Part shown: one piece after another, positions 1-64,000 of the stretch
Layout of the letters: every line of letters starts with the position of its first letter
How positions within the stretch are numbered: position 1 is the first letter of the stretch
Source: an uncultured Planctomycetaceae bacterium
GTDB lineage: Bacteria > Planctomycetota > Planctomycetia > Pirellulales > PNKZ01
Direction: 5' to 3'
Length of the DNA stretch: 64,000 nt
NCBI GenBank assembly: GCA_964652155.1
Contig: CAZZBK010000008.1
Coordinates: 15,261 to 79,260 of the forward strand
The notes under the pieces: model-generated
Told to the model about the DNA's origin: nothing
The model's input: the letters and a program-made list of their open reading frames with translations, nothing else
The model's database searches: none
Position numbers and translations under genes: made by a program

Positions 1-125
1 ATCGTGACCGAACCAATTTTGACCGCCCGAGTCGCTTTACGCTGCAATTGCAAGGGAAATCTCCTCCCGTGATGGAAGCCGCTCTGATATCTTCGCGAGT
101 TATGCGTGGGGTGACAACCCCTAGA

Positions 126-161
126 GGTTTTCGGTTCTCCGTTCTCCGTTTTCGGTTTTTC
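126..161. repeat. TTTTCGG/TTCTCCG short tandem repeat tract (GGTTTTCGGTTCTCCGTTCTCCGTTTTCGGTTTTTC)
   Basis: Read directly. Lies ~45 nt upstream of the trmL ATG. A related tract occurs at 58448-58480 and a single unit at 10682-10691. Confidence 0.6.
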
Positions 162-204
162 TCTTCTCTGCCTACCGTCTGCTGCCCTCTGCCTGCTCCA
201 CCCC

Positions 205-678
205 ATGTACTCTCCCAGCCTGCATGTCGTGCTGTTCGCACCCGAGATCCCGCACAACACGGGGAGCGTGGGGCGAACGTGTGTCGCCGTGGGGGCCAAA
301 CTCTGGCTCGTGCGGCCGCTCGGCTTCAGGGTCGACGACTACTACCTCCGCCGCGCGGGGCTCGACTACTGGGAACATCTCAACTGGGAAGTGGTCGACG
401 ACTGGAACGCGCTCATCGATCGGCTCCCCTCCAACCCGCCGTATCTGTTCACCAAGACCGCCGAGCGACTGTACACCGACATCACCTACCAGAGCGGCGA
501 TGTGTTCGTGTTTGGCCGCGAGTCGTCGGGCCTCCCGCCCTCGCTGCTCGAAGAGCACCGCGAGCGACTCGTGCGGATGCCGCTCCGCCAGCAGGTGCGC
601 AGCTTGAATCTGTCGAACTGCGTGACCGTCGCGCTGTACGAAGCTCAGCGGCAACTCGGCTTCCGTTGGGATGCGTAG
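205..678 (+). CDS. trmL: tRNA (cytidine/uridine-2'-O)-methyltransferase, SpoU/TrmL family
   Basis: 157-aa ORF with ATG at 205. N-terminal VLFAPEIPHNTGSVGRTC and C-terminal SLNLSNCVTVALYE are typical of TrmL; size fits. Confidence 0.85.
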   Translation: MYSPSLHVVLFAPEIPHNTGSVGRTCVAVGAKLWLVRPLGFRVDDYYLRRAGLDYWEHLNWEVVDDWNALIDRLPSNPPYLFTKTAERLYTDITYQSGDVFVFGRESSGLPPSLLEEHRERLVRMPLRQQVRSLNLSNCVTVALYEAQRQLGFRWDA

Positions 679-680
679 TT

Positions 681-731
681 GGGGACTGTCTCAAATTTGC
701 GAAGTCTGTGGAGCAAATTGGGACGGTCCCC
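681..731. terminator. Long GC-rich hairpin between convergent trmL and lpdA (REP-like, probable bidirectional terminator)
   Basis: GGGGACTGTC (681-690) pairs with GACGGTCCCC (722-731), and AATTTGC (694-700) pairs with GCAAATT (713-719). No clear U-tract. A homologous copy lies at 10626-10676. Confidence 0.5.
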
Positions 732-765
732 CTCCTCCCCAGCAACCGCGACGAGGGACCGTCGC

Positions 766-2190
766 TTAACGGTCGCGGCGCGGTTTGTAAATTTCAGTCG
801 CCGTGCCGAGATAAGCCTCGGCGGCAAACGCGAGCGTCTCGCTCAACGTCGGATGGGCGTGGATCGACTGGCTCAAGTCATGCACGTCGCAACCCATCTC
901 GATCGCCAGCACCGCCTCGGCGATCATGTCGCCGGCGCTGGGACCAACGATGCCGACCCCTAATATCCGCTCGCTCAGCGGGTCGATGATCAGCTTGGTG
1001 AGCCCCTCGGTGCGGCCGAGCGCCTGGGCTTTGCCGCTCGCGACCCACGGATACTTCGAGATCTCGACCTCGATCCCCTGCGCTTTCGCCTGCGCCTCGG
1101 TGAGCCCGGTCCAGGCCAGTTCCGGATCGGTAAACACCACGGCCGGAATGCACTGGGCGTCGAACTGCACATTCTCACCGTGAATCACCTCGACCGCGAC
1201 GCGGCCTTCGTGGGCCGCCTTGTGGGCCAGCATCGGCTCGCCGGCCACGTCGCCGATGGCGAAGATGTGCGGGTCGGCGGTCTTCTGCTGCTTGTCGACT
1301 TCGACGAACCCCTTGGCGTTGATCTTCACCTTCGTCTTCTCAAGTCCCAAGCCCTGACTGACCGGCTTGCGGCCGACACTCACCAGTACGCGACTGAACG
1401 ACTCGGTCCGCTTGCCACTGGCGTCCTCGAAGGTCACCTCGATCGATTTGCCTTGGTCCTTGAGGCCCGCCACCTTGGTATTGAGATAAATGTTCGTGAA
1501 GCGTTTGGCGAGATGATTGTGCAACGGCTTGACCAGGTCGCGGTCGGCACCGGGCAATAAACCATCGGTCAACTCGACGACGCTGACCTTGGTGCCGAGT
1601 TCGGCATAGACACTCCCCATTTCGAGGCCGATGTACCCGCCACCGACGACCAGCAGTGACTCAGGAATGTCGCGCAGTTCGAGTGCTCCGGTCGAGTCCA
1701 TCACCCGATCGGTCGGCAAGTCGAACGCGGGGATTTTGGTTGGCACGCTGCCGGTGGCAAGCACGCAATGCTCGAACGTGAGTTTATTGTCGGTGTAGGT
1801 CGAGGGATCGCCCCCTTCCAAGCGGAGCGTGGTCGAGTTCTCGAACGTTCCCTTGGCCTGGATGACCTTGACCTTGCGCTGCTTGGCCAGTTGCTTGAGT
1901 CCGCCAGTCAGGTTGCCGATCACTTTGTCCTTGCGGGCCCGGAGCGCGTCGACGTTCACGCCGGCTCGGTCCAGTTGTACGCCCCAATCGTGCGTCAGCT
2001 CGCGGGCTTCGCTCACCACTTTGGCCACGTGGAGCAGAGCCTTGCTGGGGATGCAGCCGCGCAACAGACAAGTGCCGCCAAGTCGCGGATCGGACTCGAC
2101 AATCGTGGTTTCAATACCCAAGTCGGCCGCGAGAAACGCCGCGGCATAGCCACCCGGCCCACCGCCCAAAACCACGAGTTTCGATTGCAT
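766..2190 (-). CDS. lpdA: Dihydrolipoyl dehydrogenase (E3)
   Basis: Redox disulfide motif GGTCLLRGCIPSK and FAD fold VVLGGGPGGY. The track ORF runs to 2256, but the ATG at 2190 (MQSKLVVLGGGPGG) gives the canonical N-terminus. Confidence 0.95.
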   Translation of the reverse strand: MQSKLVVLGGGPGGYAAAFLAADLGIETTIVESDPRLGGTCLLRGCIPSKALLHVAKVVSEARELTHDWGVQLDRAGVNVDALRARKDKVIGNLTGGLKQLAKQRKVKVIQAKGTFENSTTLRLEGGDPSTYTDNKLTFEHCVLATGSVPTKIPAFDLPTDRVMDSTGALELRDIPESLLVVGGGYIGLEMGSVYAELGTKVSVVELTDGLLPGADRDLVKPLHNHLAKRFTNIYLNTKVAGLKDQGKSIEVTFEDASGKRTESFSRVLVSVGRKPVSQGLGLEKTKVKINAKGFVEVDKQQKTADPHIFAIGDVAGEPMLAHKAAHEGRVAVEVIHGENVQFDAQCIPAVVFTDPELAWTGLTEAQAKAQGIEVEISKYPWVASGKAQALGRTEGLTKLIIDPLSERILGVGIVGPSAGDMIAEAVLAIEMGCDVHDLSQSIHAHPTLSETLAFAAEAYLGTATEIYKPRRDR

Positions 2191-2290
2191 GATCTTTCCT
2201 AAATTCCCTACGTGTGCAAGAATTGAGATTGTAATCACCTGACCATCGTTAGCCAACCGCCCCTCGTTGCTGACGAAATCGAGTAATCAC

Positions 2291-2725
2291 ATGAAAAACG
2301 CAGTTCGCCATGAACCTCCGGCGCGGAAACAACAGGACATTCGCGTGTTCTTGAGCTACGCTCGCCACGATCGCAATCAGGCGCGAACGGTGTCTGACAC
2401 TTTGAAAGCCGCTGGAATCGATGTTTGGGACGCGGCTGAGTCGGTCACCCCGGGCGAGAATTGGGCGCGTTCTATCGGCAATGCGCTAGAAAACTGTAAC
2501 GCCATGGTGGTACTGATTTCTCCGGAGGCGATGAAATCCGATGACGTGAAGCGCGAAATCGAATTTGCCCTGACTGCGCCGAATTTTGCCGACCGGGTGC
2601 TCCCCGTGCTCATCAAGGAAGCTAAAGACGCTCCTTGGATTCTGCGCAACTTCCAGTATTTGCCCTGGAAAAAAAACGTCGGCGAACTCATCGTGCAACG
2701 ATTACAGGCTTCGATTCATGGCTAA
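2291..2725 (+). CDS. TIR domain-containing protein (small, TIR-only)
   Basis: IRVFLSYARHD...AMVVLISPEAMKSDDVKREIEFAL is a TIR_2-like pattern with a conserved Glu. ATG at 2291 lies inside the track ORF 2267-2725. Locally AT-richer. Confidence 0.8.
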   Translation: MKNAVRHEPPARKQQDIRVFLSYARHDRNQARTVSDTLKAAGIDVWDAAESVTPGENWARSIGNALENCNAMVVLISPEAMKSDDVKREIEFALTAPNFADRVLPVLIKEAKDAPWILRNFQYLPWKKNVGELIVQRLQASIHG

Positions 2726-3170
2726 GAAACGTCCGAAATCCAAAGCGGACCTTTCGATCAAGCTGTTTTTGTCACATTCGCATCTGGATGAGGCACTTGC
2801 CCAGCGTCTTGCGGGCGATTTGCGACAGCATGGCATTGAGGTGTGGTATGCGCCGGCCGAATTGCGCGGTGCCGATCAATGGCATGATGAAATCGGCAGT
2901 GCGCTTGAACGGTGCGATTGGATGCTGATTTTACTGTCGCAGCAGGCCATCAAGCCGGAAAATAATCGCTGGATTAAACGCGAGTTGGTGTATGCATTGA
3001 GCGACCCTCGATACGATGGCCATATTTTGCCCGTCGTCGTTGATGATTGCGATCCGCTCGTGTTTTCATGGACCCTCAAGAGCATTCAAACCATCTGGTT
3101 GCATGGTCGCTATACGGCCGGATTGAAAATAATGCTCGACCGCTGGTCCAACTCACCTCGTAAAAAGTGA
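2718..3170 (+). CDS. TIR domain-containing protein (second, tandem paralogue)
   Basis: IKLFLSHSHLDE...WMLILLSQQAIKPENNRWIKRELVYAL. The ATG at 2718 overlaps the upstream stop (ATGGCTAA, 8 nt). The track ORF start at 2586 is rejected because it lies inside the upstream gene. Confidence 0.8.
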   Translation: MAKKRPKSKADLSIKLFLSHSHLDEALAQRLAGDLRQHGIEVWYAPAELRGADQWHDEIGSALERCDWMLILLSQQAIKPENNRWIKRELVYALSDPRYDGHILPVVVDDCDPLVFSWTLKSIQTIWLHGRYTAGLKIMLDRWSNSPRKK

Positions 3171-3173
3171 GAC

Positions 3174-3941
3174 CTAATCGCGAACCAAAACTCGCCCCAC
3201 CAACGCCTCGGCCAACGGGTCGCGAGCCGTGCCGCTAAAGCCCAGGTGCAAGTGTCGCCGCCACCCCTCGGCAAACTCGAAACGCTCGCTGAGCCGCCCG
3301 ACGCTGCGCATCAAATCCTGCATCGTGTGCAAGTACGAATCGAGCCCTTGGCTCTGATCCAACCACAGCTTTTGACTCTGGTGCGCGGCGAGCATCGCGG
3401 TCTTGCTCGCCATCTTCGAGCCCACGTCGACGAACAGCTTGGGGACAATCGCCCCATAGAGCGGGTCGCAGTTGCCGTGCGGTTGGGCATGGTAGACCGT
3501 CACGTCATCGTAATAGGCCGACGTCGGCGGATCGCAGGGAAAATTCGGCATGCACCGCGCAAAGCTCGACGTGACCGCCAACCGGCACGTGTTCGTGTGG
3601 TCTTCCATGTAATCGACCGGTGAATGCGTGAGCACGATCGAGGGACGCACCTCGCGCACGATCGAGGCGAGCCGATACAGCGTGGGCCGATCGTACAGCA
3701 CCTCCATGTCGTGACACAAGCTGTCGTGGAACGTGAAGCCCGCCAACTTGCAGGCCGCTTGCGCCTCGGCGCGGCGCATCGCAATCAGTTCATCTCGGCC
3801 ATAAACCGTCGAGCCGCAGCAGCCGTCGGCGACGTTCATGTAGTGGATATCGAAACCAGCCTCCTGCAACAACAAGAGCGTGCCGGCCATGACAAACTCG
3901 ATGTCGTCCGGGTGCGCGGCAATGGCAAATGCGGTGGGCAT
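3174..3941 (-). CDS. PIG-L/LmbE family N-acetylglucosaminyl deacetylase
   Basis: AIAAHPDDIEFVMAGT metal-binding motif. ATG at 3941 is preferred over the TTG at 3974. Confidence 0.8.
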   Translation of the reverse strand: MPTAFAIAAHPDDIEFVMAGTLLLLQEAGFDIHYMNVADGCCGSTVYGRDELIAMRRAEAQAACKLAGFTFHDSLCHDMEVLYDRPTLYRLASIVREVRPSIVLTHSPVDYMEDHTNTCRLAVTSSFARCMPNFPCDPPTSAYYDDVTVYHAQPHGNCDPLYGAIVPKLFVDVGSKMASKTAMLAAHQSQKLWLDQSQGLDSYLHTMQDLMRSVGRLSERFEFAEGWRRHLHLGFSGTARDPLAEALVGRVLVRD

Positions 3942-3977
3942 GGTGAGTTCAAAAGCGTTAAGGTTCGAAATCAATCG

Positions 3978-4085
3978 TTATTGAGGCTCAGGTAATTAAG
4001 TTAGGTAGGACGACCAGCGGGAGTCCGATAATACCGGCCTCGCGTAGCTCGGCCTGTTAAGCTGGTTATCTGACCATCAATAGCC
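3978..4085. repeat. ~108-nt intergenic repeat element, copy 1
   Basis: Aligns to 35855-35961 with 14 mismatches and 1 indel (hand alignment). Conserved core AGGACGACCAGCGGGAGTCCG..AATACCGGCCTCGCGT; termini TATTGA...TCAATA are inverted. Confidence 0.8.
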
Positions 4086-4130
4086 CCTGGCGAGTCGCCG
4101 GGAGTCTCAAGACAAGCGAGCAAGGCAATA

Positions 4131-5888
4131 CTAATACCCCACGGCGGCACCGTCCTTGCGCACCTCACTGGCTCCGCGCAAGGTACCGTGCTCCCAATCA
4201 ATTTGAATCGCCTGATAACCACCGTAGCCGCCACGAGCACGAACGACGAGATGTCCTTTGGCGCGCAGGGTCGCGACCGCCTCGTCGCGAATCCCCCCTT
4301 CGACAAATACCGTGCCGCCGTTGCTCTCGCCCGGGGTGCCGGTTGGCGTCGGGCTGCCACCGTGCCGCACCCGGGCTGCGTCGCCGGCTTGCTGCAAGTT
4401 CATGCCGAAGTCGATGAGGTTCACGAGGATTTGTACATGCCCCTGGGCTTGCATGTCGCCCCCCATCACACCGAACGACAACCACGGCCGACCGTCCTTG
4501 GTGACCATCGCGGGAATAATAGTCTGAAATGGCCGCTTGTGGGGTTCGAGCGTGTTGAGGTGCTGTGGGTCGAGCGCGAACAGTGCGCCTCGATTTTGCA
4601 ATGCGAAGCCAACGTCGCCGGGCACGACCTGCGAGCCGAAGCCGTAGTACACGCTCTGAATCAGCGAGCAGCAGTTGCGATCCTTGTCGATCACCGTGAG
4701 GTAAATCGTGTCGGCCTTGGTGAGCCGCGGGTGCCCCGCTGGCACATGCGGCAAGGCCTTTTGCAGATCGATGAGTTTGCGGCGCTCGGCAGCGTAGGGC
4801 TTTGAGATCAATTCGGCCGTCGGTAGCGGCTTGAAGGCCGGATCGGCATAGAACACGGCCCGATCGGCAAACGCGAGCTTCTTGGCCTCGACGAACCGAT
4901 GCAGATACTCGCCGCTGTTGGGGCCGAGCGCTTGGAGGTCGTAGCCTTCGAGCACGTTGAGCATTTGCAACGCGGCGATCCCCTGTCCGTTGGGGGGCAA
5001 CTCCCAGACATCGTAGCCGCGATAGTTTGTCGAGACCGGCTCGACCCAATCGCTGCGATGGTCGGCAAAGTCGCGTAGGCTAAAGAAGCCGCCGTGGGCC
5101 TTGCTGTACGCCACGATCCGCTCGGCAATGCTCCCCTGATAGAACGCGCGGGCACCGTCTTGGGCAATGGCCTGGTAGCTGGCCGCGAGATTTGGGTTGC
5201 GAAACATTTCGCCCAACTTGGGGGCGCGTCCCTGGGGCAGGTACGTCTTTGCCGAGTCAGGCCATTGGCGCAACCGTGTCGCGCTCCCCTGCCAATCGCC
5301 GGCAATGATTTCGCTCACCGGGAAGCCTTTCTCGGCCAACTCGATGGCGGGCGCGAGCAACGCGCTCAGCGGCAGCGTGCCAAAGCGTTTTTGCAAATCG
5401 TCCCAACCGGCCACGCAACCCGGCACCGACCACGAGAGTGGGCCCGAGTCGGGTATCTCGCGCAGTCCTTGGGACGCGAACACCTGGCGATTCAATTCGT
5501 AGGGGCTGCGGCCGCTGGCGTTGAGGCCGTAGAGCTTTTTGGTCTTGGCGTCCCAGTAGATCGCGAACAGATCGCCGCCAATGCCGCAGCTCATGGGCTC
5601 GACGACCCCGATGGCCGCGTTGGTGGCAATGGCCGCGTCGATCGCGTTGCCGCCGCGCTGCAAAATGTCGAGCCCGACTTGAGCCGCCAGCGGCTGGCTG
5701 GTGGCAACGATCCCATGCTCGGCGACGATCATCGAGCGGCTCTGCTGCGGGTCGGCCCCCGCGCGTTCGTAGCCTGCCGCGAACAAGGCCCCCGTGCCAG
5801 GAATTACACGTTCGGTCATGCTGCATACTCCGCTAAAAACCGCGCCGAGTAAAAGAAAACGGGTCACTACGGTCATTGCGCCGTGCAT
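4131..5888 (-). CDS. ggt: Gamma-glutamyltransferase
   Basis: 585 aa with an N-terminal signal-like segment. GGT family pattern MSCGIGGDLF and autoprocessing-site region DTIYLTVIDKDRN. Confidence 0.9.
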   Translation of the reverse strand: MHGAMTVVTRFLLLGAVFSGVCSMTERVIPGTGALFAAGYERAGADPQQSRSMIVAEHGIVATSQPLAAQVGLDILQRGGNAIDAAIATNAAIGVVEPMSCGIGGDLFAIYWDAKTKKLYGLNASGRSPYELNRQVFASQGLREIPDSGPLSWSVPGCVAGWDDLQKRFGTLPLSALLAPAIELAEKGFPVSEIIAGDWQGSATRLRQWPDSAKTYLPQGRAPKLGEMFRNPNLAASYQAIAQDGARAFYQGSIAERIVAYSKAHGGFFSLRDFADHRSDWVEPVSTNYRGYDVWELPPNGQGIAALQMLNVLEGYDLQALGPNSGEYLHRFVEAKKLAFADRAVFYADPAFKPLPTAELISKPYAAERRKLIDLQKALPHVPAGHPRLTKADTIYLTVIDKDRNCCSLIQSVYYGFGSQVVPGDVGFALQNRGALFALDPQHLNTLEPHKRPFQTIIPAMVTKDGRPWLSFGVMGGDMQAQGHVQILVNLIDFGMNLQQAGDAARVRHGGSPTPTGTPGESNGGTVFVEGGIRDEAVATLRAKGHLVVRARGGYGGYQAIQIDWEHGTLRGASEVRKDGAAVGY

Positions 5889-5940
5889 CGTGTGCCTCGC
5901 TGAGATTCGAGCTGCTCAAGAAACAAAATCGCTGCCGACT

Positions 5941-6687
5941 ATGGTAGCCGACTTGCAGCGTGATTTGAACGTGCGAGAATCGCTACCGCTGCAAATTCAT
6001 TTCCTTCTCGACGAGAATCGCCGCATGACGCCCGACGTGGAAATTACCCTGGCTCTCATTCGCGAGCATTTTTATAGCGCCGTGCTGGCCGACGCACTCG
6101 ACGCACTGGGCTACCGTGACCAGGTCACCGACATCTCACTGCTCCCGATGTCGGGCGGCACCAAGCTGGTCGGGCGCTGCAAAACGACCCTCTGGGCCGA
6201 CATGGACCACGTCGACCCCCAACCCTACGAACTCGAGTTACAGGCCGTCGACTCGTGTCGGCCGGATGACGTGATCATCTGCGCGGCCGGTGGGTCGCTT
6301 CGCTCGGGCATTTGGGGCGAGTTGCTCTCGACCGCCGCGCAAAACAGCGGATGCGTCGGCGCTCTGGTCGACGGCGCGGTGCGCGACACCGACAAAATGC
6401 ACGCCATGGGCTTTACCGTGTTCGCGCGTACCACGAACTGCCGCGATAGCCAGAACCGGCAGCGTGTCATCGACGTCGACGTGAGCGTGAACGTCGGCGG
6501 CGTCCGCTTCAATCCAGGCGACTTGGTGCTCGCCGATCGCGACGGGATCGTGGTCGTGCCGCAGACCGTCGAGCGGCAAGCGCTGCAGAACGCCTGGGCC
6601 AAGTTGCACGCCGAGAACGTGACTCGAGACGCCATCAAAGCGGGCATGAAAGCCACCGCCGCGTATAAAAAGTATGGAGTGCTCTAG
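5941..6687 (+). CDS. RraA family protein (RNase E regulator / 4-hydroxy-4-methyl-2-oxoglutarate aldolase-like)
   Basis: YSAVLADALDALGY...IICAAGGSLRSGIWGELLSTAA...GALVDGAVRD pattern. ATG at 5941 is chosen because the track start 5794 overlaps ggt. Confidence 0.75.
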   Translation: MVADLQRDLNVRESLPLQIHFLLDENRRMTPDVEITLALIREHFYSAVLADALDALGYRDQVTDISLLPMSGGTKLVGRCKTTLWADMDHVDPQPYELELQAVDSCRPDDVIICAAGGSLRSGIWGELLSTAAQNSGCVGALVDGAVRDTDKMHAMGFTVFARTTNCRDSQNRQRVIDVDVSVNVGGVRFNPGDLVLADRDGIVVVPQTVERQALQNAWAKLHAENVTRDAIKAGMKATAAYKKYGVL

Positions 6688-6689
6688 TC

Positions 6690-8153
6690 ATGCGCGTGGG
6701 CATTATCGGTCTGATGCACGAGTCGAACACGTTCTTGCCGACGCCGACGACTCTCGAGTCGTTTCGGTCGTTCCATCTGCTGAGCGGCGACGCGGTCCGC
6801 CAGGCTTATGAGTCGGCCTATCACGAGATCGGCGGCTTTTATGCCGCCTTGGCCGAAGCGCACCTCGACGCTGTGAGTCTCTTCGGCGGCTGGGCAATGC
6901 CCGGCGGCACCATCACGCACGAAACCTGCGAACAACTCGTCGATAGGGTGTTGTCAGCCATAAAGGCCGCGGGCCATCTCGACGGCCTGCTCGTGGCACC
7001 ACATGGCGCGGCGGTCGGCGAGCAGTGGCGCGACTTCGACGGCCACTGGCTTAGCGCGGTGCGCCAGCACGTGGGCCCCGACGTGCCCATCATCGGCACG
7101 CTCGACTTGCACGCCAACGTTTCGCAGCGCATGGTCGACGCCTGCAACGCGCTCATCGCCTACCGCAGCAACCCACACTTGGATCAGCGCCAGCGAGGCC
7201 TCGACGCCGGGCGGCTCATGGCCCGCACGCTGCGTGGCGAGGTACGGCCCGTCATGTCGGCGGGATTTCCTCGTGTGGCCATGAATATCGAACGCCAGTT
7301 GACCTCGGCGAGCCCTTGTCGCGAGTTGTACGCGCTCGCCGATCAACAATGGCAGCGGCCCGGGGTGTTGAGCAACAGCGTGGTGCTCGGGTTTCCATAC
7401 TCCGACGTCAACGAGATGGGAACCAGCGTGCTCGCCGTGACCGACGGGAACAAAACACTCGCCGATGAGTGTGCCCGCGAACTGAGCGACTACGTCTGGG
7501 AACATCGCGGCGAGTTCGTGGGGCAACTGGTGAGTGTCGACGACGCGGTGCGACAGGCCGCGCAACTCGCGGGTCCCGTCGGGCTGCTCGACATGGGAGA
7601 CAATGTCGGCGGGGGCTCGCCGGGGGACGGCACGTTGTTGCTCGCCCAGGCCATTGAAGCTGGCATCGCTTCAACCTTCGCATGTCTTTACGATCAGAGG
7701 GCCGTGCAAGAGTGCGTCAAGGCTGGCGTCGGCGCGACGCTCCAACTCGGGTTGGGGGGCAAGACCGACGCGCTCCACGGGCCCACGCTGCATGACACGG
7801 TGCGCGTGTTGAGCCTGCACGACGGTCGCTTTAGCGAATTGCAACCGCGCCACGGTGGGCAGACGCACTACAACCAAGGACCCTCGGTCGTTGTGCAACT
7901 CAGCGGTGGACAAATCGTCCTCTTGAACTCGCTTCGCACCGCGCCCTTCAGCCTTGCACAGATCACGTCGTGCGGCATCCAGGGGGAGTCGTTTCAGGTT
8001 GTCATCATCAAAGGGGTTCATGCCCCCGTCGCCGCTTATGCACCGATCTGCAAACATCTGCTGCGCGTCGACACCCCGGGCGTGACGCGCGCCGACATGA
8101 CCAAGCTGGAGTTCCATCACCGTCGCCGGCCGCTGTTTCCGTTCGAGACCTGA
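6690..8153 (+). CDS. M81 family metallopeptidase (MlrC/microcystinase C-like)
   Basis: N-terminus MRVGIIGLMHESNTF and a length of 487 aa are typical of MlrC-family proteins. Confidence 0.8.
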   Translation: MRVGIIGLMHESNTFLPTPTTLESFRSFHLLSGDAVRQAYESAYHEIGGFYAALAEAHLDAVSLFGGWAMPGGTITHETCEQLVDRVLSAIKAAGHLDGLLVAPHGAAVGEQWRDFDGHWLSAVRQHVGPDVPIIGTLDLHANVSQRMVDACNALIAYRSNPHLDQRQRGLDAGRLMARTLRGEVRPVMSAGFPRVAMNIERQLTSASPCRELYALADQQWQRPGVLSNSVVLGFPYSDVNEMGTSVLAVTDGNKTLADECARELSDYVWEHRGEFVGQLVSVDDAVRQAAQLAGPVGLLDMGDNVGGGSPGDGTLLLAQAIEAGIASTFACLYDQRAVQECVKAGVGATLQLGLGGKTDALHGPTLHDTVRVLSLHDGRFSELQPRHGGQTHYNQGPSVVVQLSGGQIVLLNSLRTAPFSLAQITSCGIQGESFQVVIIKGVHAPVAAYAPICKHLLRVDTPGVTRADMTKLEFHHRRRPLFPFET

Positions 8154-8192
8154 GTTCACCGCGTCACATCATCTTGTTGAGGAGCACGCTTC

Positions 8193-9119
8193 ATGCGCCG
8201 TTTGCTGTTCGCCTTGGCTATTTTAGTTTCGTGGGTCGGCGGCACCCTGGCACAAGAGGCCCCCGCGCATGTGCGTCAAGAAGACCTCGTCTATGGCCGC
8301 AAGTTTGGCACCGCGCTCACGCTCGATGTGTTCACGCCGGAAAAGAATGCCAACGGCGCCGCGATCGTCTGGGTCATTAGCGGCGGCTGGTTTTCTTCGC
8401 ACGAAGGCATTCGCCCCGCCTGGACCTATCCCATGCTCCAGCGTGGCTACACGGTGTTTGCCGTGGTGCACGGAAGCCAGCCACGGTTCCAGATACCGGA
8501 GTGCGTGGCCGACGTGCAGCGGGCGGTTCGGTTCATTCGCCTGAATGCGGAGCGGTTCAAGATCGACCCTCGGCGGATCGGCGTGACCGGAGGCTCGGCC
8601 GGCGGACATTTATCGTGCATGTTGGGAAGCACGGGGGACGATGGTGACAAGGACGCCAAGGACCCGGTGCTGCGCGAGAGCAGTCGCGTGCAGGCGGTGG
8701 GTTGCTTTTATCCTCCGACCGACTTTCTGAACTACGGCGAGCCGAACCACATTGCCATCGGTCGCGGCACGCTGGAAAACTTCAAGGCACCGTTTGCGTT
8801 TTTGGAGTTGGACCCCAAGCGGCGGATGTTTGTGCCCATCACCGATGAGCCGCGCATCCTGGAGCTGGGCCGGCAAATTTCTCCCGTCACGCATGTCTCG
8901 GCCGACGACGCCCCGACGCTGATCGTTCATGGCGATGCCGACAAGCTCGTCCCAATCCAGCAAGCCGAGCTATTCATCAACGGGCTCGATAAGGTGGGCG
9001 TAGCCACGCAACTGGTGCGGAAGCCCGGCCTGGCGCATGGCTGGCCCAATATCGTCGACGATCTCCAGACGATTCTCGATTGGTTCGATCGTCATCTGGC
9101 GGCCAAGCCCAAGCCGTAG
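8193..9119 (+). CDS. Secreted alpha/beta hydrolase (esterase/lipase-like)
   Basis: Signal peptide MRRLLFALAILVSWVGGTLA. Nucleophile elbow GGSAGGH; HGDAD near the C-terminus. Confidence 0.8.
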   Translation: MRRLLFALAILVSWVGGTLAQEAPAHVRQEDLVYGRKFGTALTLDVFTPEKNANGAAIVWVISGGWFSSHEGIRPAWTYPMLQRGYTVFAVVHGSQPRFQIPECVADVQRAVRFIRLNAERFKIDPRRIGVTGGSAGGHLSCMLGSTGDDGDKDAKDPVLRESSRVQAVGCFYPPTDFLNYGEPNHIAIGRGTLENFKAPFAFLELDPKRRMFVPITDEPRILELGRQISPVTHVSADDAPTLIVHGDADKLVPIQQAELFINGLDKVGVATQLVRKPGLAHGWPNIVDDLQTILDWFDRHLAAKPKP

Positions 9120-9135
9120 TCGCTCGAAAAAAAGC

Positions 9136-9180
9136 AACGACCGCGAATCAAGCCCAAAAGCGGCTTGGTTCGCGGTCGTT
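9136..9180 (-). terminator. Rho-independent terminator (hairpin plus U7 on minus strand), possibly bidirectional
   Basis: AACGACCGCGAA..CAAGCC-loop-GGCTTG..TTCGCGGTCGTT. A7 at 9127-9133 becomes a U7 run after the hairpin on the minus strand, downstream of the 9207-9530 gene. Lies between convergent genes. Confidence 0.8.
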
Positions 9181-9206
9181 AATGAATAATGCGCCGTCGC
9201 AGGGCG

Positions 9207-9530
9207 TTACCAACCCATGACCATGTTGGACTCGATGACTTTGCGCGCTCGCTCCAGGTCGTCTCCGGTCTCGTGCATATATAGCCGGATGGCGTGGACC
9301 TTGTCGCCACGGGCTTTGCTCAGGCAATCGCGGGCCGTGTGACAGACCTCGGTCGACGGATGGATGCCGAGCGCGCTTTTCGATATCACCCAGGTATCGC
9401 GCGGCCGCTTGGTGAGCCGGTTGATCCGCTCACCCGGATAAGCGCTTTGCACGACCGCCGCGGCAGCGTCCTGATCGCTTGCCCAGGTGATGATGATATG
9501 TGCTTCCGTCTCGATTTCGAACAGTGGCAT
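9207..9530 (-). CDS. Hypothetical small protein (107 aa)
   Basis: ATG start and its own strong terminator. C-terminal KVHAIRLYMHETGDDLERARKVIE resembles the L7/L12 C-terminal helix-turn motif. No family recognised. Confidence 0.55.
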   Translation of the reverse strand: MPLFEIETEAHIIITWASDQDAAAAVVQSAYPGERINRLTKRPRDTWVISKSALGIHPSTEVCHTARDCLSKARGDKVHAIRLYMHETGDDLERARKVIESNMVMGW

Positions 9531-9722
9531 GACTGGTTCCCCTTTCGACTAGACAGGACAATGTTGGTTGGCAAAATGCCGCGTCAAATGGGGCGTGGCA
9601 ACGGTGATCGTAACCAGCACGGCTACGGATCGTCAACGACATTTCTCAGGGGGACCGCCGCACGCCCCTGAGCCCACAGAGCGGGCTTGGCCCGCGGTTG
9701 TCCGACATTTTCAGGGCAGCGC

Positions 9723-10562
9723 CTACAACCCATAAAACGCCACCGCCGTCTCGCCAAAGATGGCCGCTTGTTCCGACGCGCTGATCGGCCCCAACGCCTC
9801 GAGCAACGCCTGATACACTTGCTCGTAGCTGCCAGCCAACTCACACACCGGCCAGTCCGATCCAAACATGCAGCGTCGCGGCCCGAACAAATCGAGCGCA
9901 TGCTTCACATACGGCGTTAGATCACTCGCCTTCCAGTGCTGCCATTCTGCCTCGGTGATGAGCCCCGACAGCTTGACATGGACGTTGGGAAACTTGGCCG
10001 CCGCACGCAGATGGGGCAGCCAGTTGTTCAACGCGCGCGATTTGATCCGCGGCTTGGCCAGGTGATCGATCACCAACGGCAGCTCAGGAAAATGCTGGGC
10101 CAAGAATGCCGCATGACGCAAATGCTTCACATAGAACAGCAGGTCGAACGGCACGCGATGCTTTTCGAGCACCTTGAGCCCCGCGAGCACGTCGCCTCGG
10201 ACGATAAAATCGTCGTCCGGCTCGTCTTGCGTAATATGCCGCACGCCAACGAACTTGCGATGCTGCTTGAACTCGAGCACTTGCCGCTCGCAATCGGGAC
10301 TCGCCAAGTCGACCCAGCCGACGACGCCTGCGATGAACTCATGCCGCTCAGAGAGCGACAGCGCCCAGCGATTCTCGTCCAAGTTATGTTGCGTCTGCAC
10401 TAACACGCTCTGTTGGATCTGCGTGTTGTGGAGATGGGGCAACAAATCCTCGGGCAGATAATCCCCCGCGATGGGTGCATGCTGCGGCGCGTCGAGCCAG
10501 CGGTAGTCAAACGGCTCGCTTCGTCGCCAGAAGTGCTGATGGGCATCGATCCGTCGGGGCAT
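9723..10562 (-). CDS. Amidohydrolase-2 family protein (lactonase/decarboxylase-like)
   Basis: N-terminal IDAHQHFW metal-binding motif and a ~280-aa TIM-barrel hydrolase pattern. Confidence 0.8.
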   Translation of the reverse strand: MPRRIDAHQHFWRRSEPFDYRWLDAPQHAPIAGDYLPEDLLPHLHNTQIQQSVLVQTQHNLDENRWALSLSERHEFIAGVVGWVDLASPDCERQVLEFKQHRKFVGVRHITQDEPDDDFIVRGDVLAGLKVLEKHRVPFDLLFYVKHLRHAAFLAQHFPELPLVIDHLAKPRIKSRALNNWLPHLRAAAKFPNVHVKLSGLITEAEWQHWKASDLTPYVKHALDLFGPRRCMFGSDWPVCELAGSYEQVYQALLEALGPISASEQAAIFGETAVAFYGL

Positions 10563-10625
10563 GATCGTCCTGAGTGCAATGATTTCGCGGCCAGCCCTTT
10601 CCCTCGGAGACTATCCTATAACCGA

Positions 10626-10676
10626 GGGAACTGTCCGAATTTGCAAAGGCTGCGATGCAAATTGGGGCTGTCCCCC
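10626..10676. repeat. GC-rich hairpin element, copy homologous to 681-731
   Basis: GGGAACTGTCCGAATTTGC...GCAAATTGGGGCTGTCCCCC. Shares the AATTTGC/GCAAATT stem and the TTGGGRCNGTCCCCCTC end with the copy at 681-731. Confidence 0.6.
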
Positions 10677-10992
10677 TCGCATTTCGGTTTTAGGATTGGC
10701 TCCTAGAGGCATTTTCCGGCTCATGGGTACGTATCTACCGGGAGCGCTCGCTGGTTGTCAAGCAGGCGAACATCCTCCGCGCAGCCCTATAGGGTCGCAG
10801 CGCATCATGTGCTGACTCGAACGAAAGTGGAGGGCTCCTGAACTCAAGGTAGCATTGTCTTCGAGAAAAACCCTGCCGTACGTCACGGCAGCCCCACAAG
10901 CACGACAGCCGGGCCGATAAGGTAGCCTCGCTCTGTCGGCAGCGAATCGAGAACGATACTGCCGTGTGCGAGCGCGCCGGGATCATCGGCGC

Positions 10993-11928
10993 TCAGAACT
11001 TGACGTTCGTGCGGCCTTTGAGCGCGAGCAGACGACGCGTTTCCTCGGGCGTGGCGACGCCGAGCGACAACTCGTCGAGCAGACGGCGAATCTTTTGCAC
11101 CTGCTGGGCGTTGCTCGTGGCAAGCTCGCCCTTGCCGATGTACAAATTGTCTTCAAGGCCGACGCGGACGTTGCCCCCCATGATCGCGCCGGACGTGACG
11201 AAATTCGTCTGATGTCGTCCGGCCGCCAAGATCGACCAGACGTAATCGTTGCCAAAGAGCTTGTCGGCAATCCGCCGCATGTGCAACAGGTTTTCCATGT
11301 CGGCACCGATGCCGCCGAAAATGCCAAAGATCGTCTGCACAAACAGCGGCGGCTGGAGCACTTTGCGCTCCAGGAAGTGATGCAGCGTGTAGAGGTGCCC
11401 GACGTCGTAGCACTCGAACTCGAAGCGCGTGCCGCAGCCGTGACCGAGGCGCTGGATGATCTGCTCGATGTCGGCAAACGTGTTGCGGAAGATGTAATTG
11501 CGCGTGTTCTCCAAGTAGCGCGGCTCCCAATCGTGCTGCCACTTGGGGTAACGATCGAGGAGTTGGAAGAGCCCAAAGTTCATCGAGCCCATGTTGAGCG
11601 AGCACATCTCGGGCTGGGCCCGCAGGGGTGCCGCAAGTCGTTCGTCGACCGTCATATTGTGCCCGCCGCCGGTCGTGATGTTGATCACGGCATCGGTCTG
11701 GCTCTTGATCTGGCCGAGAAATTTGAAGAACACGTCGGGGTTGGGAGTCGGGCAGCCGGTCGCTTCGTCCCGGGCGTGCAGGTGCAGAATCGACGCGCCG
11801 GCCTGGGCCGCCTCGACCGCACTCTTCGCAATCTGCTCGGGCGTGATCGGCAAGTGCGGCGACATCGTGGGCGTGTGAATGGCACCCGTCACGGCGCAGG
11901 TAATAATCACATTGCGAGTGGTGGCCAC
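10993..11928 (-). CDS. 3-keto-5-aminohexanoate cleavage enzyme family (BKACE/DUF849)
   Basis: VIITCAVTGAIHT...ILHLHARD...INITTGGG pattern. A GTG start at 11928 follows AAGGAG (11935-11940). The track ORF extension to 12219 overlaps the upstream gene. Confidence 0.85.
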   Translation of the reverse strand: MATTRNVIITCAVTGAIHTPTMSPHLPITPEQIAKSAVEAAQAGASILHLHARDEATGCPTPNPDVFFKFLGQIKSQTDAVINITTGGGHNMTVDERLAAPLRAQPEMCSLNMGSMNFGLFQLLDRYPKWQHDWEPRYLENTRNYIFRNTFADIEQIIQRLGHGCGTRFEFECYDVGHLYTLHHFLERKVLQPPLFVQTIFGIFGGIGADMENLLHMRRIADKLFGNDYVWSILAAGRHQTNFVTSGAIMGGNVRVGLEDNLYIGKGELATSNAQQVQKIRRLLDELSLGVATPEETRRLLALKGRTNVKF

Positions 11929-11953
11929 ACAAAGCTCCTTGCTGGACGAGGCG

Positions 11954-12919
11954 TTAGGCGGGCGAGGTCGATGGTCGAGCGTGAAACAGTTTGAGCAGCG
12001 CCAAGTAACGCTGATCGCGCTCGGTGAGTGCGGCGTTGGCCTGCTCGGCCGGGTAGTCGTAAAAACCGTGGCCGGTCTTGAAGCCGTAATGCCCTTGCGA
12101 CACGATCTGCTCAACGACCGTGGGGATCTCCGTGTCGCTGCGAATCTCAGGGCACAAATTGCGATAGACGGCCGCCTGAATGTCGAGCCCGCCAAAGTCA
12201 TGAATCCGCAGAGGGCCAAGCGCCGCGAGGCGAAAACCCATGCTGCCCCGAATGGCCGCGTCGATATCTTCGACCGACGCCACTCCTTGATCGAGCAGGC
12301 TCCACACCTCGCGCATCACGGCCACCTGCACCCGATTGACAAGAAAGCCGGGCAACTCGCGGCGAATCACGATCGCCAACTTGCCAATGCGACGATGCAC
12401 AGCGAGCGTCGCCTGAGTGACCGCCTCGCTGGTCGCGGGGGAAGGGACAATTTCGACCGTTGGCACAATGTGCGGCGGGTTGAACCAGTGCGTGACGAGC
12501 GCTCGCTCAGGATGACGCAACCGCGCGCCGCTTTGCGAGATCGGGAAACTGGACGAGTTGCTGGCCAGGATGGTATCCGCTGCGGCGCATGATTCGATTT
12601 CCGCAAACAACGCCTGCTTGGCTGAGAGGTCTTCACGCACCGCCTCGACGACGAGTTGCACTCCCTGGCAGGCCGCGGCGAGCGTGTCATGCACATGCAA
12701 CCGCGACAACAGCGGTTCGACCTCGTGTGCCTTGAGCAGATCGAACCGCACGAAGTCGTCGAGGTTGTTTCGCACTCGATCGACGACCGAGGCGCGAGCC
12801 GCCGCAACATCGTCGTACAAGTGGCACTCGATCCCGCCCGCCGCAAAGGCCTGCGCGATGCCGTGTCCCATCGTGCCCAACCCGAGCACGGCAATCGATT
12901 GAATGGCGGTTTCGCTCAT
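11954..12919 (-). CDS. 3-hydroxyacyl-CoA dehydrogenase family protein (L-carnitine dehydrogenase-like)
   Basis: Rossmann motif IAVLGLGTMGHGIA. HADH N- and C-domain pattern. ATG at 12919. Confidence 0.85.
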   Translation of the reverse strand: MSETAIQSIAVLGLGTMGHGIAQAFAAGGIECHLYDDVAAARASVVDRVRNNLDDFVRFDLLKAHEVEPLLSRLHVHDTLAAACQGVQLVVEAVREDLSAKQALFAEIESCAAADTILASNSSSFPISQSGARLRHPERALVTHWFNPPHIVPTVEIVPSPATSEAVTQATLAVHRRIGKLAIVIRRELPGFLVNRVQVAVMREVWSLLDQGVASVEDIDAAIRGSMGFRLAALGPLRIHDFGGLDIQAAVYRNLCPEIRSDTEIPTVVEQIVSQGHYGFKTGHGFYDYPAEQANAALTERDQRYLALLKLFHARPSTSPA

Positions 12920-13021
12920 CACAGATCATCTCATGAGTGACATGATAATTGGCCAAGTAACCAATCGAGGATGCATATATTGGCACGTGATGTTAGGGCT
13001 GTCCAGCGAATCGCGATCGAC

Positions 13022-13948
13022 TCAGGGGGGAGCGTCGGTGGTTCTGAGCGATTCATGACGGTCGCGGTTGACGAGACCCGAGGGAATGAAATTATTCGCC
13101 AGGCGATACACGCTGCCGTCGCGGCGCAGCACTGCGGCCAACGCGCCGGTCGGTTCCAGACAGGCGACCTCGTCGGCGTCGAGGTCACTGCGGCACGGGA
13201 TCGGCCGGCCATGCGAGACCCGTTCGCGCTCGTCGGGCGTGAGCGTGAAGCACGGCAACGCCTCGACGGCCCGCGCGAGAGGCAGTATCCACGTGGGGAG
13301 CAAGTCGGGGGTGACTTGCTCCCAAGGACAGGCCGAGTCGAGCGTGAACGAGCCCACGGCGGTCCGCTCGAGCGCCGACATCACCGCGCCGCTCCCCACG
13401 GATTCGGCCAAGTCGCGGCCCAACGCCCGAATGTAGGTCCCGCCGCTGCACGCGACATCGAGCGTCATGCTCGGGTAGTCGTACTCGACGATGTCGAGGC
13501 GGTAGATGCTCACGGGCCGCTCGGTGATCTCGACCGTGCGCCCGCGGCGGGCGAGTTTATAGGCCCGCTTGCCGTTGAGCTTGACGGCTGAAAAAGCAGA
13601 CGGCCGCTGCATGAGCTCGCCGGTGAAGCGTGCCGCGGCAGCGACCAACTCGGCCCGCGATGGAATGGCCGCGTGCTCGAGCAGCGTGACTTCTGTCTCC
13701 AGGTCTTCGCTGGGGCTGGTCCGGCCGAGCAGGAACGTGCCGCGATAACGCTTAGGGAGCCGCTGCACGTAGTCGATCGCGCGCGTGGCGAGGCCGACGG
13801 CGATGACAAGCACGCCGCTGGCGAGTGGGTCGAGAGTGCCCGCGTGGCCGACGCGAGTTTGTCCCAAGGCGGTCACGACCTGATCGACGACCCCCCGCGA
13901 CGATACGCCCGAGGGCTTCGCGATGTTGAACAAGCCGTGGAGTGCCAT
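13022..13948 (-). CDS. truB: tRNA pseudouridine(55) synthase
   Basis: GHAGTLDPLASGVL catalytic Asp motif and KPSGVSS near the N-terminus. Confidence 0.92.
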   Translation of the reverse strand: MALHGLFNIAKPSGVSSRGVVDQVVTALGQTRVGHAGTLDPLASGVLVIAVGLATRAIDYVQRLPKRYRGTFLLGRTSPSEDLETEVTLLEHAAIPSRAELVAAAARFTGELMQRPSAFSAVKLNGKRAYKLARRGRTVEITERPVSIYRLDIVEYDYPSMTLDVACSGGTYIRALGRDLAESVGSGAVMSALERTAVGSFTLDSACPWEQVTPDLLPTWILPLARAVEALPCFTLTPDERERVSHGRPIPCRSDLDADEVACLEPTGALAAVLRRDGSVYRLANNFIPSGLVNRDRHESLRTTDAPP

Positions 13949-13963
13949 CAACGCTCTCGATTG

Positions 13964-15490
13964 CTACGGTTCGTCGTTCAGGCCACGGATGGCAAAGTCG
14001 TAGAGCGAGGCGATCTCGGCGGCCGATTTGTGGCCCAAGTTCGTAAAGCGGCGGTACAGCGTGTCGGGATCGTCGACGCCGAGCGCGGCAAGCTGCCGGA
14101 ACTTGAACGCGAGCAGGTCGTCGAGGTGGCCGCTCGTGTTGCGGGCGTGCCCCTCGGGGTACATCACCAAGCCGCTCTCGAGAAAGCCGAGCCGTTCGTG
14201 CTCGATCTCGATCGAGGTGGGGATGCCGTCGGGATATTTCAGGTCGTAGTCGTGGCCGCCGTGGCGAAACTCGATCCGTTCCATCAGCCGGCGCGTCACG
14301 GGGTGCATGAGCGCCGCGTCATCGTAGTCGGCGGGGAGCAGCATCAGGTCGCGCCAGTTGGAGTGCCGCTGTTCGAGCGCTTTGCGCAATAGCGTGGCGA
14401 TGATGTAGACCATCGAGTGGTCGGCGCTCTGCCGCGTGCGTGGGTCGCGTTTGTGTGGGTCGCCAATGATATGAAAGGCGGGCTCGTAGATGGCGATGCG
14501 AACACAGCGAATCGCCGACTCGTTCTGGAGCACGTCCGGGTATTGCGCGAGCAGGTCGATCAGCCCTTGAATGGCCCCGGCCGACTGATGCTCGTACAGG
14601 CCGATCTTGAAGTGCATGCCCATCACAGTGAAGTCGTCGCCGGAGCGCGACAGCACCAACTCGAAGGGGCTTTGTCCGCGGCGCTCGGGTTTGCCGAACA
14701 GGCAGAAGATCGCCTCGGGGTTGCGAAAGATGTCGGCCGGTCCCACGAACCCGCGCATGGCCCGTTTCATGCTCAGTACGGCAACCTCGGCGCTCAGAGC
14801 GGCCGACGCCCCTTTCGAGTCGCTGAGCTGATGGCCGTGACGAATGGCGCGGAAGGGAATGTAGTGCGCGACGACAAGGCCCACGGCTGACTCGATCTGA
14901 TCGACAGTCGCGCCGAGCATGGCCCCATACGTGACGGCCGAGGCGATGGCTCCATGCACGACATGGTCGATCTTGTAATCTTTGAGCGCAAACACCTCGG
15001 CGAGCCGGCCGCGAATTTCGTCAAGCAGGATCATGCCGCGGAGGGTTTGTCGACCATCGAGGCCGGCGAGCTGCGCCGCCGCGATGGCGACGGGATAAAA
15101 ATCGTTGTGACCGAATTCGCCCCGGGTGTGGCCCCTGGAGGGGTTGTAGCCAAAGTTCGTGCCATTGGCATCCCACTCGCGAACGGCCGACGAGTTGGCG
15201 GCGACCGCCTTCTCGCTCGGCACATTGACCCGCGAACCAAAGCAGGGGACGCCGCGCTGCGCGCCATGCACGCGGTAGTCGAGCGCCTCGCGGCGCAGGA
15301 CGCGCGGCGCGTTGGTGTCGCAGGCCAAAGCCGAGACCCCGCAGGCCACGCTGTCTACATGGAATCGCTCAACCTGCGCGAACACGCGTTCGCCAGGCGA
15401 GAGCGTCGTGTCGCTCAAAAAGTCGAGCGCGTACTGGGCCAAAGAGCGCGCTTGGTTCGAGTCGGCGGAGAGGATCACTTGTTCCGACAT
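13964..15490 (-). CDS. MmgE/PrpD family protein (2-methylcitrate dehydratase-like)
   Basis: Length and overall pattern match the PrpD family. The first ATG is at 15490; the track start at 15535 is TTG. Start uncertain. Confidence 0.75.
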   Translation of the reverse strand: MSEQVILSADSNQARSLAQYALDFLSDTTLSPGERVFAQVERFHVDSVACGVSALACDTNAPRVLRREALDYRVHGAQRGVPCFGSRVNVPSEKAVAANSSAVREWDANGTNFGYNPSRGHTRGEFGHNDFYPVAIAAAQLAGLDGRQTLRGMILLDEIRGRLAEVFALKDYKIDHVVHGAIASAVTYGAMLGATVDQIESAVGLVVAHYIPFRAIRHGHQLSDSKGASAALSAEVAVLSMKRAMRGFVGPADIFRNPEAIFCLFGKPERRGQSPFELVLSRSGDDFTVMGMHFKIGLYEHQSAGAIQGLIDLLAQYPDVLQNESAIRCVRIAIYEPAFHIIGDPHKRDPRTRQSADHSMVYIIATLLRKALEQRHSNWRDLMLLPADYDDAALMHPVTRRLMERIEFRHGGHDYDLKYPDGIPTSIEIEHERLGFLESGLVMYPEGHARNTSGHLDDLLAFKFRQLAALGVDDPDTLYRRFTNLGHKSAAEIASLYDFAIRGLNDEP

Positions 15491-15538
15491 CGGATCACCA
15501 TCCTGGTCAGCCGTGCGAACCCATGAATCGGTCAAGTC

Positions 15539-16924
15539 TTACTGGGGCAAGCGCCCCTTCTCGACCTTGGGGAACTCGCCGGTGCAGGCCTTCATGAACT
15601 CGACCAGGTCTTTTTTGTCTTGATCGTTGAGTTCGAGCTTCTTGAGCTTTTCGTCGAGGGTCGGGTTCGGATGCCCTCCCTTGGCGTAGAACTCGACGAC
15701 CTCTTCGAGCGTCTTCTGCGAGCCGTCGTGCATGTAGGGGGCCGACAGGGCGACGTTGCGGATCGTGGGGGTCTTGAACGCGCCCTTTTCCTTTTCGACC
15801 TTGGTCACCTCGAAGCGGCCGAGGTCGGGCTTCTCGGCTTGCATGCCGACGCCGATATTGTGATACAGCTCGTCGGCCAAGTTGGGCCCGACGTGGCAGG
15901 CCGTGCAGTTCCCCTTGTTGCTGAAGAAAATCTCGCGGCCGCGCTTGGCCGATTCCGACATCGGATGCTTGTCGACACCGTCCTTGGCCGCAAGGTAGAC
16001 CTTGTACAGGTCGGGATCGTCCTTCTTGAGCTCCTCGGGGTCCATGCCCGCAAAGCCGCGGAACTGCTCGTTGTAATCGAACGGCGACGCCGAGGTGACT
16101 ATAGCCCGCTCGAACGTGGCGATCGCCTTGCCGACCTCGTCGATGGTCAACTTGCCAAAGATCTTCTCAAATTGCCGCTTGTAACCTTCGATTCCCTCAA
16201 GGGTCTTCACGGCGTTCTCGTGCGTGTTGGCCATTTCGATCGGATTGGCGATCGGGCCCACGGCCTGGGCTTCGAGCGACGCGGCGCGGCCATCCCAGAA
16301 TTGCTTGTCGCTCAGAATGCGATTGTAAGCGACCGGTGAGTTACGCCCCCCTTGCTGGCCAGCCACGCCAATGCCGAACTGCGTGTGGGCAGCGTAACCC
16401 TCGTCAGGACTGTGACAGCTTGCGCAGCTAATCGTGCCGTCCTTCGACAGTCGACCGTCGAAATACAGTTGTCGCCCGAGTTCGATCTTGGCGCGGGTCA
16501 GTGGATTCTCCTTAACCCCTTTCACCTGCCCCGCCCCGGTGCTCAGGCCGAGCGGCAACTCGATATCGAGTGGCTCGTGGTTCTTGGGGTCAGCGAGCCA
16601 CGCCTGGACTTGCTCGACCGTGACCGGACCCGAGCCGGGGATGCCGGCGGTCAACTCGGGGGAGCCGAGCAGGGTCTTGCTGGACTGGGCGGGGGCGGCT
16701 GGCGCGGCGGGGGCGGGAACGGCGGCAGGAGTCGCGTCGGCCTTGGGCTCAGCTTTCGGCGGCGGAGCCGCTGGCTTGGGGGAGGCGTCGACCGGCTTGG
16801 TTTCAACTTTCGTTTCAACCTTGGGCTCGCTCTTGGCTTTGGGAGGGGTGCTTGGCTGCAAGCAGCCCGTCCAACTGACAGCCAACAGACACAAGCCGAT
16901 TCCGTAAATACGCCCGATACGCAT
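15539..16924 (-). CDS. Di-haem cytochrome c peroxidase (CCP/MauG family), lipoprotein-like with Pro/Ala/Lys-rich linker
   Basis: Two CxxCH motifs (CASCHS, CTACHV). Signal/lipobox-like LLAVSWTGC. Low-complexity region PKAKSEPKVETKVETKP...PAPAAPAAP. Confidence 0.88.
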   Translation of the reverse strand: MRIGRIYGIGLCLLAVSWTGCLQPSTPPKAKSEPKVETKVETKPVDASPKPAAPPPKAEPKADATPAAVPAPAAPAAPAQSSKTLLGSPELTAGIPGSGPVTVEQVQAWLADPKNHEPLDIELPLGLSTGAGQVKGVKENPLTRAKIELGRQLYFDGRLSKDGTISCASCHSPDEGYAAHTQFGIGVAGQQGGRNSPVAYNRILSDKQFWDGRAASLEAQAVGPIANPIEMANTHENAVKTLEGIEGYKRQFEKIFGKLTIDEVGKAIATFERAIVTSASPFDYNEQFRGFAGMDPEELKKDDPDLYKVYLAAKDGVDKHPMSESAKRGREIFFSNKGNCTACHVGPNLADELYHNIGVGMQAEKPDLGRFEVTKVEKEKGAFKTPTIRNVALSAPYMHDGSQKTLEEVVEFYAKGGHPNPTLDEKLKKLELNDQDKKDLVEFMKACTGEFPKVEKGRLPQ

Positions 16925-16993
16925 GAATGATCCCTTTGCTAACTCGTGAAACCGAATCGATCCATCCTTCGCCGAAAAAAACACGCCCTGCGG

Positions 16994-17677
16994 TTACTCG
17001 TCGTGCAGAAAGTTGAACAACTGCCAGCCGACGATGCCACCCAATATCGGTGAGACGATGAACAACCAGACGATTTGCAGCGACGCGCCCCCCTGCATCA
17101 GGGCGGGTCCCAAGCTACGGGCCGGGTTGAGCGACGAGTCGCCGAGCGGCGCGCCGACCAAGTGCGCGATGAACAAAAAACCGCCGATCGCGTAACCCTC
17201 GAAACCGGCCGGTGCCCCTTTGCGCGTGACGGTAAAAATCGTCAACAAGAACAGGGCCGTCATGATGAGTTCCCAACCGAACAGCGCGTAGGTCTCCATT
17301 TCGCGCGGGTTACCGTTAGCGCCAAGGCCATGCTCTTTCAGGCTGTAACCCGGTATGCCGTTGAGCAACATCAGCAGCACGGCACTCGCGGCTACCGCGC
17401 CCAAGCATTGCGCCACGATATACGGAACAATGTCACTCTTGGGCAACCGACCGCTCAAGCCCATCGGGATCGTGACGGCCGGATTCAGGTGACAGCCCGA
17501 GACCGGCCCGATCGTCCAGACCAGCGTCATGAGTGTAAAGCCAAACGCCATCGAGATGCCGAGCCAACCGTTGTTGCCGTAGGCCTCGCTGAACGGGCCC
17601 CCTTGCAGCGTGGCGACCGCGGTCCCCACGAACACTAACGTGAACGTGCCAATGAATTCCGCCAGATATTTACGCAT
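16994..17677 (-). CDS. aqpZ: Aquaporin Z (MIP family channel)
   Basis: Two NPA boxes (HLNPAVT, SLNPARS). The ATG at 17677 gives MRKYLAEFIGTF, like the AqpZ N-terminus. Confidence 0.92.
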   Translation of the reverse strand: MRKYLAEFIGTFTLVFVGTAVATLQGGPFSEAYGNNGWLGISMAFGFTLMTLVWTIGPVSGCHLNPAVTIPMGLSGRLPKSDIVPYIVAQCLGAVAASAVLLMLLNGIPGYSLKEHGLGANGNPREMETYALFGWELIMTALFLLTIFTVTRKGAPAGFEGYAIGGFLFIAHLVGAPLGDSSLNPARSLGPALMQGGASLQIVWLFIVSPILGGIVGWQLFNFLHDE

Positions 17678-17733
17678 GATCGCCACAGTCTCCGCGCGAG
17701 GTTGAGAGAACGTTGTTCCGTGAGTGCCGCGGG

Positions 17734-18252
17734 TTACAGCACCTTGTTCAAAGCCGCCAGCGCGGCGTCGTAGTTCGGTTCCTGAGCCACTTCCTTGACC
17801 AGTTCGCCATACACCACGGTGCCGCTCTTGTCGAGCACATAGATCGCCCGGGCCAACAGTTGCAGTTCCTCGATGAGCAAGCCCCAGCTCTTACCGAAAT
17901 TCTTGTCAAAGTAATCGCTGGCCGAGACGAGGTTCTTGATATTCTCGGCACCGCAAAAACGGTTCATGGCAAACGGCAGGTCGAGGCTCACGGTCAGCGC
18001 GTTGACTTTGTCGCCCTGCGCGCCAAGCGCCTCGTTGAACTTGCGGGTCTGAATCTGACACACCGGCGTATCGAGCGAGGGGACCACGCTGATGACGGTG
18101 GCCTTCCCCTTGATCGTGTCGAGGGTGATTTCCTTGAGCCCCCCTTCGAACTTGTGCAGCCGGAAGGCCGGAGCACTCTTGCCCACCTCGACGGCATTGC
18201 CCGCCAACGTCATCGGGTTGCCCTTGAACGTAACCGCGCCGGCGCGAGACAT
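17734..18252 (-). CDS. tpx: Thiol peroxidase (atypical 2-Cys peroxiredoxin)
   Basis: 172 aa starting at the ATG at 18252. SLDTPVC peroxidatic Cys and RFC resolving Cys. The rest of the 573-aa track ORF is antisense to the neighbouring ADH gene. Confidence 0.9.
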   Translation of the reverse strand: MSRAGAVTFKGNPMTLAGNAVEVGKSAPAFRLHKFEGGLKEITLDTIKGKATVISVVPSLDTPVCQIQTRKFNEALGAQGDKVNALTVSLDLPFAMNRFCGAENIKNLVSASDYFDKNFGKSWGLLIEELQLLARAIYVLDKSGTVVYGELVKEVAQEPNYDAALAALNKVL

Positions 18253-18393
18253 ATGAAAACTCCTTGGATAGGCGGCTTCGAGCGAAAGTCTGCGCGGCAC
18301 AGGGTGATCGTGACCGCACAGGGCCCTTAGTATCCCCGTTTCTCGCGCGGGTTCAATCCCCTTGCTCCACGCCGCAGGCCGCTTTATGGTAGC

Positions 18394-19395
18394 GTGCTCA
18401 AGTCGACCTACACCTGGGAGATCGCAATCGTGTTGGCTGGACAAATCTACGAACGCTGCCGCATCAAGCTCGTCGACGCCCCCGAACCACGACTGAACCC
18501 AAGCACCCCCGGGCAGATCATTTTTCAACCCGAACTCGGCTGCCTGTGCGGGTCGGACCTGCTGTACTTCGAGGCCGATTACCCCGAATATCCGGTCGAG
18601 CTTGGCCACTCGCTGCACGAACTCATCGGCACGGTGCTCGACACGAACGGGTCGCGCTTCAAGCCGGGAGACCGCGTGCTCTGCGTGCCGGTCAATCAGG
18701 TCGGACTCATGGAGCGGTTCGCCGTAAGCGAACAACGGGCCATTCCACTGGTGGCGCTCCCGAACGAGGCCGAGGCACTCATGGCTCAGCCGCTGGGAAC
18801 GGTCATTTACGCGCTGCGCAAGTTGCCCAACCTCATTGATCTCAATGTGGTGGTCGTCGGGCAGGGACCGATCGGTCAACTGTTCAACATGGCGCTCAGT
18901 AATTTGGGCGCTCGGCAGGTCATCGGTCTCGACAAGCTCGACTCGCGGCTGCAAAAGAGTCCGCTTTGCGGCGCGACCGCGACGGTCAACGTTGACCAGA
19001 CGGACCCCATCGAGGAAATCCGTCGCCTGACCGACGGACGCATGGCCGACTTGGTCATCGAGGCGGTGGGGCACCGTGACCAGGCGCTCAATCTGTGCAT
19101 CCGTTTGGCGCGTCGCGGCGGCACGTTGCTCTACTTTGGCGTGCCGACCGCCCGGCTCGACGATGTCCACTGGCGCGAAGCGATGGTCCGCAACCTCTCG
19201 ATCCAGACCAGCATCAATCCCGATTTCGCCGTGGATTTTCCGCTCGCCATGCGCTGGATCAACGAGCGTCGCGTCGATGTCTCGCCGATCGTCACGCATC
19301 GTTTTCCGTTGCGGGACATACAGGCCGCGTTCGATGTGTTCTTCGAGCGACGCGAGGGTGCCTTGAAGGTGCTCATCGACTTCCCGGCTCGCTAG
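18394..19395 (+). CDS. Zinc-dependent alcohol dehydrogenase (MDR) family oxidoreductase
   Basis: GCLCGSDL and GHSLHE zinc-ligand motifs; Rossmann motif VVVVGQGPIG. Start uncertain (GTG at 18394 or GTG at 18430). Confidence 0.8.
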   Translation: MLKSTYTWEIAIVLAGQIYERCRIKLVDAPEPRLNPSTPGQIIFQPELGCLCGSDLLYFEADYPEYPVELGHSLHELIGTVLDTNGSRFKPGDRVLCVPVNQVGLMERFAVSEQRAIPLVALPNEAEALMAQPLGTVIYALRKLPNLIDLNVVVVGQGPIGQLFNMALSNLGARQVIGLDKLDSRLQKSPLCGATATVNVDQTDPIEEIRRLTDGRMADLVIEAVGHRDQALNLCIRLARRGGTLLYFGVPTARLDDVHWREAMVRNLSIQTSINPDFAVDFPLAMRWINERRVDVSPIVTHRFPLRDIQAAFDVFFERREGALKVLIDFPAR

Positions 19396-19455
19396 CCATT
19401 CTGGCCTGACGACTGCGGCGGACGCCCAGCGGCCATTTTGCTCAGGCAAAGTCAA

Positions 19456-19475
19456 GGTTTTGATTAACCAAAACC
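19456..19475 (+). terminator. Weak AT-rich hairpin downstream of the ADH gene
   Basis: GGTTTTG-attaac-CAAAACC followed by ATTTCTCT. Stem is only 7 bp. Confidence 0.3.
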
Positions 19476-19566
19476 ATTTCTCTGCCGATACCTAGATTAT
19501 CCCTCCAAAGGAGTGCTGTGCTCATTCGGCACACTCACCCCCTTGGGACCGGTTTACGAGACCCCC

Positions 19567-20478
19567 ATGGGGTACAGGACGGCGGCGATGTTATCACAAA
19601 TCTATAAGGCATTTTTGGTCGCCTCGCTCGTCGTGGGATTGCTGCCTACGACTCCCTGTTCGGCGCAGGGGTTGCTGGACCCGTGGGGCTTGAAAGAGCG
19701 CGGCCCGCAAACGCTGCTTCGATGGTGGGATGCTGGCGAGGAAGAGTTCGAGGTGCACGAGCGGATCATCACCGATCGACCGCACATTGCCGAGGCCGCG
19801 ACGACCGTCGGCTTGGGGCACGTGCAGATCGAGACCGGGTACACGTACTATCTCGACGGCGAGGCGGGCACGCGGCTTCAAACCCACTCGTATCCAGAGG
19901 CCTTGTTTCGGATCGGCATGTTCCAGGAGTGGTTCGAGTTTCGCATCGCCTACAATTATCTCAGCCAGCAGACCGATTCAGCGACCGGACGCACGTTTGT
20001 CGGCGGCAGTGACGACCTGTACCTGGGTGCCAAGGTGGCGTTGGCCAAGCAGTCGGGCTTTCTGCCCGAGCTGACCATTTTTCCGCAGATGAAAGTTCCC
20101 AGCGGCGGCTCGGCGTTCACTGCGGGGCAGGTGCTCCCGGGCGTGAATTTTGTTTACGCTTGGCATGTCACCGACACCTTTGAACTCGAGTGCAACACGC
20201 AGGTCAACAAGCGTCTGGATGATGACGCTCATATCTATACCGAGGTCTTGCAGACGGTCAATTTTGAGCTCGACCTGAACGAGAAGTTCATGGTGTTCAA
20301 CGAGTTCGTGCTGTTTTCGCCCGTCGGCTCGCACACCAATCATGTCGAGTGGTACACGCACCCGGGCGTGCATTATTTCATCCTTCCGAATTTGCAGTTG
20401 GACGTTCACGCGGCGGTGGGGCTCAACCGCTCGGCGATCGACATGTTTGGCGGCAGCGGGCTGTCGTGGCGCTGGTAA
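19567..20478 (+). CDS. Outer-membrane beta-barrel transporter (MetA-pathway/phenol-degradation-like family)
   Basis: Signal peptide LVASLVVGLLPTTPCSAQG. ITDRPHIAEAATTVGLGHVQIETGY is typical of this family. Alternating beta-strand pattern with a C-terminal aromatic residue. Confidence 0.7.
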   Translation: MGYRTAAMLSQIYKAFLVASLVVGLLPTTPCSAQGLLDPWGLKERGPQTLLRWWDAGEEEFEVHERIITDRPHIAEAATTVGLGHVQIETGYTYYLDGEAGTRLQTHSYPEALFRIGMFQEWFEFRIAYNYLSQQTDSATGRTFVGGSDDLYLGAKVALAKQSGFLPELTIFPQMKVPSGGSAFTAGQVLPGVNFVYAWHVTDTFELECNTQVNKRLDDDAHIYTEVLQTVNFELDLNEKFMVFNEFVLFSPVGSHTNHVEWYTHPGVHYFILPNLQLDVHAAVGLNRSAIDMFGGSGLSWRW

Positions 20479-20564
20479 TCGACGACGGCCGACTTGTGAT
20501 TTCGGTCGCCAAGGAGCATCATGGATGCTGGTGAGTCGCGCGTCCCTCGCAGCTCAGGCATCGC

Positions 20565-22385
20565 ATGGTTCCGCAGCAGCTTGGCCCCTATCGTCTCGAT
20601 TCACCCCTGGGCAAAGGGGGCATGGGGACGGTCTATGCCGCCGTCGAGGTGCATACCGGCGAGCGAGCGGCGGTCAAGGTGCTCTCGGCCGCCCTGGGGC
20701 GCGAGGAGGGCTTTTTGGACCGGTTCAGCGCCGAGATCGAAAGCCTTCGCAAACTTCGCCATCCAAACATTGTCCGCCTGCTCGGCTTTGGCGAGGAAGA
20801 CGGCGTGCATTACTACGCAATGGAACTCGTCGCCGGACATAGTCTCGAAGACGAGTTGCGTGCCGGGGCGCGCTACAGTTGGCGGCAAACGGCCGATATC
20901 GGCGCGCAGGTGTGCCGCGCTCTGCGCCACGCGCACGATCGGGGCGTTATTCATCGTGACGTCAAACCGGCCAATCTGCTCCTCAGCCCCGACGGCACGG
21001 TCAAGCTCTCCGACTTTGGCATCGCCAAGTTGTTTGGCAGCTCGGGTCTGACGGGCGATGGCGTGTTGGGGACCGCCGACTATATGTCTCCCGAGCAGGC
21101 CGACGGCCGACCGGTCACGCATCGCTGTGACCTGTACAGCCTGGGAAGCGTCATGTACGCACTGCTCGCGGGTCGTCCGCCATTCCTGGCCAAATCGGTC
21201 GTCGAGATGTTGCAGCTCCAACGCTATGCGGAACCCGAGCCCATTCATCGACTCGTGCGGGGCGTGCCCGACGAGTTCGAGCAACTCCTCGATCTGCTTT
21301 TGCAGAAAGAGCCTGAACGGCGTGTGCCGACGGCACTTGCACTGGCGCGTCGACTCGAGTTGATCCGAGATTTGCCCAGCCCGGTAACGCCTGCAAACCC
21401 GAGCCCGTCGCACGGTTCGAGCGTTGAGTCGGACATCACCCACGAAGGAACCGGAGTCAGCCAGCGCCCCGCAGCCAACGTGGCGTCGACGGCCGTCGAC
21501 GCCACGAGGTCCCCTGCCCCGTCGGTCAATCCCCAGGCCCGGACCGCCTTGCCACGCGACCCTAACAGCGGCCAGCTTGAGACGACGGCACTCCCTTCGC
21601 TGGCCGGAGTGAATGGCAACAGCGGTCGGCTTCGTCCCTTGGGTCAGCGCAGCTTCACGCCCATCGGCGAGATCGACGAAAGTGTCCGCGTCGAACCCCA
21701 TGGCGAGCGGGCCGCGGGTTGGATCTCGCCGCAGACCTGGGCGTTGGTGGCGGCACTGTTGAGCGTCGGGGCCGTGTTGTGGTACCAGCTCCAACCGCCG
21801 TCGGCGAACACGTTGTACCAGCGCGTCAAGCAGGCGGCCGACGAATCGCCCGATCGGCTGCTGCTCGCGGAGCGCGACGTCGAGTCGTTCATCAGTTTCT
21901 ACCCGCGCGACACACGCACCGACGAGGTCGAGCGTTATCAGCAACAGATCGACCGGCTCAAGTTTCGGCAAAAAATGGAGCGACTCGCGCGACGCTTGGC
22001 GGCAGGCGACAAGCTGTCGCCGATCCAGGCCTCGTTCGTCGAATTCATTCGCCTGGAAAACAGCGACTCGCAACGCTGCCGGACGCTGCTGCAAGCCTTG
22101 ATCGATCTGTATCAAGCGGACGAAGAACTGCCCGGAGACGATCGCTTGTGCCTCGACCTGGCTCGACAAAAGGTGGCCGACATCGAAAGCCGCCTGCGCT
22201 CGATTGTTGCCCGAGACGAATTGACCCGCGCACTCGACCAAATCGAGCAAATCTCCGCGAATACGCCGCAGGACGCGGCCCAGCGACTCCGCGCCTTTGT
22301 GCTGCTTTACGAGGGAAAACCGGGCGCCGAGCCGCTTGTCGAGCGGGCCAAGTCCATGTTGGTTAAACTAGCGGATAGCAAATGA
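20565..22385 (+). CDS. Ser/Thr protein kinase, single-pass membrane, with helical C-terminal domain
   Basis: GKGGMGTVY, HRDVKPANLL, DFG and GTADYMSPE motifs. Predicted TM helix WALVAALLSVGAVLWYQL. Confidence 0.92.
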   Translation: MVPQQLGPYRLDSPLGKGGMGTVYAAVEVHTGERAAVKVLSAALGREEGFLDRFSAEIESLRKLRHPNIVRLLGFGEEDGVHYYAMELVAGHSLEDELRAGARYSWRQTADIGAQVCRALRHAHDRGVIHRDVKPANLLLSPDGTVKLSDFGIAKLFGSSGLTGDGVLGTADYMSPEQADGRPVTHRCDLYSLGSVMYALLAGRPPFLAKSVVEMLQLQRYAEPEPIHRLVRGVPDEFEQLLDLLLQKEPERRVPTALALARRLELIRDLPSPVTPANPSPSHGSSVESDITHEGTGVSQRPAANVASTAVDATRSPAPSVNPQARTALPRDPNSGQLETTALPSLAGVNGNSGRLRPLGQRSFTPIGEIDESVRVEPHGERAAGWISPQTWALVAALLSVGAVLWYQLQPPSANTLYQRVKQAADESPDRLLLAERDVESFISFYPRDTRTDEVERYQQQIDRLKFRQKMERLARRLAAGDKLSPIQASFVEFIRLENSDSQRCRTLLQALIDLYQADEELPGDDRLCLDLARQKVADIESRLRSIVARDELTRALDQIEQISANTPQDAAQRLRAFVLLYEGKPGAEPLVERAKSMLVKLADSK

Positions 22386-22460
22386 CGATGTTAAGCATCC
22401 CACTCCCCAAGGGATAAGGTTCCTACGACCGGCCCTCAAGCTGCGACGAGAAAGTGTTTC

Positions 22461-23474
22461 ATGTCTGACTATGCCGATTCACGATTTCCCACCACGCGAC
22501 TGCGTCGCTTGCGCTACTCGCCCCAGGTGCGCTCGCTGGCGCGCGACGTACACTTAAGCCCCGCGCAGCTAATCCTGCCGCTGTTTGTCCGCGGCGGCTC
22601 AGGCATCCGGCAAGAGATCCGGTCGATGCCGGGCGTGTATCAGATGTCGCTCGACGTGCTGGCCGAGGAGATGGCTCAGATCGCGACACTCGGCCTCGGG
22701 GGCGTAATTCTGTTCGGCATCCCCGATCGCAAAGACGCGATGGGCAGCGACGCCTTGAGCGCCGACGGCATCATTGCCCAGGCGCTGCGCGTGGCGCGCC
22801 AGGCCGCTCCCGACACGCTGCTCGTCACCGACGTTTGCTGCTGCGAGTACACCGATCACGGTCACTGCGGCGTCATCCACTCTCGCGCGGGCCGAGCCGA
22901 CGTGGACAACGACCCGACGCTCGAACTGCTGGGCCGACAGGCTGTCGCGCACGCTCAGGCTGGTGCCGACTTGGTGGCCCCCAGCGGGATGATGGACGGC
23001 ATGGTCGGCGCGATACGCCGCTCACTCGACGCCGCGCAGTTCACGCACGTGCCGATCCTCAGCTACGCCGTCAAGTACGCCAGTTCGTTCTATGGACCGT
23101 TTCGCGACGCGGCCGAGAGCACGCCCCAATTCGGCGACCGCCGCACTTATCAGATGGACCCCGCGAGCGGCAGCGGTCAGGCCTTGCGCGAGGCCGAACT
23201 CGATTTGGCCGAAGGGGCCGACATGCTGATGGTCAAACCCGCCCTGGCGTACCTCGACATCATTCGCCAGGTCCACGATCGGTTTCCGGGCGTGCCGCTG
23301 GCGGCGTACAACGTGTCAGGTGAGTACAGCATGGTGAAAGCCGCCGCCCAGCGCGGCTGGATCGACGAGCGCAACGTGGTGATCGAGTCACTCACCGCCA
23401 TTCGCCGCTCCGGTGCCTCGATCATCCTCACCTATTGGGCCAAAGACGTGGCCCAGTGGCTCAGCGGAAAATAA
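22461..23474 (+). CDS. hemB: Porphobilinogen synthase (delta-aminolevulinate dehydratase)
   Basis: Zn motif DVCCCEYTDHGHCG. Active-site regions SYAVKYASSFYGPFR and MVKPAL. Confidence 0.95.
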   Translation: MSDYADSRFPTTRLRRLRYSPQVRSLARDVHLSPAQLILPLFVRGGSGIRQEIRSMPGVYQMSLDVLAEEMAQIATLGLGGVILFGIPDRKDAMGSDALSADGIIAQALRVARQAAPDTLLVTDVCCCEYTDHGHCGVIHSRAGRADVDNDPTLELLGRQAVAHAQAGADLVAPSGMMDGMVGAIRRSLDAAQFTHVPILSYAVKYASSFYGPFRDAAESTPQFGDRRTYQMDPASGSGQALREAELDLAEGADMLMVKPALAYLDIIRQVHDRFPGVPLAAYNVSGEYSMVKAAAQRGWIDERNVVIESLTAIRRSGASIILTYWAKDVAQWLSGK

Positions 23475-23542
23475 GAGCGTCTAACAAAATGGCAGCAGAG
23501 AGGGGGACAGTCCCACAGCGGAAAATGAACGGTTGAACAAGC

Positions 23543-23989
23543 TCACTCAGCCCGCACCCCGATCGAGAGCAACAAATTCGCAAACCGCTGCATGTCGCCG
23601 GTCTGCACCGTGACGACGTGATCGACGGTCATCACCGCCTCATAAAAATCCCACTTCTTGATCGGCTTCAACTCCAGATCGAGCTGGGACTTCTGGAGCA
23701 CCGCGCGGTACTCGGCCCACACCGGAGGGTCTTGGCCCGTCGAGTACGGATCGCTCGCCTCGTACATCATCGTGTTCACCTCGTCGATCGGCACGGCCGA
23801 TAGCAGCACTTCGAGCACTTGCGTGCAGGTCACCAACCCTGGCGCGAGATTGAGGCACACCAACTCGGCGTTCGGCCCCTTCTTGGTCGAGGCGGGGTAA
23901 TGGCCATCGGCGATCAGAATTTTCGCGTGATGCCCCGCGCGGCCCAGAATCTCATTGAGCTGCGGATGAATCAATCGATGTCGTAACAT
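23543..23989 (-). CDS. RbsD/FucU family sugar mutarotase/pyranase
   Basis: 148 aa. HPQLNEILGRAGHHAKILIADGHYP is typical of RbsD/FucU. Confidence 0.8.
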   Translation of the reverse strand: MLRHRLIHPQLNEILGRAGHHAKILIADGHYPASTKKGPNAELVCLNLAPGLVTCTQVLEVLLSAVPIDEVNTMMYEASDPYSTGQDPPVWAEYRAVLQKSQLDLELKPIKKWDFYEAVMTVDHVVTVQTGDMQRFANLLLSIGVRAE

Positions 23990-23991
23990 GC

Positions 23992-24807
23992 TTACTTCCC
24001 CACGAATTGACGATAAGCTTGGATCGTTTGCTTGGCCGCGGCGAGCGAATCGGGCAGCGGCAGCGCCTCGGCCGAGAGAAACCGCTCATAACCGATCGAG
24101 CGCAGCGCTTCGATCATCGGCTTGAAATCGAGATGTCCCATCCCGGCCGCGCGCCGGTTCGAGTCGACAAAATGCACGTGGCCAATGTACCGGCCACCGC
24201 TGCGCAAGGCCGCCGCAATGTCGACCTCTTCGATGTTCATGTGGAACAAATCGGCCAACAGCCGGACGTTGTCGTTCGAGAGCCCCTGGAGAATCTTCAC
24301 CCCCGTGGCCACCGTGTTGCACATGTTCGTCTCATACCGATTGAGCGGCTCGTAGATCAGTGGCACGCCGTATTGCAGGGCATGTGAACCGAGGTCGTTC
24401 AGCGCTTCGGTCAGCCAAGCGAGAGCCGTGGGGTGATCGACCCCATTGCCGCTGCGACCCTGCATCGAGCCGATGATTGCCGGCGCGCCGAAGGGCCCCG
24501 CCAGGTCGATGATCGATCGGATGAACGCACGCGCTCGCTGACGTGCATTCGCGTCGGGCAAGCAGAGGTGCAGTTGATGCTTGACCCAACCGGCACCGGT
24601 CCCCACGGCCGCCAGCTTGAGCCCATGATCGTCGAGCAGCTTCCGCAAGAGCATGGTGTCGACCGCCTCGGGTCCCGGCGGGAACACCTCGACCGCGTCG
24701 AAGCCCAGTTCCTTGGCGCTACGGCAACCCGCGGCCAGGTCGTCCCAAAATACGAACGGTCCCCCGCGGGCTTCGTTGACCAGACTAATCGTGACGGCCG
24801 ATTGCAT
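23992..24807 (-). CDS. Sugar phosphate isomerase/epimerase (xylose isomerase-like TIM barrel)
   Basis: AP-endonuclease-2/XylA-like TIM-barrel pattern (FDAVEVF, YEPLNRYE, HVHFVDSNR). ATG at 24807; the longer track ORF has an implausible Arg/Cys-rich leader. Confidence 0.8.
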   Translation of the reverse strand: MQSAVTISLVNEARGGPFVFWDDLAAGCRSAKELGFDAVEVFPPGPEAVDTMLLRKLLDDHGLKLAAVGTGAGWVKHQLHLCLPDANARQRARAFIRSIIDLAGPFGAPAIIGSMQGRSGNGVDHPTALAWLTEALNDLGSHALQYGVPLIYEPLNRYETNMCNTVATGVKILQGLSNDNVRLLADLFHMNIEEVDIAAALRSGGRYIGHVHFVDSNRRAAGMGHLDFKPMIEALRSIGYERFLSAEALPLPDSLAAAKQTIQAYRQFVGK

Positions 24808-24825
24808 AGGGTGACTCTCTCGGTA

Positions 24826-24886
24826 GGGCACGTGCAACGTGCCATCTTCACGTGTGATCAAGCAAACCGGCACGTTGCACGTGCCC
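24826..24886 (-). promoter_or_regulatory. Perfect 18-bp inverted repeat (GGGCACGTGCAACGTGCC / GGCACGTTGCACGTGCCC) with 25-nt spacer; three CACGTG hexamers
   Basis: Arms at 24826-24843 and 24869-24886 are exact reverse complements. CACGTG occurs at 24829, 24849 and 24878. Lies between the SDR stop (24926) and the isomerase start (24807). Confidence 0.7.
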
Positions 24887-24925
24887 GACCTATTCTGACG
24901 GCGACAAGTTGCCGGCTTGGGGAGG

Positions 24926-25735
24926 TCATATCGTGACCGACGCGAAACCGCCATCGACGACGATGTTCTGCCCTGTCACGAACGACGAGGCCTGCTGTGA
25001 CGCCAGCCAGACGATCGCGCCAGCCAACTCCTCCGGCTTGCCAAAGCGACCCATCGGCGTGTGACCGATAATCTGACCACCGCGCTCGGTGTAGCTGCCG
25101 TCGGGCTTGAAGAGCAGTGCGCGATTTTGCTCGGCCGGGAAAAAGCCCGGGCTGATCGCGTTGACTCGAATCCCCTTGGTGGCCCACTCACGCGCGAGGA
25201 ACAACGTCAAGTTGATGACGGCCGCCTTGGCCGCCGAGTACGCAACCACGCGCGACAACGGAATCATGCCCGACATGGACGCAATGTTGATGATGCTGCC
25301 CTTGCCGGCTGCCAGCATCGACTCGCCAAACACCTGACTGGGGAGCAACACCCCGCCAACGAGATTCAACTCGAAGACCCCCTGCCAAGCGGCGAGCGGT
25401 AACTTGCAGAAGTCGGCTCCCGGCGGGAGCGTCGCGTCCGGGCGATTACCGCCGGTGGCGTTGACCAACACGCTGATCGGGCCCCACTTGGCCGCGATCG
25501 CATCTCGGGCCGCGACCAGCGAGTCGCGCTCGAGCGCGTCGGCCGCTTGGAACAACGCCTGGCCGCCCGCCGCTTCGATCGCGCGGACACGCTCCTGGCC
25601 ACGCTCGGCATTGCGGCCGATGACGACCACCCGCGCACCTGCCTGCGCCAAGGCGTCGGCCATCGCGCCCCCCAAGACACCGGTGCCACCAATCACGGCG
25701 GCGGTCTCGTTCGATAAATCGAAAATGTTTTTCAT
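24926..25735 (-). CDS. SDR family oxidoreductase (gluconate 5-dehydrogenase / mannonate oxidoreductase-like)
   Basis: IGGTGVLGGAMA cofactor motif and YSAAKAA catalytic YxxxK. Confidence 0.88.
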   Translation of the reverse strand: MKNIFDLSNETAAVIGGTGVLGGAMADALAQAGARVVVIGRNAERGQERVRAIEAAGGQALFQAADALERDSLVAARDAIAAKWGPISVLVNATGGNRPDATLPPGADFCKLPLAAWQGVFELNLVGGVLLPSQVFGESMLAAGKGSIINIASMSGMIPLSRVVAYSAAKAAVINLTLFLAREWATKGIRVNAISPGFFPAEQNRALLFKPDGSYTERGGQIIGHTPMGRFGKPEELAGAIVWLASQQASSFVTGQNIVVDGGFASVTI

Positions 25736-25835
25736 CGCAGGTGAGTCCTACAAGATTGCGTGTGATGGAAAGTCGAATTGAGTAGCGCCCATGTGCAAAG
25801 CGACCGGTCCCAGAGTGACCGGCTATGGGAGTCGA

Positions 25836-27086
25836 TCATTTTACAAACAAAGGCTTGAGGTGACGCTCATACAAGTTGTCGGTCACGTTCTTGGCGATCG
25901 TTTTCTCGCACGTCTTGAGCATGTGCAAGTAATGGTCGCCCAACTCAGCCGCGATTTTATAGCCGACGTGGATCAACTGCCGCAAAGAGATATTGAACAG
26001 CGGATTGCTTTGGTCGTGCCGCAACGCGCCGACGTATTGCTCGGCTGACCAGCGCGCGACCTCGTCGACCGAGGGCAACTTGCTCACGTCGATGTCGATC
26101 ACCGCGGCGTAGGGCGCGCAGAGGGCGTCTTTCTTGGCCAGGGCTTTGGCATAAATCTTCTTGGCCAGTTCGAGCCCTTCGCCACCGGCCTCGGCGAGCC
26201 CGATCACCTCTTCGAGCCACGTCGTGCCAGCAGTCTTAATGTGCAAGCCCGCGTCAAAGCGTGCGATCGCCCGACGAATCGGAGCGTAGATCGAGAACTT
26301 GTCGCTCCCCGAGTGTACGCTCAGCTTAAGATTCTTGGGGAGCCCGAACTGCTTGATTGCATAGGCGATGACGGCCAGGTCGTCGTTAAATTCCTTCTCG
26401 AACTGCACGATGTTGCCGACGTAGTCGACCCCTTTGTTGAAGCGGCCCGTGAACTTGGGAGCAATCGTCTGCAACGGGATTTTCTCGGCGGCGAGCAGCG
26501 CCAGAATCACGAGCAACTCGCCGGGCGTTTGTGGACTGTCGGTCTCGTCCATCGAGACTTCGGTGATAAAGTTGTCGGCCCCTTTGGTCGACGCGATGTG
26601 ACGATAGATTTTACCCGCCTCTTGCACGGCGAGCAGATACTTGGCCGCGATCCGCTCGACATCGGCGCGCGAGAGTTGAAATGGTTCAACGATGCCAGGC
26701 ACCGTAATGGTACCGACGAGTTGCGCGTGGCCGTCGGCAAATGCCTTGACCGCGGCCGGGTCGGCCGGCTTGCCAATCGAGTCGGCGACGTCGATCGTGT
26801 AAAAGTCGCTGGTCGAGATAAATCCGTCGACCGTTTCCAGACGGATGTGATCGGCATCGATATGGAACGGCTTCGACCAACCCAGTTCGCGCACAGCAAC
26901 CTCGGCCGCGGCGCGGACGCTTGGCGGCTGTGAGCCGACGGTCGTGTGTTCGCGATACGACTTGTTCCACACCGGCACAATGTCCGCGCCTTGCTTAGCG
27001 GCTAAGATACAAGCTTGGAGTTGCGCCTTCGCCTGATGCGCGAAACGGTCTCCCATCCCGAACGAGTATTTACCAAGGGTTAACAT
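25836..27086 (-). CDS. UxaE-like tagaturonate/fructuronate epimerase family protein (tentative)
   Basis: N-terminal SFGMGDRFAHQ and FHIDADH motifs match what I recall for the UxaE family. The sugar-acid gene context supports this. Confidence 0.55.
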   Translation of the reverse strand: MLTLGKYSFGMGDRFAHQAKAQLQACILAAKQGADIVPVWNKSYREHTTVGSQPPSVRAAAEVAVRELGWSKPFHIDADHIRLETVDGFISTSDFYTIDVADSIGKPADPAAVKAFADGHAQLVGTITVPGIVEPFQLSRADVERIAAKYLLAVQEAGKIYRHIASTKGADNFITEVSMDETDSPQTPGELLVILALLAAEKIPLQTIAPKFTGRFNKGVDYVGNIVQFEKEFNDDLAVIAYAIKQFGLPKNLKLSVHSGSDKFSIYAPIRRAIARFDAGLHIKTAGTTWLEEVIGLAEAGGEGLELAKKIYAKALAKKDALCAPYAAVIDIDVSKLPSVDEVARWSAEQYVGALRHDQSNPLFNISLRQLIHVGYKIAAELGDHYLHMLKTCEKTIAKNVTDNLYERHLKPLFVK

Positions 27087-27126
27087 GGTACGTCTGGAGC
27101 CTCAAGAAGCATGTTGTAAATCAGGA

Positions 27127-28149
27127 TCAGTTGCCGACTTCGACCACCGCTTTAATCACTCCCGTCTCGGGCTTGGTGTAGCTGGGGAAAACATCCGCCA
27201 ACTCGTCGAGGCAGGTGCGATGCGTGACCCACGGCGCGGTATCAATCTGGCCATCTTCAATGAGCTTGATGATTCGTGTGAAGTCGGCCGGCAACGCGTT
27301 GCGACTGCACAACAGGGTCCCCTCGGGCTTGTGAAACACCGGGTGCTTGAAGGTCACGTCGCTCGTGGTGATGCCGACATACACGAGCCGACCCGTCGGG
27401 GCGACGTAGCCAAAGGCGTTCGACATTGAGACATTCGAGCCGGTGGCGTCGATAACCACGTCGGGCAAATTGCCGTCCGTGACACGTCGCAAATCCTGCT
27501 CGACGTTCTCGCCCAGCTTGAGGGTCTCGTCGACCTTCATCACCTCTTTACAGAATTGCAACCGCTGGTCGTTCATGTCGAGCACGATCGACCGCGCGCC
27601 GCTGAGCTTGACGAACTCGAGCGTCGCCAAGCCGATGGGACCCGCTCCGATAACAAGACAGTTCTCCCCTTTGACCGGTGCGCCACGGTTCACGGCGTGA
27701 CAGCCGATCGCAAGCGTCTCGACCAGCGCGAGCTGTTCCATCGCCAGCTTTTTCGAGACGTGCAATTTGTCGGCCCGCAGGATGAATCGCTCGCGCAGGC
27801 CACCGTCGATCATCACGCCAATCACCTTCAGGGTCGCACAACAGTTGGTCGCTCCCTTGCGGCAGGCAATGCAGTGGCCGCAGTTCATGTACGGTTCGAC
27901 GGCACAGCGATCGCCGGGCTTGACATTCGTAACCCCCGCGCCGACCGCGAGGACCTCGACTCCCAGCTCGTGACCGGGGATGCGCGGGTACTGGAAGAAC
28001 GGCATCTTACCGAGGTAGCCGCTGATATCGGTGCCGCAGATACCGACCCGATGCACCTTGACGAGCACCTCGCCCGCGCCCGGCGCATCGGGCTCGGGAA
28101 TCTCCAACCGCTTGATCTGTTTCGGAGCTTCGAACTGCAAGGCTTTCAT
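27127..28149 (-). CDS. Zinc-dependent alcohol/sugar dehydrogenase (MDR family)
   Basis: GICGTDISGY, GHELGVEV and CGHCIACRKG (structural Zn) motifs; Rossmann motif VIGAGPIG. ATG at 28149 is preferred to the TTG at 28164. Confidence 0.88.
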   Translation of the reverse strand: MKALQFEAPKQIKRLEIPEPDAPGAGEVLVKVHRVGICGTDISGYLGKMPFFQYPRIPGHELGVEVLAVGAGVTNVKPGDRCAVEPYMNCGHCIACRKGATNCCATLKVIGVMIDGGLRERFILRADKLHVSKKLAMEQLALVETLAIGCHAVNRGAPVKGENCLVIGAGPIGLATLEFVKLSGARSIVLDMNDQRLQFCKEVMKVDETLKLGENVEQDLRRVTDGNLPDVVIDATGSNVSMSNAFGYVAPTGRLVYVGITTSDVTFKHPVFHKPEGTLLCSRNALPADFTRIIKLIEDGQIDTAPWVTHRTCLDELADVFPSYTKPETGVIKAVVEVGN

Positions 28150-28331
28150 GACAAGAACTCGCAATGCGGAATATGGTCAGACCAATTTAATTCTAGTGAT
28201 AGTCTAGGGTTCTGTCGAGGCGATCGCTATTTAGGGCGAGCAGAAAAATGACCGGAAATGAACGCGAATCCACGGAAATGGGAGAGGAGATTGGAGTTTG
28301 AAATCGATTTCGTCTGGTTCATGGGCGTTTA

Positions 28332-29585
28332 TTACCGTTCATTTCCGGCCATTTTCTCTTCCGAGACCTCCAACGGCCGAACTTCAGTCACCTGCGCGCG
28401 GAGTTGCCCCTGAGCGAGTCGAGTTTCAATCACTTGTCCGAGGGTCACGTCACTTGCCGAACGAACAAGCTTGCCGTCGGCAGAGGTGGTGACGCTGTAA
28501 CCGCGCCCAAGCACGCTCAACGGGCTGAGGGCATGCAACTGGGCGGCCCGTGTTTCAAGCTGTCGGCGGGCGTCGCTCAACCGGCGGTCGATTGCTCGTT
28601 GAGCGCGTGCGATCACCTCGTCGAGCCGCTGCGAGCGTTCATGCATCAGGTCAAAGGGCTTGCGGAATATGCGTCGCGCGGCGAGCGAGTCGAGTTGCTG
28701 TCGGGCTTGTTGCGCACGAGACCGCAGCGCCTGCATCAGCCGTTGCCGTTTCGAGTCCAATTGCGCGAGCAACTCGACTCGATCAGGAACGATTCGCTCG
28801 GCCGCCTCGCTCGGCGTCAGAGCGCGGACATCGGCGACCAAATCCGCGAGGGTGACATCGATCTCGTGGCCCACCGCGCTCACGACCGGAATGCGAGAGG
28901 CGTAAATGGCACGCAGCAGCACCTCCTCGTTGAACGCCCAGAGGTCTTCGAGGCTGCCGCCGCCACGGGCCACGACCAGCACGTCGATCGGCAACGGCAA
29001 TTGATTCGCGATCGCCACGCCGGCTGCAATCTCCTGCGCTGCGCCGTCTCCCTGTACTCGGGCCGGAATCACAAGCACGTCGGTCCCTTGCCAACGGCGC
29101 TGCATGACCTGCAAAAAGTCACGGATCGCCGCGCCGGTCGGGCTGGTCACGATCGCCACGCGCCGCGGGAACCGGGGCAACGGCCGCTTGCGTTCTGGAT
29201 CGAACAACCCTTCGGCGGCGAGCTTTTCTCGCAGCTTGCGCAAGGCCAGCTCAAGAGCGCCGATCCCCTTGGGCTCGATGCGGCGGATCACGAGTTGGTA
29301 GCTACCGCGCGGCGCATAGACCTCGATGTCCCCTTGGCACACGACCTCCAGTCCGTCTTCGAGTGCAAATCGCAATCGCTCGGCGACGTTACGCCAGATC
29401 ACGGCTCGAATCTGGGCGCGATCGTCCTTGAGTGTCAGGTAGCAGTGGCCCGATTGGGGTTGCGAGAAGTTCGAGATTTCGCCGCTGACCCAGACGCCCG
29501 GGAATGACGATTCGAGCAGGTCCTTAATGTTCGCCGTGAGGTCGAACACCGACAGCACAGCAGGTTCGGTCGACTCCGTAGCCAT
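28332..29585 (-). CDS. xseA: Exodeoxyribonuclease VII large subunit
   Basis: 417 aa with an OB-fold N-terminus (VWVSGEISNF..SGHCYLTLKD) and the catalytic region VIPARVQGDGA...RGGGSLEDLWAFNEE. Confidence 0.92.
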   Translation of the reverse strand: MATESTEPAVLSVFDLTANIKDLLESSFPGVWVSGEISNFSQPQSGHCYLTLKDDRAQIRAVIWRNVAERLRFALEDGLEVVCQGDIEVYAPRGSYQLVIRRIEPKGIGALELALRKLREKLAAEGLFDPERKRPLPRFPRRVAIVTSPTGAAIRDFLQVMQRRWQGTDVLVIPARVQGDGAAQEIAAGVAIANQLPLPIDVLVVARGGGSLEDLWAFNEEVLLRAIYASRIPVVSAVGHEIDVTLADLVADVRALTPSEAAERIVPDRVELLAQLDSKRQRLMQALRSRAQQARQQLDSLAARRIFRKPFDLMHERSQRLDEVIARAQRAIDRRLSDARRQLETRAAQLHALSPLSVLGRGYSVTTSADGKLVRSASDVTLGQVIETRLAQGQLRAQVTEVRPLEVSEEKMAGNER

Positions 29586-29749
29586 GATCCATCCGTGAGG
29601 CGTGATCGCGTTCGCAAAGCGATTATCGTCGGGCGAGTGGGCACACTCGTCAAGCTGCCCAAGGAATAAAGAGTCGCCGCACCATCGGGACGGGGCGGTT
29701 CTTGGTATAACGGGACCTCCTCAAAAGCACCCATCAAGGACCGAACCGC

Positions 29750-30235
29750 ATGCGAGTCTATATCGTTCGACACGCCTGGACGCCCGAGGCCGACGAGGTG
29801 ATTTGGCCCGACGATGGCCAGCGTCCACTCACGCCCGAGGGGCAAAAGCGTTTCGACCTATTGGCCAAGAAGCTTGTCAAACGGGGCTTTGCTCCCGCGG
29901 CCATTGCGAGCAGTCCGCTGGTGCGTTGTCGGCAGACGGCGCACATCCTGCTCGATCGGCTCGACAACGCGCCGTCGTTGACGTTGCTCGATGCGCTCGC
30001 GCCGGGGGCGAGCCTGGTGGATGTGTTGCCTTGGCTCGAGCACCATGAGCCAACCGCGTCGGTGTGCCTGGTCGGTCACGCTCCCGACGTGAGCACACTG
30101 GTGAGCGATATGATCGGCGGTGGTCATGTGCCGTTCAACAAAGGAGCCGTGGCGTGCGTCGAGTTTGAGTCGACCGCCGTGGCCGGAGAAGGGGATCTGC
30201 GCTGGTTCGTCAACGCGAAGCTGCTCAACGTTTAA
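29750..30235 (+). CDS. sixA: Phosphohistidine phosphatase SixA-like (histidine phosphatase superfamily)
   Basis: 161 aa. N-terminal YIVRHAWT (RHG/A motif) and VGHAPD. Confidence 0.8.
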   Translation: MRVYIVRHAWTPEADEVIWPDDGQRPLTPEGQKRFDLLAKKLVKRGFAPAAIASSPLVRCRQTAHILLDRLDNAPSLTLLDALAPGASLVDVLPWLEHHEPTASVCLVGHAPDVSTLVSDMIGGGHVPFNKGAVACVEFESTAVAGEGDLRWFVNAKLLNV

Positions 30236-30301
30236 TCAGCCGGTGGGCTGTCTTTACGCGCTCCGCTCCGCGTCGCAGCTAACGAAGGCGGAATGATCGC
30301 G

Positions 30302-31315
30302 TCAGCCCGTCTCGGTCCATAGGCAGCCGGCCCAGGAGAGTCCGACGCCGAAGCCGATGAGCATCGATTGCGTGGCGGGCTTGAGTCGCCCATCGGCTCG
30401 CAAGTCGCGAATCACGATCGGGAGCGTCGACGAGACGGTGTTGCCGTACTGTGCAAGCACAAGCGGCAAGCGTTCCTCGGGCAACTGCAACGCACGCCGC
30501 AGCTCGTCGAGCATTTTGTACGTGGCCTGATGGACGAGAAAATAGTCGATCTGCTCGCGTGACAGGTGGCCGTCGGCGAGCAGTTGCGTGACCAGTTGCG
30601 GCACCTTTTCCAAGGTGAAGTCGACCAGCGCCGGGCCATCCATGCACAACGGACTCGACCAGCGGGGCCGTTTGCTGGGACGGATCGCATCTGTGGTCTG
30701 TCGCGCGCCCCCTTGATTGACGATCAGCGTGTTTGCGCCGGAACCATCGGTGCCGTAACGAAAGCAGCGGAGCGAGGGTGTATCGCCGCGCTCGATCAAC
30801 GTTGCCGCCGCCGCGTCGCCAAAAATGGTTCGCAAGCTGCGGTCGTCGGGATTGATGTACTTGGAGTACGTCTCAGCCGTGACCAGCAAGACGTTGCGGA
30901 CCTGTCCGGCGCGAATCAACGCATCGGCCAGCCCCAGCCCATAAACGAAGCCGCTACAGCCCAGGTTAAAGTCGAGTGCCCCGATATCCTGTCGCAGCTT
31001 GAGTCGGTCCTGCATCAGACAGGCGGTCGTCGGCAACGGGTAGTCGGGGGTTTGCGTGCAAAGCAGCAGGAAGTCAATCGAGTGGCGGTCGATGCCAAAG
31101 TCGCGAAAGAGTTTTTCGCACGCGGCGACCCCCAGGTCCGAGGCGGTCTCGCCCGGCGCGGCGATGTAGCGGGTGTGAATGCCCGTTTTCTCGCCGATGA
31201 GCTGCATATCCCACTTGGGGTTTTCAGCCTGGAGTTGCTCGTTGGTCTCGGCGCGCTCAGGAAAGTGAACGGCGATAGGGCCGATGCGTGCGTGCGTCAC
31301 ACGAGTTCTCGACAA
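30302..31315 (-). CDS. 3-oxoacyl-ACP synthase III-like (KAS III/FabH family)
   Basis: Cys-His-Asn triad context: NLGCSGFVYGL, LVHQAT, YGNTVSSTLP. Start uncertain (TTG at 31315 or GTG at 31300). Confidence 0.85.
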   Translation of the reverse strand: MSRTRVTHARIGPIAVHFPERAETNEQLQAENPKWDMQLIGEKTGIHTRYIAAPGETASDLGVAACEKLFRDFGIDRHSIDFLLLCTQTPDYPLPTTACLMQDRLKLRQDIGALDFNLGCSGFVYGLGLADALIRAGQVRNVLLVTAETYSKYINPDDRSLRTIFGDAAAATLIERGDTPSLRCFRYGTDGSGANTLIVNQGGARQTTDAIRPSKRPRWSSPLCMDGPALVDFTLEKVPQLVTQLLADGHLSREQIDYFLVHQATYKMLDELRRALQLPEERLPLVLAQYGNTVSSTLPIVIRDLRADGRLKPATQSMLIGFGVGLSWAGCLWTETG

Positions 31316-31410
31316 AGCGCGGAAACGAAACCAGAGCGTTGCGCAGATGCTATCACAATGCTGCGCCGAGGGTCAACGGGAGAAGCATCGCCCCCGTCGA
31401 ACAAATCTGC

Positions 31411-32292
31411 CTAGCGCGGCAATAACTCGCTCAAATACCGGCCGTATTCGTTCTTGTAGAGCGCCGCCAGGCGAGCAAGTTGCTCGGCGTCGATGAACCC
31501 TTTGATGTAGGCGATTTCTTCGAGACACGCGACCTTGAGCCCCTGACGCAGCTCGATCGTCTCGATGAAGTTGGCGGCCTGTAAGAGCGACTCGTGCGTG
31601 CCGGTGTCGAGCCAGGCAAAGCCGCGCGAGAAGGTTTGCACATGCAATTGTTGTTGCAGCAAGTACTGACGGTTGACGTCGGTGATTTCGAGTTCGCCGC
31701 GGGGCGAGGGGCGCAAATTGGCCGCGATGTCGACGACTTGGTTGTCGTAGAAGTACAAACCGGTGACCGCGAACTTGCTCCGGGGCTCCTTGGGTTTCTC
31801 TTCGAGCGACAACGCCCGACCGGCGGCGTCGAACTCGACCACGCCATAATGCTGCGGCTCTTTGACGGCATAGGCGAACACCGTCGCGCCCGTATCGACG
31901 CTGACCGCCTCGGCCAACATCTGCTGAAAGCCTTGCCCATAGAACAGGTTGTCTCCCAGCACAAGGCTCACATGGTCGCGGCCGATAAATTGCCGCCCGA
32001 GGATAAATGCCTGCGCCAGCCCCTCGGGCTTGGGCTGCACACAATACTGGATCGAAATGCCCAGCTTACTGCCATCGCCGAGCAACCGCTCGAACGCGCC
32101 GATATCGTTGGGCGTTGAGATGAGCAGCACTTCCCGAATGCCCGCTAGCATCAGCGTTGATAGCGGGTAGTAGATCATCGGCTTGTCGTAGATGGGGAGC
32201 AGTTGCTTGACCACGGCTTGGGTGACCGGGAAGAGCCGCGACCCGGCCCCGCCGGCCAGGATGATCCCCTTGTTGAAGTAGCTCGTGCTCAC
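31411..32292 (-). CDS. rfbA: Glucose-1-phosphate thymidylyltransferase
   Basis: [16 protein letters not shown] motif. A GTG start at 32292 follows GGAGGAGG (32298-32305). Confidence 0.92.
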
Positions 32293-32519
32293 CGCAACCT
32301 CCTCCGAAAAAGTCGACGCAGCTTGACTGATTCTTACATCGGCTCGGACACGCAACGTCTCGCCAGAATCCGCTCGCGGGGCCGGATATTAACCGGCGGC
32401 GGTCGAGTGTGCCGACGTTATCAATTCTATCGGTCATTTCCATTGCACAAGCGACCCTTGCGTGGTCGAAACCTATCTACAGACGGATTTTGCTCGCATC
32501 GCAGGGAACGTCGACAGCC

Positions 32520-33065
32520 ATGTTCAAGGCTTTTCGCTGGCTCAAAGACCTCACGGTTCGCCACTTCTGGAAACCGCCACGTGATCGCGTGCTGCTCGGG
32601 CCATTGCAGCACAGCAGCGTTCGGCGGGTCGTGATGCTCGGACTCGGCGATTGTGATCGCATCATTCAGCTGCTCAAGGCCGCGAAGGCTCAGAACCACA
32701 TCGAATTTACGGGCATTGATCTGTTCGAGATGCGTCAGGCGGAGCCGCACGTCTCGCTGCGCGAGGCGCACAAGCGGCTCGTGCCGCATGCGAGCAAAGT
32801 TCGTTTGCTGCCGGGCAATCCTTGGTCGGCCTTGTCGAGCCAGGCCAACAACCTGCTCGAAACCGACGTGCTGCTCATCTCGGCCGATCAGGACCCTGCG
32901 GAGCTTGTTCGGGCCTGGTTCTATGTACCGCGAATGCTCAGCACCGCGGCGCAGGTCTACTGGGAGCAGAGCGCCGAGACCGAAGAGAAATTTGCCTGGC
33001 GGCTGGTCGACCGCACCGAGATCGACCGGCTCGCGGCGCAAGCGCGGCCGCGCCGCGCTGCATAA
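32520..33065 (+). CDS. Hypothetical protein, possibly a degenerate class I methyltransferase-like fold
   Basis: 181 aa from the ATG at 32520. VVMLGLGDCDR...FTGIDLFE loosely resembles SAM-MTase motifs I/II. No firm family. Confidence 0.5.
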   Translation: MFKAFRWLKDLTVRHFWKPPRDRVLLGPLQHSSVRRVVMLGLGDCDRIIQLLKAAKAQNHIEFTGIDLFEMRQAEPHVSLREAHKRLVPHASKVRLLPGNPWSALSSQANNLLETDVLLISADQDPAELVRAWFYVPRMLSTAAQVYWEQSAETEEKFAWRLVDRTEIDRLAAQARPRRAA

Positions 33066-33276
33066 GCCGCGCGGTCGTCAAGGGGCACGTCGGATTTTCT
33101 CGACAACATGAAAATTCGCCCGCGCCCCCTTCTCTAACCGGGCTGTCGCACACTATAAGCAAGGTGCCGAATCGGCGACGCGATCGGGCCAGGCGATTTC
33201 TGTTGCTGGCCTGCTGCTTGCCAACGTTCGGTTTGACGTGCGATGTTGTGTTGCATTGGCGAGGACATGCAGGAAT

Positions 33277-33741
33277 ATGGCCGAATATCAGGACGATCGG
33301 GTACGAGTGGCGGCGAGTCCAATTGGTCGGGGCGTATTCGCCGAGCGCGTCTTTCGCAAAGGACAGCGGATTGGCGAGATCTGCGGCACCATCTCCGGTA
33401 GCCTGCAAGCCGCCACCGAGTATTGCATCGAACTCGACGACACGCGATCGCTCGAACCGCATGCGCCGTTTCGTTTCTTAAATCACTCGTGTGAGCCCAA
33501 TTGCGAGCTCTGCTCGTGGGAGTCGAACAAGGCGGATGTCAGCGATCGCGTGTATCTGTACGCGCTGCGGTCGATCAAGCCGGGTGAAGAACTCACGATC
33601 GATTACGCCTGGCCCGCCGATGCGGCCATCCGCTGCCAATGTGGCGTCGCGGAGTGCCGCGGTTGGGTCGTCGACATCGACGAACTGCACAAGGTTGCCC
33701 CACCCAAGCGTTCCAAGCGACTCAGCAAGGCCGGCGTTTAG
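33277..33741 (+). CDS. SET domain protein (putative protein-lysine N-methyltransferase)
   Basis: RFLNHSCEPNCEL, GEELTIDYAW and the post-SET Cys cluster CQCGVAECRGW. ATG at 33277. Confidence 0.85.
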   Translation: MAEYQDDRVRVAASPIGRGVFAERVFRKGQRIGEICGTISGSLQAATEYCIELDDTRSLEPHAPFRFLNHSCEPNCELCSWESNKADVSDRVYLYALRSIKPGEELTIDYAWPADAAIRCQCGVAECRGWVVDIDELHKVAPPKRSKRLSKAGV

Positions 33742-33884
33742 CACCCTCCCCCGGACGCTTTGGCTCCCGCTCGGCTCATCAAGGCCAAGCTGACACCCCG
33801 CTGCAAGCGTACAAGCCGCTCGGGGCAATGCGGCTCGCATGTGGTATGGTTGAGCGACCAACTTACCGCAGAGGGGAATTGCCC

Positions 33885-34883
33885 ATGAGTGCCATTGATA
33901 CAAACGCTAGAGCCGATACCGCCGCTCCCACCATCCTGCTCATCGGCGGCACGGGACAAGTCGGCCGCGAGCTGCTCGCACCGCTCAGCACGCTCGGTCG
34001 GGTGGTCGTCACGACGCGCGGCGGACAGGTGGTGAGCGATTTCGAGACCGTGCAGGCCGACTTAACGCAACCCGAAAGCCTGCGGGGACTCGTGGAGCAC
34101 ATCCGGCCCCGGTTGATCGTCAACGCCGCCGCCTTCACGGCCGTCGATCGGGCCGAGCACGAGGTGGAACAGGCCCGCAAAGTCAACGCCCTATCGCCTC
34201 AGGTCCTGGCCGAGTCGGCCCGACACATCGGCGCTGCCCTGGTTCATTTTTCGACCGACTACGTGTTCAATGGCTCGGGCACGCGCCCCTGGAAAGAGAC
34301 CGATCCGTGCGGGCCGATTAACGTGTACGGCGAGACCAAGCTGGCGGGAGAACGCCTCATCGCCGCGACCGGCTGCGAGCATCTCATCGTACGCACCTCC
34401 TGGGTGTATGCGGCGCATGGTAACAATTTCGTGCGGACAATGCTGCGGGTCGGCGCAACCAAGCCTGAACTGCGGGTCGTGGCCGATCAGATCGGCGCGC
34501 CGACATCGGCTCGGGTAATCGCTCAGCTCACGGCCGAAATCCTGCGACACGCCGGCGGAGATTTCCCCTCGCTGCTGCGGCGTCATGGCGGGGTCGTCCA
34601 CTTGGCCTGCGACGGGGCGACCAGTTGGCATGGCTTCGCGATCGAGATTTTCAATCAGGCCAAGGCACTGGGGTACCGCTTGGCGGTCGAGGAAGTGGCG
34701 GAAATCACCACGCCCGAGTATCCTACTCCCGCACGACGACCGCTGAACTCGCGGCTCGACCTGAGCCGGCTCAACGAGTGGTTCGCGCTGCGTCCGCCGT
34801 CGTGGCAAACCGCCTTGCGCGAGACCTTGCCACCCCTGATCGAAGAGTTGTCGCGCGAACTACGCGAGAGCGCGGCGCGCTGA
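33885..34883 (+). CDS. rfbD: dTDP-4-dehydrorhamnose reductase
   Basis: ILLIGGTGQVGREL, NAAAFTAVDRAE, YGETKLAGE (YxxxK), VRTSWVY. ATG at 33885; the track ORF leader (33639) overlaps the SET gene. Confidence 0.9.
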   Translation: MSAIDTNARADTAAPTILLIGGTGQVGRELLAPLSTLGRVVVTTRGGQVVSDFETVQADLTQPESLRGLVEHIRPRLIVNAAAFTAVDRAEHEVEQARKVNALSPQVLAESARHIGAALVHFSTDYVFNGSGTRPWKETDPCGPINVYGETKLAGERLIAATGCEHLIVRTSWVYAAHGNNFVRTMLRVGATKPELRVVADQIGAPTSARVIAQLTAEILRHAGGDFPSLLRRHGGVVHLACDGATSWHGFAIEIFNQAKALGYRLAVEEVAEITTPEYPTPARRPLNSRLDLSRLNEWFALRPPSWQTALRETLPPLIEELSRELRESAAR

Positions 34884-34921
34884 GCCGTTGCCGATTGCGT
34901 CGTCCCCAGGATTTTGATGCC

Positions 34922-35827
34922 ATGCGTTTGCTCGGAAGCTTCTCGCAACAACACGACGCGCAACGACTCGCCGATTATCTGCTGACGCAAGGCATCTCAA
35001 CGAAACTTGAGGCCGGCACGCCACAATCAAGCGTCTGGGTGCGTGACGAAGCGCAGCTCGCGATGGCCAAGGATATCTGCGCCGACTTTCAAAGCAACCC
35101 TCGCGATCCGCGTTACGACGAGGCGATCGCCACGGCCACGCTGCTGCGGCGCGAAGAAGCTCAGCGAGACGCTGAAGCCCGTCGCAAGATAATCGACGGC
35201 CGCACGCTGTGGACCGGCCCTGGCGCAGGCCCGACGCGAGTCACCTGGACGCTAATCGCCGCCAGCGTCGTGGTGGCATTGCTGACGAGTTTTGGCGATC
35301 TCGCCCACAGCACGCTATTGTATGAGTTGCTCATCGTGCCACCGCCCACGCCATTGGTCCCGAGACCATCGCTGGCCGATGAATTTCGACAGGGGGAGCT
35401 TTGGCGACTCTTCACGCCCGCGCTCATCCACTGGAGCGGCATCCATTTGCTATTCAACATGCTGTGGATGCACGACCTCGGCCGACGTGTCGAGGCGACC
35501 ATAGGACCGGTGATGTTTGCGTTCTTCGTGCTGCTGACCGCCGGTGTGAGCAATCTGGCCCAGTACCTGGCGGTGGGACCCATGTTCGGCGGCATGTCAG
35601 GGGTCGTCTATGCCGTGATCGGCTATGCCTGGATCCAGTCGCGCTTCGGCGGCCAGCGTTGGTTGTACTTATCACCCAACGAGATGTTTTTCGCCGTAGG
35701 CTGGCTGGCACTCGGCGCCTTCGGCATGATCGGACACATGGCGAATTGGGCCCACGGCGGCGGTTTCGTGATGGGCATGGTCATCGCGGCCGCGGTCATC
35801 CAGTGGCGAAAGCTGCGGCAGATTTGA
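34922..35827 (+). CDS. Rhomboid family intramembrane serine protease (GlpG-like, with N-terminal cytoplasmic domain)
   Basis: WRLFTPALIHWSGIHLLFNM and GGMSGVVYAVIGY (GxSG) motifs, plus a His in ANWAHGGG. ATG at 34922. Confidence 0.88.
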   Translation: MRLLGSFSQQHDAQRLADYLLTQGISTKLEAGTPQSSVWVRDEAQLAMAKDICADFQSNPRDPRYDEAIATATLLRREEAQRDAEARRKIIDGRTLWTGPGAGPTRVTWTLIAASVVVALLTSFGDLAHSTLLYELLIVPPPTPLVPRPSLADEFRQGELWRLFTPALIHWSGIHLLFNMLWMHDLGRRVEATIGPVMFAFFVLLTAGVSNLAQYLAVGPMFGGMSGVVYAVIGYAWIQSRFGGQRWLYLSPNEMFFAVGWLALGAFGMIGHMANWAHGGGFVMGMVIAAAVIQWRKLRQI

Positions 35828-35854
35828 TCCGCTCGCGGCGCGCTGGTAGGGTGA

Positions 35855-35961
35855 TTATTGAGGTTCATATAATTAAGTTAACAGGACGACCAGCGGGAGT
35901 CCGTAAATACCGGCCTCGCGTTGCTCGGCCTATTAAGTTTATTATCTGAGGATCAATAGCC
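35855..35961. repeat. ~108-nt intergenic repeat element, copy 2
   Basis: See copy 1 (3978-4085). Same orientation, about 86 % identity by hand alignment. Confidence 0.8.
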
Positions 35962-36014
35962 GTTCCATTCATTCACTCGACGAATCCAACACGCCTTTCG
36001 ATGAGGACTGATCG

Positions 36015-36641
36015 ATGTCTCGTCTGACTGCTTGCGGACTCATTGGCCTGCTGCTGTTCGTGTCGTCGGCGCGAGCCGTCGAGCCCGCCCAATCGCTGTT
36101 CGATGGCAAAACCTTAAAAGGCTGGAAGGTCACCGAGTTTGCCGGACACGGCGAGGTCGCGGTCGAGGATGGCCAGATCGTTTTGCCAATGGGAGACTCG
36201 CTCACCGGCATCACCTACACCGGCGCGCTACCAAAGATCAATTACGAGTTGTCGCTGGAGGCGCGACGCGTCGACGGCGGAGATTTTTTCTGCGGCGTCA
36301 CGTTCCCAGTCGGGGATGATCCGTGCAGTTTTATTGTCGGCGGCTGGGGTGGTGCCGTCGTCGGCTTGTCGAGCCTCGACGACCAGGACGCCTCGGAGAA
36401 CGAAACCACATCGATCCACGGTTTCAAGACCGGGCAATGGTACAAGATTCGAGTTCGGGTGATGAAAGGCAAAATTCAGGCTTGGATTGACGACCAGCCC
36501 GTGGTCGACGTCGACACGAAGGACAAGAAGATCTCGATTCGTGGCGAGGTCGAACTCTCCAAGCCGCTGGGGATCGCCACTTGGCAGACCAGCGGAGCGC
36601 TCCGGAACATCAAGCTCACCCAGCTCGCAGTGCCGAAGTAA
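36015..36641 (+). CDS. DUF1080 (3-keto-disaccharide hydrolase-like) domain protein, secreted
   Basis: Signal peptide followed by LFDGKTLKGWK..., the typical DUF1080 opening. Concanavalin-like size (208 aa). Confidence 0.8.
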   Translation: MSRLTACGLIGLLLFVSSARAVEPAQSLFDGKTLKGWKVTEFAGHGEVAVEDGQIVLPMGDSLTGITYTGALPKINYELSLEARRVDGGDFFCGVTFPVGDDPCSFIVGGWGGAVVGLSSLDDQDASENETTSIHGFKTGQWYKIRVRVMKGKIQAWIDDQPVVDVDTKDKKISIRGEVELSKPLGIATWQTSGALRNIKLTQLAVPK

Positions 36642-36647
36642 GCAGCG

Positions 36648-37397
36648 CTACTTGTCGAGGTACGTCACGAACGTGCGTCCCCACCAGCCAACTTGCATGT
36701 GCGGCTCGAACTTGAAACGGCTCCGTTTCTCGAACTCGCGGAAAGCCTTGGCGGGCCCCGTGACCGGCGAGCCTTTGTAGCCGACAAAATACTCGTCCAG
36801 ATAGAGGATCGTTCCTTCTTGCAGGAACGGCTCGATGAAATTGAACACCGGTACCGCCGACTCGTATAAGTCGCAGTCGACATTGATCAGCGACGCCTTG
36901 ACCCCTTGGGAGAGCATTTTTTGCTGCAAGTCGGTCGTCAGGCTGTCCTGATAAAAGCCTTTGACCGTGTGCACGTGATCGACATAAAGGCCGTGCTCGC
37001 GGATCAACTTCATGAAGCTCGCTTCCGAAGTGGATAACGCACCAGGCACGTAGCTGGTCACGCCCGTGGGCAATTCATGTTCCGGGAGTCCTTCGAAGCT
37101 GTCGAACGCGTAAAACCGCATGACGTCGAGTTGGTGCCGTCGCGCTTCGGTGAGCGCCATGCGAAACGTGCGGCAGCGATGGCAGCCGAACTCGAAATAA
37201 TCGCCACCAACTTCGAGCGACGAGATGAAGTCGAACACGTTGACAAAGAAGGCAAGTCGCTGGGAAATGCGATTGCCTTGATTGTAAATGATTTCGTCAT
37301 TTTTGCTCCAATTCGCGAGCTGTTCGCCATTGGCAATTTCGACCCAAGGTTCTTCTCGCAGACGGCGGATCGCGCTGGTGTCATTGAACTGGTTCAT
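36648..37397 (-). CDS. TylF/MycF-like O-methyltransferase (macrocin-O-MT family)
   Basis: GDYFEFGCHRCRT and INVDCDLYES metal-binding motifs are characteristic of the TylF family. Confidence 0.75.
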   Translation of the reverse strand: MNQFNDTSAIRRLREEPWVEIANGEQLANWSKNDEIIYNQGNRISQRLAFFVNVFDFISSLEVGGDYFEFGCHRCRTFRMALTEARRHQLDVMRFYAFDSFEGLPEHELPTGVTSYVPGALSTSEASFMKLIREHGLYVDHVHTVKGFYQDSLTTDLQQKMLSQGVKASLINVDCDLYESAVPVFNFIEPFLQEGTILYLDEYFVGYKGSPVTGPAKAFREFEKRSRFKFEPHMQVGWWGRTFVTYLDK

Positions 37398-37486
37398 AAA
37401 AGCTTATCTCCAAGCATCTGCAATTTAAGGAACACGTATGATTCAACGGCGCGTCAAGCGACGGTTGCCAGACATGTGCTGCCGTC

Positions 37487-38341
37487 TCACGGCCGCGCCA
37501 TAATGTAATTGGCCAGGCTTGTGCCTCTTCCGGTGGGAATGATCTCTTTGAGCTTCTCAACGTATGCGCGAGATTTGAGCAACGCGTATAACTCGATGTG
37601 TGAGTCGAGCGCCAAATCCAACTCGATATGAATCTCATTGATCGTGCGAAGCGACCGCTCCGCGCCGCGAATGACACTCAACTCGTTACCATCGACATCA
37701 ACCTTGAGTTTGGTGGGCGTAGGCAATTTGAACTGCTCGATAGCGTCGTCCAGCGTCATGACCAGCACGTCGATCCTGCCCGCAATTTCGCTTCCCGGGT
37801 TGATGTACGGGGAGGGCTGATGCACGCTGTGCAGCGCGTCGCCCTTCGAGATCCCTTTGAGGTAGAGCGTGTCCAGGGTCGTAACATCTCCCAGCGCCAA
37901 GCAAAGCGGCGTGCAATTCGCTGAAATCCCGTTGAGGAGCACGTTGTCGTAAAAAAGTTGGGCGTTGTTCATTTCCGCCTCGAATCCGAACGCTCGCACG
38001 CCCCGCTTGGCTGCATACAGGCTGTACGTACCGATATTCGCGCCGATATCGTAAAAGCAGTCATCGCCACTAAACCCGTCAATCCAATGGATGATGCTGG
38101 GTTCGAGCGTCTCGGCTTCCATCGCGCGCCAAAGCAACCGGCCATGACCGGTGCGAAAGCGCAGCTTGACACCACTTTGAAAAGAGGTCTCAATCTGCGG
38201 ATCGAGGCACTGAATGAATTCGTTGCTGAATCGATTCCGGCCGTTCAGTCGCAATACGCCGATGATAGCCCGCGCAAACCAGCGATACAGCCGGATATTC
38301 GGTGTCAATACAAAGGTCGTCTGCTGTGATGGAGTATTCAT
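37487..38341 (-). CDS. FkbM family methyltransferase
   Basis: FYDIGANIGTYSLYAA...AFGFEA pattern. Confidence 0.8.
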   Translation of the reverse strand: MNTPSQQTTFVLTPNIRLYRWFARAIIGVLRLNGRNRFSNEFIQCLDPQIETSFQSGVKLRFRTGHGRLLWRAMEAETLEPSIIHWIDGFSGDDCFYDIGANIGTYSLYAAKRGVRAFGFEAEMNNAQLFYDNVLLNGISANCTPLCLALGDVTTLDTLYLKGISKGDALHSVHQPSPYINPGSEIAGRIDVLVMTLDDAIEQFKLPTPTKLKVDVDGNELSVIRGAERSLRTINEIHIELDLALDSHIELYALLKSRAYVEKLKEIIPTGRGTSLANYIMARP

Positions 38342-38435
38342 TATGCCAGCGGTGTCAAGAGATATTCACGGTGGACGACAAGTGAGACCCATAAAGCAAT
38401 TGCATGGATACAGGGTTTATCAACTCCCCCATCGG

Positions 38436-39422
38436 TCAATCTAAATATAACGAATACGCCATCGGCTCGGGTGCGAGGGAGCCTAACTGTTCACACAATC
38501 CAGCCAAATTGGGCATCTGCGACGAGATCGCCACGACATCGGTATAACCCCACGGTCGTCGCGCCACGTCCTGGATCGTTTGCACGTAATTTTGCGGCGT
38601 GATTCGGTTGAACACGAACGGATGCGGAATATAGCCCACGTCGAACAGCGCATACGTGTTGAGTAACTCGGCAAAGAGTTGCTGCATGTCTTGCTGGGCC
38701 GCGTGAAACTCGATTGCAAAGGCGTGCGGATAATTGATGCCGCTCTGCAACACATCGGCCACAATTCGCCGTTCCAGATTTTCGGTGTCGAGCTTGATAA
38801 ACGCGCTGCGCACCTCCTGCTCTCGCATGAAGGTCGACAGTCGGCCCGATTGGACGATCGTATTGGCTTGCGCGCCGATGCTGGCCGACGACGAGTCGCT
38901 ATGCTCGGGTCGTTGATAAAACGTCAGAAATCCATCATAGTCTGAAACCGCTTGCGGCACCCACTGCACCCACCGCTCCAACCCGTTCGCTTGAATGTTA
39001 TAGGGGATGAGTTCGCCCGAGACCGACGGATCAAAGCAAAACACGCGCCCGGCATGCCCGAGCGTGCGAAAGAAATTGGCATAACGCATGCCCACGTCAC
39101 CCACAAACGCGCCAACGTCCAAGAAGTCGACGCTCAGCCCGTGCCGAATCATGTGCCAGAGTATCAGATAGAGCCCATGCCGCGCTGCGTTCACCCGATC
39201 CAGATTCTCGAACGACACGGGACTGCGCGCATAGCCGCGACTAGCGACCTCGCGGTAAAATCCGTCGATGGGAAACCGCTTACAGGCCTCGGGGACCGAG
39301 ATGCGATAGAGATTGTCGGCGGCGAGCATAAATGCCTTGATATCGCCCAGATTGACAAAGTCGACCCCTTCGGCCGCAAACCAGCGGTTCGGCAAGGCAT
39401 CGGACTTAGGTGAGCCGTTCAT
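38436..39422 (-). CDS. FkbM-like methyltransferase
   Basis: FLDVGAFVGDVGMRYANFF...VFCFDPS pattern. More divergent than the neighbour. Confidence 0.65.
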   Translation of the reverse strand: MNGSPKSDALPNRWFAAEGVDFVNLGDIKAFMLAADNLYRISVPEACKRFPIDGFYREVASRGYARSPVSFENLDRVNAARHGLYLILWHMIRHGLSVDFLDVGAFVGDVGMRYANFFRTLGHAGRVFCFDPSVSGELIPYNIQANGLERWVQWVPQAVSDYDGFLTFYQRPEHSDSSSASIGAQANTIVQSGRLSTFMREQEVRSAFIKLDTENLERRIVADVLQSGINYPHAFAIEFHAAQQDMQQLFAELLNTYALFDVGYIPHPFVFNRITPQNYVQTIQDVARRPWGYTDVVAISSQMPNLAGLCEQLGSLAPEPMAYSLYLD

Positions 39423-39483
39423 GGGATCTCCGGAAATGAATGGTGTTCAAAAGGCATGTTGGCGACAGCGAGCCTCGTGGTCT

Positions 39484-40707
39484 TCATGCTTGGCTTGCCA
39501 TGCATTGGTAAAATTCACCCAATCGTTGGGATACGCCCTGGATATCAACGGCTGAAAACCGGTCGAGCGAGTACTCAAACTGGTTGTTCATGGCGCGCTG
39601 TAGCACGCTTCGCGGATCACGAAAGAACGACGCATCCGCGTTCACGACACCGGTGCCATAGCGACGAGCCAAGGAGTGCTGGAAACGTTGCCCAGGGTGA
39701 TGAATCACGCCGATCCCCGCTGAGATAAAATCAGCCACGCGCGACGAACCACAGCCCTCAATCGCCTCAGGCGCGATGTTGTCGAACGGTTCTTCCATTG
39801 CGAGTCGATCCGTGACCGCCGTGCCATAATCATAGCGCGTCAGCATCCGCCAGTAATCATCATCATAGACTTGGTCTTCAATGTGAAAATACGGCGTCAT
39901 ATATTGCAAGCGATAATAATCGGTCGCGTCAGGGTGACCCTGGAACTGATGCAAGTTGAAGTAGAGATGAACATGGATTTGATGTGCGCTGAGAATCTGG
40001 AACACACGCAACATGCTGCAATCGCCGCCGCCAACCCAGCCGATGCTGACGACATGGATCTCGCCCGGTGTATGCGGTTTCCGATGCGGTTCAATGCCCT
40101 CGGGCAAATGCCACAGGGGGTCATGCAAGAAGATACTGCGACGAGGTCGTTCGTAGCCCCGCTGTCGAATGAGGTACCGAATGCGCAGGTCGCGATACAC
40201 GAAGCCGTCGGCATTCGCAATGCACCACCGTTCCAGCATGTGACGCTGTATCGGCTCGTTCTTAAACTCACTACAAGGGTCATAAATATCCAGAATCACC
40301 GGCTTGGTCTTGTACGTCAAATACAAAGCGGCCTGATCGCCAAACGGCGTGAACAAATGCACGATCGGACCAGGAAACAGCCATTGTGCCAGCAGCAACA
40401 GCAGATGATTCTGCACGACGTGAGCAATATGAAAATGATCGCGAACATTAAATTTCGGCTGGTTCAGGGTCACCAAGATCGGCGTCCAGCCCGCCTGACG
40501 TGCGGCCTCCGCCAAGCGAATCTCTCGGCTATGGGTCACGATGGACAAGAACAAGACCGATCGGGCTCGCACCTCGGGGGGGAGCGAAGCAAACGACTGA
40601 ACCAACTGCGGACAAGCCTGTTCGAGCACCGCGCGCGCAAATTCCGCGCGGCCCTCAGTTGGTATTTGAGGGAGCAAAACTTCCAGCGGCTGGCCGTTAA
40701 CAATCAC
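39484..40707 (-). CDS. Hypothetical protein (407 aa), possible GT-B-like fold; no family recognised
   Basis: Its GTG start overlaps the upstream stop (GTGA at 40704-40707), so it is co-translated with the sugar genes. No motif I can name. Confidence 0.6.
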   Translation of the reverse strand: MIVNGQPLEVLLPQIPTEGRAEFARAVLEQACPQLVQSFASLPPEVRARSVLFLSIVTHSREIRLAEAARQAGWTPILVTLNQPKFNVRDHFHIAHVVQNHLLLLLAQWLFPGPIVHLFTPFGDQAALYLTYKTKPVILDIYDPCSEFKNEPIQRHMLERWCIANADGFVYRDLRIRYLIRQRGYERPRRSIFLHDPLWHLPEGIEPHRKPHTPGEIHVVSIGWVGGGDCSMLRVFQILSAHQIHVHLYFNLHQFQGHPDATDYYRLQYMTPYFHIEDQVYDDDYWRMLTRYDYGTAVTDRLAMEEPFDNIAPEAIEGCGSSRVADFISAGIGVIHHPGQRFQHSLARRYGTGVVNADASFFRDPRSVLQRAMNNQFEYSLDRFSAVDIQGVSQRLGEFYQCMASQA

Positions 40708-41816
40708 TTGAGCTTCTCGGCGATGTCAAAGGCCTGGGCAATGCAGTCGTCGATGTCGATGTAGCGGTAGCTGCCGGCCCGACCAATCGAGAAGACCCTC
40801 TCGGGCATCAGGTCGAAATACTTCTTGGCCAGCGCCCGCTCGCTTTTGATCGGCATGGCATAGTGCTTGCCGTTCATCGAAGGAAACTCGATGCCGATGA
40901 GCGTCGTCGGCGACTTATGCTGAGTGAACTTTTTGTACTCGACAATCCGTTTGTATTTTTCCTGGCCCGAGTAGTACAAAAAGAACACGTCGTCGGGAAA
41001 GCATTGCTCCATCGGCAGCACGATCGGGTGGAAGTCGAGTCCGACGAATCTCAGTTCACCGAAGCAATACTCGAAGAGAATGTCCGGTGCGATCGTGTTG
41101 ATGACCACGTCGTAGGTTTGCCATTCTCCTTTGAGCTTGACGCGACGTTGGGGGATGTCGTACTGCTCGATCTTCGTGGCCAGATGAACCTTGACATCGG
41201 CCGTTGAGATGCCGAAGTAATCGTCGTAGCCGTTGGCCGCGTAGGGGTAGGCCGTGATGCGGTCGGTAAAGCTGGCCCGGGCACCCGTGTGCAGCAGCGC
41301 ACCTTTGCTGGTCCAGGCCGGGACGGCATCGTCCAGCTCTTTGTTGCTGTCGACGAGCCACATCTTTTTATTGTAATACTTGCCAAACTTCTCATAGAGC
41401 GTGGGCCCCACCGATCCCAACCAGTAATCTTCGAGATTGGCCGAGGCCTCGCCGGTCGTCGCGGCCGCCAACTCGCGCTTAATCTGGTCGCGGTCGGGCA
41501 TTCGCTCGATGTCGTCGACGTGCATCGGAAAGTTGTAAAACTCTTGGTCGCGCTCCACATAGGTGAGAAACACATGCTTCAGCGGTCTGAGCGGCACATA
41601 CTGGTTCAGGAAGTGAAACAGCCGCTCGTCTTCCGTCAGAAAGTGTCGCGGGCCGAACGTGTGGGGATGCCCGCCGTACCATTGCGTGCGCACTCCCGCG
41701 CCCAGGAACGGGGCAGCCTCGACCAGCGTGACGTCCCAGCCGCCTTGCAACACCAACTGATGGGCGGCCGCGCAGCCGGCAAATCCACCGCCAATAACCA
41801 ATGCTGTTTTTTTCAT
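40704..41816 (-). CDS. UDP-galactopyranose mutase-like FAD enzyme (nucleotide-sugar pyranose/furanose mutase)
   Basis: ALVIGGGFAGCAAA FAD fold. C-terminal GRAGSYRYIDIDDCIAQAF parallels the Glf motif GRLAEYKYYDM. Size 370 aa. Confidence 0.7.
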   Translation of the reverse strand: MKKTALVIGGGFAGCAAAHQLVLQGGWDVTLVEAAPFLGAGVRTQWYGGHPHTFGPRHFLTEDERLFHFLNQYVPLRPLKHVFLTYVERDQEFYNFPMHVDDIERMPDRDQIKRELAAATTGEASANLEDYWLGSVGPTLYEKFGKYYNKKMWLVDSNKELDDAVPAWTSKGALLHTGARASFTDRITAYPYAANGYDDYFGISTADVKVHLATKIEQYDIPQRRVKLKGEWQTYDVVINTIAPDILFEYCFGELRFVGLDFHPIVLPMEQCFPDDVFFLYYSGQEKYKRIVEYKKFTQHKSPTTLIGIEFPSMNGKHYAMPIKSERALAKKYFDLMPERVFSIGRAGSYRYIDIDDCIAQAFDIAEKLK

Positions 41817-41857
41817 GCGTGACTCGTTCTCGATCGATTGCGACTCAACTCAAAACC

Positions 41858-42520
41858 TTAATCGGGCATTAAAAACCACCAGCAGTCGCCGGTGTAGCCC
41901 ACCTCGTTGAACAATTGCTGCCACTCGTCGGTGCTCATGTACGTTTTGCACGTGACAATCCAGCTCTCCAGCCGGGCTTTTTCGGTCGGCGTGCGATACG
42001 CGTCGACCATCACAAACGAGTGGCCGCGCGACACACGCTCGATCTCGCGCAGCGCCTGTTTGCACTCATCGAGCGGCAAATTGTGAATCGTGTTGATGGC
42101 CGTCACCAGGTCGAACGATTTCGATTCGTAGGGCAATTCATGGGCGCTCCCCACACGCAGATACGGACGCATGTCCTCCAGACTGTTGGCAATGGCGTAG
42201 TCAGAAATATCCAGCCCCGCCACGGTCGCCGCCGGCATTAACTCCTGGAAGTCGTGCAGCATGAACCCTTTGGCACAGCCAATGTCGAGAATCCGAGCGT
42301 CGGGCTTGAGCTGGTAGTGGTCACGAAATCGCTTCACCGTCGCTTGCCAAAAGCGCGGATGGTAGTTGTAGCCACCGTAGCCGTACAGGCGGTCGCCATC
42401 GAAATAGTCTTTGCCGTACAGGCGCGAGATCCGCCGCACCTCATCCGACACCGCCTCGCTTCGCTGCTCGACCACGCGTTTCGACTGCGGGTATTGGTCC
42501 ATCAGGTTGATTTCAGCCAC
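41858..42520 (-). CDS. Class I SAM-dependent methyltransferase
   Basis: ILDIGCAKGFMLHDF (motif I) and FDLVTAINTIHNL. A GTG start at 42520 lies 9 nt after GGAGG (42530-42534). Confidence 0.85.
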   Translation of the reverse strand: MAEINLMDQYPQSKRVVEQRSEAVSDEVRRISRLYGKDYFDGDRLYGYGGYNYHPRFWQATVKRFRDHYQLKPDARILDIGCAKGFMLHDFQELMPAATVAGLDISDYAIANSLEDMRPYLRVGSAHELPYESKSFDLVTAINTIHNLPLDECKQALREIERVSRGHSFVMVDAYRTPTEKARLESWIVTCKTYMSTDEWQQLFNEVGYTGDCWWFLMPD

Positions 42521-42526
42521 AGGGCA

Positions 42527-43447
42527 TTACCTCCGCACAATCGTCTGAAAAACGGTTTCGGCGTCAATGCCATGCGCCTTCCACAAGTCTTGCGGCGTGC
42601 CGAAGACGTGGATGAACTCGTCCTTGAGCGAGAACGTGACCAAGTCGCACGTGGCGCGATACTCGTAGGCCAGCGCCTTGGCCTGAGCCGCCAGGCCGGC
42701 CCGCTCACTGTGCTCTTCGATGATCACGACCCGCGAGTACTTTTGATAAATCTCGCGCAACCGTGACGAGTCGAGCGGTTTGATCGTCGGCACCGAAAAG
42801 AGCGCGGCCGACTGTTTCAGTTCTTTCTCGACTCGCGCGGCAATCTCGCTGGTCATCTTCATGATCGGGCCATACGACAGAAACGCGATGTCGCTGCCCG
42901 GCTTGATCAAGCGAATCTTGCCGAACGTGAATGGCTCGACCGCGTCGGCCGTGAGGGTCGGCTCCCCCGCTTTGCCCAACCGCAAGTACGTTGGCCCGGG
43001 ATGATCGGCACACGCCCAGGCGGCGGCGACCGTTTCAAGCGGATCGCACGGGGCAAGAATGCTCATGTTGGGCAATCCGCCCATGATGGCAATGTCTTCT
43101 TGCGCATGATGCGTGCCGCCGAGGGTCGAGTAGGCCAACCCGCCGCCAATCCCCACGACGGTCACCGGCAGATTCTGATAACACAAGTCGACGCGAATTT
43201 GCTCGAACGGACGGTACAGCGAGAACGTGGCAATCGAGTAGGCAAAGGCCTTGCAGCCGCGCATCGCGAGCCCAGCGCATGCGCCGATCATCGATTGCTC
43301 GGCCACGCCTACGTTATAAAACCGATCGGGAAATTCCTCGCGGAACTTGGCCATGCTGCCGGCCGGAGAGATGTCGGCCACCACGATGAACACCTTGGGA
43401 CGCGCCTTGGCAATGTCATACAACGTGCGAGAGAATGTGTCGCGCAT
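42527..43447 (-). CDS. Transketolase, C-terminal (pyrimidine-binding) subunit
   Basis: VGVAEQSMIGACAGLA and GGTHHAQEDIA motifs. ATG at 43447. Confidence 0.88.
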   Translation of the reverse strand: MRDTFSRTLYDIAKARPKVFIVVADISPAGSMAKFREEFPDRFYNVGVAEQSMIGACAGLAMRGCKAFAYSIATFSLYRPFEQIRVDLCYQNLPVTVVGIGGGLAYSTLGGTHHAQEDIAIMGGLPNMSILAPCDPLETVAAAWACADHPGPTYLRLGKAGEPTLTADAVEPFTFGKIRLIKPGSDIAFLSYGPIMKMTSEIAARVEKELKQSAALFSVPTIKPLDSSRLREIYQKYSRVVIIEEHSERAGLAAQAKALAYEYRATCDLVTFSLKDEFIHVFGTPQDLWKAHGIDAETVFQTIVRR

Positions 43448-43449
43448 GA

Positions 43450-44274
43450 TTAGTTGCCCCCCAATTCGTTGACCGCCTGTTGATACTCGGCCGGGTTGGG
43501 CGAACGATAGTGCCAAATGGGCACGTTCTCCATGTAGCTCACCCCCTTGCCCTTGGTCGTGTGACCGATCACAAACATCGGCCGCTCGCCGCTCCGGCGA
43601 CTGACCGCGTCATAAACCGCCTGCGGGTCGTGGCCATCGATCTCGGCCGTCTCCCAGCCGAAGGCCTTGATCTTGTCGACGATCGGATAGAAATTCGGCA
43701 GCACCTCGCTGGTCCGACCCAGCGATTGGAAGTCGTTCAGATCGACAAACGCGACCAGATTGTTGAGCTTCCAAGAGGGAGCGAGCATCAGGGCTTCCCA
43801 GACCGAGCCCTCTTGCAACTCGCCATCGCTCTGCACAACAAACGTCCGTCGATCGACGTTGAACACCTTATCGTGCAAGGCCATCCCCAGCGCGAGCGGC
43901 AAGCCGTGGCCAAGCGAGCCGGTCGAGGCTTCAATGCCCGGCAGGCCAATGTCTGGATGCGTCCCCAGGATGCCCCCGGCCTGACAAAACCGATCGAGCT
44001 CTGCCTTGGGCAGAATGCCGAGCTTTTCGAGGACGACATACTGGGCCAGCGAGCCGTGTCCTTTGGACAAAATAAACGAGTCGATGTATTGGTTGTCGCT
44101 GTCGCGTCGCATCAGCGCGTGGTACACGACGTCGACCATCTCAAGGCACGAGAAGGCGCCGGCACCGTGGAGGGCCGTGACCTTTTGCGACAATTCGAGG
44201 ATCCGCAGTCGGTAGCGCCGGCAGCGCTCGCGGCTCGCGGCGAGGTCAAACGGGGTCATGGGGCTTGGGCTCAT
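43450..44274 (-). CDS. Transketolase, N-terminal (ThDP-binding) subunit
   Basis: LSKGHGSLAQY, STGSLGHGLP and SDGELQEGSVWEA motifs. Confidence 0.88.
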   Translation of the reverse strand: MSPSPMTPFDLAASRERCRRYRLRILELSQKVTALHGAGAFSCLEMVDVVYHALMRRDSDNQYIDSFILSKGHGSLAQYVVLEKLGILPKAELDRFCQAGGILGTHPDIGLPGIEASTGSLGHGLPLALGMALHDKVFNVDRRTFVVQSDGELQEGSVWEALMLAPSWKLNNLVAFVDLNDFQSLGRTSEVLPNFYPIVDKIKAFGWETAEIDGHDPQAVYDAVSRRSGERPMFVIGHTTKGKGVSYMENVPIWHYRSPNPAEYQQAVNELGGN

Positions 44275-44310
44275 GGCAGATCGATCTCAAAAAGGGCTAC
44301 GTCGTTTGAT

Positions 44311-45195
44311 TTACTTCTCTTCGGCCAGCATTTGTCGCAATCCGATCTCCAAATCGACCGGCTGCACATTCGGGAAAGCCCGCAAGCGATCGCTCACGTC
44401 AAAGTGGCGGTGCGTGATCGGGTTGGCCCGCGGTGACGGTACGATTTCAACCGCTTTGCCCACAAGTCGGGCCACGATCGTCGCGGCATCAAAAAACGAG
44501 ACGCTCTTGCCCGTGGCGACGTTGAGCACGCCTGAGCTACGGTGTCGCAACGCCTCGACCACGATACGAGCCACGTCGTCGACATGGATATGATCGCGCT
44601 GCTCCTCGCCGCCGCCAAAGAGCGCGATCTTGCCGTCTTTGCGAGCCGTGCGGACAAAACGATTCGGGCCGTAACTGTTGTGCGGATCACTGGCTCCATA
44701 AATGACACTCGGCCGCAGCAGCGCTAAAGGAATGCCCGGCTTCTGCAGCGTGGTGGTCAGCATGACCTCGCGGGCCAGATGCATCACGCCGTGATAACTG
44801 GCCGGATGGCATGGCGAGTCACTGCGGATCAGCGCGTCGTTGTCGCTATACACCGCGTCCGAGCCAATGTAGACGACGTGGTTGCAACGCGTTTTCTCGA
44901 TGGCCTGGCAGACGTTTTGCGCCATCGACAAATTACGCATCAACGTGGCAATATCTCGGCCGCGTGAGGGTGCCAAAGCCGAGACAAACACGAGCGCGTC
45001 CGTCGGTTTGAGGATGTGCGCGAGCTGCTCAACCGCCTCGGCTTGGCACAAGTCCAGGTCGCAGGAGGCGAGCGACAGGTGATCGAGCTGGCGCGCGGCG
45101 AGTTGCCGCACGATGGCTCGGCCGACGAACCCTGAGCCGCCGAGGACGACGACTCGCTGGGGATTTTGTGGCGTGGCAAGATGATGCGTGATCAT
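44311..45195 (-). CDS. NAD-dependent epimerase/dehydratase family protein (atypical)
   Basis: VVVLGGSGFVGRAI Rossmann motif. The ATG at 45195 overlaps the upstream stop (ATGA). I did not find a canonical YxxxK. Confidence 0.75.
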   Translation of the reverse strand: MITHHLATPQNPQRVVVLGGSGFVGRAIVRQLAARQLDHLSLASCDLDLCQAEAVEQLAHILKPTDALVFVSALAPSRGRDIATLMRNLSMAQNVCQAIEKTRCNHVVYIGSDAVYSDNDALIRSDSPCHPASYHGVMHLAREVMLTTTLQKPGIPLALLRPSVIYGASDPHNSYGPNRFVRTARKDGKIALFGGGEEQRDHIHVDDVARIVVEALRHRSSGVLNVATGKSVSFFDAATIVARLVGKAVEIVPSPRANPITHRHFDVSDRLRAFPNVQPVDLEIGLRQMLAEEK

Positions 45196-46475
45196 ACGTT
45201 TCCTTGTCGTGGGGCGCAGCCCAGGCGGTAGTAATCGAGGCTGGCCGACTCGCAACGAGCACCGTCGAGCACGCCGTAAGGATCGATCACCGTGCGGCCG
45301 GCAAGACGTTCACGGATCGCGCGAGGGTCGACCTGAGCGAATGCTTTCCAGGGGGTGACAATCGCGAGCGCCGCGGCCCCTGAGCAGGCTTCGAGCGCCG
45401 AGCCCACCTGGGTGCAATGCGGCGCGTCGGTCAATGTTGCCTGCGGGTCATACGCCTTCAGTGGGACATGCCGCAGCGCGTGGATCAAATCGACGGCGGG
45501 CGAATTCTTAGTCGAGGTCGTGTCGGCCTTGTAGGCGATGCCCCAGACGGCCAACGGGGCGGCGGGCGAGTGTCGCAGCACGCGGTCGTGTAGCTCGCCA
45601 AGCACCCAATCGCGGCGGTGTCGACTGTTGATCCGCCATGCCTCGACGATGCTCGCGTCGGCACCGTGCTCAGCCGAGAGGCGGCTGATTGTCGCCCAAT
45701 CGCGCTCCAAGTTGCCCCCCGCAATGCCCAGCCCGGGACTCAAATAAGCGTAAGGGCCAATGCGGCGATCGAGACGCAAGGCCGGGGCGATTTCCGACCA
45801 GTCGGCGCCAATTCCCTCGCATACCTCGGCGAGCATGTTCGTCACACTAACCGACGAAGTGAGATACATGTTGATAGATATTTTTGCCAGCTCGGCACTC
45901 TCGTACCGCATGGGCATGATCGGACAGTTGAACGCTTGCAGCAGCCGCTCAAACGCCTCGGGGAGCGTCTGCTGGGGATCGCGACAACCGACCATATACC
46001 GCTCGGGTTTCATGGCCCGTTCGACGGCCGCGCCGAAGATGAGCGTTTCCACCTGATAGAACCACAGCGGCGTCTGGGCTCGATAACGGTTGGCCAGTCG
46101 GCGGGTGAACCCTGGCGTGACTTGGCTCAACAGGACGTAGACGGTCTGTTCGTTGGCCGCGCGAGTCATGACGGATTCGATCAAGTGTTCGAGCGCGGTC
46201 GTGTCGCTCTGACCTCGGTCGTCGGTGGCGATATCCAAGGCAAATACGACCACTTCGCAATCGCGAAGAGACTCGACGGTGGTGGTTGGCTTTAATCGCG
46301 TCGAGTTGACCGCAAGCAACTCGGCGAGGCCGGGCTCGAAGAACGCCGTTTGGCCACGCTGGAGCGGCGTGACGATCTCGGCGCGGTCATCATACGCCAC
46401 GACGTCGAAGCCGTGCGCGGCAAAAGCGGCGGCGGTGTTAATGCCCAAGTGCGAGAGTCCGGCGACGCCGATCAT
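45192..46475 (-). CDS. UDP-glucose/GDP-mannose dehydrogenase family protein, catalytic Cys position occupied by Asn
   Basis: N-terminal Rossmann IGVAGLSHLG and AELAKISINMYL motifs. PGLGIAGGNLERDW aligns to the canonical PGFxFGGSCLPKD, with N (codon 45711-45713) at the Cys position. Confidence 0.75.
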   Translation of the reverse strand: MIGVAGLSHLGINTAAAFAAHGFDVVAYDDRAEIVTPLQRGQTAFFEPGLAELLAVNSTRLKPTTTVESLRDCEVVVFALDIATDDRGQSDTTALEHLIESVMTRAANEQTVYVLLSQVTPGFTRRLANRYRAQTPLWFYQVETLIFGAAVERAMKPERYMVGCRDPQQTLPEAFERLLQAFNCPIMPMRYESAELAKISINMYLTSSVSVTNMLAEVCEGIGADWSEIAPALRLDRRIGPYAYLSPGLGIAGGNLERDWATISRLSAEHGADASIVEAWRINSRHRRDWVLGELHDRVLRHSPAAPLAVWGIAYKADTTSTKNSPAVDLIHALRHVPLKAYDPQATLTDAPHCTQVGSALEACSGAAALAIVTPWKAFAQVDPRAIRERLAGRTVIDPYGVLDGARCESASLDYYRLGCAPRQGNV

Positions 46476-47398
46476 GCTGCCGCCTCTTCCTGGGTCGTGG
46501 TCAACTGCCGTAGGGCCGCGTGAATGACTCGATCGGTGGCGATGTTGGACTCGCCCCGCTCGCAGAGTTGCAAAAAGTGTTCGTATTCAAGTTGCCAAGT
46601 CGGATCGGCACATTCGATCGTTTCCGACTCTTCCAGGGGCCGACCGCTGGGCAATACGCGCTTGCGAAGCGTCCACGTGCTGGGTCCCCACTTGCACAAA
46701 CAGTGAACGTGCATGCTGCCCAGTTCGCCGAAGAGATCGAGCTGAAAGGTATTTCGCCAGGAGACCATCGTGGCCTCAAAGATCAACTGCGGACTGGGCT
46801 TATTCGAGCCGAATAGCACATGGTCGGGCGCACGGTTTTCAAAGCGATCGATGCTCCACGGCCTGAACGCGCGACCCTCCAATCCCAGGCCAAAGAAGTC
46901 GACGAGGTCGAGCAGATGCGAGCCGATATCGGTGAGCACGCCCCAACCCTGATCGCGCCAGGCCGAGTTGCGCACATCTCGGGCAGTGCCGTTGCCATAG
47001 AACATCCGCAACAAGTAGACCTGACCGAGCACGCCGCGTTGCAGGTGCTCGCGGACCCGCATCAGATGAGGTTCAAAGCGATGATTGTAAGCCGTGTAGA
47101 GCGTGACTCGCTGGCGGTGCGCGAGTTCGCTCAGTTCATCGAACTCGGCCTCGCTGGCGAGCAGCGGCTTCTCGACCAGCACGTGCTTGCCGTGAGCGAG
47201 CAGATAGCGGAGGCATTCGACCTTGGCGTCGTCGGGCGTGCAGAGGCAGGCCGCGTCATAGCGGTCGAGCGGCACGTCTTCGATCCGGCGATACTCGGCC
47301 ACGGGCGCAACAGGGTCGACCGTCGTGACGACGTGCGACTGAGCGACCTGTTGTCGCTTGCGTCCCTGATTGCCGAGCCCGACGATCGCGAGTCTCAT
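46472..47398 (-). CDS. Gfo/Idh/MocA family oxidoreductase
   Basis: MRLAIVGLGNQGRKR and LVEKPL motifs. ATGA overlaps at both ends. Confidence 0.85.
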   Translation of the reverse strand: MRLAIVGLGNQGRKRQQVAQSHVVTTVDPVAPVAEYRRIEDVPLDRYDAACLCTPDDAKVECLRYLLAHGKHVLVEKPLLASEAEFDELSELAHRQRVTLYTAYNHRFEPHLMRVREHLQRGVLGQVYLLRMFYGNGTARDVRNSAWRDQGWGVLTDIGSHLLDLVDFFGLGLEGRAFRPWSIDRFENRAPDHVLFGSNKPSPQLIFEATMVSWRNTFQLDLFGELGSMHVHCLCKWGPSTWTLRKRVLPSGRPLEESETIECADPTWQLEYEHFLQLCERGESNIATDRVIHAALRQLTTTQEEAAA

Positions 47399-48939
47399 TC
47401 GTAGTTGACCTGCTTTTCGACGGTGCGCAATTTACTCAATACTTGCTCAGGCGCGACGGGCGAGTTGCCTTCGTGCTCACAGGCGATCGCGGCGCTCATG
47501 CTGCCGAGAATCGAGGCGATGACGCATGAGCGGGACGCGGCCAGCCCGAGAGTTGCATACGACAGCAATGCATCGCCAGCGCCGACCGGATCGACCAAGC
47601 GATCGACGAACGAGTCGACCGTGAAGAACGACCGCACCTCGCTGTTGGGCGCGCGATACGTGATCAGCCCGCGGTCTCCCATCTTCAGGATGAGAAACTT
47701 GCACTCGGCTCGCTTGTACAGTTCAAGCGCCAACGGGCGGACGGTCGAATCCTGATCGCCAAGCGCGAAGCGTGCTTCACGCTCGTTCGGGGTGATCAGA
47801 TCGAAGCCACGAAAGTCGAGAATGTTACCCCAGCGGCTGGCCACCTGACTGTCGGCCACTTTCAGCACGTGATCGGGAATCGCCTCGGTCAGTTCGCTCA
47901 CGCTCTGACGGTTAAACAGTCCGTGACGAAAATCGCTGAACACGACAATATCGGCCGGCTCGCTGGCAAGCTGCGTTTTGAGCGTGGCGAGGATCTTGTC
48001 TGAAATCGGCCGATTGTCGAGCTTGTCGACCTTGAGCATTCGATACCCGCCGGCAATAAAAACGTTCTTCTGAATCGTGGGCCGGGTGCGGTCGACAATC
48101 GGCAGCGCCTTGACTCCGGCGTCTTGCAGGTCGTTGAGGACAAAGTCTTTGAACGGGTCATCACCGAGCACGCTCGAGAAGGTCACCTCGGCCCCTGCGC
48201 GGCGCAGGTGCTTGGCGACGATCGCCGCGCCACCGGAATAATCGACCTGATTCTCGAATTTCAGGCTCATCGTGGGCGTTTTGCCCACGCCGCCCGTGGG
48301 AGAGCAGAACGTGTACGAGTCGACGATCGTGTCTCCCAATACGTGGACGCGCAAGCCGGGAAACGTGGCCAGTGTGCGACGCAAGTCGTCGAACGTGACC
48401 GACTCGGACTCCATGAGCACGTGCAACTTGTCTGCCGAGAGGTTGGGAGGCGAGGCTTCGATGACCGCCGACGACGAATAGATCACATCCCCCGGCGTGA
48501 AGATGATCTCACCGCCGTAGCTTTCGAGCACCGCGAGCTCTTGAGCTGTATTGGGATGGATACCTGCCGCGTTATATTCATAACCCTTGGCAAAATAGTC
48601 GGGCTGAATAAACTTCAGGTTGTCGAGTGGCGTGGGGTTGTCGTCGATTACGACGTAGTCGACGACCTCGAGCGCGGCGAGGTTCATCGCCCGCAATTGC
48701 TGTGGCACGTAGGGTCGCAGATTGGCCTTTTGGATGTGCGCGTCGCAGGTCAGGCTGACAATGAGCTTGTCGGCCTTGCTCTTGGCGTACATCAGGTGGC
48801 GGATGTGGCCTGGGTGGACGATATCGAACGTGCCGTGGCACATGATGACGGTCGCGCTGCGCGGGCGTGGGCCGATGTCGGCGACCAATTCTTCGCGGGT
48901 CTTGATCTTGCGGCGATAGTTGGGCGTTTCGCTGCTCAC
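47395..48939 (-). CDS. Bifunctional nucleotidyltransferase (N-term, HxGH) / PfkB sugar kinase (C-term); HldE-like with swapped domain order
   Basis: N-terminal CHGTFDIVHPGHIRHL (cytidylyltransferase superfamily). C-terminal VLGDTIVD...DPVGAGDA (PfkB). A GTG start at 48939 follows GGAGAA and overlaps the upstream stop (GTGA). Confidence 0.8.
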   Translation of the reverse strand: MSSETPNYRRKIKTREELVADIGPRPRSATVIMCHGTFDIVHPGHIRHLMYAKSKADKLIVSLTCDAHIQKANLRPYVPQQLRAMNLAALEVVDYVVIDDNPTPLDNLKFIQPDYFAKGYEYNAAGIHPNTAQELAVLESYGGEIIFTPGDVIYSSSAVIEASPPNLSADKLHVLMESESVTFDDLRRTLATFPGLRVHVLGDTIVDSYTFCSPTGGVGKTPTMSLKFENQVDYSGGAAIVAKHLRRAGAEVTFSSVLGDDPFKDFVLNDLQDAGVKALPIVDRTRPTIQKNVFIAGGYRMLKVDKLDNRPISDKILATLKTQLASEPADIVVFSDFRHGLFNRQSVSELTEAIPDHVLKVADSQVASRWGNILDFRGFDLITPNEREARFALGDQDSTVRPLALELYKRAECKFLILKMGDRGLITYRAPNSEVRSFFTVDSFVDRLVDPVGAGDALLSYATLGLAASRSCVIASILGSMSAAIACEHEGNSPVAPEQVLSKLRTVEKQVNYE

Positions 48940-49937
48940 GAAGCTTCTCCTTCGAGCGCCGCAAACCAGCTTTTGGTGGCCTCGCGAATCGAGTCGGGGT
49001 CCCAGACCGGCGCTTGCCGCCAGTAGTCGATGTTCCGCAGCATCTCGGCCACCCCTTGCTCGAAACTCACCTGCGGCTCCCAACCCAACTGCGAACGAAT
49101 TTTGCTAATGTCGGCCCAGGTGCAGTCGGGCTCCCCAGGCCGCTTGGGCACATGCACCACCGGACCTTGCAGCAGTTCAACCAGTCGATTGACCGCCTGC
49201 GGCTTGCCGGCACCCACGTTGAAAATCTCGTGCGAGCGGTCGGTCTCGGCCGCTGCGAGAAAGGCCCTGGCCAAATCGGTGACGAAAACGAAGTCCCGTG
49301 TCTGCGTGCCGTCACCCACCACGGTGAACGGTTTGTTGGCCAATTTTTGGGCCAGAAACACGCCGAACACCGCGCCGTACGCGCCCGTGGTGCGCGAGCG
49401 TGGCCCGTAGGCATTAAAGATCCGCACGGAGTTGACCGGCAAGTGATAGACCTTGCCCCAGTGGAGCACGGCCTGCTCGCCCTGATATTTGCTCAGCGCG
49501 TAGGGGTACTTCGTGTCGATGGGGGTCGATTCTTTCGTGGGCAACTCGGTGGTCAGGCCGTAACACGATGAACTGGCCGCGTAGACAAACTTCTTCACGC
49601 CGGCATGTCGCGCGGCTTCGAGTGCCTTGACCGTCCCCATGACGTTGGTCGCCATGTACTCGACCGGTTTTTCGATCGAGGGGACGATATCGCCGATGCC
49701 GGCGAAATGAAAGACGTACTGGGCACCGGCGAAGGCCGGGTCATCCGCGGCCGTTTCGCGAATGTCCTGGTTCACGAAACGGAAGCGCGGATTCGCTTGC
49801 ACTTGGCGCAGGTTGTCGAGCCGCCCGGCATACAGGTTGTCGATGCCGCGCACCTCGAAGCCGCGTTCAATGAGCAGATCGACCATGTGACTGCCGATGA
49901 AGCCCGCCGCGCCGGTCACCACCGCAATGCTAGGCAT
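48936..49937 (-). CDS. NAD-dependent nucleotide-sugar epimerase/dehydratase (extended SDR)
   Basis: VTGAAGFIGSHMVD and YALSKYQGE (YxxxK) motifs. Confidence 0.88.
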   Translation of the reverse strand: MPSIAVVTGAAGFIGSHMVDLLIERGFEVRGIDNLYAGRLDNLRQVQANPRFRFVNQDIRETAADDPAFAGAQYVFHFAGIGDIVPSIEKPVEYMATNVMGTVKALEAARHAGVKKFVYAASSSCYGLTTELPTKESTPIDTKYPYALSKYQGEQAVLHWGKVYHLPVNSVRIFNAYGPRSRTTGAYGAVFGVFLAQKLANKPFTVVGDGTQTRDFVFVTDLARAFLAAAETDRSHEIFNVGAGKPQAVNRLVELLQGPVVHVPKRPGEPDCTWADISKIRSQLGWEPQVSFEQGVAEMLRNIDYWRQAPVWDPDSIREATKSWFAALEGEAS

Positions 49938-50943
49938 GACTGGCGGCCCCTTCGGTCTGCTTCATGAGATGCTTGACGTTGAAGTGTTGCTCGTCGAAGC
50001 TGTTCTTCCACTCGCCGCGACGGAACGCCCGGCACAAATCGCGCACGGCGTCATCAATCGTCCGACGCGGTTTATAGCCCAGCTTCTCGGTGATCTTCTT
50101 CGACGAGACATGATACGAACGCAGATCGTTCGACGAGGTCGTCTCGATGCGGATCGGGGCCTTCTCGGGCATCTCCTGCTCGACGATCTTCTTGGCGATT
50201 TCGGCCAACTGATTGACCGTGTGATTCTCGTAACCGGCGTTGAACGTCTCGCCGGCGATCTTGTCGGCGGGCATGTCAAGCAACTCGACGTACAGATCGG
50301 ATATGTCTTCGATATGAATGTTGGGGCGCTTTTGCGAGCCGCCGAAGACGGTAATCACCCCCTTGTTCACCGCGTGGTTCGTGAGAATGTTCACGGTCAG
50401 GTCAAACCGCATCCGGGGCGAATAGCCACACACGGTCGCAGGACGGATGATGACCGTCGTGAAGTCGGGTGCTTGGTAGCGGAGCAAGATCGGCTCGCAC
50501 ATCCCTTTGTATTTGTTGTAGTCAGTAAGCGGCACGAGCGGATGCTCTTCGGTCACTTCCGGAGCATCGCTGACACCGTAGACACTCGAGGTCGAGGCGT
50601 AAATAAAACGCTTCACGAGAGCGGCTTTGCTGGCCTGGACTATCGGCTCAAAGCAGTCGTAATTGATCGACACGCTCAGCGACGAGTCGAGCTCAAAGCT
50701 CGGATCGTTCGAGATGCAGGCTAGGTGCAACACGATGTCGCAGCCTTTGACCTCGCGGGCAAAGTGCTCGGTGTCGCGAATGTCTCCCTTGACCACCTTG
50801 AGTTTCGGATGCGGCTTGAGCCCCTCGGAGCCAAACAGCATCAGATCGAACACGACGACCTCATGGCCGGCCGCCAACAGCTTGGGAACCGTGATGCAGC
50901 CGACGTAACCGGCTCCGCCTGTGACCAGAATGCGATGTGACAT
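49930..50943 (-). CDS. NAD-dependent nucleotide-sugar epimerase/dehydratase (extended SDR)
   Basis: ILVTGGAGYVGC and YNKYKGMCE motifs. ATG at 50943; the track extension to 51105 overlaps the transaldolase gene. Confidence 0.88.
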   Translation of the reverse strand: MSHRILVTGGAGYVGCITVPKLLAAGHEVVVFDLMLFGSEGLKPHPKLKVVKGDIRDTEHFAREVKGCDIVLHLACISNDPSFELDSSLSVSINYDCFEPIVQASKAALVKRFIYASTSSVYGVSDAPEVTEEHPLVPLTDYNKYKGMCEPILLRYQAPDFTTVIIRPATVCGYSPRMRFDLTVNILTNHAVNKGVITVFGGSQKRPNIHIEDISDLYVELLDMPADKIAGETFNAGYENHTVNQLAEIAKKIVEQEMPEKAPIRIETTSSNDLRSYHVSSKKITEKLGYKPRRTIDDAVRDLCRAFRRGEWKNSFDEQHFNVKHLMKQTEGAASHA

Positions 50944-51052
50944 GGGGACTCGTCTGAGATGAAAGGGGTTAGGGATGATAGGGTTCGGTTCGACTCGCCA
51001 GGGCGAGTTCAAATCGTGCTGCGAAATTTGATCGAGCGCCGCGAGGTCGACG

Positions 51053-51793
51053 CTAGCGACGGCTCCGCGCGGTGCAATCGAGCGTGTAGCCCGCCCGTTG
51101 GGCATCGTCGAAAAACATGTGGACCGTTTCGAGCGAGTAGCTGTCGAGGTCCTTGCCGACGAGCGGCAGCTTGGCGAGCACGTCGGGGGTCACGGTGATG
51201 ACCTGGCAACCGATCGCGTCGGCCTGGAAGATGTTGAGCAACTCTCGGGGGCTGGCCCAGATCAGTTCCCAGTTGGGCTGCGGTGCCAGCAGAGCGACCG
51301 TCTGTCGCATCATGGGAATCGGGTCGCGGCCCGTGTCGGCCACGCGTCCCGCAAAGACCGAAATGTAACACCGCACGGCCGGGTTCAGTGCCGGCAGCAC
51401 GCTTTCGACCTGCGCCAGGGTCATGATCGCGGTGATGTTGACCTGCACGCCATCGGCCGCCAAGCGTTGGATGAGGGGCACACACGACTCGCCGCGAGTG
51501 TTTGTGATCGGGATCTTGACGTAGACGTTTTCGCCCCAAGAGGCAATCTCGCGAGCTTGTGCTTCCATCTCCTCCCAATCGTCGCAGAGCACTTCCAACG
51601 AGATGGGTCGCCCATGAATTCGTGCGAGCACCTGCTTGGCAAATGCTCGGTAATCGACGACCTGCGCCTTGCGCATGAGCGTGGGGTTGGTCGTGAATCC
51701 TTGGATGAGCGGGTTGGCGGCCATCTTCTCAATCACCGGCAACTCAGCGCTGTCGGTAAAGATTTTGACCTTCAATGTGTTGAGCAACGACAT
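51053..51793 (-). CDS. Transaldolase family protein (Fsa/TalC-type)
   Basis: GFTTNPTLM, VYVKIP (Schiff-base Lys) and ISVFAGRVADTG motifs. Confidence 0.85.
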   Translation of the reverse strand: MSLLNTLKVKIFTDSAELPVIEKMAANPLIQGFTTNPTLMRKAQVVDYRAFAKQVLARIHGRPISLEVLCDDWEEMEAQAREIASWGENVYVKIPITNTRGESCVPLIQRLAADGVQVNITAIMTLAQVESVLPALNPAVRCYISVFAGRVADTGRDPIPMMRQTVALLAPQPNWELIWASPRELLNIFQADAIGCQVITVTPDVLAKLPLVGKDLDSYSLETVHMFFDDAQRAGYTLDCTARSRR

Positions 51794-52012
51794 GCGGCAG
51801 ACCTTGTGGATGAGACGAGCCGGACGGTGGTCCTGGTGGCTGAACTCAGCATGCGAAGCGGAACCGCTCGCGTGAGACTGAACTCAACGGTATTCCTTTT
51901 AGGCTAATTACGCATTCTTGCCGCAGAAGTGCGCGAAAGCGAGTAATGAGCAGAATGAAATATTATCGTGCTGGAAAAATCGGTGAAATCGGAAAACTTG
52001 ACGGGATCGGAA

Positions 52013-52588
52013 CTAATTCGCGCCGTGCGGCTTTAAGCTCCACGGCCCACGCGCCACCAGCGCGGCGTTTTGCAGGATCCAATCCGTAGCCTCGGTGAGC
52101 GTTTTCACGCGGGCATCGGCATGGTCGGGCCGACGCTCCTGGTACTCGGTTTGGATCCAAATTGTTTTGCAGCCCGCAGCCCGGCCTGCGTCGATATCGC
52201 GCCAGCGGTCGCCCACCAGAAACGAGCAGGCCAAATCGATCTCGGCCTGCTGGGCAGCGGCGAGCAACATGCCGGGCTTGGGCTTGCGGCAGTCGCACTC
52301 GTCCGCGTCGACATGGTAGCAAACCCGGATGTCGTCGAGCGGCAACGTGTGCCGCAATCGCTCGTGCATCGCCTCGACCACGGACTGCTGTTGGAGGCCG
52401 GTGCGGACATCGGGCTGATTCGTCACCACGACGAGCCGAAAGCCCGCCACCTTGAGGCGACGCAACGACTCGGCCACATCGTCGTACAGTTGAAACTCGT
52501 CGAGCGTCGCGGGGGGGTAAGGCTTCCCCTGTCGAATGATCGCCCGATTAAGGACCCCATCTCGGTCAAGGAATACGGCACGGTTCAT
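52013..52588 (-). CDS. gmhB: D-glycero-D-manno-heptose 1,7-bisphosphate phosphatase (HAD-IIIA)
   Basis: VFLDRDGVLN, VVVTNQ and CDCRKPKPGM motifs. ATG at 52588; the 339-aa track ORF is an artefactual extension. Confidence 0.88.
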   Translation of the reverse strand: MNRAVFLDRDGVLNRAIIRQGKPYPPATLDEFQLYDDVAESLRRLKVAGFRLVVVTNQPDVRTGLQQQSVVEAMHERLRHTLPLDDIRVCYHVDADECDCRKPKPGMLLAAAQQAEIDLACSFLVGDRWRDIDAGRAAGCKTIWIQTEYQERRPDHADARVKTLTEATDWILQNAALVARGPWSLKPHGAN

Positions 52589-53184
52589 GGCGCGGCCGAT
52601 TCCCATTTGGTGGCCTGGGCCTGGAGCCGCGGATGGCTCACCAGACCGTGCCAAATGACGGCCTGAAACGCCTCGCTGTGGGGCGTGATATGCTTGGGAT
52701 CGACCGTGGGGACGACGATGACTTCGTCGCCGACTTGCTTCGTGTAGCCGCCATCGCGACCGACGATGCCGAAGATTTTCATTCCGCGCTGCTTCGCTTC
52801 TTCGAGTGCGCGAATCAAATTGACGCTGATATTGCGCTCGGCGTTGCCACCGCCGACCGAGAGCACAAAGACCGCGTCGTTCGCCGAGGCCCGGCTGGTC
52901 CGCAGCCAAGCGGCGAAAATCGTCTCCCAACCCTCGTCGTTCGCGCGAGCCGTCAGCTCCGAGACATTGTCGCAGGGGGAGTACGTCTCGATGCCAACGA
53001 TCTTGCGAAAGTCGTTGACCGCATGACTGCAATTGGCCGCGCTACCGCCAACCCCCAAAAAGAACAGCCGTCCTTGCCGCTGCCGCAAGTCAGCCAACGC
53101 CGCGGCGAGACGCTCCATGGCGTCGGCATCAATCGCTTGGGCAATCTGGCTGGCCTGATCCAAGTAGATTCGACTATGTGACAT
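52585..53184 (-). CDS. gmhA: Phosphoheptose (sedoheptulose-7-P) isomerase, SIS domain
   Basis: FFLGVGGSAANCSHAVNDF and VFVLSVGGGN motifs. ATG at 53184; ATGA overlap with gmhB. Confidence 0.88.
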   Translation of the reverse strand: MSHSRIYLDQASQIAQAIDADAMERLAAALADLRQRQGRLFFLGVGGSAANCSHAVNDFRKIVGIETYSPCDNVSELTARANDEGWETIFAAWLRTSRASANDAVFVLSVGGGNAERNISVNLIRALEEAKQRGMKIFGIVGRDGGYTKQVGDEVIVVPTVDPKHITPHSEAFQAVIWHGLVSHPRLQAQATKWESAAP

Positions 53185-53548
53185 GAGGTCCAACAGCCAG
53201 AAGAAACGAAGCCAAGATGAGATGCCGCGCGCGCTGCGAGTCGTCGCTGCATTGGGCCAAAAACAGGCATTTTGACGCAAACCAACAGCAACGACGGGCT
53301 ATGCAGTTGAATATAGCCGATCATGTCGCGCGGTCAAACTTTATGCCTCCGAACCCGTCTGCAGGACAGCGACACTGTCCGTCGGGCATCCCACAATCCT
53401 CACAGCCGGCGCAGTCCTCCCAACCGGTCGACTCGCGACAACTTCATGCCCTGATTAAGGTCAATTCGATCGACAAACTCTTTTGCCCGCCGCGAGTCGT
53501 GTAATACTGGAAGAATCCCTTCTCGTTTCACTCGCTCTGTCACAGTCC

Positions 53549-54421
53549 ATGACACCTGGCCTGATTGTCATCGGCAAGAACAGTTACATCGGCGGCAAGC
53601 TCGTCGAGTATGCCGAGCGCTGGGCCCTGCCGTGCCTCGCCTGGGGCTCGAGCGATTGCGATTTCTTGAACATCGAGCAGGTGCGAGAAGTGTTCAGCGC
53701 CTTGCCTCGGCAACCCTATCAGGTCGTGTTTCTGTCGGTGGTGAATAAGCATCTGGGCAATTCGTCTGCGACGTTCGACCAGAACGTGCTTATGGTACGC
53801 CATTTGATCGAAGGGCTGAGGCTGCTCGATGTGCGGTCGCTCGTGTATTTCAGTTCGGCCGACGTGTTTGGCCATCAGCCGCAACTCCCGATCAGCGAAT
53901 GGACCCCGCGCAGCCCCAGTTGTTGGTATGGGTTGTCGAAGTCCGTGTGCGAGTGGATGATGCTCGACGCGCATGACCTGAAGTGTCCGGTGACCGCGCT
54001 GCGCATACCGGGCATTTACGGCTTGGGACGCAACGAGCGGAGCATCATTCGCGGCATGGTCGAGCGTTGGGCTCAAGGTGAAACGGTCAAGCTGACGGGG
54101 GGCGGTCGAGCCTTGCGAGATTTTGTACACGTCGACGACGTCTGCCGGATCGTCGTCGAACTGTTGCGGCAACGCTATCATGGACCGCTCAACGTGGCGA
54201 CCGGACACAGCCGCTCGATGCTCGACGTGGCGCGGCTCGTTGCGCACGTTCTGAATATCGAACCCCGTTGGGAGTTGCTGCCAACGCCGAGTCGCCGCGA
54301 TTTTGATTTGGTGTTCGATCCCGCTCGACTGCAAGCGGTTGCCGGTGAGGTTGGACTGCGAGACGTGGCCGACAGTCTCGGCGAGTATCGACAGCTCTAT
54401 AACTCGTTGAATGTGAATTGA
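53549..54421 (+). CDS. Extended-SDR nucleotide-sugar reductase/epimerase (RmlD-like)
   Basis: YGLSKSVCE (YxxxK) and RDFVHVDDV motifs. Atypical Gly-rich motif GKNSYIGGKL. ATG at 53549. Confidence 0.75.
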   Translation: MTPGLIVIGKNSYIGGKLVEYAERWALPCLAWGSSDCDFLNIEQVREVFSALPRQPYQVVFLSVVNKHLGNSSATFDQNVLMVRHLIEGLRLLDVRSLVYFSSADVFGHQPQLPISEWTPRSPSCWYGLSKSVCEWMMLDAHDLKCPVTALRIPGIYGLGRNERSIIRGMVERWAQGETVKLTGGGRALRDFVHVDDVCRIVVELLRQRYHGPLNVATGHSRSMLDVARLVAHVLNIEPRWELLPTPSRRDFDLVFDPARLQAVAGEVGLRDVADSLGEYRQLYNSLNVN

Positions 54422-54450
54422 TCCTACGACAAGCAAATCTTGTGGAGTGA

Positions 54451-55671
54451 GTGATCGTGATGGTGGCCAAAGAACAGTTAGCCCTCTATGGCGGACCCAA
54501 AGTCCGGTCGACCAAGATGCCCATTCGCCAGGCGCTCGGCGAGGCCGAAGAGGCTGAGTTGATGAACGCAATTCGGTACTACCGCAACTTGGGTGGCGAC
54601 CCCGGCTACGCAGGCCATTATGAGCAACTGTTCTGTGACGAGTTCTCGAAGTTTCTCGGAGGCGGTTATACCGATGCGGTCTCGGCCGGCACGGCAGCCA
54701 TCTACGTGGGACTCAAGGCCTTGCAGTTGCCACCCCAGAGCGAGATCATCATCTCGCCGGTGACCGACAGTGGGCCGCTGGCCTGCATTATCGAACAAGG
54801 GCATATACCCGTCGTCGCCGACGCGGCCGTGAACAGCTACAACATCGACGTCGAGCAGTTTCTCCGCCGCGTCACGCCTCGCACCAAGTGCCTGCTGGCC
54901 GTGCATGCGGCCGGCGAGCCATTGGAGATCGACAAGATCGTCGCCGCCGCCCACGAGCGGGGCATCAAGGTGCTCGAGGATTGCAGCCAGGCGGTCGGCG
55001 CCGTGTGGAACGGACACTATGCCGGCACGGTCGGCGATATCGCGGCCTTCTCGACCATGTACCGCAAGAATCTCGCCGCCGGGGCCAGCAGCGGACTGCT
55101 CTTCACCAAGGATCATGATTTGTTCCGGCTGGCGCAAAGCTACGCCGATCGAGGCAAGCCGGTGTGGCGTACCGATCTCGATTTGCGCAACCCCGGCTAT
55201 GCATTCTTTCCGGCGTTGAATTGGAACACCGACGACCTCTCATGCGCCATCGGCCTCGCCAACCTGCGCCGCCTCGCCGAGACCAACGAGCGACGCCGCG
55301 CCTTCCTCAAGGCCCTGCTGCCGCGGCTCGTGGCCAATTCGAAAGTCTGCACCCCCTACGCCTTCCACGACGGTCACGCGCCGTTTTACTTTCCCATTTT
55401 CGTCGACACCAACAAAATTACCTGCGACAAATCGACCTTCGCCGAGGCGGTGATGGCCGAGGGAATTGGGCTCGGCGTGCATTATGGCTGCTTGGTCTCC
55501 ACTTGGCCCTGGGCCCAAGAGTATCTCAGCGACGACTTCATTACGACCAATGCAATCAGCACCCGCGACCGCTGTTTTCATCTGTACCTGAACGAAAAGT
55601 ATGGACCGAGCGAGGTCGAAGACACGCTCTCGGCCATCCTTAAAGTCGAAAGCTATTTCCTCAAACGATAG
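54451..55671 (+). CDS. DegT/DnrJ/EryC1/StrS family PLP-dependent sugar aminotransferase
   Basis: Family-wide pattern with a PLP Lys candidate in AFSTMYRKNLAAG. Start ambiguous (GTG at 54451 or ATG at 54460). Confidence 0.85.
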   Translation: MIVMVAKEQLALYGGPKVRSTKMPIRQALGEAEEAELMNAIRYYRNLGGDPGYAGHYEQLFCDEFSKFLGGGYTDAVSAGTAAIYVGLKALQLPPQSEIIISPVTDSGPLACIIEQGHIPVVADAAVNSYNIDVEQFLRRVTPRTKCLLAVHAAGEPLEIDKIVAAAHERGIKVLEDCSQAVGAVWNGHYAGTVGDIAAFSTMYRKNLAAGASSGLLFTKDHDLFRLAQSYADRGKPVWRTDLDLRNPGYAFFPALNWNTDDLSCAIGLANLRRLAETNERRRAFLKALLPRLVANSKVCTPYAFHDGHAPFYFPIFVDTNKITCDKSTFAEAVMAEGIGLGVHYGCLVSTWPWAQEYLSDDFITTNAISTRDRCFHLYLNEKYGPSEVEDTLSAILKVESYFLKR

Positions 55672-55707
55672 TTGTGTCGTCTCAAACGATCCGTGTCTGT
55701 TTTATGG

Positions 55708-56544
55708 ATGAGTTTGCCCATGTCGCTCGTTCCATCATTTACCAATTCGCAAGATCAACAGCTAAGCGAAACGTTCCTTCGCCAGGGTTATGTACTCCGC
55801 GACGTCGACAACCGGGCGGCCCTCGACGCCCTGCGGCACGAAGTCGTGAAAATCGTCTGCGAGCATCTGCAACTGCCGTTGCCCGAGGACGATGGCCAGT
55901 TTCTCAACCACGTGCATGAACACGTCGGCGTGGCCAAGGTCAACGAGTTGCGGCTGACCGTGTTCAATCGCATGAACGCCCAGCCGTGGTTTCGTCCCAC
56001 CTACTACGCGCTCGCCAAGTCGACGATCGACACGCTGGTCGGGAACGAATTGGCGATGCAGAACAAGATCAATTTCTCGGTACAGATGCCCAACGATCAG
56101 ACCTCGACGCTGGGCATTCATGCCGACACGTGGTCGGCCGAGACCCCTTTTCAAGTCGTCTGCTGGCTGCCGCTCGTCGACGTCTTTGAAACCAAGGCCA
56201 TGTACATACTGCCGCCACAGTACAATCGCGAGGTGGTCAAGAATTTCAAACAACTCACCGCCGACGGGGGAAGCGCCCAACTGTTCGACACGTATCGCGA
56301 TAAGTTCATTTGGGTCAGCGTTCCCTATGGCCAGGTGATGGTCTTCTCCCCCATCTTGCTGCACGGCAACATCGTCAACGTGACCCGCGAGACCCGCTGG
56401 TCGTGCAACGTCCGCTTCACCGGTTTGTTCACCCCATACACGAGCGACGAGAAGCGGCTGGGGACGTTCTATTTGCCCATCACGACCAAAGTGGTCAGCC
56501 GCGTCGGGATGAATTACCGCGAGCCCGGAGGTTTCAATGAATAA
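55708..56544 (+). CDS. 2OG-Fe(II) oxygenase-like protein (carbohydrate-cluster type)
   Basis: Putative facial triad HxD in LGIHADTW, a distal His in PILLHGN, and a downstream Arg in TRWSCNVRF. ATG at 55708. Confidence 0.65.
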   Translation: MSLPMSLVPSFTNSQDQQLSETFLRQGYVLRDVDNRAALDALRHEVVKIVCEHLQLPLPEDDGQFLNHVHEHVGVAKVNELRLTVFNRMNAQPWFRPTYYALAKSTIDTLVGNELAMQNKINFSVQMPNDQTSTLGIHADTWSAETPFQVVCWLPLVDVFETKAMYILPPQYNREVVKNFKQLTADGGSAQLFDTYRDKFIWVSVPYGQVMVFSPILLHGNIVNVTRETRWSCNVRFTGLFTPYTSDEKRLGTFYLPITTKVVSRVGMNYREPGGFNE

Positions 56545-57007
56545 CGACATCCCCACTTCTCCGCAGCGGATGGGCCTGCGCGGCTATGTGACCCATCACG
56601 AGTTTGCCGGCATGCGCATCCCGGCCCCGGTGCAGAACTTGGTCCTGCGCGACTATGCCGCCCGCAACAAACTCGTCTTCGAGCTCTCGATCGGCGAGTA
56701 CTTTTTTCCCAACTGCCACGTGCAACTCGACGGCATCTTGCGCAACCTCGACAACTTCATTGGCGTCGTGATGTGCAGTTTGTTCATGCTCCCCAAGAAT
56801 GCCGAGCACCGCCACCGCGTGTACCAGGAGTTCATCCGTCACGACGCGGCCTTGCACCTAGTGTTCGAGAGTCTGGTCATTCGTGGCGAAGCCGACATCG
56901 ATCGGGCCGAGGACATCATTCGCTTTCAGAGTGTGTTGAGCCAATGCCCAACGATGATTCCGCGCGAGTTGCTGCCGCCGCTCGAACCGATCGATACATT
57001 CACCTAA
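56537..57007 (+). CDS. Small uncharacterised carbohydrate-cluster protein (recalls the LIC12192-type 'sporadic carbohydrate cluster' family)
   Basis: 156 aa. LRGYVTHHEFAGMRIPAPVQNLVLRDYA opening. The ATG overlaps the upstream stop (ATGAATAA). Family assignment is from memory only. Confidence 0.55.
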   Translation: MNNDIPTSPQRMGLRGYVTHHEFAGMRIPAPVQNLVLRDYAARNKLVFELSIGEYFFPNCHVQLDGILRNLDNFIGVVMCSLFMLPKNAEHRHRVYQEFIRHDAALHLVFESLVIRGEADIDRAEDIIRFQSVLSQCPTMIPRELLPPLEPIDTFT

Positions 57008-57024
57008 CGAGGCGCTGGCCGACC

Positions 57025-57510
57025 ATGAGTGGCGAAGTCACAGTACGCGAGGGAACCCTCGACGATTCGCGCGAAATCTGGCAGTGGTGGAACGACCCAC
57101 TGACGCGACAAATGATGCGCAAGAACGACCCAGTGCCCTGGGAAGAGCACGAGCCGTGGTTTGCCGGGGTGCTCAACGATCCGAATCGTATTTTGTGCGT
57201 GGGACTATGCGACGGCGAGAAGCTTGGCGTCGTGCGTTTCGACCTGCGGCAGCCCAACGAATACGAAGTGAGCATCAACCTCAACCCAGCCCAGCGCGGC
57301 AAGGGATACGCGCCGCAGATTTTACGCAAATCGATCGAGCATTTGCTCACGATCCGCAAGGTCAACAAACTGTGGGCCGGCTGCAAGAAAATCAACGACG
57401 CGTCACGCAAGTCATTCGTCCGCGCCGGCTTCGTGCTCACACCCAACGAGGCCTACGAGCAAATCGATCACTTTTACTGCGAGTGGCACGAGACCCCGGC
57501 CAGAGCTTAA
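57025..57510 (+). CDS. GNAT family N-acetyltransferase
   Basis: 161 aa. QRGKGYAPQIL acetyl-CoA-binding loop (Q/RxxGxG/A). ATG at 57025. Confidence 0.8.
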   Translation: MSGEVTVREGTLDDSREIWQWWNDPLTRQMMRKNDPVPWEEHEPWFAGVLNDPNRILCVGLCDGEKLGVVRFDLRQPNEYEVSINLNPAQRGKGYAPQILRKSIEHLLTIRKVNKLWAGCKKINDASRKSFVRAGFVLTPNEAYEQIDHFYCEWHETPARA

Positions 57511-57513
57511 CTT

Positions 57514-58440
57514 TTAGTGCATCTCCGAGTCGCACGAACCGATGCCCGGCCGGTAAAAGTTGAACTGTACGTTGGGATGGTCGGCCAGCAAGCTCATCGG
57601 CACCGCCGAGTCGGGTAGCCGCTTCGAGATCATCAGCGTCGTGAGCCGCTGTCCGAACGGATTGTCGTGCGCGCCGGCGTGCCAGATCGACACCTTCTCG
57701 GCTTGCCATGTCTCATGCGGTCCCACGCTGATCGCTTGCTGCGGCACGTTCGTCACGACGCCGCCGCCACTCGTGCGCGCGTTCTGAATGATCGTCATGG
57801 GGTGCAGTTCAACGACGCGGGTGGTGAGCTTGCGGTACTCGGCCGGTGGCGGCGGATTGTCTTTCCAGGGCCCGACTCGTTTTGGCGGATCGTTAAAGGC
57901 CCAATGCTTCACTTCGCCTTGGCCCCCTTGCATGACGAGGCAGCGCGCTTGCTTCCACGAGGCCATGTACTCGGTGGGGTCGAAACCCGGAAAATGCAAA
58001 TGCTCTTTCGGCATGCGTAGTTCGGGCCGAATGCGATTGAAGCACAAATCCATGTCGGCCTTGGCAAAGCTGAGCGGGAAATCGAGCGGTGCCTCGCGAC
58101 CCCCGACGACCCATTCGTCCATGCCCCAGAAATGTGCGTGCCGCAAATCCAAATTCAACTCGTTGACCAGCCGCGCCACGAGCGGCAACTGCTCGGTGGG
58201 ACCGATCGGTCCGCAAATCCCCGTCGGGTTGTCGCTCGTCGCTTGCCGCCAAGCGGTGATGTACTCGAGCGCCTCGGCCAGATAAAAGTCTTCGAGCGTG
58301 TCGTAAAACACCACGTTGAAGCCCGGGCGCGACAGGGCCAGCAGATCGTCGGCCGTGAGCCGGGCCGCGTCATCGAGCAACGCGCGGTCCAAAGTCGTGT
58401 AGTCCCACCAGTCGGCGCTAATTTTGCTCAGAGGTCGCAT
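57514..58440 (-). CDS. Glucosamine-6-phosphate deaminase/6-phosphogluconolactonase (NagB) superfamily protein
   Basis: [12 protein letters not shown]...HFWGMDEW pattern. ATG at 58440. Convergent with the GNAT gene, with a 3-nt gap. Confidence 0.7.
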
Positions 58441-58447
58441 GACAAGA

Positions 58448-58480
58448 GTTTTCGGTTCGAGGTTTTCGGTTTTCGGTTTG
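58448..58480. repeat. TTTTCGG short tandem repeat tract (GTTTTCGGTTCGAGGTTTTCGGTTTTCGGTTTG)
   Basis: Read directly. Lies between the hydrolase stop (58506) and the NagB-like start (58440). Related to the tract at 126-161. Confidence 0.6.
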
Positions 58481-58505
58481 AATTCGAGGCGGAGCGCATG
58501 GCGTG

Positions 58506-60515
58506 TTACTTGACGCGCCATTGCTCGTCGAAGAAGTCAGCCGCGACGACCTTTCCAGGAAAACGACTGTTGGCCGGCGTCCGGATGTCGATCACCGCCC
58601 AGTCGGGCAGCTTGGGGACCTGCCGGGCGTTGTTCAGGTAGTCGTACTCGCGGTACGTGAAAGAACTGTTGAGCACAACGTACCGCTGCGGGTTGAGCGG
58701 GTTCGGATACACGAGCACCGGCGCGTGATGCTCGGCCGGGTACTCGCTTTGACCGACCTTGACGATCTGACCATTCCAGCCGATGGGCAGTTGGTCGACG
58801 ATCTTGGCCAGCACGGCATTGCTGCTGGGAGTGCCCCAGAGCACGAGATTGCACTGGGCGATCATGGCCTCGTCGAGCTTCGTGTCGTCGATGACACGCG
58901 CATAGCCGCGCATCTGTTTGCGCCAGTGCTCGATGGCGTGATCGAGTTCGCTTTGCACCCAACGGTCGACCGCCTCGTGCGCCGACTTGCCCGTGGGGCG
59001 CACGAATACGAACGAGTCGAGCAGCGCGTCGTCGATGGGCCCTTGCAAGCCGGGTCGCTTGCGCAGTCCACCGCTCAACGGGGTCGTATCCCAGCCGGCC
59101 GAAGAGCGTGTCAACCGCGCCGTCCAGGAACGGTCGCTCTCGGGCCCCGGCAGTGTCACTGTGCTGCCGTCGATTTTGACCCGCACGTTGCTCCCTTGCT
59201 TGAGCGGGGCATAGCCCGACGGCATCGCCAGCACAAGGGCCGTCACGTTCTCGGTTTGGATATCCACGGTCGAGCTGTCGATTACCCGGGCCTGCACACG
59301 GGCTTTGGCCCAATGCTGCTTGAGTCCCTCGACCTGCACCCAGGCCAGTTTGTTGTAGCGGAGCGTGTAGGTGGTGAAGTCGATATCGCGCGGCATGACC
59401 TGGCGTCCGCGATGCACGATGGTCGAGAGTCGCTTTTCGATCTCGACGAGCGAAGCGGGCAGGATTGCGTGCCCTGTCTGTGGGCCAATGAGGTGCGTGA
59501 GGGTGAGTCCCTGCGCATGCATGGCCTCAGCCATGATGTCGGCCGCCTGCTTCTGCCTGTCGATTTCGCCACTGTAAGCGACCGTGGGGCAATGGAGCAG
59601 ATTGCGAGCCCAATCGGTGCAATCGTACATGTGCCAGAGCGTCTTTTCATACGCCGTGGGGGCAAGCTGTTCCTGCTGAAACCCTTTCAGAAACGCGGGC
59701 GTTTCGGAGAATCCTGCCCCTGGATTGGCGGCCACCCAGCGATCGGGAAAGTGGACGGCCATGTGCCACGCCCCCGCGCCTCCCATCGAGAAGCCACGGA
59801 CCACGGTCCGGTCATCATCGACCCGATACCGGCTGCGCACCGAGTCGAGCGCTTCGAGCACGTCGACCTCGCCCGCCAGCTTGAAGGCGTTCGAGTACCG
59901 TCCGTAGGGATGCAACACGATCGCGTTGGGGGGGACGATCTGCCCGGCCTGTTTCTGGCGTTGATCGATAAAGTTGACTTCGCTCAGCGTCTCGCCCCGG
60001 CCATGAAACCAGAGATCGAGCCGATGTCGTTCCGCCCCTGCGAATGAGTACGAGGCGGGAATCACGAGCCCGTAGGGTTGCACGCTGCCGTCGAGTTTGC
60101 TCACGAATCCACGCACGACCAGGCCGGTCTGTCGCGTCCAGGGAGCGTCACCGGCAAGGAGTTGCTCGGCGCGGCGGAGTCCGTCGACGAGCAGCGACTT
60201 GCCCTTGGGGATATCGCCCGCCACGAAGAACTCGCGATACTTGAGCGCATCGCGGACGGCGCGGTCGTAAATTTCGACGTCGGGCAATAGCTCGGCGATC
60301 TTCTTGTCTTTGACAGCTCGACCACGGAGTTGATCGATCTGGCCGCGCAATTGGCTCAAGCCTTGCTCAAGCTCGGCGCGGTCGGCTTGCGACACCTCGA
60401 CCCCCAGCGGCGGAATCGGTCGCACGCCGTCGATTTGATTGTCTTTAGGGCCGTCGGCCCAGGCGAGCGACGAACAGAGCAACAGACCGTAACCCAATAC
60501 GACACTCAAACGCAT
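58506..60515 (-). CDS. Secreted alpha/beta hydrolase (prolyl oligopeptidase/esterase-type)
   Basis: Signal peptide [20 protein letters not shown]. Nucleophile elbow [11 protein letters not shown] at 60515. Confidence 0.75.
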
Positions 60516-60589
60516 GATGCATTCCTCAGCGGCGGGCGAAAATATCCGCGGCTGATTGTAACGCATCGCGGGTGACAGTACAGACGCCG

Positions 60590-62743
60590 TTAGATTCGCC
60601 GAATCCGCAAGCTATTCGCGACCACCGACACACTGCTGGCGGCCATTGCGGCGGCGGCCAGGGCACTTGGCAAGCGCCAGTGTAGCCAGGGCACAAACAC
60701 ACCCGCGGCGAGTGGGATGAGCACGATATTGTACGCGAACGCCCAGAACAAATTCTGCCGGATGATGCGAAACGTGCCGCGCGCCAACAGCACGGCCCGC
60801 ACGAGTTGCCGCAGGTCATGTCCGGCCAGCACGATCTGCGCCGCCTCGACCGCCACGTCGGCCCCGTGCCCCATGGCGATGCCCACCTGAGCCGCCGCGA
60901 GCGCCGGGGCGTCGTTGATTCCGTCGCCGACCATCGCGACGCACTCGCCTTGTGCCTGCATGTCGCGAACAACTTGCTGCTTCTCGTCCGGTAGGACCTC
61001 GCTGTGGACCACCGTGATGCCCACCTCAAGCGCGACGGCCTCGACGCTCCGGCGGTGATCGCCCGAGAGGAGCAGCACTCGTGCGCCAAGCTGCTGGAGT
61101 GCCGCGACCGCCTCGCGGCTGCCGGGGGACACGGTGTCGGCAACGCTGATCAACCCCAGGTATTGCCCGTCGCGAGCCACGAGCAACGGTGTCGCGCCTC
61201 GCGCGCGTTGAGCGTCGATTGCACTCTCAAACGCATCCAGTGACACCTGATGAGCGGCGAGCAGCTTGCCGTTGCCGACGAGCACCGCGCGCCCCATCAC
61301 CATAGCGCTCAGTCCTTGACCGGCGATGACTTGCAAATCGCGGGCTTGGGGCAAAATCGAGATCGATTGCCGAGCCTCGGCCACGACGCATTTCGCCAGC
61401 GGATGCGTGCTCAACTGCTCGACCGCTGCCGCCGTTGAGAGTAACTCGCTGCGGGCGATGCCTGCGGCAGGTAGCACATCAACGACCTGTGGCGCGCCGC
61501 GCGTTACCGTGCCGGTTTTGTCCAGAATGAACGTCGTGACTTGCGCCGTGATCTCAAGCGCTGCGGCGTCTTTGATCAAAATGCCTTGCTCGGCACCACG
61601 ACCCGTCGCGACCAACACGGCCGTCGGCGTGGCGAGCCCCAATGCACAAGGGCACGCCACCACCAACACGGCCACGGCCGCCGAAAGACCCTGTGCAAAA
61701 TCGACGCCGATCAGCGACCAACCCAGCACGGTCAATAGCGCGACGAGCAACACGGCCGGCACGAACCAACTCACCACGCGATCGGCAAGGCGTTCGATGG
61801 GCGCTTTCGATTCCTGGGCGCGTCGGACCAACTCGACGACTCGGGCCAGGGCGGTGTCGCCGGCCGTGTGGGTCACCCGGGCCTCGAGCGCGCCGGTGCC
61901 GTTGATCGTGCCGGCAAAAATATCGTCTCCGGGCTGCTTGTCGACGGCCAGTGGCTCACCGGTGAGCCAGGCCTGATCGACGCTGCTCGTACCGCGTGTC
62001 ACGGTCGCATCGAGCGGCACGCGATCGCCGGGACGCACCAACAGCGTTTCGCCCATGCCGACCTCAGCTAAAGCAACCGAGGCGGGCAGACCGTCGCGAA
62101 GCACAGTGGCTGTCGCAGGGGCGAGCGCGAGGAGTTTGCGAATCGCGTCGGAGGAGCGTCCCCGGGCGATCGTTTCGAGCCATTTGCCCAGCGTGATGAA
62201 CACGAGAATCATGCCGGCGTCCATCCAATACATGCTCATCTCGCCTTGTAGCCACTCGACGACCCCGGCCAAGTACGCGGCCGACGTGCCCAATGCGATC
62301 AGCGTATCCATATTGGCCGAGCGGTGACGCAGTCGCCGCCACGCTCCGAGCAGATACGGAGCGCCGACGTAGCCCTGCATGAGGCTGGCGAGGACGAACC
62401 AGACGGTCATGCCCAGCGCGTGTCCCCAGAGCTGCGGCAACAACAGCGCGCAGGCGACGATGAATCGCACGCGCCAAAGACTCGCCTCTCGTGCTTGCAG
62501 TTGGAACGGCTCGTCAAGGGGCCGGGTCTCATCGAGCGGCCGCGCGCCGTATCCTTCGGCGGCGAGGGCAGCTTGCAAGCCATCGAGCGGCGTGTGTTCG
62601 TCGAGTTCGACCGAGGCTTGCGACAGCGCGAAGTTGACCCGCGCCGAGTGTACGCCCGGAACCGCTCGCAGCGCGTACTCGACGCGCTGAGCACAGGCGG
62701 CACAGTGCATGCCCGAGATCAGGAGCGTGCGGGCCGTCGACAT
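60590..62743 (-). CDS. copA: Copper-translocating P1B-type ATPase
   Basis: HMA motif GMHCAACAQRVE, CPC (VVACPCALGLATP), DKTGT and GDGINDAP. Confidence 0.95.
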   Translation of the reverse strand: MSTARTLLISGMHCAACAQRVEYALRAVPGVHSARVNFALSQASVELDEHTPLDGLQAALAAEGYGARPLDETRPLDEPFQLQAREASLWRVRFIVACALLLPQLWGHALGMTVWFVLASLMQGYVGAPYLLGAWRRLRHRSANMDTLIALGTSAAYLAGVVEWLQGEMSMYWMDAGMILVFITLGKWLETIARGRSSDAIRKLLALAPATATVLRDGLPASVALAEVGMGETLLVRPGDRVPLDATVTRGTSSVDQAWLTGEPLAVDKQPGDDIFAGTINGTGALEARVTHTAGDTALARVVELVRRAQESKAPIERLADRVVSWFVPAVLLVALLTVLGWSLIGVDFAQGLSAAVAVLVVACPCALGLATPTAVLVATGRGAEQGILIKDAAALEITAQVTTFILDKTGTVTRGAPQVVDVLPAAGIARSELLSTAAAVEQLSTHPLAKCVVAEARQSISILPQARDLQVIAGQGLSAMVMGRAVLVGNGKLLAAHQVSLDAFESAIDAQRARGATPLLVARDGQYLGLISVADTVSPGSREAVAALQQLGARVLLLSGDHRRSVEAVALEVGITVVHSEVLPDEKQQVVRDMQAQGECVAMVGDGINDAPALAAAQVGIAMGHGADVAVEAAQIVLAGHDLRQLVRAVLLARGTFRIIRQNLFWAFAYNIVLIPLAAGVFVPWLHWRLPSALAAAAMAASSVSVVANSLRIRRI

Positions 62744-62786
62744 GAACCATCACATGGGCAGCGAGGATTGAGCCGCGCGGCGGTCA

Positions 62787-64000
62787 TTATTTCGCCGCGA
62801 CCTCAGGCATCGTAGGGCTCCACGCATGCGTGGGCAAGGTCCCCTGCACGCCGCAGGCCCAATTGATGCCGTTGAACAACAAACGGCAGAAGGGTTCTTG
62901 AGCGAAATCTCCCACGTGACCAAGCGAGGTGTAGAACGATCGTCCACCGTCGGCCCGCACGCGTGTCCAGGCGACCGGCTCGCTGGGGAAATTTGGAACC
63001 GTCCCGTTCAGTACCACCCGAGTCCCCGGCAGCAGCGGATTCACCACGTACAACGAGCCGGGGCTGATGTAATTGTCGGCCTTGATCTGGCTCAGCAGCG
63101 GATGCGACTCGCTGCCGGCTTGGACGGTGATCGAAGGGAGCAAGTTGTTCGCATGATGGTTGACGTAGTTGCCACCGAACACAACCTGATCGAAATCGAG
63201 CCACTGATCGTTGCCCTCGCCGGCCGGTTTGCCACGCGAGGGGGCAAAGGCATGATTGGCTGTGCGAATGCCGATGACCGGCTTGCCCGCGGCGACCAGG
63301 CGACGCACGCGATCGAGTTGAGCTGCCGGCAACGGTCGACGTCGCACGCTCACCAACAGCGCGTCAGCCTCGTCGAGCACGTCGATGCCCGGGATGTCAT
63401 GACGATTCGTGTCGCTGCCAAAGACGTAACTCACCCGATAGTCGCGTCCCAGGTAATGAGCCGCGAACTTGGGCAACGACTCCTCGGTTTTGTACTCGTC
63501 CTCGGCCATGAGAATGGCCAGGTGCGGGCGACGGTCGCGGGCAAAGCGAAACTCCTGGTGATCTCCCAGCACATCGCCGCTGGTGATCGTTGGGCAGACA
63601 AACTTCTCGATGTGCTCGACAATCCGATCGGTGCCGGTGAAGTGGCTCACGTAGGGCCACTTGGCGGGGTCATACATCGTGTCGGTCATGTCGCGCATCA
63701 GCACGACGTTCTTGCCGTTCTTGGCGAGTTGCCGCAGGCCAAAGGGGCGGCCCAGCACGCACATATTGGTATGCACGCCGAGCAGGATGACATTTTTGAT
63801 CCCCCGCTGTTCGAGCAGGTTCCAAATCTCGACGCCCGAGTCGCTGATCGCATCCTTGCCGTCGACGATGTCGAGCGACGCGATCTGTGCCTTCCAGGGG
63901 GACTTGGGGTTGCGGCCGATCGAGGCCAGGTAGGCATGCCACTGCTGGTGCTCGACGAGGTCGTCGTCCTCGCCCCCTTGACGCTGGTCGACCGGGTAAG
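62787..64000 (-). CDS. Isochorismatase-like cysteine hydrolase fused to a ThuA-like domain (5' end runs off the window)
   Basis: The frame stays open to 64000. KNVILLGVHTNMCVLGRPFG is the isochorismatase Cys motif. C-terminal PVAWTRVRADGGRSFYTSLGH...FNGINWA is a ThuA signature. Confidence 0.75.
   Translation of the reverse strand, partial: YPVDQRQGGEDDDLVEHQQWHAYLASIGRNPKSPWKAQIASLDIVDGKDAISDSGVEIWNLLEQRGIKNVILLGVHTNMCVLGRPFGLRQLAKNGKNVVLMRDMTDTMYDPAKWPYVSHFTGTDRIVEHIEKFVCPTITSGDVLGDHQEFRFARDRRPHLAILMAEDEYKTEESLPKFAAHYLGRDYRVSYVFGSDTNRHDIPGIDVLDEADALLVSVRRRPLPAAQLDRVRRLVAAGKPVIGIRTANHAFAPSRGKPAGEGNDQWLDFDQVVFGGNYVNHHANNLLPSITVQAGSESHPLLSQIKADNYISPGSLYVVNPLLPGTRVVLNGTVPNFPSEPVAWTRVRADGGRSFYTSLGHVGDFAQEPFCRLLFNGINWACGVQGTLPTHAWSPTMPEVAAK

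What the first reader, a model, noticed from the sequence alone, without database searches (positions are those of the whole stretch)
2267..3170. Tandem, overlapping TIR-only genes on an AT-richer islet between housekeeping genes
Seen:
- Two ~145-150-aa ORFs each consist of little more than a TIR domain (IRVFLSYARHD...; IKLFLSHSHLDE...).
- Each has a Glu in the position I take to be the conserved NADase glutamate (DDVKREIEFAL; NRWIKRELVYAL).
- The second ATG overlaps the first stop (ATGGCTAA, 2718-2725).
- They form a plus-strand insert between minus-strand lpdA and the PIG-L gene.
- A hand count of line 2701 gives about 45 % GC.

Established knowledge: bacterial TIR proteins are NAD+-cleaving signal generators or effectors in Thoeris and other antiphage systems, and ThsB genes often occur in multiple copies.

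Inference: this may be an orphan TIR pair whose effector is elsewhere, a self-contained two-TIR module, or a non-defence function.
Basis: partly seen in the sequence, partly recalled or inferred. Interest (0 to 1): 0.65.

Follow-up and report, generated by a model that had tools for sequence, protein, structure and literature searches.

The report
Conserved two-gene TIR–TIR operon
Two small overlapping genes that each encode only a TIR domain belong to a two-gene operon found in hundreds of uncultured bacterial species; one partner keeps an intact NAD-cleaving active site, the other has a decaying one, no third gene accompanies them, and I found no description of such a system.

Summary
TIR-A (2291-2725, 144 aa) and TIR-B (2718-3170, 150 aa) are TIR_2-only paralogues, 30% identical, overlapping in ATGGCTAA. 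They sit on a 52.8% GC stretch between lpdA-like and PIG-L genes of about 62% GC.

The pair is not a local oddity. A profile of TIR-B found relatives in 360 species genomes from at least 10 phyla. In 79 of the 80 best loci an A-type gene lies immediately upstream on the same strand. No third gene recurs, and neighbours are mostly housekeeping genes.

The partners are asymmetric:
- B keeps the WxxxE catalytic motif in 83/83 sequences and resembles the bacterial NADases AbTir, BtTir and PdTIR.
- A keeps WxxxE in only 18/82 and the Glu in 60/82. This window's copy reads DxxxE.
- A's BB-loop and Pro-Trp motifs are near-invariant, and it matches MyD88/TLR-type TIRs about as well as bacterial ones.

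A natural A→B fusion exists. A relative has an empty site. Against its closest relative, the pair is far more diverged than its flanks but under purifying selection.

Best reading (inferred): a self-contained heteromeric TIR NADase module, not Thoeris. It is a new variant of a known kind. No function has been tested.

The parts
2291..2725 (+). TIR-A gene (144 aa), the upstream, scaffold-like TIR-only paralogue
   Evidence: The ORF is. Pfam TIR_2 scores 85.8 bits. The AF2 model has pLDDT 86.4, and its top Foldseek hits are TIR domains: Hydra TRR-2, TLR1, SPARTA TIR, AbTir. The start is taken as ATG 2291 because the close relative L004 shares the 'MKN' start; gene callers also proposed GTG 2345.
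2718..3170 (+). TIR-B gene (150 aa), the downstream, enzyme-like TIR-only paralogue with a basic N-terminal tail (MAKKRPKSK)
   Evidence: The ORF and gene call are. Pfam TIR_2 scores 76.9 bits. The AF2 model has pLDDT 76.1, and its top Foldseek hits are BtTir, TcpB/BtpA, PdTIR and AbTir. The profile's best PDB sequence hits are AbTir at 1.7e-14 and BtTir at 1e-12.
2718..2725 (+). 8-nt start/stop overlap ATGGCTAA, consistent with translational coupling of A and B
   Evidence: The sequence is. Across 81 loci the A stop lies 4-56 nt (median 38) upstream of B's FLSH core. Candidate B start codons listed within 90 nt of that core fall from -41 to +49 nt of the A stop, most within a few nt to about 40 nt.
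2970..2984 (+). TIR-B WxxxE motif (W85-I-K-R-E89), the predicted catalytic centre
   Evidence: W and E are each 83/83 invariant among B orthologues, and neither residue was part of the search pattern. They align to AbTir W204 and E208 (residue roles).
2877..2897 (+). TIR-B BB-loop/αB motif Q54-W-H-D-E-I-G60
   Evidence: Near-invariant, but this motif was the pattern used for the genome scan, so its invariance there is biased. It is also invariant in the independent protein-search set. W55 aligns to AbTir L177, an active-site contact.
2543..2557 (+). TIR-A position equivalent to WxxxE, here D85-V-K-R-E89: Glu present, Trp absent
   Evidence: Across 82 A orthologues the Glu column is E 60, D 9, N 8, A 3. 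The Trp column is W in 19. A full WxxxE is present in 18 of 82.
2450..2464 (+). TIR-A BB-loop motif P54-G-E-N-W58
   Evidence: P 72/82, G 81/82, N 74/82, W 67/82. It aligns to the 'PG' BB-loop of MyD88 and TIR-STING in the profile-to-PDB alignments.
2191..2290 (.). 100-nt divergent intergenic region between lpdA (-) and TIR-A (+)
   Evidence: The only sigma-70-like site found (TTGGCT-17-TACAAT, 2256-2228) is on the minus strand and faces lpdA. No plus-strand promoter-like site and no terminator-like site was found between 2100 and 3400. The region is highly conserved with L004.

Best explanation
TIR-A and TIR-B are the two subunits of a self-contained, horizontally mobile but chromosomally stable two-gene module that encodes a heteromeric TIR enzyme.

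- **TIR-B is the catalytic subunit.** It has an AbTir-like NAD+ glycohydrolase/cyclase pocket with an invariant WxxxE.
- **TIR-A is a diverged paralogue whose own active site is dispensable.** Its BB-loop and Pro-Trp (DE-region) surfaces are conserved. TIR active sites are built from two TIR domains joined head to tail through the BB-loop (BE interface). I therefore infer that A pairs with B through this interface and controls or completes B's assembly.
- **Co-production.** The two are made together by translational coupling, A first.
- **Output.** With no linked effector, the most likely output is NAD+ cleavage by the complex itself, either depletion or a cyclic-ADPR-type product. I infer this is switched on by higher-order assembly in a conflict setting such as abortive infection or stress.

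**Shown:** the anatomy, the conservation of the pair, the asymmetry of the active sites, the absence of a linked third gene, and the accessory and fast-diverging nature of the pair.

**Inferred:** physical A-B interaction, enzymatic activity, the trigger, and the biological role.
For: **A conserved two-gene unit**
- A B-profile scan found 360 species genomes. In 79 of the 80 best loci an A-type gene is immediately upstream on the same strand.
- All six loci reached from the A side also have B downstream.
- The A stop lies 4-56 nt from B's core.
- Pairwise identities of A and B are correlated, r = 0.69.
- A natural A→B fusion exists (P0101, 288 aa, and P0241, 292 aa, from two independent sources). 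It has two TIR_2 stretches in operon order.

**Catalytic asymmetry**
- B has W85 and E89 in 83/83 sequences. A has WxxxE in 18/82 and lacks the Glu in 22/82.
- The B profile hits AbTir (1.7e-14), BtTir and PdTIR, but MyD88 only at 7e-3. The A profile hits TIR-STING (1.8e-12), MyD88 (6e-11) and TLR6/1 as well as or better than bacterial TIRs. Fold searches agree.
[quoted passage not shown] E208 is essential, W204 is needed for cyclisation, and BB-loop mutants are inactive (WxxxE also).
- A's most conserved residues are the BB-loop PGxNW and the PW motif, not catalytic ones.

**Self-contained**
- No neighbour family recurs outside closely related genomes.
- The immediate neighbours of 69 loci hit 175 different Pfam families, with a maximum recurrence of 3. 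Among the 25 most recurrent families shown, none is a SIR2, SLOG or Macro effector domain.
- Apart from one model matched by two neighbours (mad8), the PADLOC hits shown are singletons.
- Among the 25 PADLOC families shown for the window's 59 other ORFs, none is a Thoeris effector; 35 families matched in total.

**Functional and accessory**
- dN/dS for A is about 0.1, and pN for B is 0.17.
- The pair's GC is below that of its flanks in 68 of 81 loci.
- An empty site exists in L094.
- DNA identity to L004 averages about 69% over the pair, against about 82-97% in the flanking genes, with sharp edges.
Against: - No experiment exists for any member, and I found no paper on it.
- The loci are not defence islands, the usual signature of immune genes: at most a few of 138 immediate neighbours gave PADLOC hits, and these include generic kinase-type models. 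The neighbours are core genes such as lpdA, icd, uppS/cdsA, priA, rph/recO, atp and sodA. This would also fit a physiological role.
- No copy was found on plasmids, phages or IMG/VR viral contigs, and no flanking repeats were found.
- The pair is syntenic within close relatives: window and L004, and three Pyrinomonadaceae genomes.
- One locus (L024) has an intact B and no A within 1 kb, so A may not be obligatory.
- In this window A still has the Glu, so it could be active.
- The A-B contact is not modelled.
Confidence: 0.45

Rival explanations
1. Orphan Thoeris-like signal generators. One or both TIRs sense infection and make a cyclic-ADPR-type messenger for an effector encoded elsewhere in the genome.
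For: - B's invariant aromatic Trp plus Glu is the signature associated with cyclic-ADPR-producing TIRs.
- ThsB proteins are also small TIR-only sensors and can occur in several copies.
- A passes the Pfam ThsB_TIR cut-off weakly, 27 bits against 21.2.
Against: - No effector is adjacent in any of about 75 distinct loci, and none shows up in the PADLOC output for this 64-kb window. Known Thoeris types are defined by a TIR gene next to its effector.
- ThsB and Thoeris type III models score far below their cut-offs: NCBIfam ThcB4 gives 36.8 bits against 220, and B gives 12.5 bits on ThsB_TIR.
- The strict A→B heteropair with one degenerate site is not explained by simple ThsB multiplicity.
Confidence: 0.15
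2. Classical toxin-antitoxin (addiction or persistence) module. B is an NAD+-depleting toxin, and A is a labile paralogous antitoxin that neutralises it by capping its TIR-TIR interface.
For: - The layout is two small genes with the putative neutraliser first and start/stop overlap.
- The pair is scattered singly among core genes and patchily across phyla, with lower GC.
- The upstream partner is degenerate and the downstream partner is intact and enzyme-like.
- From my own knowledge, not checked here, NAD+-targeting toxins are established in other folds, such as MbcT and RES. The NatR-NatT abstract is one such example.
Against: - A has no DNA-binding or other typical antitoxin domain.
- A stable natural A-B fusion exists in two independent records, which fits poorly with a selectively degraded antitoxin.
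- An intact solitary B exists in L024.
- No copies were found on plasmids or phages.
Confidence: 0.15
3. A non-conflict physiological role: a heteromeric TIR enzyme or regulator acting on NAD(P)+ or a related nucleotide for metabolism, dormancy or signalling in environmental bacteria.
For: - The neighbours are almost all housekeeping genes.
- Synteny is retained among close relatives.
- Purifying selection is strong.
- In 60 of 77 cases the nearest relative of a pair is from the same phylum, so much of the inheritance is vertical.
Against: - Only 360 of 185,579 species genomes matched.
- An empty site exists in a relative.
- The pair is far more diverged than its flanks at the same site.
- Its composition is atypical in 68 of 81 loci.
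- There is at least one near-identical pair (87%) across proteobacterial classes.
- These are features of accessory or conflict genes.
Confidence: 0.2
4. Non-enzymatic scaffolding pair: heterotypic TIR-TIR adaptors with no catalysis.
For: A's profile similarity to MyD88 and TLR scaffold TIRs. TIR domains can act purely as scaffolds.
Against: The absolute conservation of B's WxxxE in 83/83 sequences, and B's closest relatives being proven NADases, are hard to explain without catalysis. There are no partner domains to scaffold.
Confidence: 0.05

Closest known systems
AbTir / BtTir / PdTIR / TcpB(BtpA)-type bacterial TIR NADases
   Same: These are the closest relatives of TIR-B by profile (E 1.7e-14 to 7e-8) and by fold. 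They share the αC WxxxE motif, with B's W85 and E89 aligned to AbTir W204 and E208. Their active site is expected to form between two TIRs across the BB-loop (BE) interface.
   Different: From my own knowledge, those proteins carry N-terminal coiled-coil or other regions, act as homo-oligomers, and are single genes. TIR-B is TIR-only with a short basic tail. In all but one locus examined it is preceded by a distinct TIR paralogue. Sequence identity is only about 21-25%.
Thoeris systems (ThsB TIR plus effector; types I-XI)
   Same: Small TIR-only proteins, sometimes in several copies, that can sense infection without an added sensor domain and make NAD+-derived signals.
   Different: There is no adjacent effector of any kind and no defence-island context. 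Thoeris-specific HMMs fall below their cut-offs, apart from a weak ThsB_TIR hit for A. The unit is a fixed heteropair with one degenerate active site.
Plant paired TIR-NLRs RRS1/RPS4 (analogy only)
   Same: Adjacent genes encode two different TIR domains that associate (abstract). From my own knowledge, the TIR lacking catalytic competence restrains or regulates the signalling-competent one.
   Different: They are eukaryotic NLRs with NB-ARC, LRR and WRKY domains, and the genes are head to head. No homology exists beyond the TIR fold. The resemblance is a lead, not a test.
Animal scaffold TIRs (MyD88, TLR1/6, Hydra TRR-2) and metazoan TIR-STING
   Same: TIR-A's profile and model match these as well as or better than they match bacterial enzymes. 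They share a BB-loop 'PG' and a conserved aromatic motif in the DE region.
   Different: TIR-A has no receptor, death or STING domain. It is bacterial, it retains a Glu at the catalytic position in 73% of orthologues, and its partner is an enzyme-type TIR.
NAD+-targeting toxin-antitoxin modules (MbcTA, RES-Xre, NatRT)
   Same: A two-gene overlapping operon dispersed among chromosomal core genes, in which the downstream product is predicted to consume NAD+ (the NatR-NatT abstract is; the others are from my own knowledge).
   Different: The folds are unrelated. In those systems the antitoxin is not a paralogue of the toxin. Here a natural fusion and a solitary B argue against a labile antitoxin.
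Sensor-fused TIR effectors (SPARTA TIR-APAZ, TIR-SAVED, TIR-STING, Cat1)
   Same: They give the best PADLOC hits: SAVED_TIR at 5e-16 for A, and Aga_TIR (short-Argonaute-associated TIR) at about 1e-10 for both. From my own knowledge and the papers listed, these are NAD+-depleting TIRs activated by oligomerisation.
   Different: The hits cover only the TIR part. No APAZ, SAVED, STING or CARF domain and no Argonaute or cyclase gene is present.

Membership tests
TIR domain superfamily (Pfam TIR_2, PF13676) | Profile match above the curated gathering score over the whole domain | tested here: met
   A scores 85.8 bits and B 76.9 bits against a cut-off of 28, covering profile positions 1-110 and 2-118 of 122.
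TIR domain superfamily (Pfam TIR_2, PF13676) | Alternating strand-helix TIR fold | tested here: met
   The AF2 models show alternating strands and helices (pLDDT 86 and 76). All top Foldseek PDB hits are TIR domains at probability 1.00, with TM up to 0.75.
Catalytic (NAD+-cleaving) TIR enzymes | Conserved catalytic Glu in the αC helix (WxxxE) - TIR-B | tested here: met
   B's W85 and E89 align to AbTir W204 and E208 and are invariant in 83/83 orthologues.
Catalytic (NAD+-cleaving) TIR enzymes | Conserved catalytic Glu in the αC helix (WxxxE) - TIR-A | tested here: inconclusive
   The window copy has E89, but D85 in place of the Trp. Across orthologues the Glu is kept in 60/82 and the full WxxxE in 18/82.
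Catalytic (NAD+-cleaving) TIR enzymes | Measured NADase or cyclase activity dependent on that Glu | not testable with these tools
   This needs biochemistry. No member of either family appears in the PDB or in the literature searched.
Thoeris (types I-XI) | TIR (ThsB) gene in an operon with an effector gene (SIR2-SLOG, Macro, caspase-like, DUF2270, TM and others) | tested here: not met
   No recurrent neighbour was found. The immediate neighbours of 69 loci hit 175 Pfam families, with none of these effector domains among the 25 most recurrent shown. PADLOC on the neighbours and on the window's ORFs showed no ThsA-type model among the families listed.
Thoeris (types I-XI) | Match to ThsB-specific models above the cut-off | tested here: inconclusive
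   Pfam ThsB_TIR gives A 27.0 bits (cut-off 21.2) and B 12.5 bits (below it). NCBIfam ThcB4 gives 36.8 and 15.6 bits against 220. PADLOC ThsB hits are partial, at E 1e-7 or weaker.
Thoeris (types I-XI) | Enrichment next to known defence genes | tested here: not met
   At most a few of 138 immediate neighbours hit defence models, and some of those hits are generic kinase-type models. The rest are housekeeping genes.
Type II toxin-antitoxin modules | Two small co-directional genes with start/stop overlap, neutraliser first | tested here: met
   There is an 8-nt overlap here. The A→B order holds in 79 of 80 loci, with the A stop 4-56 nt from B's core.
Type II toxin-antitoxin modules | Antitoxin with a DNA-binding or otherwise recognised antitoxin domain | tested here: not met
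   A is a complete TIR domain and nothing else.
Type II toxin-antitoxin modules | Toxin harmful without its antitoxin | not testable with these tools
   This needs expression tests. One intact solitary B (L024) and a stable A-B fusion lean against it.
Sensor-fused TIR effectors (SPARTA, TIR-SAVED, TIR-STING) | TIR fused to, or encoded next to, APAZ/Argonaute, SAVED or STING | tested here: not met
   The PADLOC hits cover only the TIR portion of those models. No such domain is present in A, B or among the neighbour families shown.

The most novel reading that the evidence does not exclude
The pair is a minimal bacterial 'adaptor plus enzyme' TIR system. A scaffold-type TIR (A) nucleates or gates, through heterotypic BB-loop contacts, the assembly of an enzyme-type TIR (B). 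The complex acts alone as an NAD+-depleting or signal-producing abortive-infection or stress switch. Defence-island-based discovery would have missed it, because it sits singly among core genes of uncultured phyla.
Probability: 0.3. Interest if true: 0.8.

Novelty: new variant of a known kind. Interest (0 to 1): 0.62.

Why it matters
Bacterial TIR proteins are studied as homo-oligomeric NADases or as the signal generators of Thoeris. This would be a widespread, fixed heteropair of TIR paralogues with a division of labour: one catalytic, one interface-only, and no other component. It could give a two-protein model, each about 145 aa, for how heterotypic TIR-TIR contacts control catalysis, a question also open for plant paired TIR-NLRs and for animal TLR/adaptor TIRs. 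The pair sits outside defence islands and only in uncultured lineages, so guilt-by-association screens would not have found it. If it does defend against phages, that points to a blind spot in such screens. If it does not, it would be a TIR enzyme with a physiological role, which is equally informative.

Tried and rejected
- **A-B complex model.** Model coordinates are not exposed, so I could not check whether B's two invariant Cys (C66, C111) are close together.
- **Mobile-element carriage.** tblastn of B against plasmids and phages found no match. The B profile found no relative in IMG/VR viral contigs.
- **Insertion scars.** No direct or inverted repeats flank the pair beyond chance-level matches of 10-13 nt. 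No tRNA and no Rfam family is present in the window.
- **Expression signals.** The sigma-70 and terminator scan found nothing on the plus strand, only a promoter-like site facing lpdA at a chance-level count. This is uninformative for Planctomycetes.
- **Empty-site search.** A scan for PIG-L relatives returned 80 loci. Only one (L094) retains lpdA next to PIG-L, so insertion versus deletion cannot be polarised.
- **Apparent N-terminal extensions of A.** The long ORFs in L029, L053 and L030 carry no extra Pfam domain and are most likely ORF-extension artefacts in GC-rich DNA.
- **Top scorers in the exhaustive protein search.** These are giant proteins with 3-7 TIR domains, at least one of which also carries WD40-like repeats. 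They rank high by summed score and belong to a different family from B.
- **The excess dS of the pair.** I considered whether it reflects only weaker codon bias (GC3 0.58 against about 0.8). That can explain part of it. However, the pair is saturated (pS 0.69-0.85) while the flanks are not (pS 0.36-0.42), and DNA identity drops sharply at the pair's edges.
Full report
**1. What is in the window**

Two plus-strand ORFs lie between a minus-strand lpdA-like flavoprotein gene (766-2190; Pyr_redox_2 and Pyr_redox_dim) and a minus-strand PIG-L deacetylase-family gene (3174-3941).

- TIR-A runs 2291-2725 (144 aa from the ATG). TIR-B runs 2718-3170 (150 aa).
- B's ATG overlaps A's TAA in ATGGCTAA (2718-2725).
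- Both proteins match Pfam TIR_2 over essentially their whole length (85.8 and 76.9 bits, cut-off 28) and contain nothing else.
- They are paralogues, 30% identical, E 8e-23.
- AlphaFold models (pLDDT 86.4 and 76.1) show the strand-helix alternation of TIR domains. All top Foldseek PDB hits are TIR domains.
- The pair is 52.8% GC, against about 62% for both flanking genes.
- GC3 of the B ORF is 0.58, against 0.75-0.86 for most genes of the window.
- B's stop and the PIG-L stop are 3 nt apart, and no terminator-like structure is present.

**2. The pair is a conserved two-gene unit**

- Protein searches found about 75 A-like and 15 B-like proteins. All are TIR-only and 102-160 aa long.
- Every contig I opened from the A side carries a second TIR_2 gene immediately downstream, in unrelated contexts:
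  - icd/ABC transporter in a Verrucomicrobiae MAG;
  - Tricorn-like/zf-CDGSH;
  - UDG/priA in an Acidobacteria MAG;
  - rph/recO;
  - a symporter/sodA near atp genes.
- A back-translated B-profile scan of one genome per species matched 360 of 185,579 species genomes. They belong to Planctomycetota, Verrucomicrobiota, Acidobacteriota, Gamma-, Beta- and Alphaproteobacteria, Cyanobacteria, Gemmatimonadota, Bacteroidota, Nitrospirota and Binatia. All are listed as MAGs.
- In 79 of the 80 best loci an A-type gene, classified with HMMs built from the two families, lies directly upstream on the same strand.
- The A stop is 4-56 nt (median 38) from B's conserved FLSH core, so the two are overlapping or nearly abutting everywhere.
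- Pairwise identities of A and B are correlated across loci, r = 0.69.
- An exhaustive profile search found a natural A→B fusion of 288 aa with two TIR_2 stretches in operon order. It is present in two independent records.

**3. No third component**

- Clustering of 553 neighbouring ORFs found no family shared beyond closely related genomes. The only syntenic set is three Pyrinomonadaceae genomes, where the pair sits between uppS and cdsA.
- The immediate neighbours of 69 loci hit 175 different Pfam families, none more than three times. They are overwhelmingly housekeeping enzymes, and no SIR2, SLOG or Macro domain appears among the 25 most recurrent families shown.
- PADLOC models matched only a few of those neighbours.
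- In this window, the other 59 ORFs gave PADLOC hits essentially from one Hanks-type kinase, plus one MkoA-like hit. No Thoeris effector appears among the families shown.
- The rest of the window is housekeeping plus a glycan-biosynthesis cluster.

**4. The two partners are not equivalent**

Across 83 B sequences the αC motif W85-x-x-x-E89 is invariant. These residues were not in the search pattern.

In the profile-to-PDB alignment they fall on AbTir W204 and E208, and B's W55 falls on AbTir L177. The residue numbering was checked against the AbTir paper. That paper reports the following (WxxxE also):
- E208A is dead.
- W204 is needed for ADPR cyclisation.
- L177 and W204 sandwich the substrate mimic.
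- BB-loop mutants lose activity.

Across 82 A sequences the same Glu column is E 60, D 9, N 8, A 3. The Trp column is W in only 19, and a full WxxxE survives in 18. The copy in this window reads D85-V-K-R-E89.

A's near-invariant residues are instead the BB-loop P-G-x-N-W (P54-W58) and a P-W motif after βD (P115-W116).

B is the more conserved partner, with mean pairwise identity of 56% against 40% for A.

Against solved structures:
- The B profile is closest to the bacterial NADases AbTir, BtTir and PdTIR (1.7e-14 to 2e-12) and barely sees MyD88 (7e-3).
- The A profile is closest to a metazoan TIR-STING, MyD88 and TLR6/1 (1.8e-12 to 1e-9), on a par with bacterial TIRs.
- The fold searches give the same split.

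**5. Evolutionary behaviour**

- The closest relative (L004, a Planctomycetaceae MAG) has the pair at the same site.
- Its flanking proteins are 97% (lpdA), 90% (PIG-L) and 91% (SpoU) identical to the window's. TIR-A and TIR-B are only 72% and 75% identical.
- Synonymous sites are saturated in the pair (pS 0.69 and 0.85) but not in the flanks (pS 0.36-0.42). pN is 0.17 for both TIR genes, and dN/dS for A is about 0.10, so both are under purifying selection.
- DNA identity falls from about 82-97% in the flanks to an average of about 69% over the pair, with sharp edges near 2300 and 3200.
- Weaker codon bias in the pair explains part of the dS excess. The pattern is still that of a deeply diverged allele embedded in conserved flanks.
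- A somewhat more distant relative (L094; lpdA 86%, PIG-L 75%) has the two housekeeping genes adjacent with about 120 nt between them and no TIR genes.
- The pair's GC is below its flanks in 68 of 81 loci, by 3.8 points on average.
- The nearest relative of a pair is from the same phylum in 60 of 77 cases. Within-phylum identity (52%) barely exceeds between-phylum identity (47%). One Paracoccaceae pair is 87% identical to a Pseudomonadales pair.
- No copy was found on plasmids, phages or viral contigs, and no flanking repeats were found.

Together this describes an old accessory module, inherited vertically over short ranges and transferred occasionally.

**6. How it most likely works**

*Shown:* a fixed A→B operon, tight coupling, a natural fusion, an invariant catalytic motif in B, a decaying one in A, conserved interface elements in A, and no linked effector.

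*Established knowledge:* TIR NADase sites are composite, built from two TIRs joined head to tail via the BB-loop.

*Inference:* A and B form a hetero-oligomer in which B supplies the catalytic pocket and A supplies or gates the partner surface. The complex itself consumes NAD+, through depletion or a cyclic-ADPR-type product, when it assembles further. The setting is probably a conflict one, such as abortive infection or stress.

I favour a stable regulatory or structural A subunit over a labile antitoxin, because a fusion exists and one intact solitary B exists. Overall confidence is 0.45. My component estimates are:

| Component | Estimate |
|---|---|
| Conserved cassette | about 0.97 |
| B catalytic | about 0.8 |
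| A non-catalytic partner binding B | about 0.6 |
| Conflict role | about 0.5 |

The rivals are an orphan Thoeris-like signal generator (0.15), a classical toxin-antitoxin module (0.15), a physiological non-conflict role (0.20) and a pure scaffold (0.05).

**7. Comparison with known systems and novelty**

- Membership in the TIR superfamily is met.
- Membership in Thoeris is not. There is no adjacent effector and no defence-island enrichment, and the Thoeris-specific models mostly fall below their cut-offs.
- No NCBIfam equivalog, PADLOC system model or specific Pfam family covers either protein.
- Five full-text searches, including the 2025 systematic survey that defined Thoeris types V-XI, turned up no description of a TIR-TIR-only operon. 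That survey states that it discarded standalone TIRs not in multigene operons and selected clusters enriched near defence genes.
- I rate it a new variant of a known kind: known chemistry and fold, undescribed two-paralogue architecture.

**8. Limits**

- There is no biochemical or genetic evidence for any member.
- The A-B interface is not modelled.
- The 80 loci examined are the best-scoring ones found with a B-motif pattern. The invariance of QWHDEIG there is therefore biased, but that of WxxxE is not.
- All carriers are MAGs, so occasional binning or assembly errors are possible.

Noticed in passing
P0091 (1773 aa), P0121 (1572 aa) and about 100 similar proteins: The top scorers of the exhaustive B-profile search are giant proteins with 3-7 tandem TIR domains. 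P0121 and P0091 also carry WD40-like repeats, and many of the others have a first TIR-B-like stretch at about residue 233-350. They belong to a different family from the pair, but they show that tandem TIR arrays within one polypeptide are common.
   Followed up: partly
L024:5689-6450 (Longimicrobium sp. MAG): This is the only one of the 80 loci without an A gene. An intact B-type TIR with all catalytic motifs is preceded by an unrelated 274-aa ORF, and no A-like sequence lies within 1 kb upstream.
   Followed up: partly
L085 (Paracoccaceae MAG) versus L067 (Pseudomonadales MAG): Their A+B pairs are 87% identical across proteobacterial classes. This is either a recent lateral transfer or a MAG binning error.
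   Followed up: no
window 3168-3176: The stop codons of TIR-B (+) and the PIG-L gene (-) are only 3 nt apart, with no terminator-like hairpin. The convergent transcripts must overlap. In the empty-site relative L094, PIG-L and lpdA are co-directional and about 120 nt apart.
   Followed up: partly
window 36648-41816: A second AT-richer stretch (54-56% GC) holds glycan-modification genes on the minus strand: TylF-like and FkbM-like methyltransferases and a UDP-galactopyranose mutase. It also holds two ORFs with no Pfam match (38436-39422 and 39484-40707). It adjoins a sugar-nucleotide cluster with epimerase, RmlD, NTP_transferase and DegT hits.
   Followed up: partly
window 20565-22385 (+): A 606-aa Hanks-type Ser/Thr kinase (HRDVKPAN motif) probably accounts for the strong PD-T4-6/mad6 PADLOC hits in the window. 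It is probably a generic planctomycete kinase rather than a defence gene.
   Followed up: no
TIR-B residues C66 and C111 (window 2913-2915 and 3048-3050): Two cysteines are each conserved in 81 of 83 B orthologues, alongside conserved H20 and H56.
   Followed up: no
P0209 (291 aa) and P0238 (281 aa): These are fusions in the opposite order: a B-like TIR at the N-terminus followed by a second, different TIR-like domain. They suggest other heterotypic TIR-TIR combinations exist.
   Followed up: no

Follow-up and report, generated by a model that had tools for sequence, protein, structure and literature searches.

The window, by which we mean the whole stretch of 64,000 nucleotides analysed, contains a divergent locus that we mapped as 23 ORFs with their translations: 17 on the minus strand (36648-53184), five on the plus strand (53549-57510) and one convergent minus-strand ORF (57514-58521). 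The ORFs and the 364-bp intergenic region between the two arms (53185-53548, GC 0.55) were re-derived from the sequence, and on the minus strand at 53337-53310 a site resembling a sigma-70 promoter, which would serve the minus arm, agrees at 10 of 12 positions. The sequence-only reading had taken the minus arm as a single translationally coupled operon on account of its start/stop overlaps. All of these overlaps are present on the minus strand, namely GTGA at 40704-07 and 48936-39, ATGA at 45192-95, 46472-75, 47395-98 and 52585-88, and an 8-nt overlap at 49930-37 that reads ATGCCTAG, but they form three coupled blocks instead of one continuous chain. The first block joins the SIS and HAD genes, the second runs through SDR_b, SDR_c, the fusion gene, the Gfo/Idh/MocA gene, the UGDH-like gene and SDR_d, and the third joins the UGM gene to a 407-aa ORF; the remaining genes are spaced by gaps of 219, 109, 94, 89, 61, 41 and 36 nt.

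Nearly all of the domain calls made earlier were recovered by Pfam and NCBIfam profile searches, and the tailoring inventory is as it had been listed, with capacity for amination, N-acetylation and methylation present in the gene content. Judged by sequence comparison, these are genuine genes, not ORFs that occur by chance, because E-values reach 1e-142 and synteny is kept in about 80 other genomes. The locus is modular, consisting of a core module, an amino-sugar arm on the plus strand and a separable low-GC block. The core module is defined here as the SIS, HAD and transaldolase genes, two SDRs, the fusion, the Gfo/Idh/MocA gene, the UGDH-like gene, a further SDR, the ThDP enzyme and a methyltransferase.

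The front end of the core begins with a SIS-domain ketose-phosphate isomerase, a divergent GmhA-like protein (52585-53184, minus strand; PF13580 SIS_2, E 9e-10) that scores 57 bits with the gmhA model TIGR00441, whose cut-off is 209. Its best solved relative is GmhA of B. pseudomallei (E 3e-11), with Asp aligned to the catalytic Glu, and its median identity is 70% over 51 loci. An ATGA overlap connects it to a GmhB-like HAD-IIIA sugar-bisphosphate phosphatase (52013-52588, minus strand), in which the CDCRKPKPG motif was confirmed; this protein exceeds the cut-offs of TIGR01656 (128 bits) and TIGR01662 (99 bits) and reaches 127 bits with the GmhB model NF006506 (cut-off 178). A short TalC/FSA-type transaldolase follows (51053-51793, minus strand; TIGR02134 327 bits, cut-off 282; PF00923 TAL_FSA, E 1e-41), its best solved relatives being short transaldolases from Thermotoga and Thermus. 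Of the 51 loci with the SIS-HAD pair, most have it contiguous with those two genes, and the three genes travel as a single block, inverted orientation included. The fusion protein (47395-48939, minus strand) is HldE-like, with an N-terminal nucleotidyltransferase (PF01467 CTP_transf_like, residues 34-123) and a C-terminal PfkB sugar kinase (PF00294, residues 224-494), an order of domains that is reversed relative to HldE, and it scores 149 bits with NF008454 (HldE; cut-off 521). Its best solved relatives are the 'putative cytidylyltransferase' 5x9q, which we take to be HldC, for the nucleotidyltransferase domain, and the heptose-7-phosphate kinase HldA (4e84). The full NDP-heptose route proposed earlier stands as a heptose-type front end, whose best curated families and solved relatives are GmhA, HldE/HldA/HldC and GmhB. 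Since the SIS, HAD and fusion proteins fall below the corresponding equivalog cut-offs and the domain order of the fusion is reversed, heptose can only be proposed as the sugar.

Around the fusion gene lie the core oxidoreductases. Extended SDR 'b' (49930-50943, minus strand; PF01370, E 7e-35), with its start placed at 50943 to agree with homologues, which are 332-334 aa long, is of the epimerase/oxidoreductase type and carries the motif STSSVYG...YNKYK; across 75 loci it has a median identity of 70%. SDR 'c' (48936-49937, minus strand; PF16363 208 bits, PF01370 201 bits) is GalE/LegB-like, reads ASSSCYG without the Asp-Glu dehydratase dyad, scores 169 bits with galE, below the cut-off, and has the same median identity in 79 loci. 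The Gfo/Idh/MocA NAD(P) oxidoreductase (46472-47398, minus strand; PF01408, PF22725) retains the EKP motif, and its gene occurs in 80 of 84 compared loci, each time immediately after the fusion gene. SDR 'd' (44311-45195, minus strand; PF01370, E 1e-33), found in 71 loci, is of the GDP-fucose-synthase/RmlD-like reductase-epimerase type, and its best NCBIfam match, GDPFucSynFcl, reaches 73 bits, below the cut-off. The protein previously called UGDH-like (45192-46475, minus strand) does belong to that family, having three UDPG_MGDP_dh domains and 201 bits with TIGR03026 (cut-off 190), but it lacks the catalytic Cys: alignment with 4a7p and 3gg2 shows GGNLERD in place of GGSCFPKD, with Asn at the Cys position, and the other active-site residues (Lys, Asn, Asp) align. 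This Asn is present in 78 of 78 homologues, which, as far as active-site residues can tell, excludes the UGDH mechanism as a way for the protein to form a uronic acid.

Downstream of SDR 'd' the ThDP enzyme is encoded as two split transketolase-like subunits. The N-subunit (43450-44274, minus strand; PF00456 Transketolase_N, E 3e-29) has the split-transketolase N-chain of C. hydrogenoformans as its best solved relative (6yak, E 1.5e-50), and in that alignment its ThDP motif (GDG/N) is conserved, as are the His residues of the donor site. The C-subunit (42527-43447, minus strand) matches PF02779 and PF02780 (Transket_pyr/Transketolase_C) and 6yaj (E 6e-47). A class I SAM methyltransferase (41858-42520, minus strand; PF13649 and PF08241, E about 1e-16) completes the core; it occurs in 46 loci, usually directly behind the ThDP enzyme.

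The core module is widely conserved and appears to be horizontally mobile. More than 7000 homologues of the fusion were found, and relatives are encoded by at least 538 species genomes, the best 80 of which span about 12 phyla at 64-97% identity (mostly 64-75%). The order SDR_b-SDR_c-fusion-Gfo-UGDH-like-SDR_d is present in 71-80 of the 84 compared loci, with median identities of 46-70%; these loci come from Planctomycetota, Acidobacteriota, Verrucomicrobiota, Omnitrophota, Elusimicrobia, Proteobacteria, Bdellovibrionota, Myxococcota, Chloroflexi and Bipolaricaulota. No published characterisation of the cluster or its product was found in the literature searched.

The plus arm opens with extended SDR 'e' (53549-54421; PF01370, E 5e-30) and a DegT/PseC-type PLP aminotransferase (54451-55671; PF01041, 197 bits) in which the Lys is present in STMYRKN. 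The next two genes belong to TIGR04324 and TIGR04323, a pair of "sporadic carbohydrate cluster" families in TIGRFAM. The first encodes a PhyH-like 2OG-Fe(II) oxygenase (55672-56544; TIGR04324 323 bits, cut-off 150) that has no Pfam match, with an HxD...H...R triad readable in its sequence and a homologue at locus L088 that matches PF05721 (PhyH) weakly. The second encodes a LIC12192-family protein (56537-57007; TIGR04323 136 bits, cut-off 55), the AF2 model of which (pLDDT 85.6) shows only a weak fold likeness, to the serine-recombinase catalytic domain. The arm ends with a GNAT N-acetyltransferase that is weakly PseH-like (57022-57510; PF13302 58 bits; PseH 36 bits, below the cut-off). The convergent NagB/lactonase-like ORF (57514-58521, or to 58440 from the second Met, minus strand) has a weak nagB match (E 1.7e-4) and none in Pfam; among the loci compared its only homologue is at L005, of the same lineage, and the ORF that takes its place in L088 is not similar to it. 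By these comparisons it is probably a neighbour outside the system. The 23 genes described earlier are all there; with this probable neighbour set aside, the locus is a 22-gene cell-surface sugar cluster of modular build, in which the accessory block at 36.6-41.8 kb can be separated from the rest.

This block contains a UGM-like flavin pyranose/furanose mutase, a divergent GLF (40704-41816, minus strand; PF03275 105 bits; TIGR00031 105 bits, cut-off 304), whose gene lies in the core operon at L004/L025 and L074, the last of these from the cultured Azospirillum rugosum IMMIB AFH-6, and with a GT-B/methyltransferase module at L087. Three methyltransferases, two of the FkbM family (38436-39422, TIGR01444 54 bits, cut-off 37.7, PF05050 weak; and 37487-38341, PF05050 66 bits) and one of the TylF/Methyltransf_24 type (36648-37397; PF05711 43 bits, PF13578 31 bits), all on the minus strand, bring the total in the locus to four with the class I enzyme. 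The sequence-only reading could name no glycosyltransferase, a view that no longer holds for the 407-aa ORF (39484-40707, minus strand). This protein has no Pfam or NCBIfam match and only 13 homologues among 5.8e9 proteins, but its AF2 model (pLDDT 85, pTM 0.84) gave 104 Foldseek matches in the PDB at E<=1e-3, and the best 50 of these are almost all GT-B glycosyltransferases, including SPS (6kih, E 7e-10), PglA, MshA, PimA, HepE and WbnH; the exceptions among the 50 (TagF and a 2-epimerase) also have the GT-B fold. The confidently predicted fold therefore provides a candidate transferase, although a fold alone is not proof of transferase activity. Homologues of the 407-aa ORF adjoin FkbM and Methyltransf_24 genes without the core in L085, L086 and L087, and GC is 0.55-0.57 across 36-42 kb compared with about 0.60-0.65 elsewhere, which is why we regard the block as modular.

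The reading that we lean towards, with modest confidence, is that of a three-module glycan island making an NDP-activated higher-carbon sugar; from the gene content we infer its chemical steps, chain length, nucleotide carrier and acceptor. The transaldolase would deliver a ketose phosphate, most simply sedoheptulose-7-phosphate, which the SIS enzyme would turn into an aldose phosphate. The PfkB half of the fusion would phosphorylate O-1, the HAD enzyme would take off the distal phosphate, and the nucleotidyltransferase half would make the NDP-sugar. Two epimerase-type SDRs may then reset stereocentres, and the Gfo/Idh/MocA and Cys-less UGDH-like enzymes may carry out one or more two-electron oxidations to a carbonyl, giving no uronic acid. 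On this carbonyl the transketolase-like enzyme would put a two-carbon unit, either extending the chain at a terminal aldehyde or branching it at a ring ketone as with YerE, before reduction by SDR_d and methylation by the class I enzyme. The plus arm would aminate, N-acetylate and probably hydroxylate the core sugar, and the low-GC block would supply a furanose-forming mutase, a divergent GT-B enzyme attaching a sugar to the acceptor and three O-methyltransferases. The end product would most likely be an NDP-activated heptose, or possibly octose, which has undergone oxidation and C2 extension or branching and also carries amino, acetyl and methyl groups. By analogy, the route is possibly an octose route as in lincosamide biosynthesis, where the GDP-octose pathway offers an equally complete template of enzyme classes.

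Alternatively, the substrates of the UGM, the DegT arm and the GT-B protein could be different nucleotide sugars, e.g., UDP-Gal or UDP-GlcNAc derivatives, that go into a repeat unit made of several sugars. We assign the plus arm to the core sugar because parts of it sit in core operons of other phyla, DegT homologues (43-51% identity) at L011, L038, L063 and L082 and the 2OG and LIC12192 genes at L079 and L025, with the oxygenase gene directly after the core, and because the DegT-2OG-LIC12192-GNAT order recurs in L088 beside transketolase, GLF and FkbM genes.

Placing the split transketolase among the tailoring enzymes departs from the earlier proposal that it supplies the C7 precursor. Such a role for an ordinary transketolase keeps a small chance on sequence grounds, given that among solved proteins the pair is closest to a functional transketolase; yet it is not plausible, because the pair lies in the tailoring block, its acceptor site is altered and its slot is shared with other ThDP enzymes. 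A separate point against our reading is that the transaldolase scores above the equivalog threshold of a family considered to consist of housekeeping transaldolases. In 24 of 24 close homologues of the C-subunit the canonical THxG..GEDGxxHQ is replaced by GIGGG..YSTLGGTHH, so that the acceptor-binding His and Asp become Gly and Leu and are missing from all cluster homologues; from the canonical motif and the alignment, not from a structure, we take these positions to be His461 and Asp469 of E. coli transketolase. For 48 loci the sequence continues for 8 kb or more downstream of the fusion gene, and 40 of them have this slot filled by a ThDP enzyme, which is transketolase-like in 18, E1alpha/beta-like in 16 and ALS/YerE-like in six; the other eight have none nearby, so that the decoration with a C2 unit may be optional. 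In O-antigen clusters, YerE-type ThDP enzymes together with a reductase, and in some cases a methyltransferase, make acyl-branched sugars (PMC9306805), which is a precedent for a ThDP enzyme in sugar tailoring.

As stated before, export genes are absent: between 23.9 and 63.8 kb the Pfam search matched no glycosyltransferase, Wzx/Wzy, polyprenyl-phosphate transferase or ABC exporter, and polymerisation and export would be encoded outside the locus. At related loci, glycan genes do occur, with GT2 in 15 and Wzm/Wzt-like ABC-2/ABC ATPase genes in 5-7.

ORF listing and translation place 17 genes on the minus strand (36648-53184) and five on the plus strand (53549-57510), and the region is as the sequence-only reading had described it, including the 364-bp divergent gap (53185-53548), within which a sigma-70-like promoter match faces the minus arm. 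The domain calls of that reading were reproduced with Pfam and NCBIfam, and its start/stop overlaps were found exactly in place (7/7). The idea that these overlaps tie the minus arm into a single coupled operon holds only in part, since the overlaps are real but form three coupled blocks (SIS/HAD; SDR_b/SDR_c/fusion/Gfo/UGDH-like/SDR_d; UGM/407-aa ORF), outside which intergenic gaps of 36-219 nt break the chain.

A NagB/6-phosphogluconolactonase-like ORF of 335 aa on the minus strand (57514-58521; nagB match weak, E 1.7e-4) runs convergent with the plus arm, 3 nt past the GNAT stop. It is kept only in a MAG of the same lineage (L005), and a 335-aa ORF at the same place in the related locus L088 is unrelated to it; this gene is probably outside the cluster. 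The left flank encodes a rhomboid and a 3-keto-disaccharide hydrolase-like protein and the right flank an S9 peptidase and a P-type ATPase, none of them related to glycan export. Just upstream of the cluster lie rmlA (31411-32355, minus) and rmlD (about 33885-34883, plus), separated by a SET-domain ORF and a 181-aa ORF without a family match; neither rmlB nor rmlC was seen near them, and the same glycan may draw on dTDP-rhamnose as a second sugar. Further away, at 23992-28164 (minus), a group of sugar-acid utilisation type, unrelated to the cluster, comprises a xylose-isomerase-like TIM barrel, a short-chain dehydrogenase, a UxaE-like tagaturonate epimerase and a Zn-ADH.

The core of the locus is widely distributed. 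The fusion protein has thousands of homologues that share its reversed domain architecture at 68-82% identity, and a scan of one genome per species recovered a relative in at least 538 genomes. The best 80 of these belong to Planctomycetota, Acidobacteriota, Verrucomicrobiota, Omnitrophota, Elusimicrobia, alpha-, beta- and gamma-Proteobacteria, Bdellovibrionota, Campylobacterota, Myxococcota, Chloroflexi, Bipolaricaulota and Binatia, and include one cultured isolate, Azospirillum rugosum (IMMIB AFH-6). Identity of the module proteins is 64-75% across about a dozen phyla, and the window itself is part of a metagenome contig, to which the closest genome is the uncultured Planctomycetaceae MAG L005, whose fusion protein is 97% identical. 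The plasmid collection returned PfkB proteins at 30% identity only and no annotated close relative.

When the 23 window proteins were compared with 84 related loci, the SDR_b-SDR_c-fusion-Gfo-UGDH-like-SDR_d block had homologues in 71-80 of them, with median identities of 46-70%. The SIS-HAD-TAL genes, which move as a unit with the transaldolase always adjoining SIS-HAD, are found in 51 loci, the class I methyltransferase in 46 and the TK pair in 24-27. The remaining genes are rarer: DegT occurs in about 13 loci, UGM in five, 2OG + LIC12192 in four representing three lineages, and the 407-aa ORF with the FkbM and TylF genes in two, both of the window's own lineage. Because GT2 genes and ABC transporters resembling Wzm/Wzt occur in related loci, the product is most likely a component of an O-antigen-, capsule- or S-layer-type glycan. 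A fusion-Gfo gene fusion suspected in three loci came from the ORF calling, which had run into a frame left open upstream in high-GC DNA, and ORF clusters 16, 17, 20, 23, 24, 28 and 31, candidates for conserved families, were discarded as antisense artefacts of high-GC genes. In 23 related loci (L006, L007, L008, L026 and 19 more; e.g., L026:14628-15074), a 148-aa NUDIX hydrolase gene directly follows SDR_d; it is absent from the window, and its product may hydrolyse or proof-read the NDP-sugar.

The predicted front end is clearly of the GmhA/HldE/GmhB type, as first proposed, in that its best curated families and solved relatives are of the heptose type; its proteins nevertheless miss the equivalog cut-offs of that route. 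The SIS protein scores 57 bits against TIGR00441 (GmhA), under the cut-off of 209, and reaches the SIS_2 domain level alone; among solved structures its best relative is a GmhA. Aligned to 5ltz and 2xbl, it keeps the His of the GGSAA..H motif and has Asp for the catalytic Glu of GmhA, and its C-terminal His region aligns poorly. The HAD protein reaches 127 bits against NF006506 (GmhB; cut-off 178) and passes the HAD-IIIA (99 bits) and histidinol-phosphatase (128 bits) domain models. In the fusion (47395-48939, minus), the domain order is the reverse of that in HldE, with PF01467 at residues 34-123 and PF00294 at residues 224-494; it scores 149 bits against the HldE model (cut-off 521), and its top domain matches are rfaE_dom_I (128 bits) and rfaE_dom_II (91 bits). 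Its top solved relatives are 4e84 (heptose 7-phosphate kinase, HldA) and 5x9q, deposited as a “putative cytidylyltransferase”, which we take to be HldC. The transaldolase is a member of TIGR02134.

The front end has the four reaction types and the protein superfamilies of the ADP-L,D-/D,D-heptose pathway (GmhA, HldE or HldA + HldC, GmhB), and differs from it in these low scores (57 vs 209, 149 vs 521 and 127 vs 178 bits), the reversed domain order and the change of Glu to Asp. It is also embedded with a transaldolase and at least eight tailoring genes, and appears to be transferred with its synteny preserved, unlike LPS-core housekeeping genes. Because the equivalog scores are low, the domain order is reversed, the Glu has become Asp and a transaldolase of its own lies next to SIS-HAD, we leave the chain length undecided: we lean slightly towards a C7 backbone and give a C8 backbone a minor chance. 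To our knowledge, the lincosamide GDP-octose route is the only characterised pathway that has a transaldolase, a GmhA-like isomerase, a kinase, a GmhB-like phosphatase and a nucleotidyltransferase together.

The UGDH-like protein keeps the three-domain architecture (PF03721, PF00984 and PF03720) and scores 201 bits against TIGR03026, above the cut-off of 190. Its catalytic Cys is replaced by Asn (GGNLERD vs GGSCFPKD in UGDH, GMD and relatives), as in all 78 of the 78 homologues recovered. The second oxidation by UGDH runs through a Cys thiohemiacetal and thioester; with this Cys replaced, a uronic acid would not be made by the UGDH mechanism, and two-electron oxidation to a carbonyl seems the simplest remaining activity. 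The UGDH-like assignment of the sequence-only reading is corrected accordingly. Its gene is adjacent to Gfo and translationally coupled with it.

A different reading is that the core is a cell-surface counterpart of the lincosamide GDP-octose pathway, which we consider unlikely though worth weighing. From a C3 unit and ribose-5-P, the transaldolase would form octulose-8-P (as LmbR); an NDP-octose would arise from it through SIS, kinase, HAD and nucleotidyltransferase (as LmbN, LmbP, LmbK and LmbO); the SDRs would epimerise it (as LmbM), the Gfo and Cys-less UGDH-like pair would dehydrate the side chain (as LmbZ/LmbL), and DegT would aminate the resulting ketone (as LmbS). The lmb amino-sugar genes are labelled as transaldolase, C8 isomerase, kinase, phosphatase, nucleotidyltransferase, epimerase, dehydrogenase, oxidoreductase and aminotransferase (PMC4351081), and by these published labels the enzyme classes of the locus match them one for one. 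Every lmb step (LmbR, N, P, K, O, M, L, Z, S) has a counterpart of its type here, down to a transaldolase reserved for the pathway and, before the DegT aminotransferase, an oxidoreductase/dehydrogenase pair (PMC4351081). The octose product would also fit a transaldolase that always stands beside SIS-HAD in a mobile cluster, which is hard to explain for the ubiquitous S7P, the scores of SIS, HAD and fusion well under the heptose equivalog cut-offs, and a UGDH-like protein that is coupled to Gfo and predicted to be unable to make the acid.

However, the likeness to Lmb is one of enzyme class, and we take LmbL and LmbZ to be of the UGDH and Gfo families; no solved structure was found for LmbL, LmbZ, LmbR or LmbN. 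The lincomycin pathway uses GHMP- and GDP-type kinase and nucleotidyltransferase enzymes, whereas those of the locus are HldA/HldC-type and fused in one HldE-type protein. Moreover, the score of the transaldolase places it in a family presumed to be housekeeping, and DegT is found in only about 13 of the 84 loci. The setting differs as well, since the genes here belong to glycan loci of Gram-negative and environmental phyla, not to an antibiotic cluster, and are accompanied by extra SDRs, a ThDP enzyme and methyltransferases.

This ThDP enzyme is a split transketolase-like protein, encoded on the minus strand by an N-subunit gene (43450-44274) and a C-subunit gene (42527-43447), and is about 45% identical to a functional split transketolase. 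In alignments to 6yak and human TK, the N-subunit conserves the ThDP motif and the donor-site histidines. In the C-subunit, the THxG...GEDGxxH segment, which presumably carries the acceptor-phosphate His and the Asp for the acceptor C2-OH, reads GIGGG...YSTLGGTHH in the window and in 24/24 close homologues. The two subunits score 211 and 161 bits against NF004559 (cut-off 488) and 108 and 47 bits against TIGR00232 (cut-off 682). SDR_d lies directly upstream of the pair and the class I methyltransferase follows it, and six tailoring genes set it apart from the front end.

The position of the pair was surveyed in the 48 loci that reach 8 kb or more downstream of the fusion gene. A ThDP enzyme occupies it in 40, usually followed by the same methyltransferase, and is of three kinds: a TK-like pair (18 loci), an E1alpha/beta-like pair (16) or an acetolactate-synthase/YerE-like protein (6). 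What the three have in common is the transfer of an activated C2 unit to a carbonyl, the reaction by which YerE, ErwE and MMAR_2332 form acyl-branched O-antigen sugars (PMC9306805). Because the acceptor site is altered, the slot is interchangeable and YerE offers a precedent, we therefore read the TK pair, from its sequence and setting, as a putative tailoring carboligase and not as precursor supply. Its donor would then be dihydroxyethyl (glycolaldehyde) in place of pyruvate, and its acceptor a sugar of heptose type in place of a 3,6-dideoxyhexose. The arrangement resembles the ThDP acyl-branching systems (YerE/YerF for yersiniose, ErwE, MMAR_2332 and AviB1/B2), in which a ThDP enzyme in an O-antigen-type cluster is followed by a reductase and a methyltransferase, and in 22 related loci the slot holds a YerE-like (ALS-type) or AviB-like (E1alpha/beta) enzyme. 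The window enzyme differs in being split and transketolase-like, not an ALS-fold flavin/ThDP enzyme that uses a pyruvate-type donor on an NDP-4-keto-3,6-dideoxyhexose.

The sequence-only reading had instead counted the transketolase among the suppliers of the C7 precursor, within a model of a single tailored NDP-heptose in which transaldolase and split transketolase only boost sedoheptulose-7-P, the other enzymes perform ordinary ring tailoring and no transferase is encoded. The heptose-type front end, the 45% identity of the TK pair to a functional enzyme with its ThDP and donor sites intact, the place of the transaldolase in TIGR02134 and the lack of a Pfam GT or exporter all agree with it. 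We nonetheless find it improbable: the TK pair is present in only 24-27 of the 84 loci, and the E1-like and ALS-like enzymes that fill its slot elsewhere cannot supply sedoheptulose-7-P; the acceptor-site His and Asp are missing, six tailoring genes intervene before the front end, and the 407-aa ORF has a predicted GT-B fold. That interpretation is thus partly supported, its heptose-type front end being retained, and its supply role for the transketolase and absence of a transferase given up.

The tailoring carboligase that we favour would work alongside the enzymes of the plus arm. DegT has its PLP Lys, and the 2OG-Fe oxygenase, which is PhyH-like, has an HxD...H...R triad; the latter has no Pfam match and scores 323 bits against TIGR04324 (cut-off 150). 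The LIC12192-family protein (156 aa; 56537-57007, plus) scores 136 bits against TIGR04323 (cut-off 55), and the two genes are adjacent, overlapping by 8 nt. In the TIGRFAM “sporadic carbohydrate cluster”, the same two families, adjacent and above cut-off here, were defined as a pair by their neighbourhood only; in this locus, as in L025, L079 and L088, they adjoin a core of heptose type. For the confident AF2 model of the LIC12192-family protein (pLDDT 85.6), the only structural matches are weak and lie in the catalytic domain of serine recombinases/resolvases (E 4e-4, TM 0.55-0.64, 11-14% identity), and its invariant residues include Y17, Q33, R38, C60, C80, H107 and E111; as the resemblance is weak and the catalytic Ser motif is absent, a recombinase was rejected. 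DegT, 2OG + LIC12192 and UGM each lie inside the core operon in other phyla and occur together again in L088, which favours the plus arm and UGM acting on one sugar.

The 407-aa ORF (39484-40707, minus) has no Pfam or NCBIfam match in profile searches and only 13 homologues among 5.8 billion proteins. Its AF2 model (pLDDT 85, pTM 0.84) was compared by Foldseek, and nearly all of the best matches listed are glycosyltransferases of the GT-B fold (E down to 7e-10, TM about 0.6); they include sucrose-phosphate synthase, PglA, MshA, PimA, HepE and WbnH. The conserved motif of its C-domain is GSSRxxD..G instead of E..E, so that the EX7E motif is lacking. We regard the protein as a candidate transferase with a predicted GT-B fold. 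The earlier statement that the locus has no recognisable transferase or export genes is accordingly to be narrowed: export genes were not found in the window, nor was a Pfam GT or exporter in Pfam searches of the locus and its flanks, but a GT-B fold is predicted for this ORF.

Homologues of the 407-aa ORF adjoin FkbM and Methyltransf_24 genes (and GLF in one related locus, L087) in loci without the core. GC content is 0.55-0.57 at 36-42 kb compared with about 0.60-0.65 in the rest of the window, and the drop coincides with the UGM/GT-B/methyltransferase block. As its homologues travel without the core and its GC is lower, this block is a separable accessory module, and its features suggest that it was acquired separately. 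In another related locus, L085, homologues of the block lie beside IS66 transposase genes. The UGM-like protein matches GLF (105 bits) and NAD_binding_8, and scores 105 bits against TIGR00031, where the cut-off is 304.

Least probable of all, in our opinion, is a composite locus whose three modules each contribute their own nucleotide sugar to one polysaccharide, namely a modified heptose, a sugar of galactofuranose type that UGM would form from UDP-Gal, and, from the DegT arm, an amino-hexose with an N-acetyl group. The “heavily tailored single sugar” would then be an illusion of co-location. The GT-B/FkbM/Methyltransf_24 block that occurs without the core (with GLF in L087), the curation of TIGR04323 + TIGR04324 as a sporadic cluster of their own, the lower GC at 36-42 kb and the nearby rmlA and rmlD would suit it, but the embedding of DegT, 2OG + LIC12192 and UGM in the core operon in other phyla suggests a shared substrate, UGM is far under the UDP-Galp mutase cut-off (105 vs 304 bits), and no separate second-sugar nucleotidyltransferase lies inside 36.6-58.5 kb.

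For a single tailored higher-carbon sugar, we infer the following steps from families, residues and synteny. The transaldolase would make a ketose phosphate, which SIS would isomerise; the PfkB domain would phosphorylate the anomeric position, HAD would remove the distal phosphate, and the nucleotidyltransferase domain would form the NDP-sugar. SDR_b and SDR_c, whose translations lack the Asp/Glu dyad of 4,6-dehydratases, would then act as epimerases, and Gfo with the Cys-less UGDH-like protein would oxidise the sugar to a carbonyl, to which the TK-like enzyme would add C2. Reduction by SDR_d and methylation by the class I methyltransferase would follow, and the plus arm would contribute transamination (DegT), N-acetylation (GNAT) and hydroxylation (the PhyH-like 2OG oxygenase). 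Finally, the UGM-like mutase would contract the ring, the GT-B protein would transfer the sugar, and the two FkbM and the TylF-type enzymes would O-methylate it.

A more far-reaching version of this scheme, which we put forward tentatively as possible but doubtful, is that the core leads to a higher-carbon sugar, non-ulosonic C9/C10 or C-branched, by a route of which we found no published account. This sugar would be a common but overlooked envelope component in Verrucomicrobiota, Acidobacteriota, Planctomycetota and many further environmental bacteria. The Cys-less UGDH-family enzyme and Gfo would oxidise an NDP-heptose or NDP-octose to the aldehyde or ketone only, and a ThDP carboligase, recruited to its slot three times independently (TK-like, E1-like and YerE-like), would extend or branch the oxidised NDP-sugar by two carbons. 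It could also be from this core pathway that the lincosamide octose route evolved.

Among known systems, the modification of GDP-heptose for the capsules and O-antigens of Campylobacter and Yersinia (6-deoxy and 3,6-dideoxy heptoses; heptofuranose in HS:41) relies on several SDRs, methyltransferases and an enzyme of aminotransferase fold, joined in some serotypes by a GLF-type mutase. The locus would likewise tailor an NDP-heptose with SDRs, an aminotransferase-fold enzyme, methyltransferases and a GLF-type mutase. The Campylobacter and Yersinia systems use the GHMP kinase HddA and the GDP-transferase HddC and are not known to include a transaldolase, a Gfo/UGDH-like pair or a ThDP enzyme. The locus would work like a hybrid of a heptose nucleotide-sugar pathway, lincosamide octose logic and YerE-type ThDP branching. 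Its proteins score below the strict cut-offs for GmhA, HldE, GmhB, canonical transketolase and UDP-Galp mutase, and its UGDH-like member lacks the Cys of a uronic-acid-forming UGDH. TIGRFAM curators had already flagged part of the locus, which belongs to the class of nucleotide-sugar tailoring clusters. In the literature searched we found no prior description of the module or its product, and what distinguishes it is how widely it is spread, how well it is conserved, a UGDH-like protein without the catalytic Cys and the exchange of enzymes in the ThDP slot.

If this is true, abundant but rarely cultured bacteria of soil, freshwater and gut-associated habitats carry on their surface a higher-carbon sugar that is so far uncharacterised and is specified by a single, unusually well-conserved module of genes. 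It would bring new enzymology, with a UGDH-family enzyme re-tooled to stop at the carbonyl and a transketolase-like enzyme acting on a nucleotide sugar, and a testable origin for the lincosamide octose pathway. Markers of the module could serve to re-annotate hundreds of loci now labelled “ADP-heptose synthase” and “transketolase”, and Azospirillum rugosum IMMIB AFH-6 provides a cultured entry point for experiments.

Two of the related loci carry additional genes. In a second lineage (L088:1-5094), DegT-2OG-LIC12192-GNAT adjoins MT-TK-GLF-FkbM, and the same locus has a PEP mutase, a phosphonopyruvate-decarboxylase-like ThDP enzyme, an Fe-ADH and nucleotidyltransferase fusions, genes that would serve to decorate the glycan with a phosphonate. 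In Omnitrophota (L004/L025:1-9400), a second, divergent TK-like pair (33-42% identity) is present, and two B12-binding radical SAM enzymes and a C-methyltransferase-like protein (Methyltransf_13) are encoded upstream of the fusion gene, which suggests further C-C chemistry on the same sugar.

Follow-up and report, generated by a model that had tools for sequence, protein, structure and literature searches.

A gene on the minus strand of a 64,000-nucleotide stretch of DNA from an uncultured Planctomycetaceae bacterium (hereafter, the window) encodes a nucleotidyltransferase (NT) followed by a PfkB-type kinase in a single polypeptide. In E. coli HldE, the kinase domain I is N-terminal and the adenylyltransferase domain II is C-terminal. 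The locus raises the question of whether the reversed protein is a heptose enzyme, which nucleotide sugar it would help to produce, and how its domain order arose. The comparisons described below suggest that it is likely to be a bifunctional enzyme that catalyses two activating steps, not directly successive, on the way to a nucleotide-heptose, which would then be tailored.

Gene structure and domain layout

The original observation at this position, a nucleotidyltransferase signature ahead of a PfkB kinase with three quoted motifs, was confirmed. A single coding sequence occupies the interval (Table 1), and all the motifs were found in it: CHGTFDIVHPGHIRHL (aa 34-49), VLGDTIVD (aa 200-207) and DPVGAGDALL (aa 450-459). 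Its start codon at 48939 shares the tetranucleotide GTGA with the TGA stop of the upstream SDR2 gene, and its TGA stop shares ATGA with the ATG of the downstream Gfo/Idh/MocA oxidoreductase (GFO) gene.

In the Pfam analysis, CTP_transf_like covers aa 34-123 (E 1.4e-12) and PfkB lies behind it, covering aa 224-494 (E 2.8e-26); the NCBIfam models rfaE_dom_II and rfaE_dom_I matched aa 27-161 and aa 191-502, respectively. In BLASTP against E. coli K-12 HldE, residues 12-122 of the target aligned with HldE 322-435 (39% identity, 2e-20) and residues 186-505 with HldE 1-313 (23%, 2e-13); the same swapped pattern was obtained with a planctomycete HldE as partner. Model positions and swapped alignments agree that the domain order is opposite to that of E. 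coli HldE, as had been predicted. The AF2 model of the whole fusion protein has a pLDDT of 81.4 and a pTM of 0.68, and the stretch PPNL..KL..LMESE of the linker is conserved within the close family. An assembly or frameshift artefact was ruled out, because the identical, unbroken architecture occurs in the 120 best database homologues and in 80 fetched genomic loci.

Table 1. Positions of the fusion gene, its domains and the cassette genes in the window
Feature	Position	Strand	Description
Reversed HldE-like fusion CDS	47395..48939	-	514 codons + stop; GTG start
NT domain	48457..48861	-	aa 27-161; HPGH aa 42-45, KGYEY, GDV(I/V)(Y/F)SSS
Helical linker	48370..48456	-	aa 162-190; AF2 helices H167-178, H183-190
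PfkB-type sugar-phosphate kinase domain	47434..48369	-	aa 191-502; GDTIVD, GGA, TPNEREAR (NXXE), VGAGDALL
GmhA-like SIS isomerase	52585..53184	-	~199 aa from internal ATG; mechanical ORF to 53280
GmhB-like HAD-IIIA phosphatase	52013..52588	-	~191 aa; ATG shares ATGA with GmhA-like stop
Short-type transaldolase (Tal)	51053..51793	-	246 aa; TIGR02134 327 bits, above cut-off 282
SDR1, candidate Cj1427-like NDP-heptose C4-dehydrogenase	49930..50943	-	337 aa; mechanical ORF to 51105
SDR2, NDP-sugar 4-epimerase/dehydratase-like	48936..49937	-	333 aa; stop overlaps fusion gene start
Gfo/Idh/MocA oxidoreductase (GFO)	46472..47398	-	308 aa; ATG overlaps fusion gene stop (ATGA)
NDP-sugar dehydrogenase homologue without catalytic Cys	45192..46475	-	427 aa; TIGR03026 201 bits, cut-off 190
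SDR3, GDP-fucose-synthase/RmlD-like reductase-epimerase	44311..45195	-	~294 aa
Split transketolase, accessory	42527..44274	-	N-terminal subunit 43450-44274; C-terminal subunit 42527-43447
Class I SAM-dependent methyltransferase, frequent accessory	41858..42520	-	220 aa

Kinship of the two halves with heptose enzymes

On rfaE_dom_I (TIGR02198) the kinase half reaches 127.8 bits, which is below the cut-off of 345 but about three-fold above every other kinase model (ribokinase, 40 bits; any other PfkB family, at most 45 bits). It reaches 93 bits on PF00294 (PfkB) against a gathering cut-off of 25.8, with the anion hole and catalytic Asp in VGAGD (aa 452-456) and the NXXE motif in TPNEREAR (aa 383-390). 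In an alignment of 25 close-family sequences most of the PfkB motif residues are invariant, and the others are at least 90% conserved. The top seven Foldseek matches are chains of Burkholderia cenocepacia HldA (E 3e-25, TM 0.83) and the next PfkB kinases appear at 2e-18, so that HldA leads the structural matches by seven orders of magnitude; phmmer detected HldA (PDB 4e84) at 1.7e-12 and ~24% identity. Pairwise identity to canonical heptose kinases is 20-26%, with ribokinase about equal (21%); in the database-wide comparison, canonical HldE and HldA reach 73-128 bits and E. coli ribokinase (RbsK) is not significant.

The top-scoring model of the NT half is rfaE_dom_II (TIGR02199), with 91.2 bits (cut-off 181.5), as compared to 35.8 bits for g3p_cytidyltrns and 46 for the generic model. 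PF01467 (HxGH nucleotidyltransferase) gives 48.4 bits against a gathering cut-off of 21; all close homologues retain its HPGH signature, and in the broad set its conservation is still at least 60%. Among solved structures, the HldC-like 5x9q is nearest to this half (phmmer E 1.6e-16); the PDB table names it only 'putative cytidylyltransferase', and we take it to be B. pseudomallei HldC. The catalytic motifs of both domains (HPGH, the SSS loop, GDTIVD, NXXE and GAGD) are intact, and invariant or conserved in the family. Both halves thus belong with heptose enzymes, in line with the original prediction, and their nearest solved structures, 4e84 and 5x9q, differ from the fusion protein in being a stand-alone heptose-7-P kinase and heptose-1-P adenylyltransferase.

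A ribokinase-like kinase joined to a cytidylyltransferase of the glycerol-3-phosphate or ethanolamine-phosphate type, yielding a CDP-alcohol or CDP-pentose, would agree with the generic Pfam assignments (PfkB and CTP_transf_like only), with weak matches to ribokinase, iolC and g3p_cytidyltrns models, and with the PGAP name of the relatives, 'PfkB family carbohydrate kinase'. Such a kinship was rejected and this reading is disfavoured, indeed very improbable: heptose models score two to three times any alternative, HldA outranks all other structures, RbsK is lost at database scale, and GmhA-like, GmhB-like and Cj1427-like genes are conserved in the neighbourhood. Folds of the GHMP kinase and NTP_transferase (HddA/HddC) type were not found in the fusion protein by Pfam either. 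C. jejuni GDP-heptose is made by HddA (a GHMP kinase) and HddC (NTP_transferase fold), both unrelated to the fusion protein.

Compared with E. coli HldE, the fusion protein likewise combines a PfkB kinase and an HxGH nucleotidyltransferase in one polypeptide, with equal catalytic motifs and an association with GmhA/GmhB-type genes. It differs in its reversed order, in its NT motif GDV(I/V)(Y/F)SSS and in scoring far below the HldE cut-offs; on the HldE equivalog NF008454 it reaches 148.9 bits, in two stretches, against a cut-off of 521. The reversed gene also lies in a tailoring cassette and not among LPS-core genes, unlike that of canonical HldE.

The NTP-contacting motif bears on the choice of nucleotide. 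Where the HENase consensus (F/L)XXGXSTT aligns, the target reads G-D-V-I-Y-S-S-S and differs at 4 of 8 positions; close members carry GD(V/I/L)(V/I)(Y/F/L)SSS, and the broad set S-S-(S/T). YSSS occupies the site of RSTT (STTR5-type) in 5x9q, and the Arg at position 5 to which the STTR5 subgroup owes its promiscuity is missing. According to the summaries PMC11573728 and PMC11461863, characterised heptose nucleotidyltransferases can produce CDP- and UDP-heptose under the control of residue 5 of (F/L)XXGXSTT, and the motif of the reversed family is unlike that of every characterised member. With GDV(I/V)(Y/F)SSS in place of (F/L)XXGXSTT, the enzyme may use a different nucleotide, as originally suggested. 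A tentative alternative retains the heptose pathway and sugar proposed here but has the N-terminal domain act on CTP or UTP in place of ATP, so that a CDP- or UDP-heptose pool would stay apart from the ADP-heptose of the LPS core. The conserved deviant motif, with an aromatic Y/F at position 5 and SSS for STT, is consistent with it, as are the tailoring enzymes, which are SDRs of UDP/GDP-sugar type and a UDP-glucose-dehydrogenase homologue; a separate handle might also explain a second, divergent heptose gene set beside the presumed LPS-core need. The closest NT relatives (rfaE_dom_II and the HldC-like structure) are, however, adenylyltransferases, the promiscuity Arg is lost, and there is no known rule by which the motif would predict base specificity, exceptions being noted in the reviews.

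The conserved cassette and its proposed pathway

The genes surrounding the fusion gene form a conserved and translationally coupled cassette, in which four-base start/stop overlaps join SDR2, the fusion gene, GFO, the dehydrogenase homologue and SDR3. An operon unites the fusion gene with the GmhA-like and GmhB-like genes, the products of which both score under the equivalog cut-offs. The GmhA-like isomerase, the start of which was set against a 208-aa homologue at another locus (L091), scores 56 bits on TIGR00441 (gmhA) against a cut-off of 209; its 14 PDB matches are led by 11 phosphoheptose isomerases (best E 4e-11), after which come two DiaA chains and one more isomerase. The GmhB-like phosphatase scores 127 bits on the beta-specific model NF006506 (heptose-1,7-bisphosphate 7-phosphatase; cut-off 178) and 78 bits on the alpha-specific NF050049 (cut-off 250).

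SDR1, the homologues of which are 330-340 aa long, is closest to Cj1427 both by sequence (32% identity) and by fold, its best PDB match being 6vo6/6vo8 (2.6e-41, 145 bits; second-best, 90 bits). The best PDB matches of SDR2 are UDP-glucose and UDP-GlcA 4-epimerases (E 7e-49). Those of the dehydrogenase homologue are UDP-glucose dehydrogenases, and the Cys of GGYCLPKD in E. coli Ugd is replaced by Asn (GGNLERD) in 69/69 cassette members. A UGM-like mutase is also present in the window; no recognisable glycosyltransferase occurs in the window's cluster, and no cupin-type epimerase was found in the cassette.

Synteny was analysed in the 80 fetched loci, 58 of which had enough upstream flank and 59 enough downstream flank. 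SDR1 and SDR2 are each present in 56/58 loci, the GmhA-like gene in 42/58, and the GmhB-like and Tal genes in 40/58 each; at least one of the latter three occurs in 45/58, and all three are absent from the flanks of the other 13. Downstream, GFO and the Cys-less dehydrogenase homologue are found in 59/59 loci, SDR3 in 53/59, the methyltransferase in 41/59 and the split transketolase in 18-21/59. Tal, GmhA-like and GmhB-like genes travel as one unit, which is sometimes block-inverted. GFO and the dehydrogenase homologue are adjacent in most loci, with an SDR3-like gene between them in some (e.g. L010-L015). Cassette proteins are 64-75% identical across phyla. The cassette is present in the cultured Azospirillum rugosum and A. 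cavernae, and distant reversed homologues (30% identity) are encoded on plasmids of the cultured Azospirillum oryzae and Solidesulfovibrio carbinolicus, with an SIS isomerase gene less than 1 kb downstream (the direct neighbour in A. oryzae, one gene further on in S. carbinolicus) and sugar-tailoring genes nearby. In one Pyrinomonadaceae genome a Wzm/Wzt-like ABC-2 transporter lies beside the cassette.

The cassette probably makes a modified nucleotide-heptose; the substrates, anomer, nucleotide and final product are what we infer from the relatives of its enzymes. Sedoheptulose-7-phosphate, drawn from central metabolism, from the cassette transaldolase and, in some genomes, from the split transketolase, would be converted by the GmhA-like isomerase to D-glycero-D-manno-heptose-7-phosphate. 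The C-terminal PfkB domain would then use ATP to place a phosphate on the anomeric hydroxyl, giving the beta-1,7-bisphosphate; the GmhB-like phosphatase would remove the 7-phosphate, and the NT domain of the same fusion protein would transfer the nucleotidyl group, with ATP as the default guess and CTP or UTP as possible donors. SDR1, the epimerase-like SDR2, GFO with the Cys-less dehydrogenase homologue and the reductase-like SDR3 may subsequently turn this product into a modified heptose destined for a surface glycan, the methyltransferase and split transketolase being frequent additions to this tailoring set. A different anomer, as originally suggested, is unlikely with a kinase of PfkB/HldA type and a phosphatase that fits the beta-specific GmhB model better than the alpha-specific one.

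A comparable C4 oxidation of an NDP-heptose followed by epimerisation and reduction is known from the C. jejuni capsular GDP-heptose pathway, which comprises a C4-dehydrogenase (Cj1427; PMC10680097), epimerases, C4-reductases and pyranose/furanose mutases. SDR1, the GDP-fucose-synthase-like SDR3 and the UGM-like mutase in the window have their likenesses there, whereas the pair formed by GFO and the Cys-less dehydrogenase homologue has no counterpart.

Against a heptose role stands the wide margin by which all the curated heptose models are missed (HldE 149/521, dom_I 128/345, dom_II 91/181.5, gmhA 56/209, GmhB 127/178). The 13 loci flanked by none of the GmhA-like, GmhB-like and Tal genes, the cluster's lack of a recognisable glycosyltransferase, the low identity of the kinase half to heptose kinases and the deviant NT motif also count against it. 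A sedoheptulose-7-phosphate pathway has, moreover, no need of a transaldolase in close linkage with the isomerase and phosphatase genes, a linkage that recalls the lincomycin octose route. The missed cut-offs and the transaldolase also suit a larger sugar, in which Tal would build octulose-8-phosphate or another higher ketose phosphate in the manner of LmbR, to be converted to an NDP-octose through isomerase, kinase, phosphatase and NT, with GFO and the Cys-less dehydrogenase homologue modifying the side chain like LmbZ and LmbL. LmbR, N, P, K, O and then LmbM, L, Z, S (review PMC12945683) offer a parallel gene content; as in the lincomycin/celesticetin clusters, compared by gene class only, a transaldolase, isomerase, kinase, phosphatase, nucleotidyltransferase, epimerase, dehydrogenase, NAD(P) oxidoreductase and aminotransferase come in a single cluster. 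The joint movement of Tal with the GmhA-like and GmhB-like genes, a database protein (P0356) in which transaldolase and SDR1 are fused, and the general loss of the Cys needed for uronic-acid formation from a dehydrogenase homologue mostly adjacent to GFO point in the same direction.

An octose product is nevertheless improbable. SDR1 is nearest to a heptose dehydrogenase, the kinase to HldA and the isomerase to GmhA structures, and the closest relatives among those compared with the cassette enzymes are heptose enzymes; transaldolase and transketolase are also a sensible supply of sedoheptulose-7-phosphate from fructose-6-phosphate. The lincomycin kinase and nucleotidyltransferase are separate proteins, with folds other than those of the fusion protein.

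Distribution, origin and meaning of the reversed family

The NT-then-kinase order is collinear in the 120 best database matches and in the best 150 of 1,009 cluster representatives (counted at E<=1e-30), down to 28% identity. The reversed fusion is encoded in at least 261 species-representative genomes from many phyla and is plentiful in Acidobacteriota, Verrucomicrobiota, Planctomycetota, Omnitrophota, Proteobacteria and further phyla. Its members are labelled 'rfaE bifunctional protein' in IMG, 'ADP-heptose synthase' or 'PfkB family carbohydrate kinase' in GenBank, and only the last of these by PGAP. The reversed order is therefore common and, in large part, already annotated, which runs counter to the original prediction; clustering of the halves with non-heptose enzymes was not observed. 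The names 'ADP-heptose synthase' and 'rfaE bifunctional protein' have been transferred without support from a curated model, and 'PfkB family carbohydrate kinase' conceals the second activity. No experimental description or assay of any member of the reversed family was found in the literature.

Small trees unite the canonical NT halves with 96% bootstrap and leave the reversed ones outside. This fits the independent fusion proposed originally, which is plausible but unproven, since an ancestral hldE that underwent circular permutation could also explain the order. The fusion protein belongs to a deep, widespread NT-then-kinase lineage, separate from the canonical kinase-then-NT HldE, and the simplest origin of this lineage is that hldC-like and hldA-like genes were joined in a fusion event of their own.

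PMC11573728 and PMC11461863 summarise the survey of heptose biosynthetic enzymes (HBEs/HENases) by Tang et al. 2024 and list three types, namely NT alone, kinase/NT and isomerase/kinase/NT; these summaries make no mention of the NT-then-kinase order. According to them, the same four activities (isomerase, kinase, phosphatase and nucleotidyltransferase) occur there in fused and unfused versions across life, with ATP, CTP or UTP as possible donors, and their hallmark motif is unmatched by the reversed family. Beyond the three architectures and the one hallmark motif of these published summaries, the reversed family would thus add a fourth architecture with another motif. NDP-heptoses are building blocks of the bacterial envelope, and ADP-, CDP- and UDP-heptose are innate-immune agonists acting via ALPK1 (PMC11573728, PMC11461863). 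Cultured hosts are available for the cassette (A. rugosum and A. cavernae) and for distant homologues (A. oryzae and S. carbinolicus), and the nucleotide, anomer and final sugar are therefore directly testable.

A more speculative and somewhat doubtful extension is that the reversed fusion is the hallmark enzyme of a nucleotide-sugar pathway not described so far, shared horizontally across many bacterial phyla, which maintains its own and possibly non-ADP pool of heptose or higher sugar and leads, through the Cj1427-like dehydrogenase, GFO and the Cys-less homologue, to a new sugar of surface glycans. If this is true, the methyltransferase and split transketolase could yield a heptose that is, for example, side-chain-oxidised, branched or chain-extended, and the surface glycans of soil and freshwater bacteria would carry a structurally new sugar.

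Domain order and abundance of the reversed enzyme

The fusion protein of the window is encoded by one CDS of 514 codons, which overlaps its neighbours at both ends: its GTG start with the TGA of the gene upstream (GTGA), its TGA stop with the ATG of the gene downstream (ATGA). Pfam places CTP_transf_like at residues 34-123 followed by PfkB at residues 224-494, and NCBIfam places the HldE adenylyltransferase-domain model at residues 27-161 and the HldE kinase-domain model at residues 191-502. BLASTP alignment with E. coli K-12 HldE is swapped, residues 12-122 matching HldE 322-435 (39% identity) and residues 186-505 matching HldE 1-313 (23% identity); a planctomycete HldE gives the same swapped alignment. 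The domain order and the alignments to two HldE proteins thus bear out the original prediction of an HldE-like enzyme with inverted domain order in every detail, including the CDS and the three peptide motifs quoted for it, which lie at residues 34-49, 200-207 and 450-459.

Among 5.8 billion proteins searched, 7,201 matched at E ≤ 1e-10; the best 120 are 68-99% identical to the query, about 514 aa long, and all carry PF01467 followed by PF00294. Their source names are 'rfaE bifunctional protein kinase chain/domain' (IMG), 'ADP-heptose synthase', 'PfkB family carbohydrate kinase' and 'adenylyltransferase/cytidyltransferase family protein'. When 1.84 billion cluster representatives (50% identity) were searched exhaustively with HMMER, 1,009 matched at E ≤ 1e-30, and the best 150 include full-length proteins that remain collinear in a single stretch down to 28-30% identity. 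With the library size used as Z, a single stretch gives about 200 bits for reversed proteins of 30% identity, whereas canonical (kinase-then-nucleotidyltransferase) HldE proteins match in two stretches and reach no more than 73-128 bits; it follows that most of these 1,009 must be reversed.

In a pattern-limited scan that covered one genome per species, at least 261 relatives were identified. The best 80 are 64-97% identical to the enzyme of the window and are distributed among Planctomycetota, Acidobacteriota, Verrucomicrobiota, Omnitrophota, Elusimicrobiota, Alpha-, Beta- and Gammaproteobacteria, Myxococcota, Chloroflexota (SAR202), Bipolaricaulota, Nitrospirales and Binatia. They include the cultured Azospirillum rugosum and A. 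cavernae, and a Planctomycetaceae MAG (L001) with the gene order of the window. Reversed homologues of about 30% identity, named 'PfkB family carbohydrate kinase' in RefSeq, lie on plasmids of the cultured Azospirillum oryzae and Solidesulfovibrio carbinolicus. The uninterrupted architecture in the best 120 matches, the 80 loci fetched around relatives and the best 150 representatives rules out an artefactual fusion by frameshift or misassembly, and equally a rare, unique one. As evident from the database, cluster and species-genome counts and from the existing source names, proteins with the reversed order make up a large and old family to which automatic annotation has already given names. 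As far as two summaries of a 2024 survey go, the NDP-heptose enzyme types are nucleotidyltransferase, kinase/nucleotidyltransferase and isomerase/kinase/nucleotidyltransferase only (PMC11573728, PMC11461863), and a literature search found no description or assay of the reversed HldE type or of its gene cassette.

Eight of the MAGs with the cassette (L007, L009, L027, L028, L037, L043, L054 and L057) have among their titles Akkermansia muciniphila, Klebsiella sp., Bifidobacterium sp., Bordetella parapertussis and Enterobacteriaceae. The proteins of their cassettes are similar to those of Verrucomicrobiota and Burkholderiales MAGs, and the record titles look unreliable.

Affinities of the two halves and origin of the fusion

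Of all NCBIfam models, the two for the HldE domains fit the reversed enzyme best by a wide margin. The kinase half scores 127.8 bits on the HldE kinase-domain model as compared to at most 45 for iolC, ribokinase and 1-PFK, and the nucleotidyltransferase half scores 91.2 bits on the HldE adenylyltransferase-domain model as compared to 45.7 for the generic and 35.8 for the glycerol-3-P cytidylyltransferase model; the curated cut-offs of 345 (kinase domain), 181.5 (nucleotidyltransferase domain) and 521 bits (full-length HldE) lie far above these scores. The nearest solved structures by sequence are the HldC-like cytidylyltransferase 5x9q (1.6e-16) and B. cenocepacia HldA 4e84 (1.7e-12). When an AlphaFold model built on 25 family members (pLDDT 81.4) was compared by Foldseek, the seven best matches were HldA chains (E 3e-25 to 9e-23, TM 0.83), other PfkB kinases beginning at 2e-18. 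At E-values scaled for the library of 1.84 billion proteins, significance was retained by canonical HldE and HldA (73-128 bits) but not by E. coli ribokinase. The halves thus group with heptose enzymes, and a pairing of ribokinase with glycerol-3-P cytidylyltransferase is ruled out by the NCBIfam scores, the HldA lead in Foldseek and the library-scale result; non-heptose function as a whole is effectively excluded by the model, structure and library-scale comparisons. Pfam did not find in the protein the GHMP kinase and NTP_transferase fold pair of the GDP-alpha-heptose route, and kinship with HddA/HddC is rejected because the folds differ.

The catalytic motifs HPGH, KGYEY, GDTIVD, GGA, TPNEREAR and VGAGDALL are intact and conserved in the family alignments. 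One motif differs from that of characterised heptose nucleotidyltransferases. Two reports give theirs as (F/L)XXGXSTT, position 5 being Arg in the STTR5 group, whose members are NTP-promiscuous (PMC11573728, PMC11461863). At this site the enzyme of the window reads GDVIYSSS, its close family GD(V/I/L)(V/I)(Y/F/L)SSS, and the broad family keeps the aromatic residue followed by S-S-(S/T). That this NTP-contacting motif is family-specific in the reversed proteins keeps the use of CTP or UTP a live sub-hypothesis, although the nearest nucleotidyltransferase relatives are adenylyltransferases.

The phylogeny of each half was approached by neighbour-joining trees of 112 reversed proteins, five canonical HldE and one HldA, with E. 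coli RbsK or CoaD as outgroup. In the nucleotidyltransferase tree the five canonical HldE, which represent four phyla, group together to the exclusion of every reversed half (96% bootstrap). The kinase tree unites the reversed halves in its point estimate, but at a bootstrap of only 50%. These small trees are consistent with reversed and canonical enzymes being separate lineages, and that is as far as the claim extends. Two lineages would fit a separate fusion of hldC-like and hldA-like genes, so the independent fusion event originally predicted is plausible on this small sampling; circular permutation of a duplicated hldE may be an alternative.

The cassette and its proposed route

The reversed gene lies within a (-)-strand operon with four-base start/stop overlaps, and the surrounding cassette (table) is conserved and syntenic. 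At least one of the transaldolase, GmhA-like and GmhB-like genes is found in 45 of 58 loci and all three in 35 of 58. Across phyla the median identities are 50-70%, which is indicative of horizontal spread. A second, canonical hldE was found neither in the window nor in the flanks of the 80 loci, and a promoter and terminator scan of the operon gave counts at chance level.

Features of the cassette and its surroundings in the window, with loci carrying a homologue (tblastn of window proteins against 80 loci, counting only loci with enough flank)
Feature	Position (strand)	Assignment	Loci
Cassette 1, GmhA-like		SIS isomerase; best PDB matches nearly all phosphoheptose isomerases	
Cassette 2, GmhB-like		HAD-IIIA phosphatase	
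Cassette 3, Tal		Short transaldolase; exceeds TIGR02134 cut-off	
Cassette 4, SDR1	49930-50943 (-)	Cj1427-like, 337 aa	56/58
Cassette 5, SDR2	48936-49937 (-)	4-epimerase-like	56/58
Cassette 6, reversed enzyme	47395-48939 (-)	HldE-like	
Cassette 7, GFO	46472-47398 (-)	Gfo/Idh/MocA oxidoreductase	59/59
Cassette 8, dehydrogenase homologue	45192-46475 (-)	NDP-sugar dehydrogenase homologue of the UDP-glucose-dehydrogenase family; passes TIGR03026	59/59
Cassette 9, SDR3	44311-45195 (-)	GDP-fucose-synthase-like	53/59
Cassette end	42527-44274 (-)	Split transketolase	18-21/59
Cassette end		Methyltransferase	41/59
Cassette end	40704-41816 (-)	UDP-galactopyranose-mutase-like flavoprotein (GLF domain)	5 loci only
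Edge ORF	38436-39422 (-)	No Pfam match	
Edge ORF	39484-40707 (-)	No Pfam match	
Edge ORF	55672-56544 (+)	No Pfam match	
Edge ORF	56537-57007 (+)	No Pfam match	
Edge ORF	57514-58521 (-)	No Pfam match	
Low-GC stretch	36000-42000	GC 0.55-0.57 (about 0.61 elsewhere)	
RmlA-like gene	31411-32355 (-)	Nucleotidyltransferase	
RmlD-like gene	33639-34883 (+)	Reductase	

SDR1 has PDB 6vo6/6vo8 as its best match both by sequence (145 bits as compared to 90 for the next) and by fold (3e-24 as compared to 3e-19; 32% identity), and the Foldseek description confirms that 6vo6 is Cj1427. In the capsular heptose pathway, Cj1427 acts as the C4-dehydrogenase (PMC10680097). The mechanical ORF of SDR1 (49930-51105 (-), 391 aa) overlaps the transaldolase gene. 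Since homologues are 330-340 aa long and a 100%-identical database protein has 337 aa, the true start is the ATG at 50943; the GmhA-like, GmhB-like, SDR3 and TktC genes also start later than their mechanical ORFs. PDB comparison matched SDR3 to no one specific characterised enzyme.

In the best-supported reading, the reversed enzyme acts as both kinase and nucleotidyltransferase of a dedicated NDP-heptose route, whose steps are inferred from homology, intact motifs and conserved linkage. Sedoheptulose-7-P would be converted by the GmhA-like isomerase, phosphorylated by the kinase domain, dephosphorylated by the GmhB-like phosphatase and activated by the nucleotidyltransferase domain; the NDP-heptose would then be oxidised at C4 by SDR1 and tailored further. 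The product is expected to be the beta anomer, since the kinase is of HldA type and the phosphatase leans to the beta-specific model (127 bits as compared to 78 for the alpha-specific one), which speaks against the different anomer considered originally.

A less likely rival is an octose pathway of the lincomycin type, suggested because the transaldolase is tightly linked to the isomerase and phosphatase genes and the gene classes parallel LmbR, N, P, K, O, M, L, Z and S (PMC12945683). Two further features agree with it, namely a transaldolase-SDR1 fusion protein (P0356) and a dehydrogenase homologue carrying Asn in place of the catalytic Cys. In the latter, GGYCLPKD of E. coli Ugd becomes GGNLERD (Cys to Asn, Lys to Arg) in 69 of 69 cassette homologues, so that the usual thioester route to a uronic acid is closed to it; its gene adjoins the Gfo/Idh/MocA gene in most loci. 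However, all cassette enzymes open to comparison are closest to heptose enzymes, and the likeness to the lincomycin pathway is drawn at the level of gene classes. P0356 itself (581 aa, on a 9.6-kb Logan contig) joins a transaldolase domain (PF00923) and an SDR1-type domain in one polypeptide, which may reflect a functional tie of the transaldolase to tailoring or a local loss of a stop codon.

Surroundings and significance

Split transketolase/E1-type thiamine-dependent genes stand beside reversed genes, even the 30%-identical ones on the two plasmids, and could supply sedoheptulose-7-P or add a two-carbon branch onto a keto-sugar. On both plasmids the reversed gene is followed, within 1 kb, by a gene for a SIS isomerase, directly in A. 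oryzae and after one intervening gene in S. carbinolicus. Close by are genes for SDRs or other reductases, for thiamine-dependent enzymes and for radical-SAM proteins; DegT aminotransferases occur, of the two, only at the A. oryzae locus. NUDIX hydrolase genes are present in the close cassette of a Pyrinomonadaceae locus (L091, 14950-15402) and in the distant A. oryzae cluster (L082, 19664-20239), and may encode a nucleotide-sugar pyrophosphatase linked to cassette-type pathways. The Pyrinomonadaceae locus also carries a Wzm/Wzt-like ABC-2 exporter directly upstream of the cassette.

No recognisable glycosyltransferase or flippase was found between 36.6 and 57 kb of the window. The Pfam-less edge ORFs may be unrecognised transferases; those starting at 55672 and 56537 recur as a pair beside the cassette in two loci (L018 and L071). 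The low-GC stretch coincides with the accessory cluster end, comprising TylF-like and FkbM-like methyltransferases, two unknown ORFs and the mutase, and looks like a recent, strain-specific add-on because hardly any locus other than that of the near-identical MAG L001 shares it. Pyranose/furanose mutases of C. jejuni act on GDP-heptoses (PMC10680097), which makes a heptofuranose conceivable in this cluster. The RmlA-like and RmlD-like genes, separated from the cluster by genes for a rhomboid protease and 3-keto-disaccharide hydrolase domains, lie only a few kb off, so a second, dTDP-rhamnose-type pathway may be nearby.

Overall, the observation made from the sequence is confirmed and its interpretation is supported in part: the enzyme of the window is a member of a widespread group of reversed-order HldE relatives in a conserved tailoring cassette. 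The reversed family is relevant to glycobiology and to research on NDP-heptose immune agonists, and the proposed role of the reversed enzyme is directly testable in cultured Azospirillum species.
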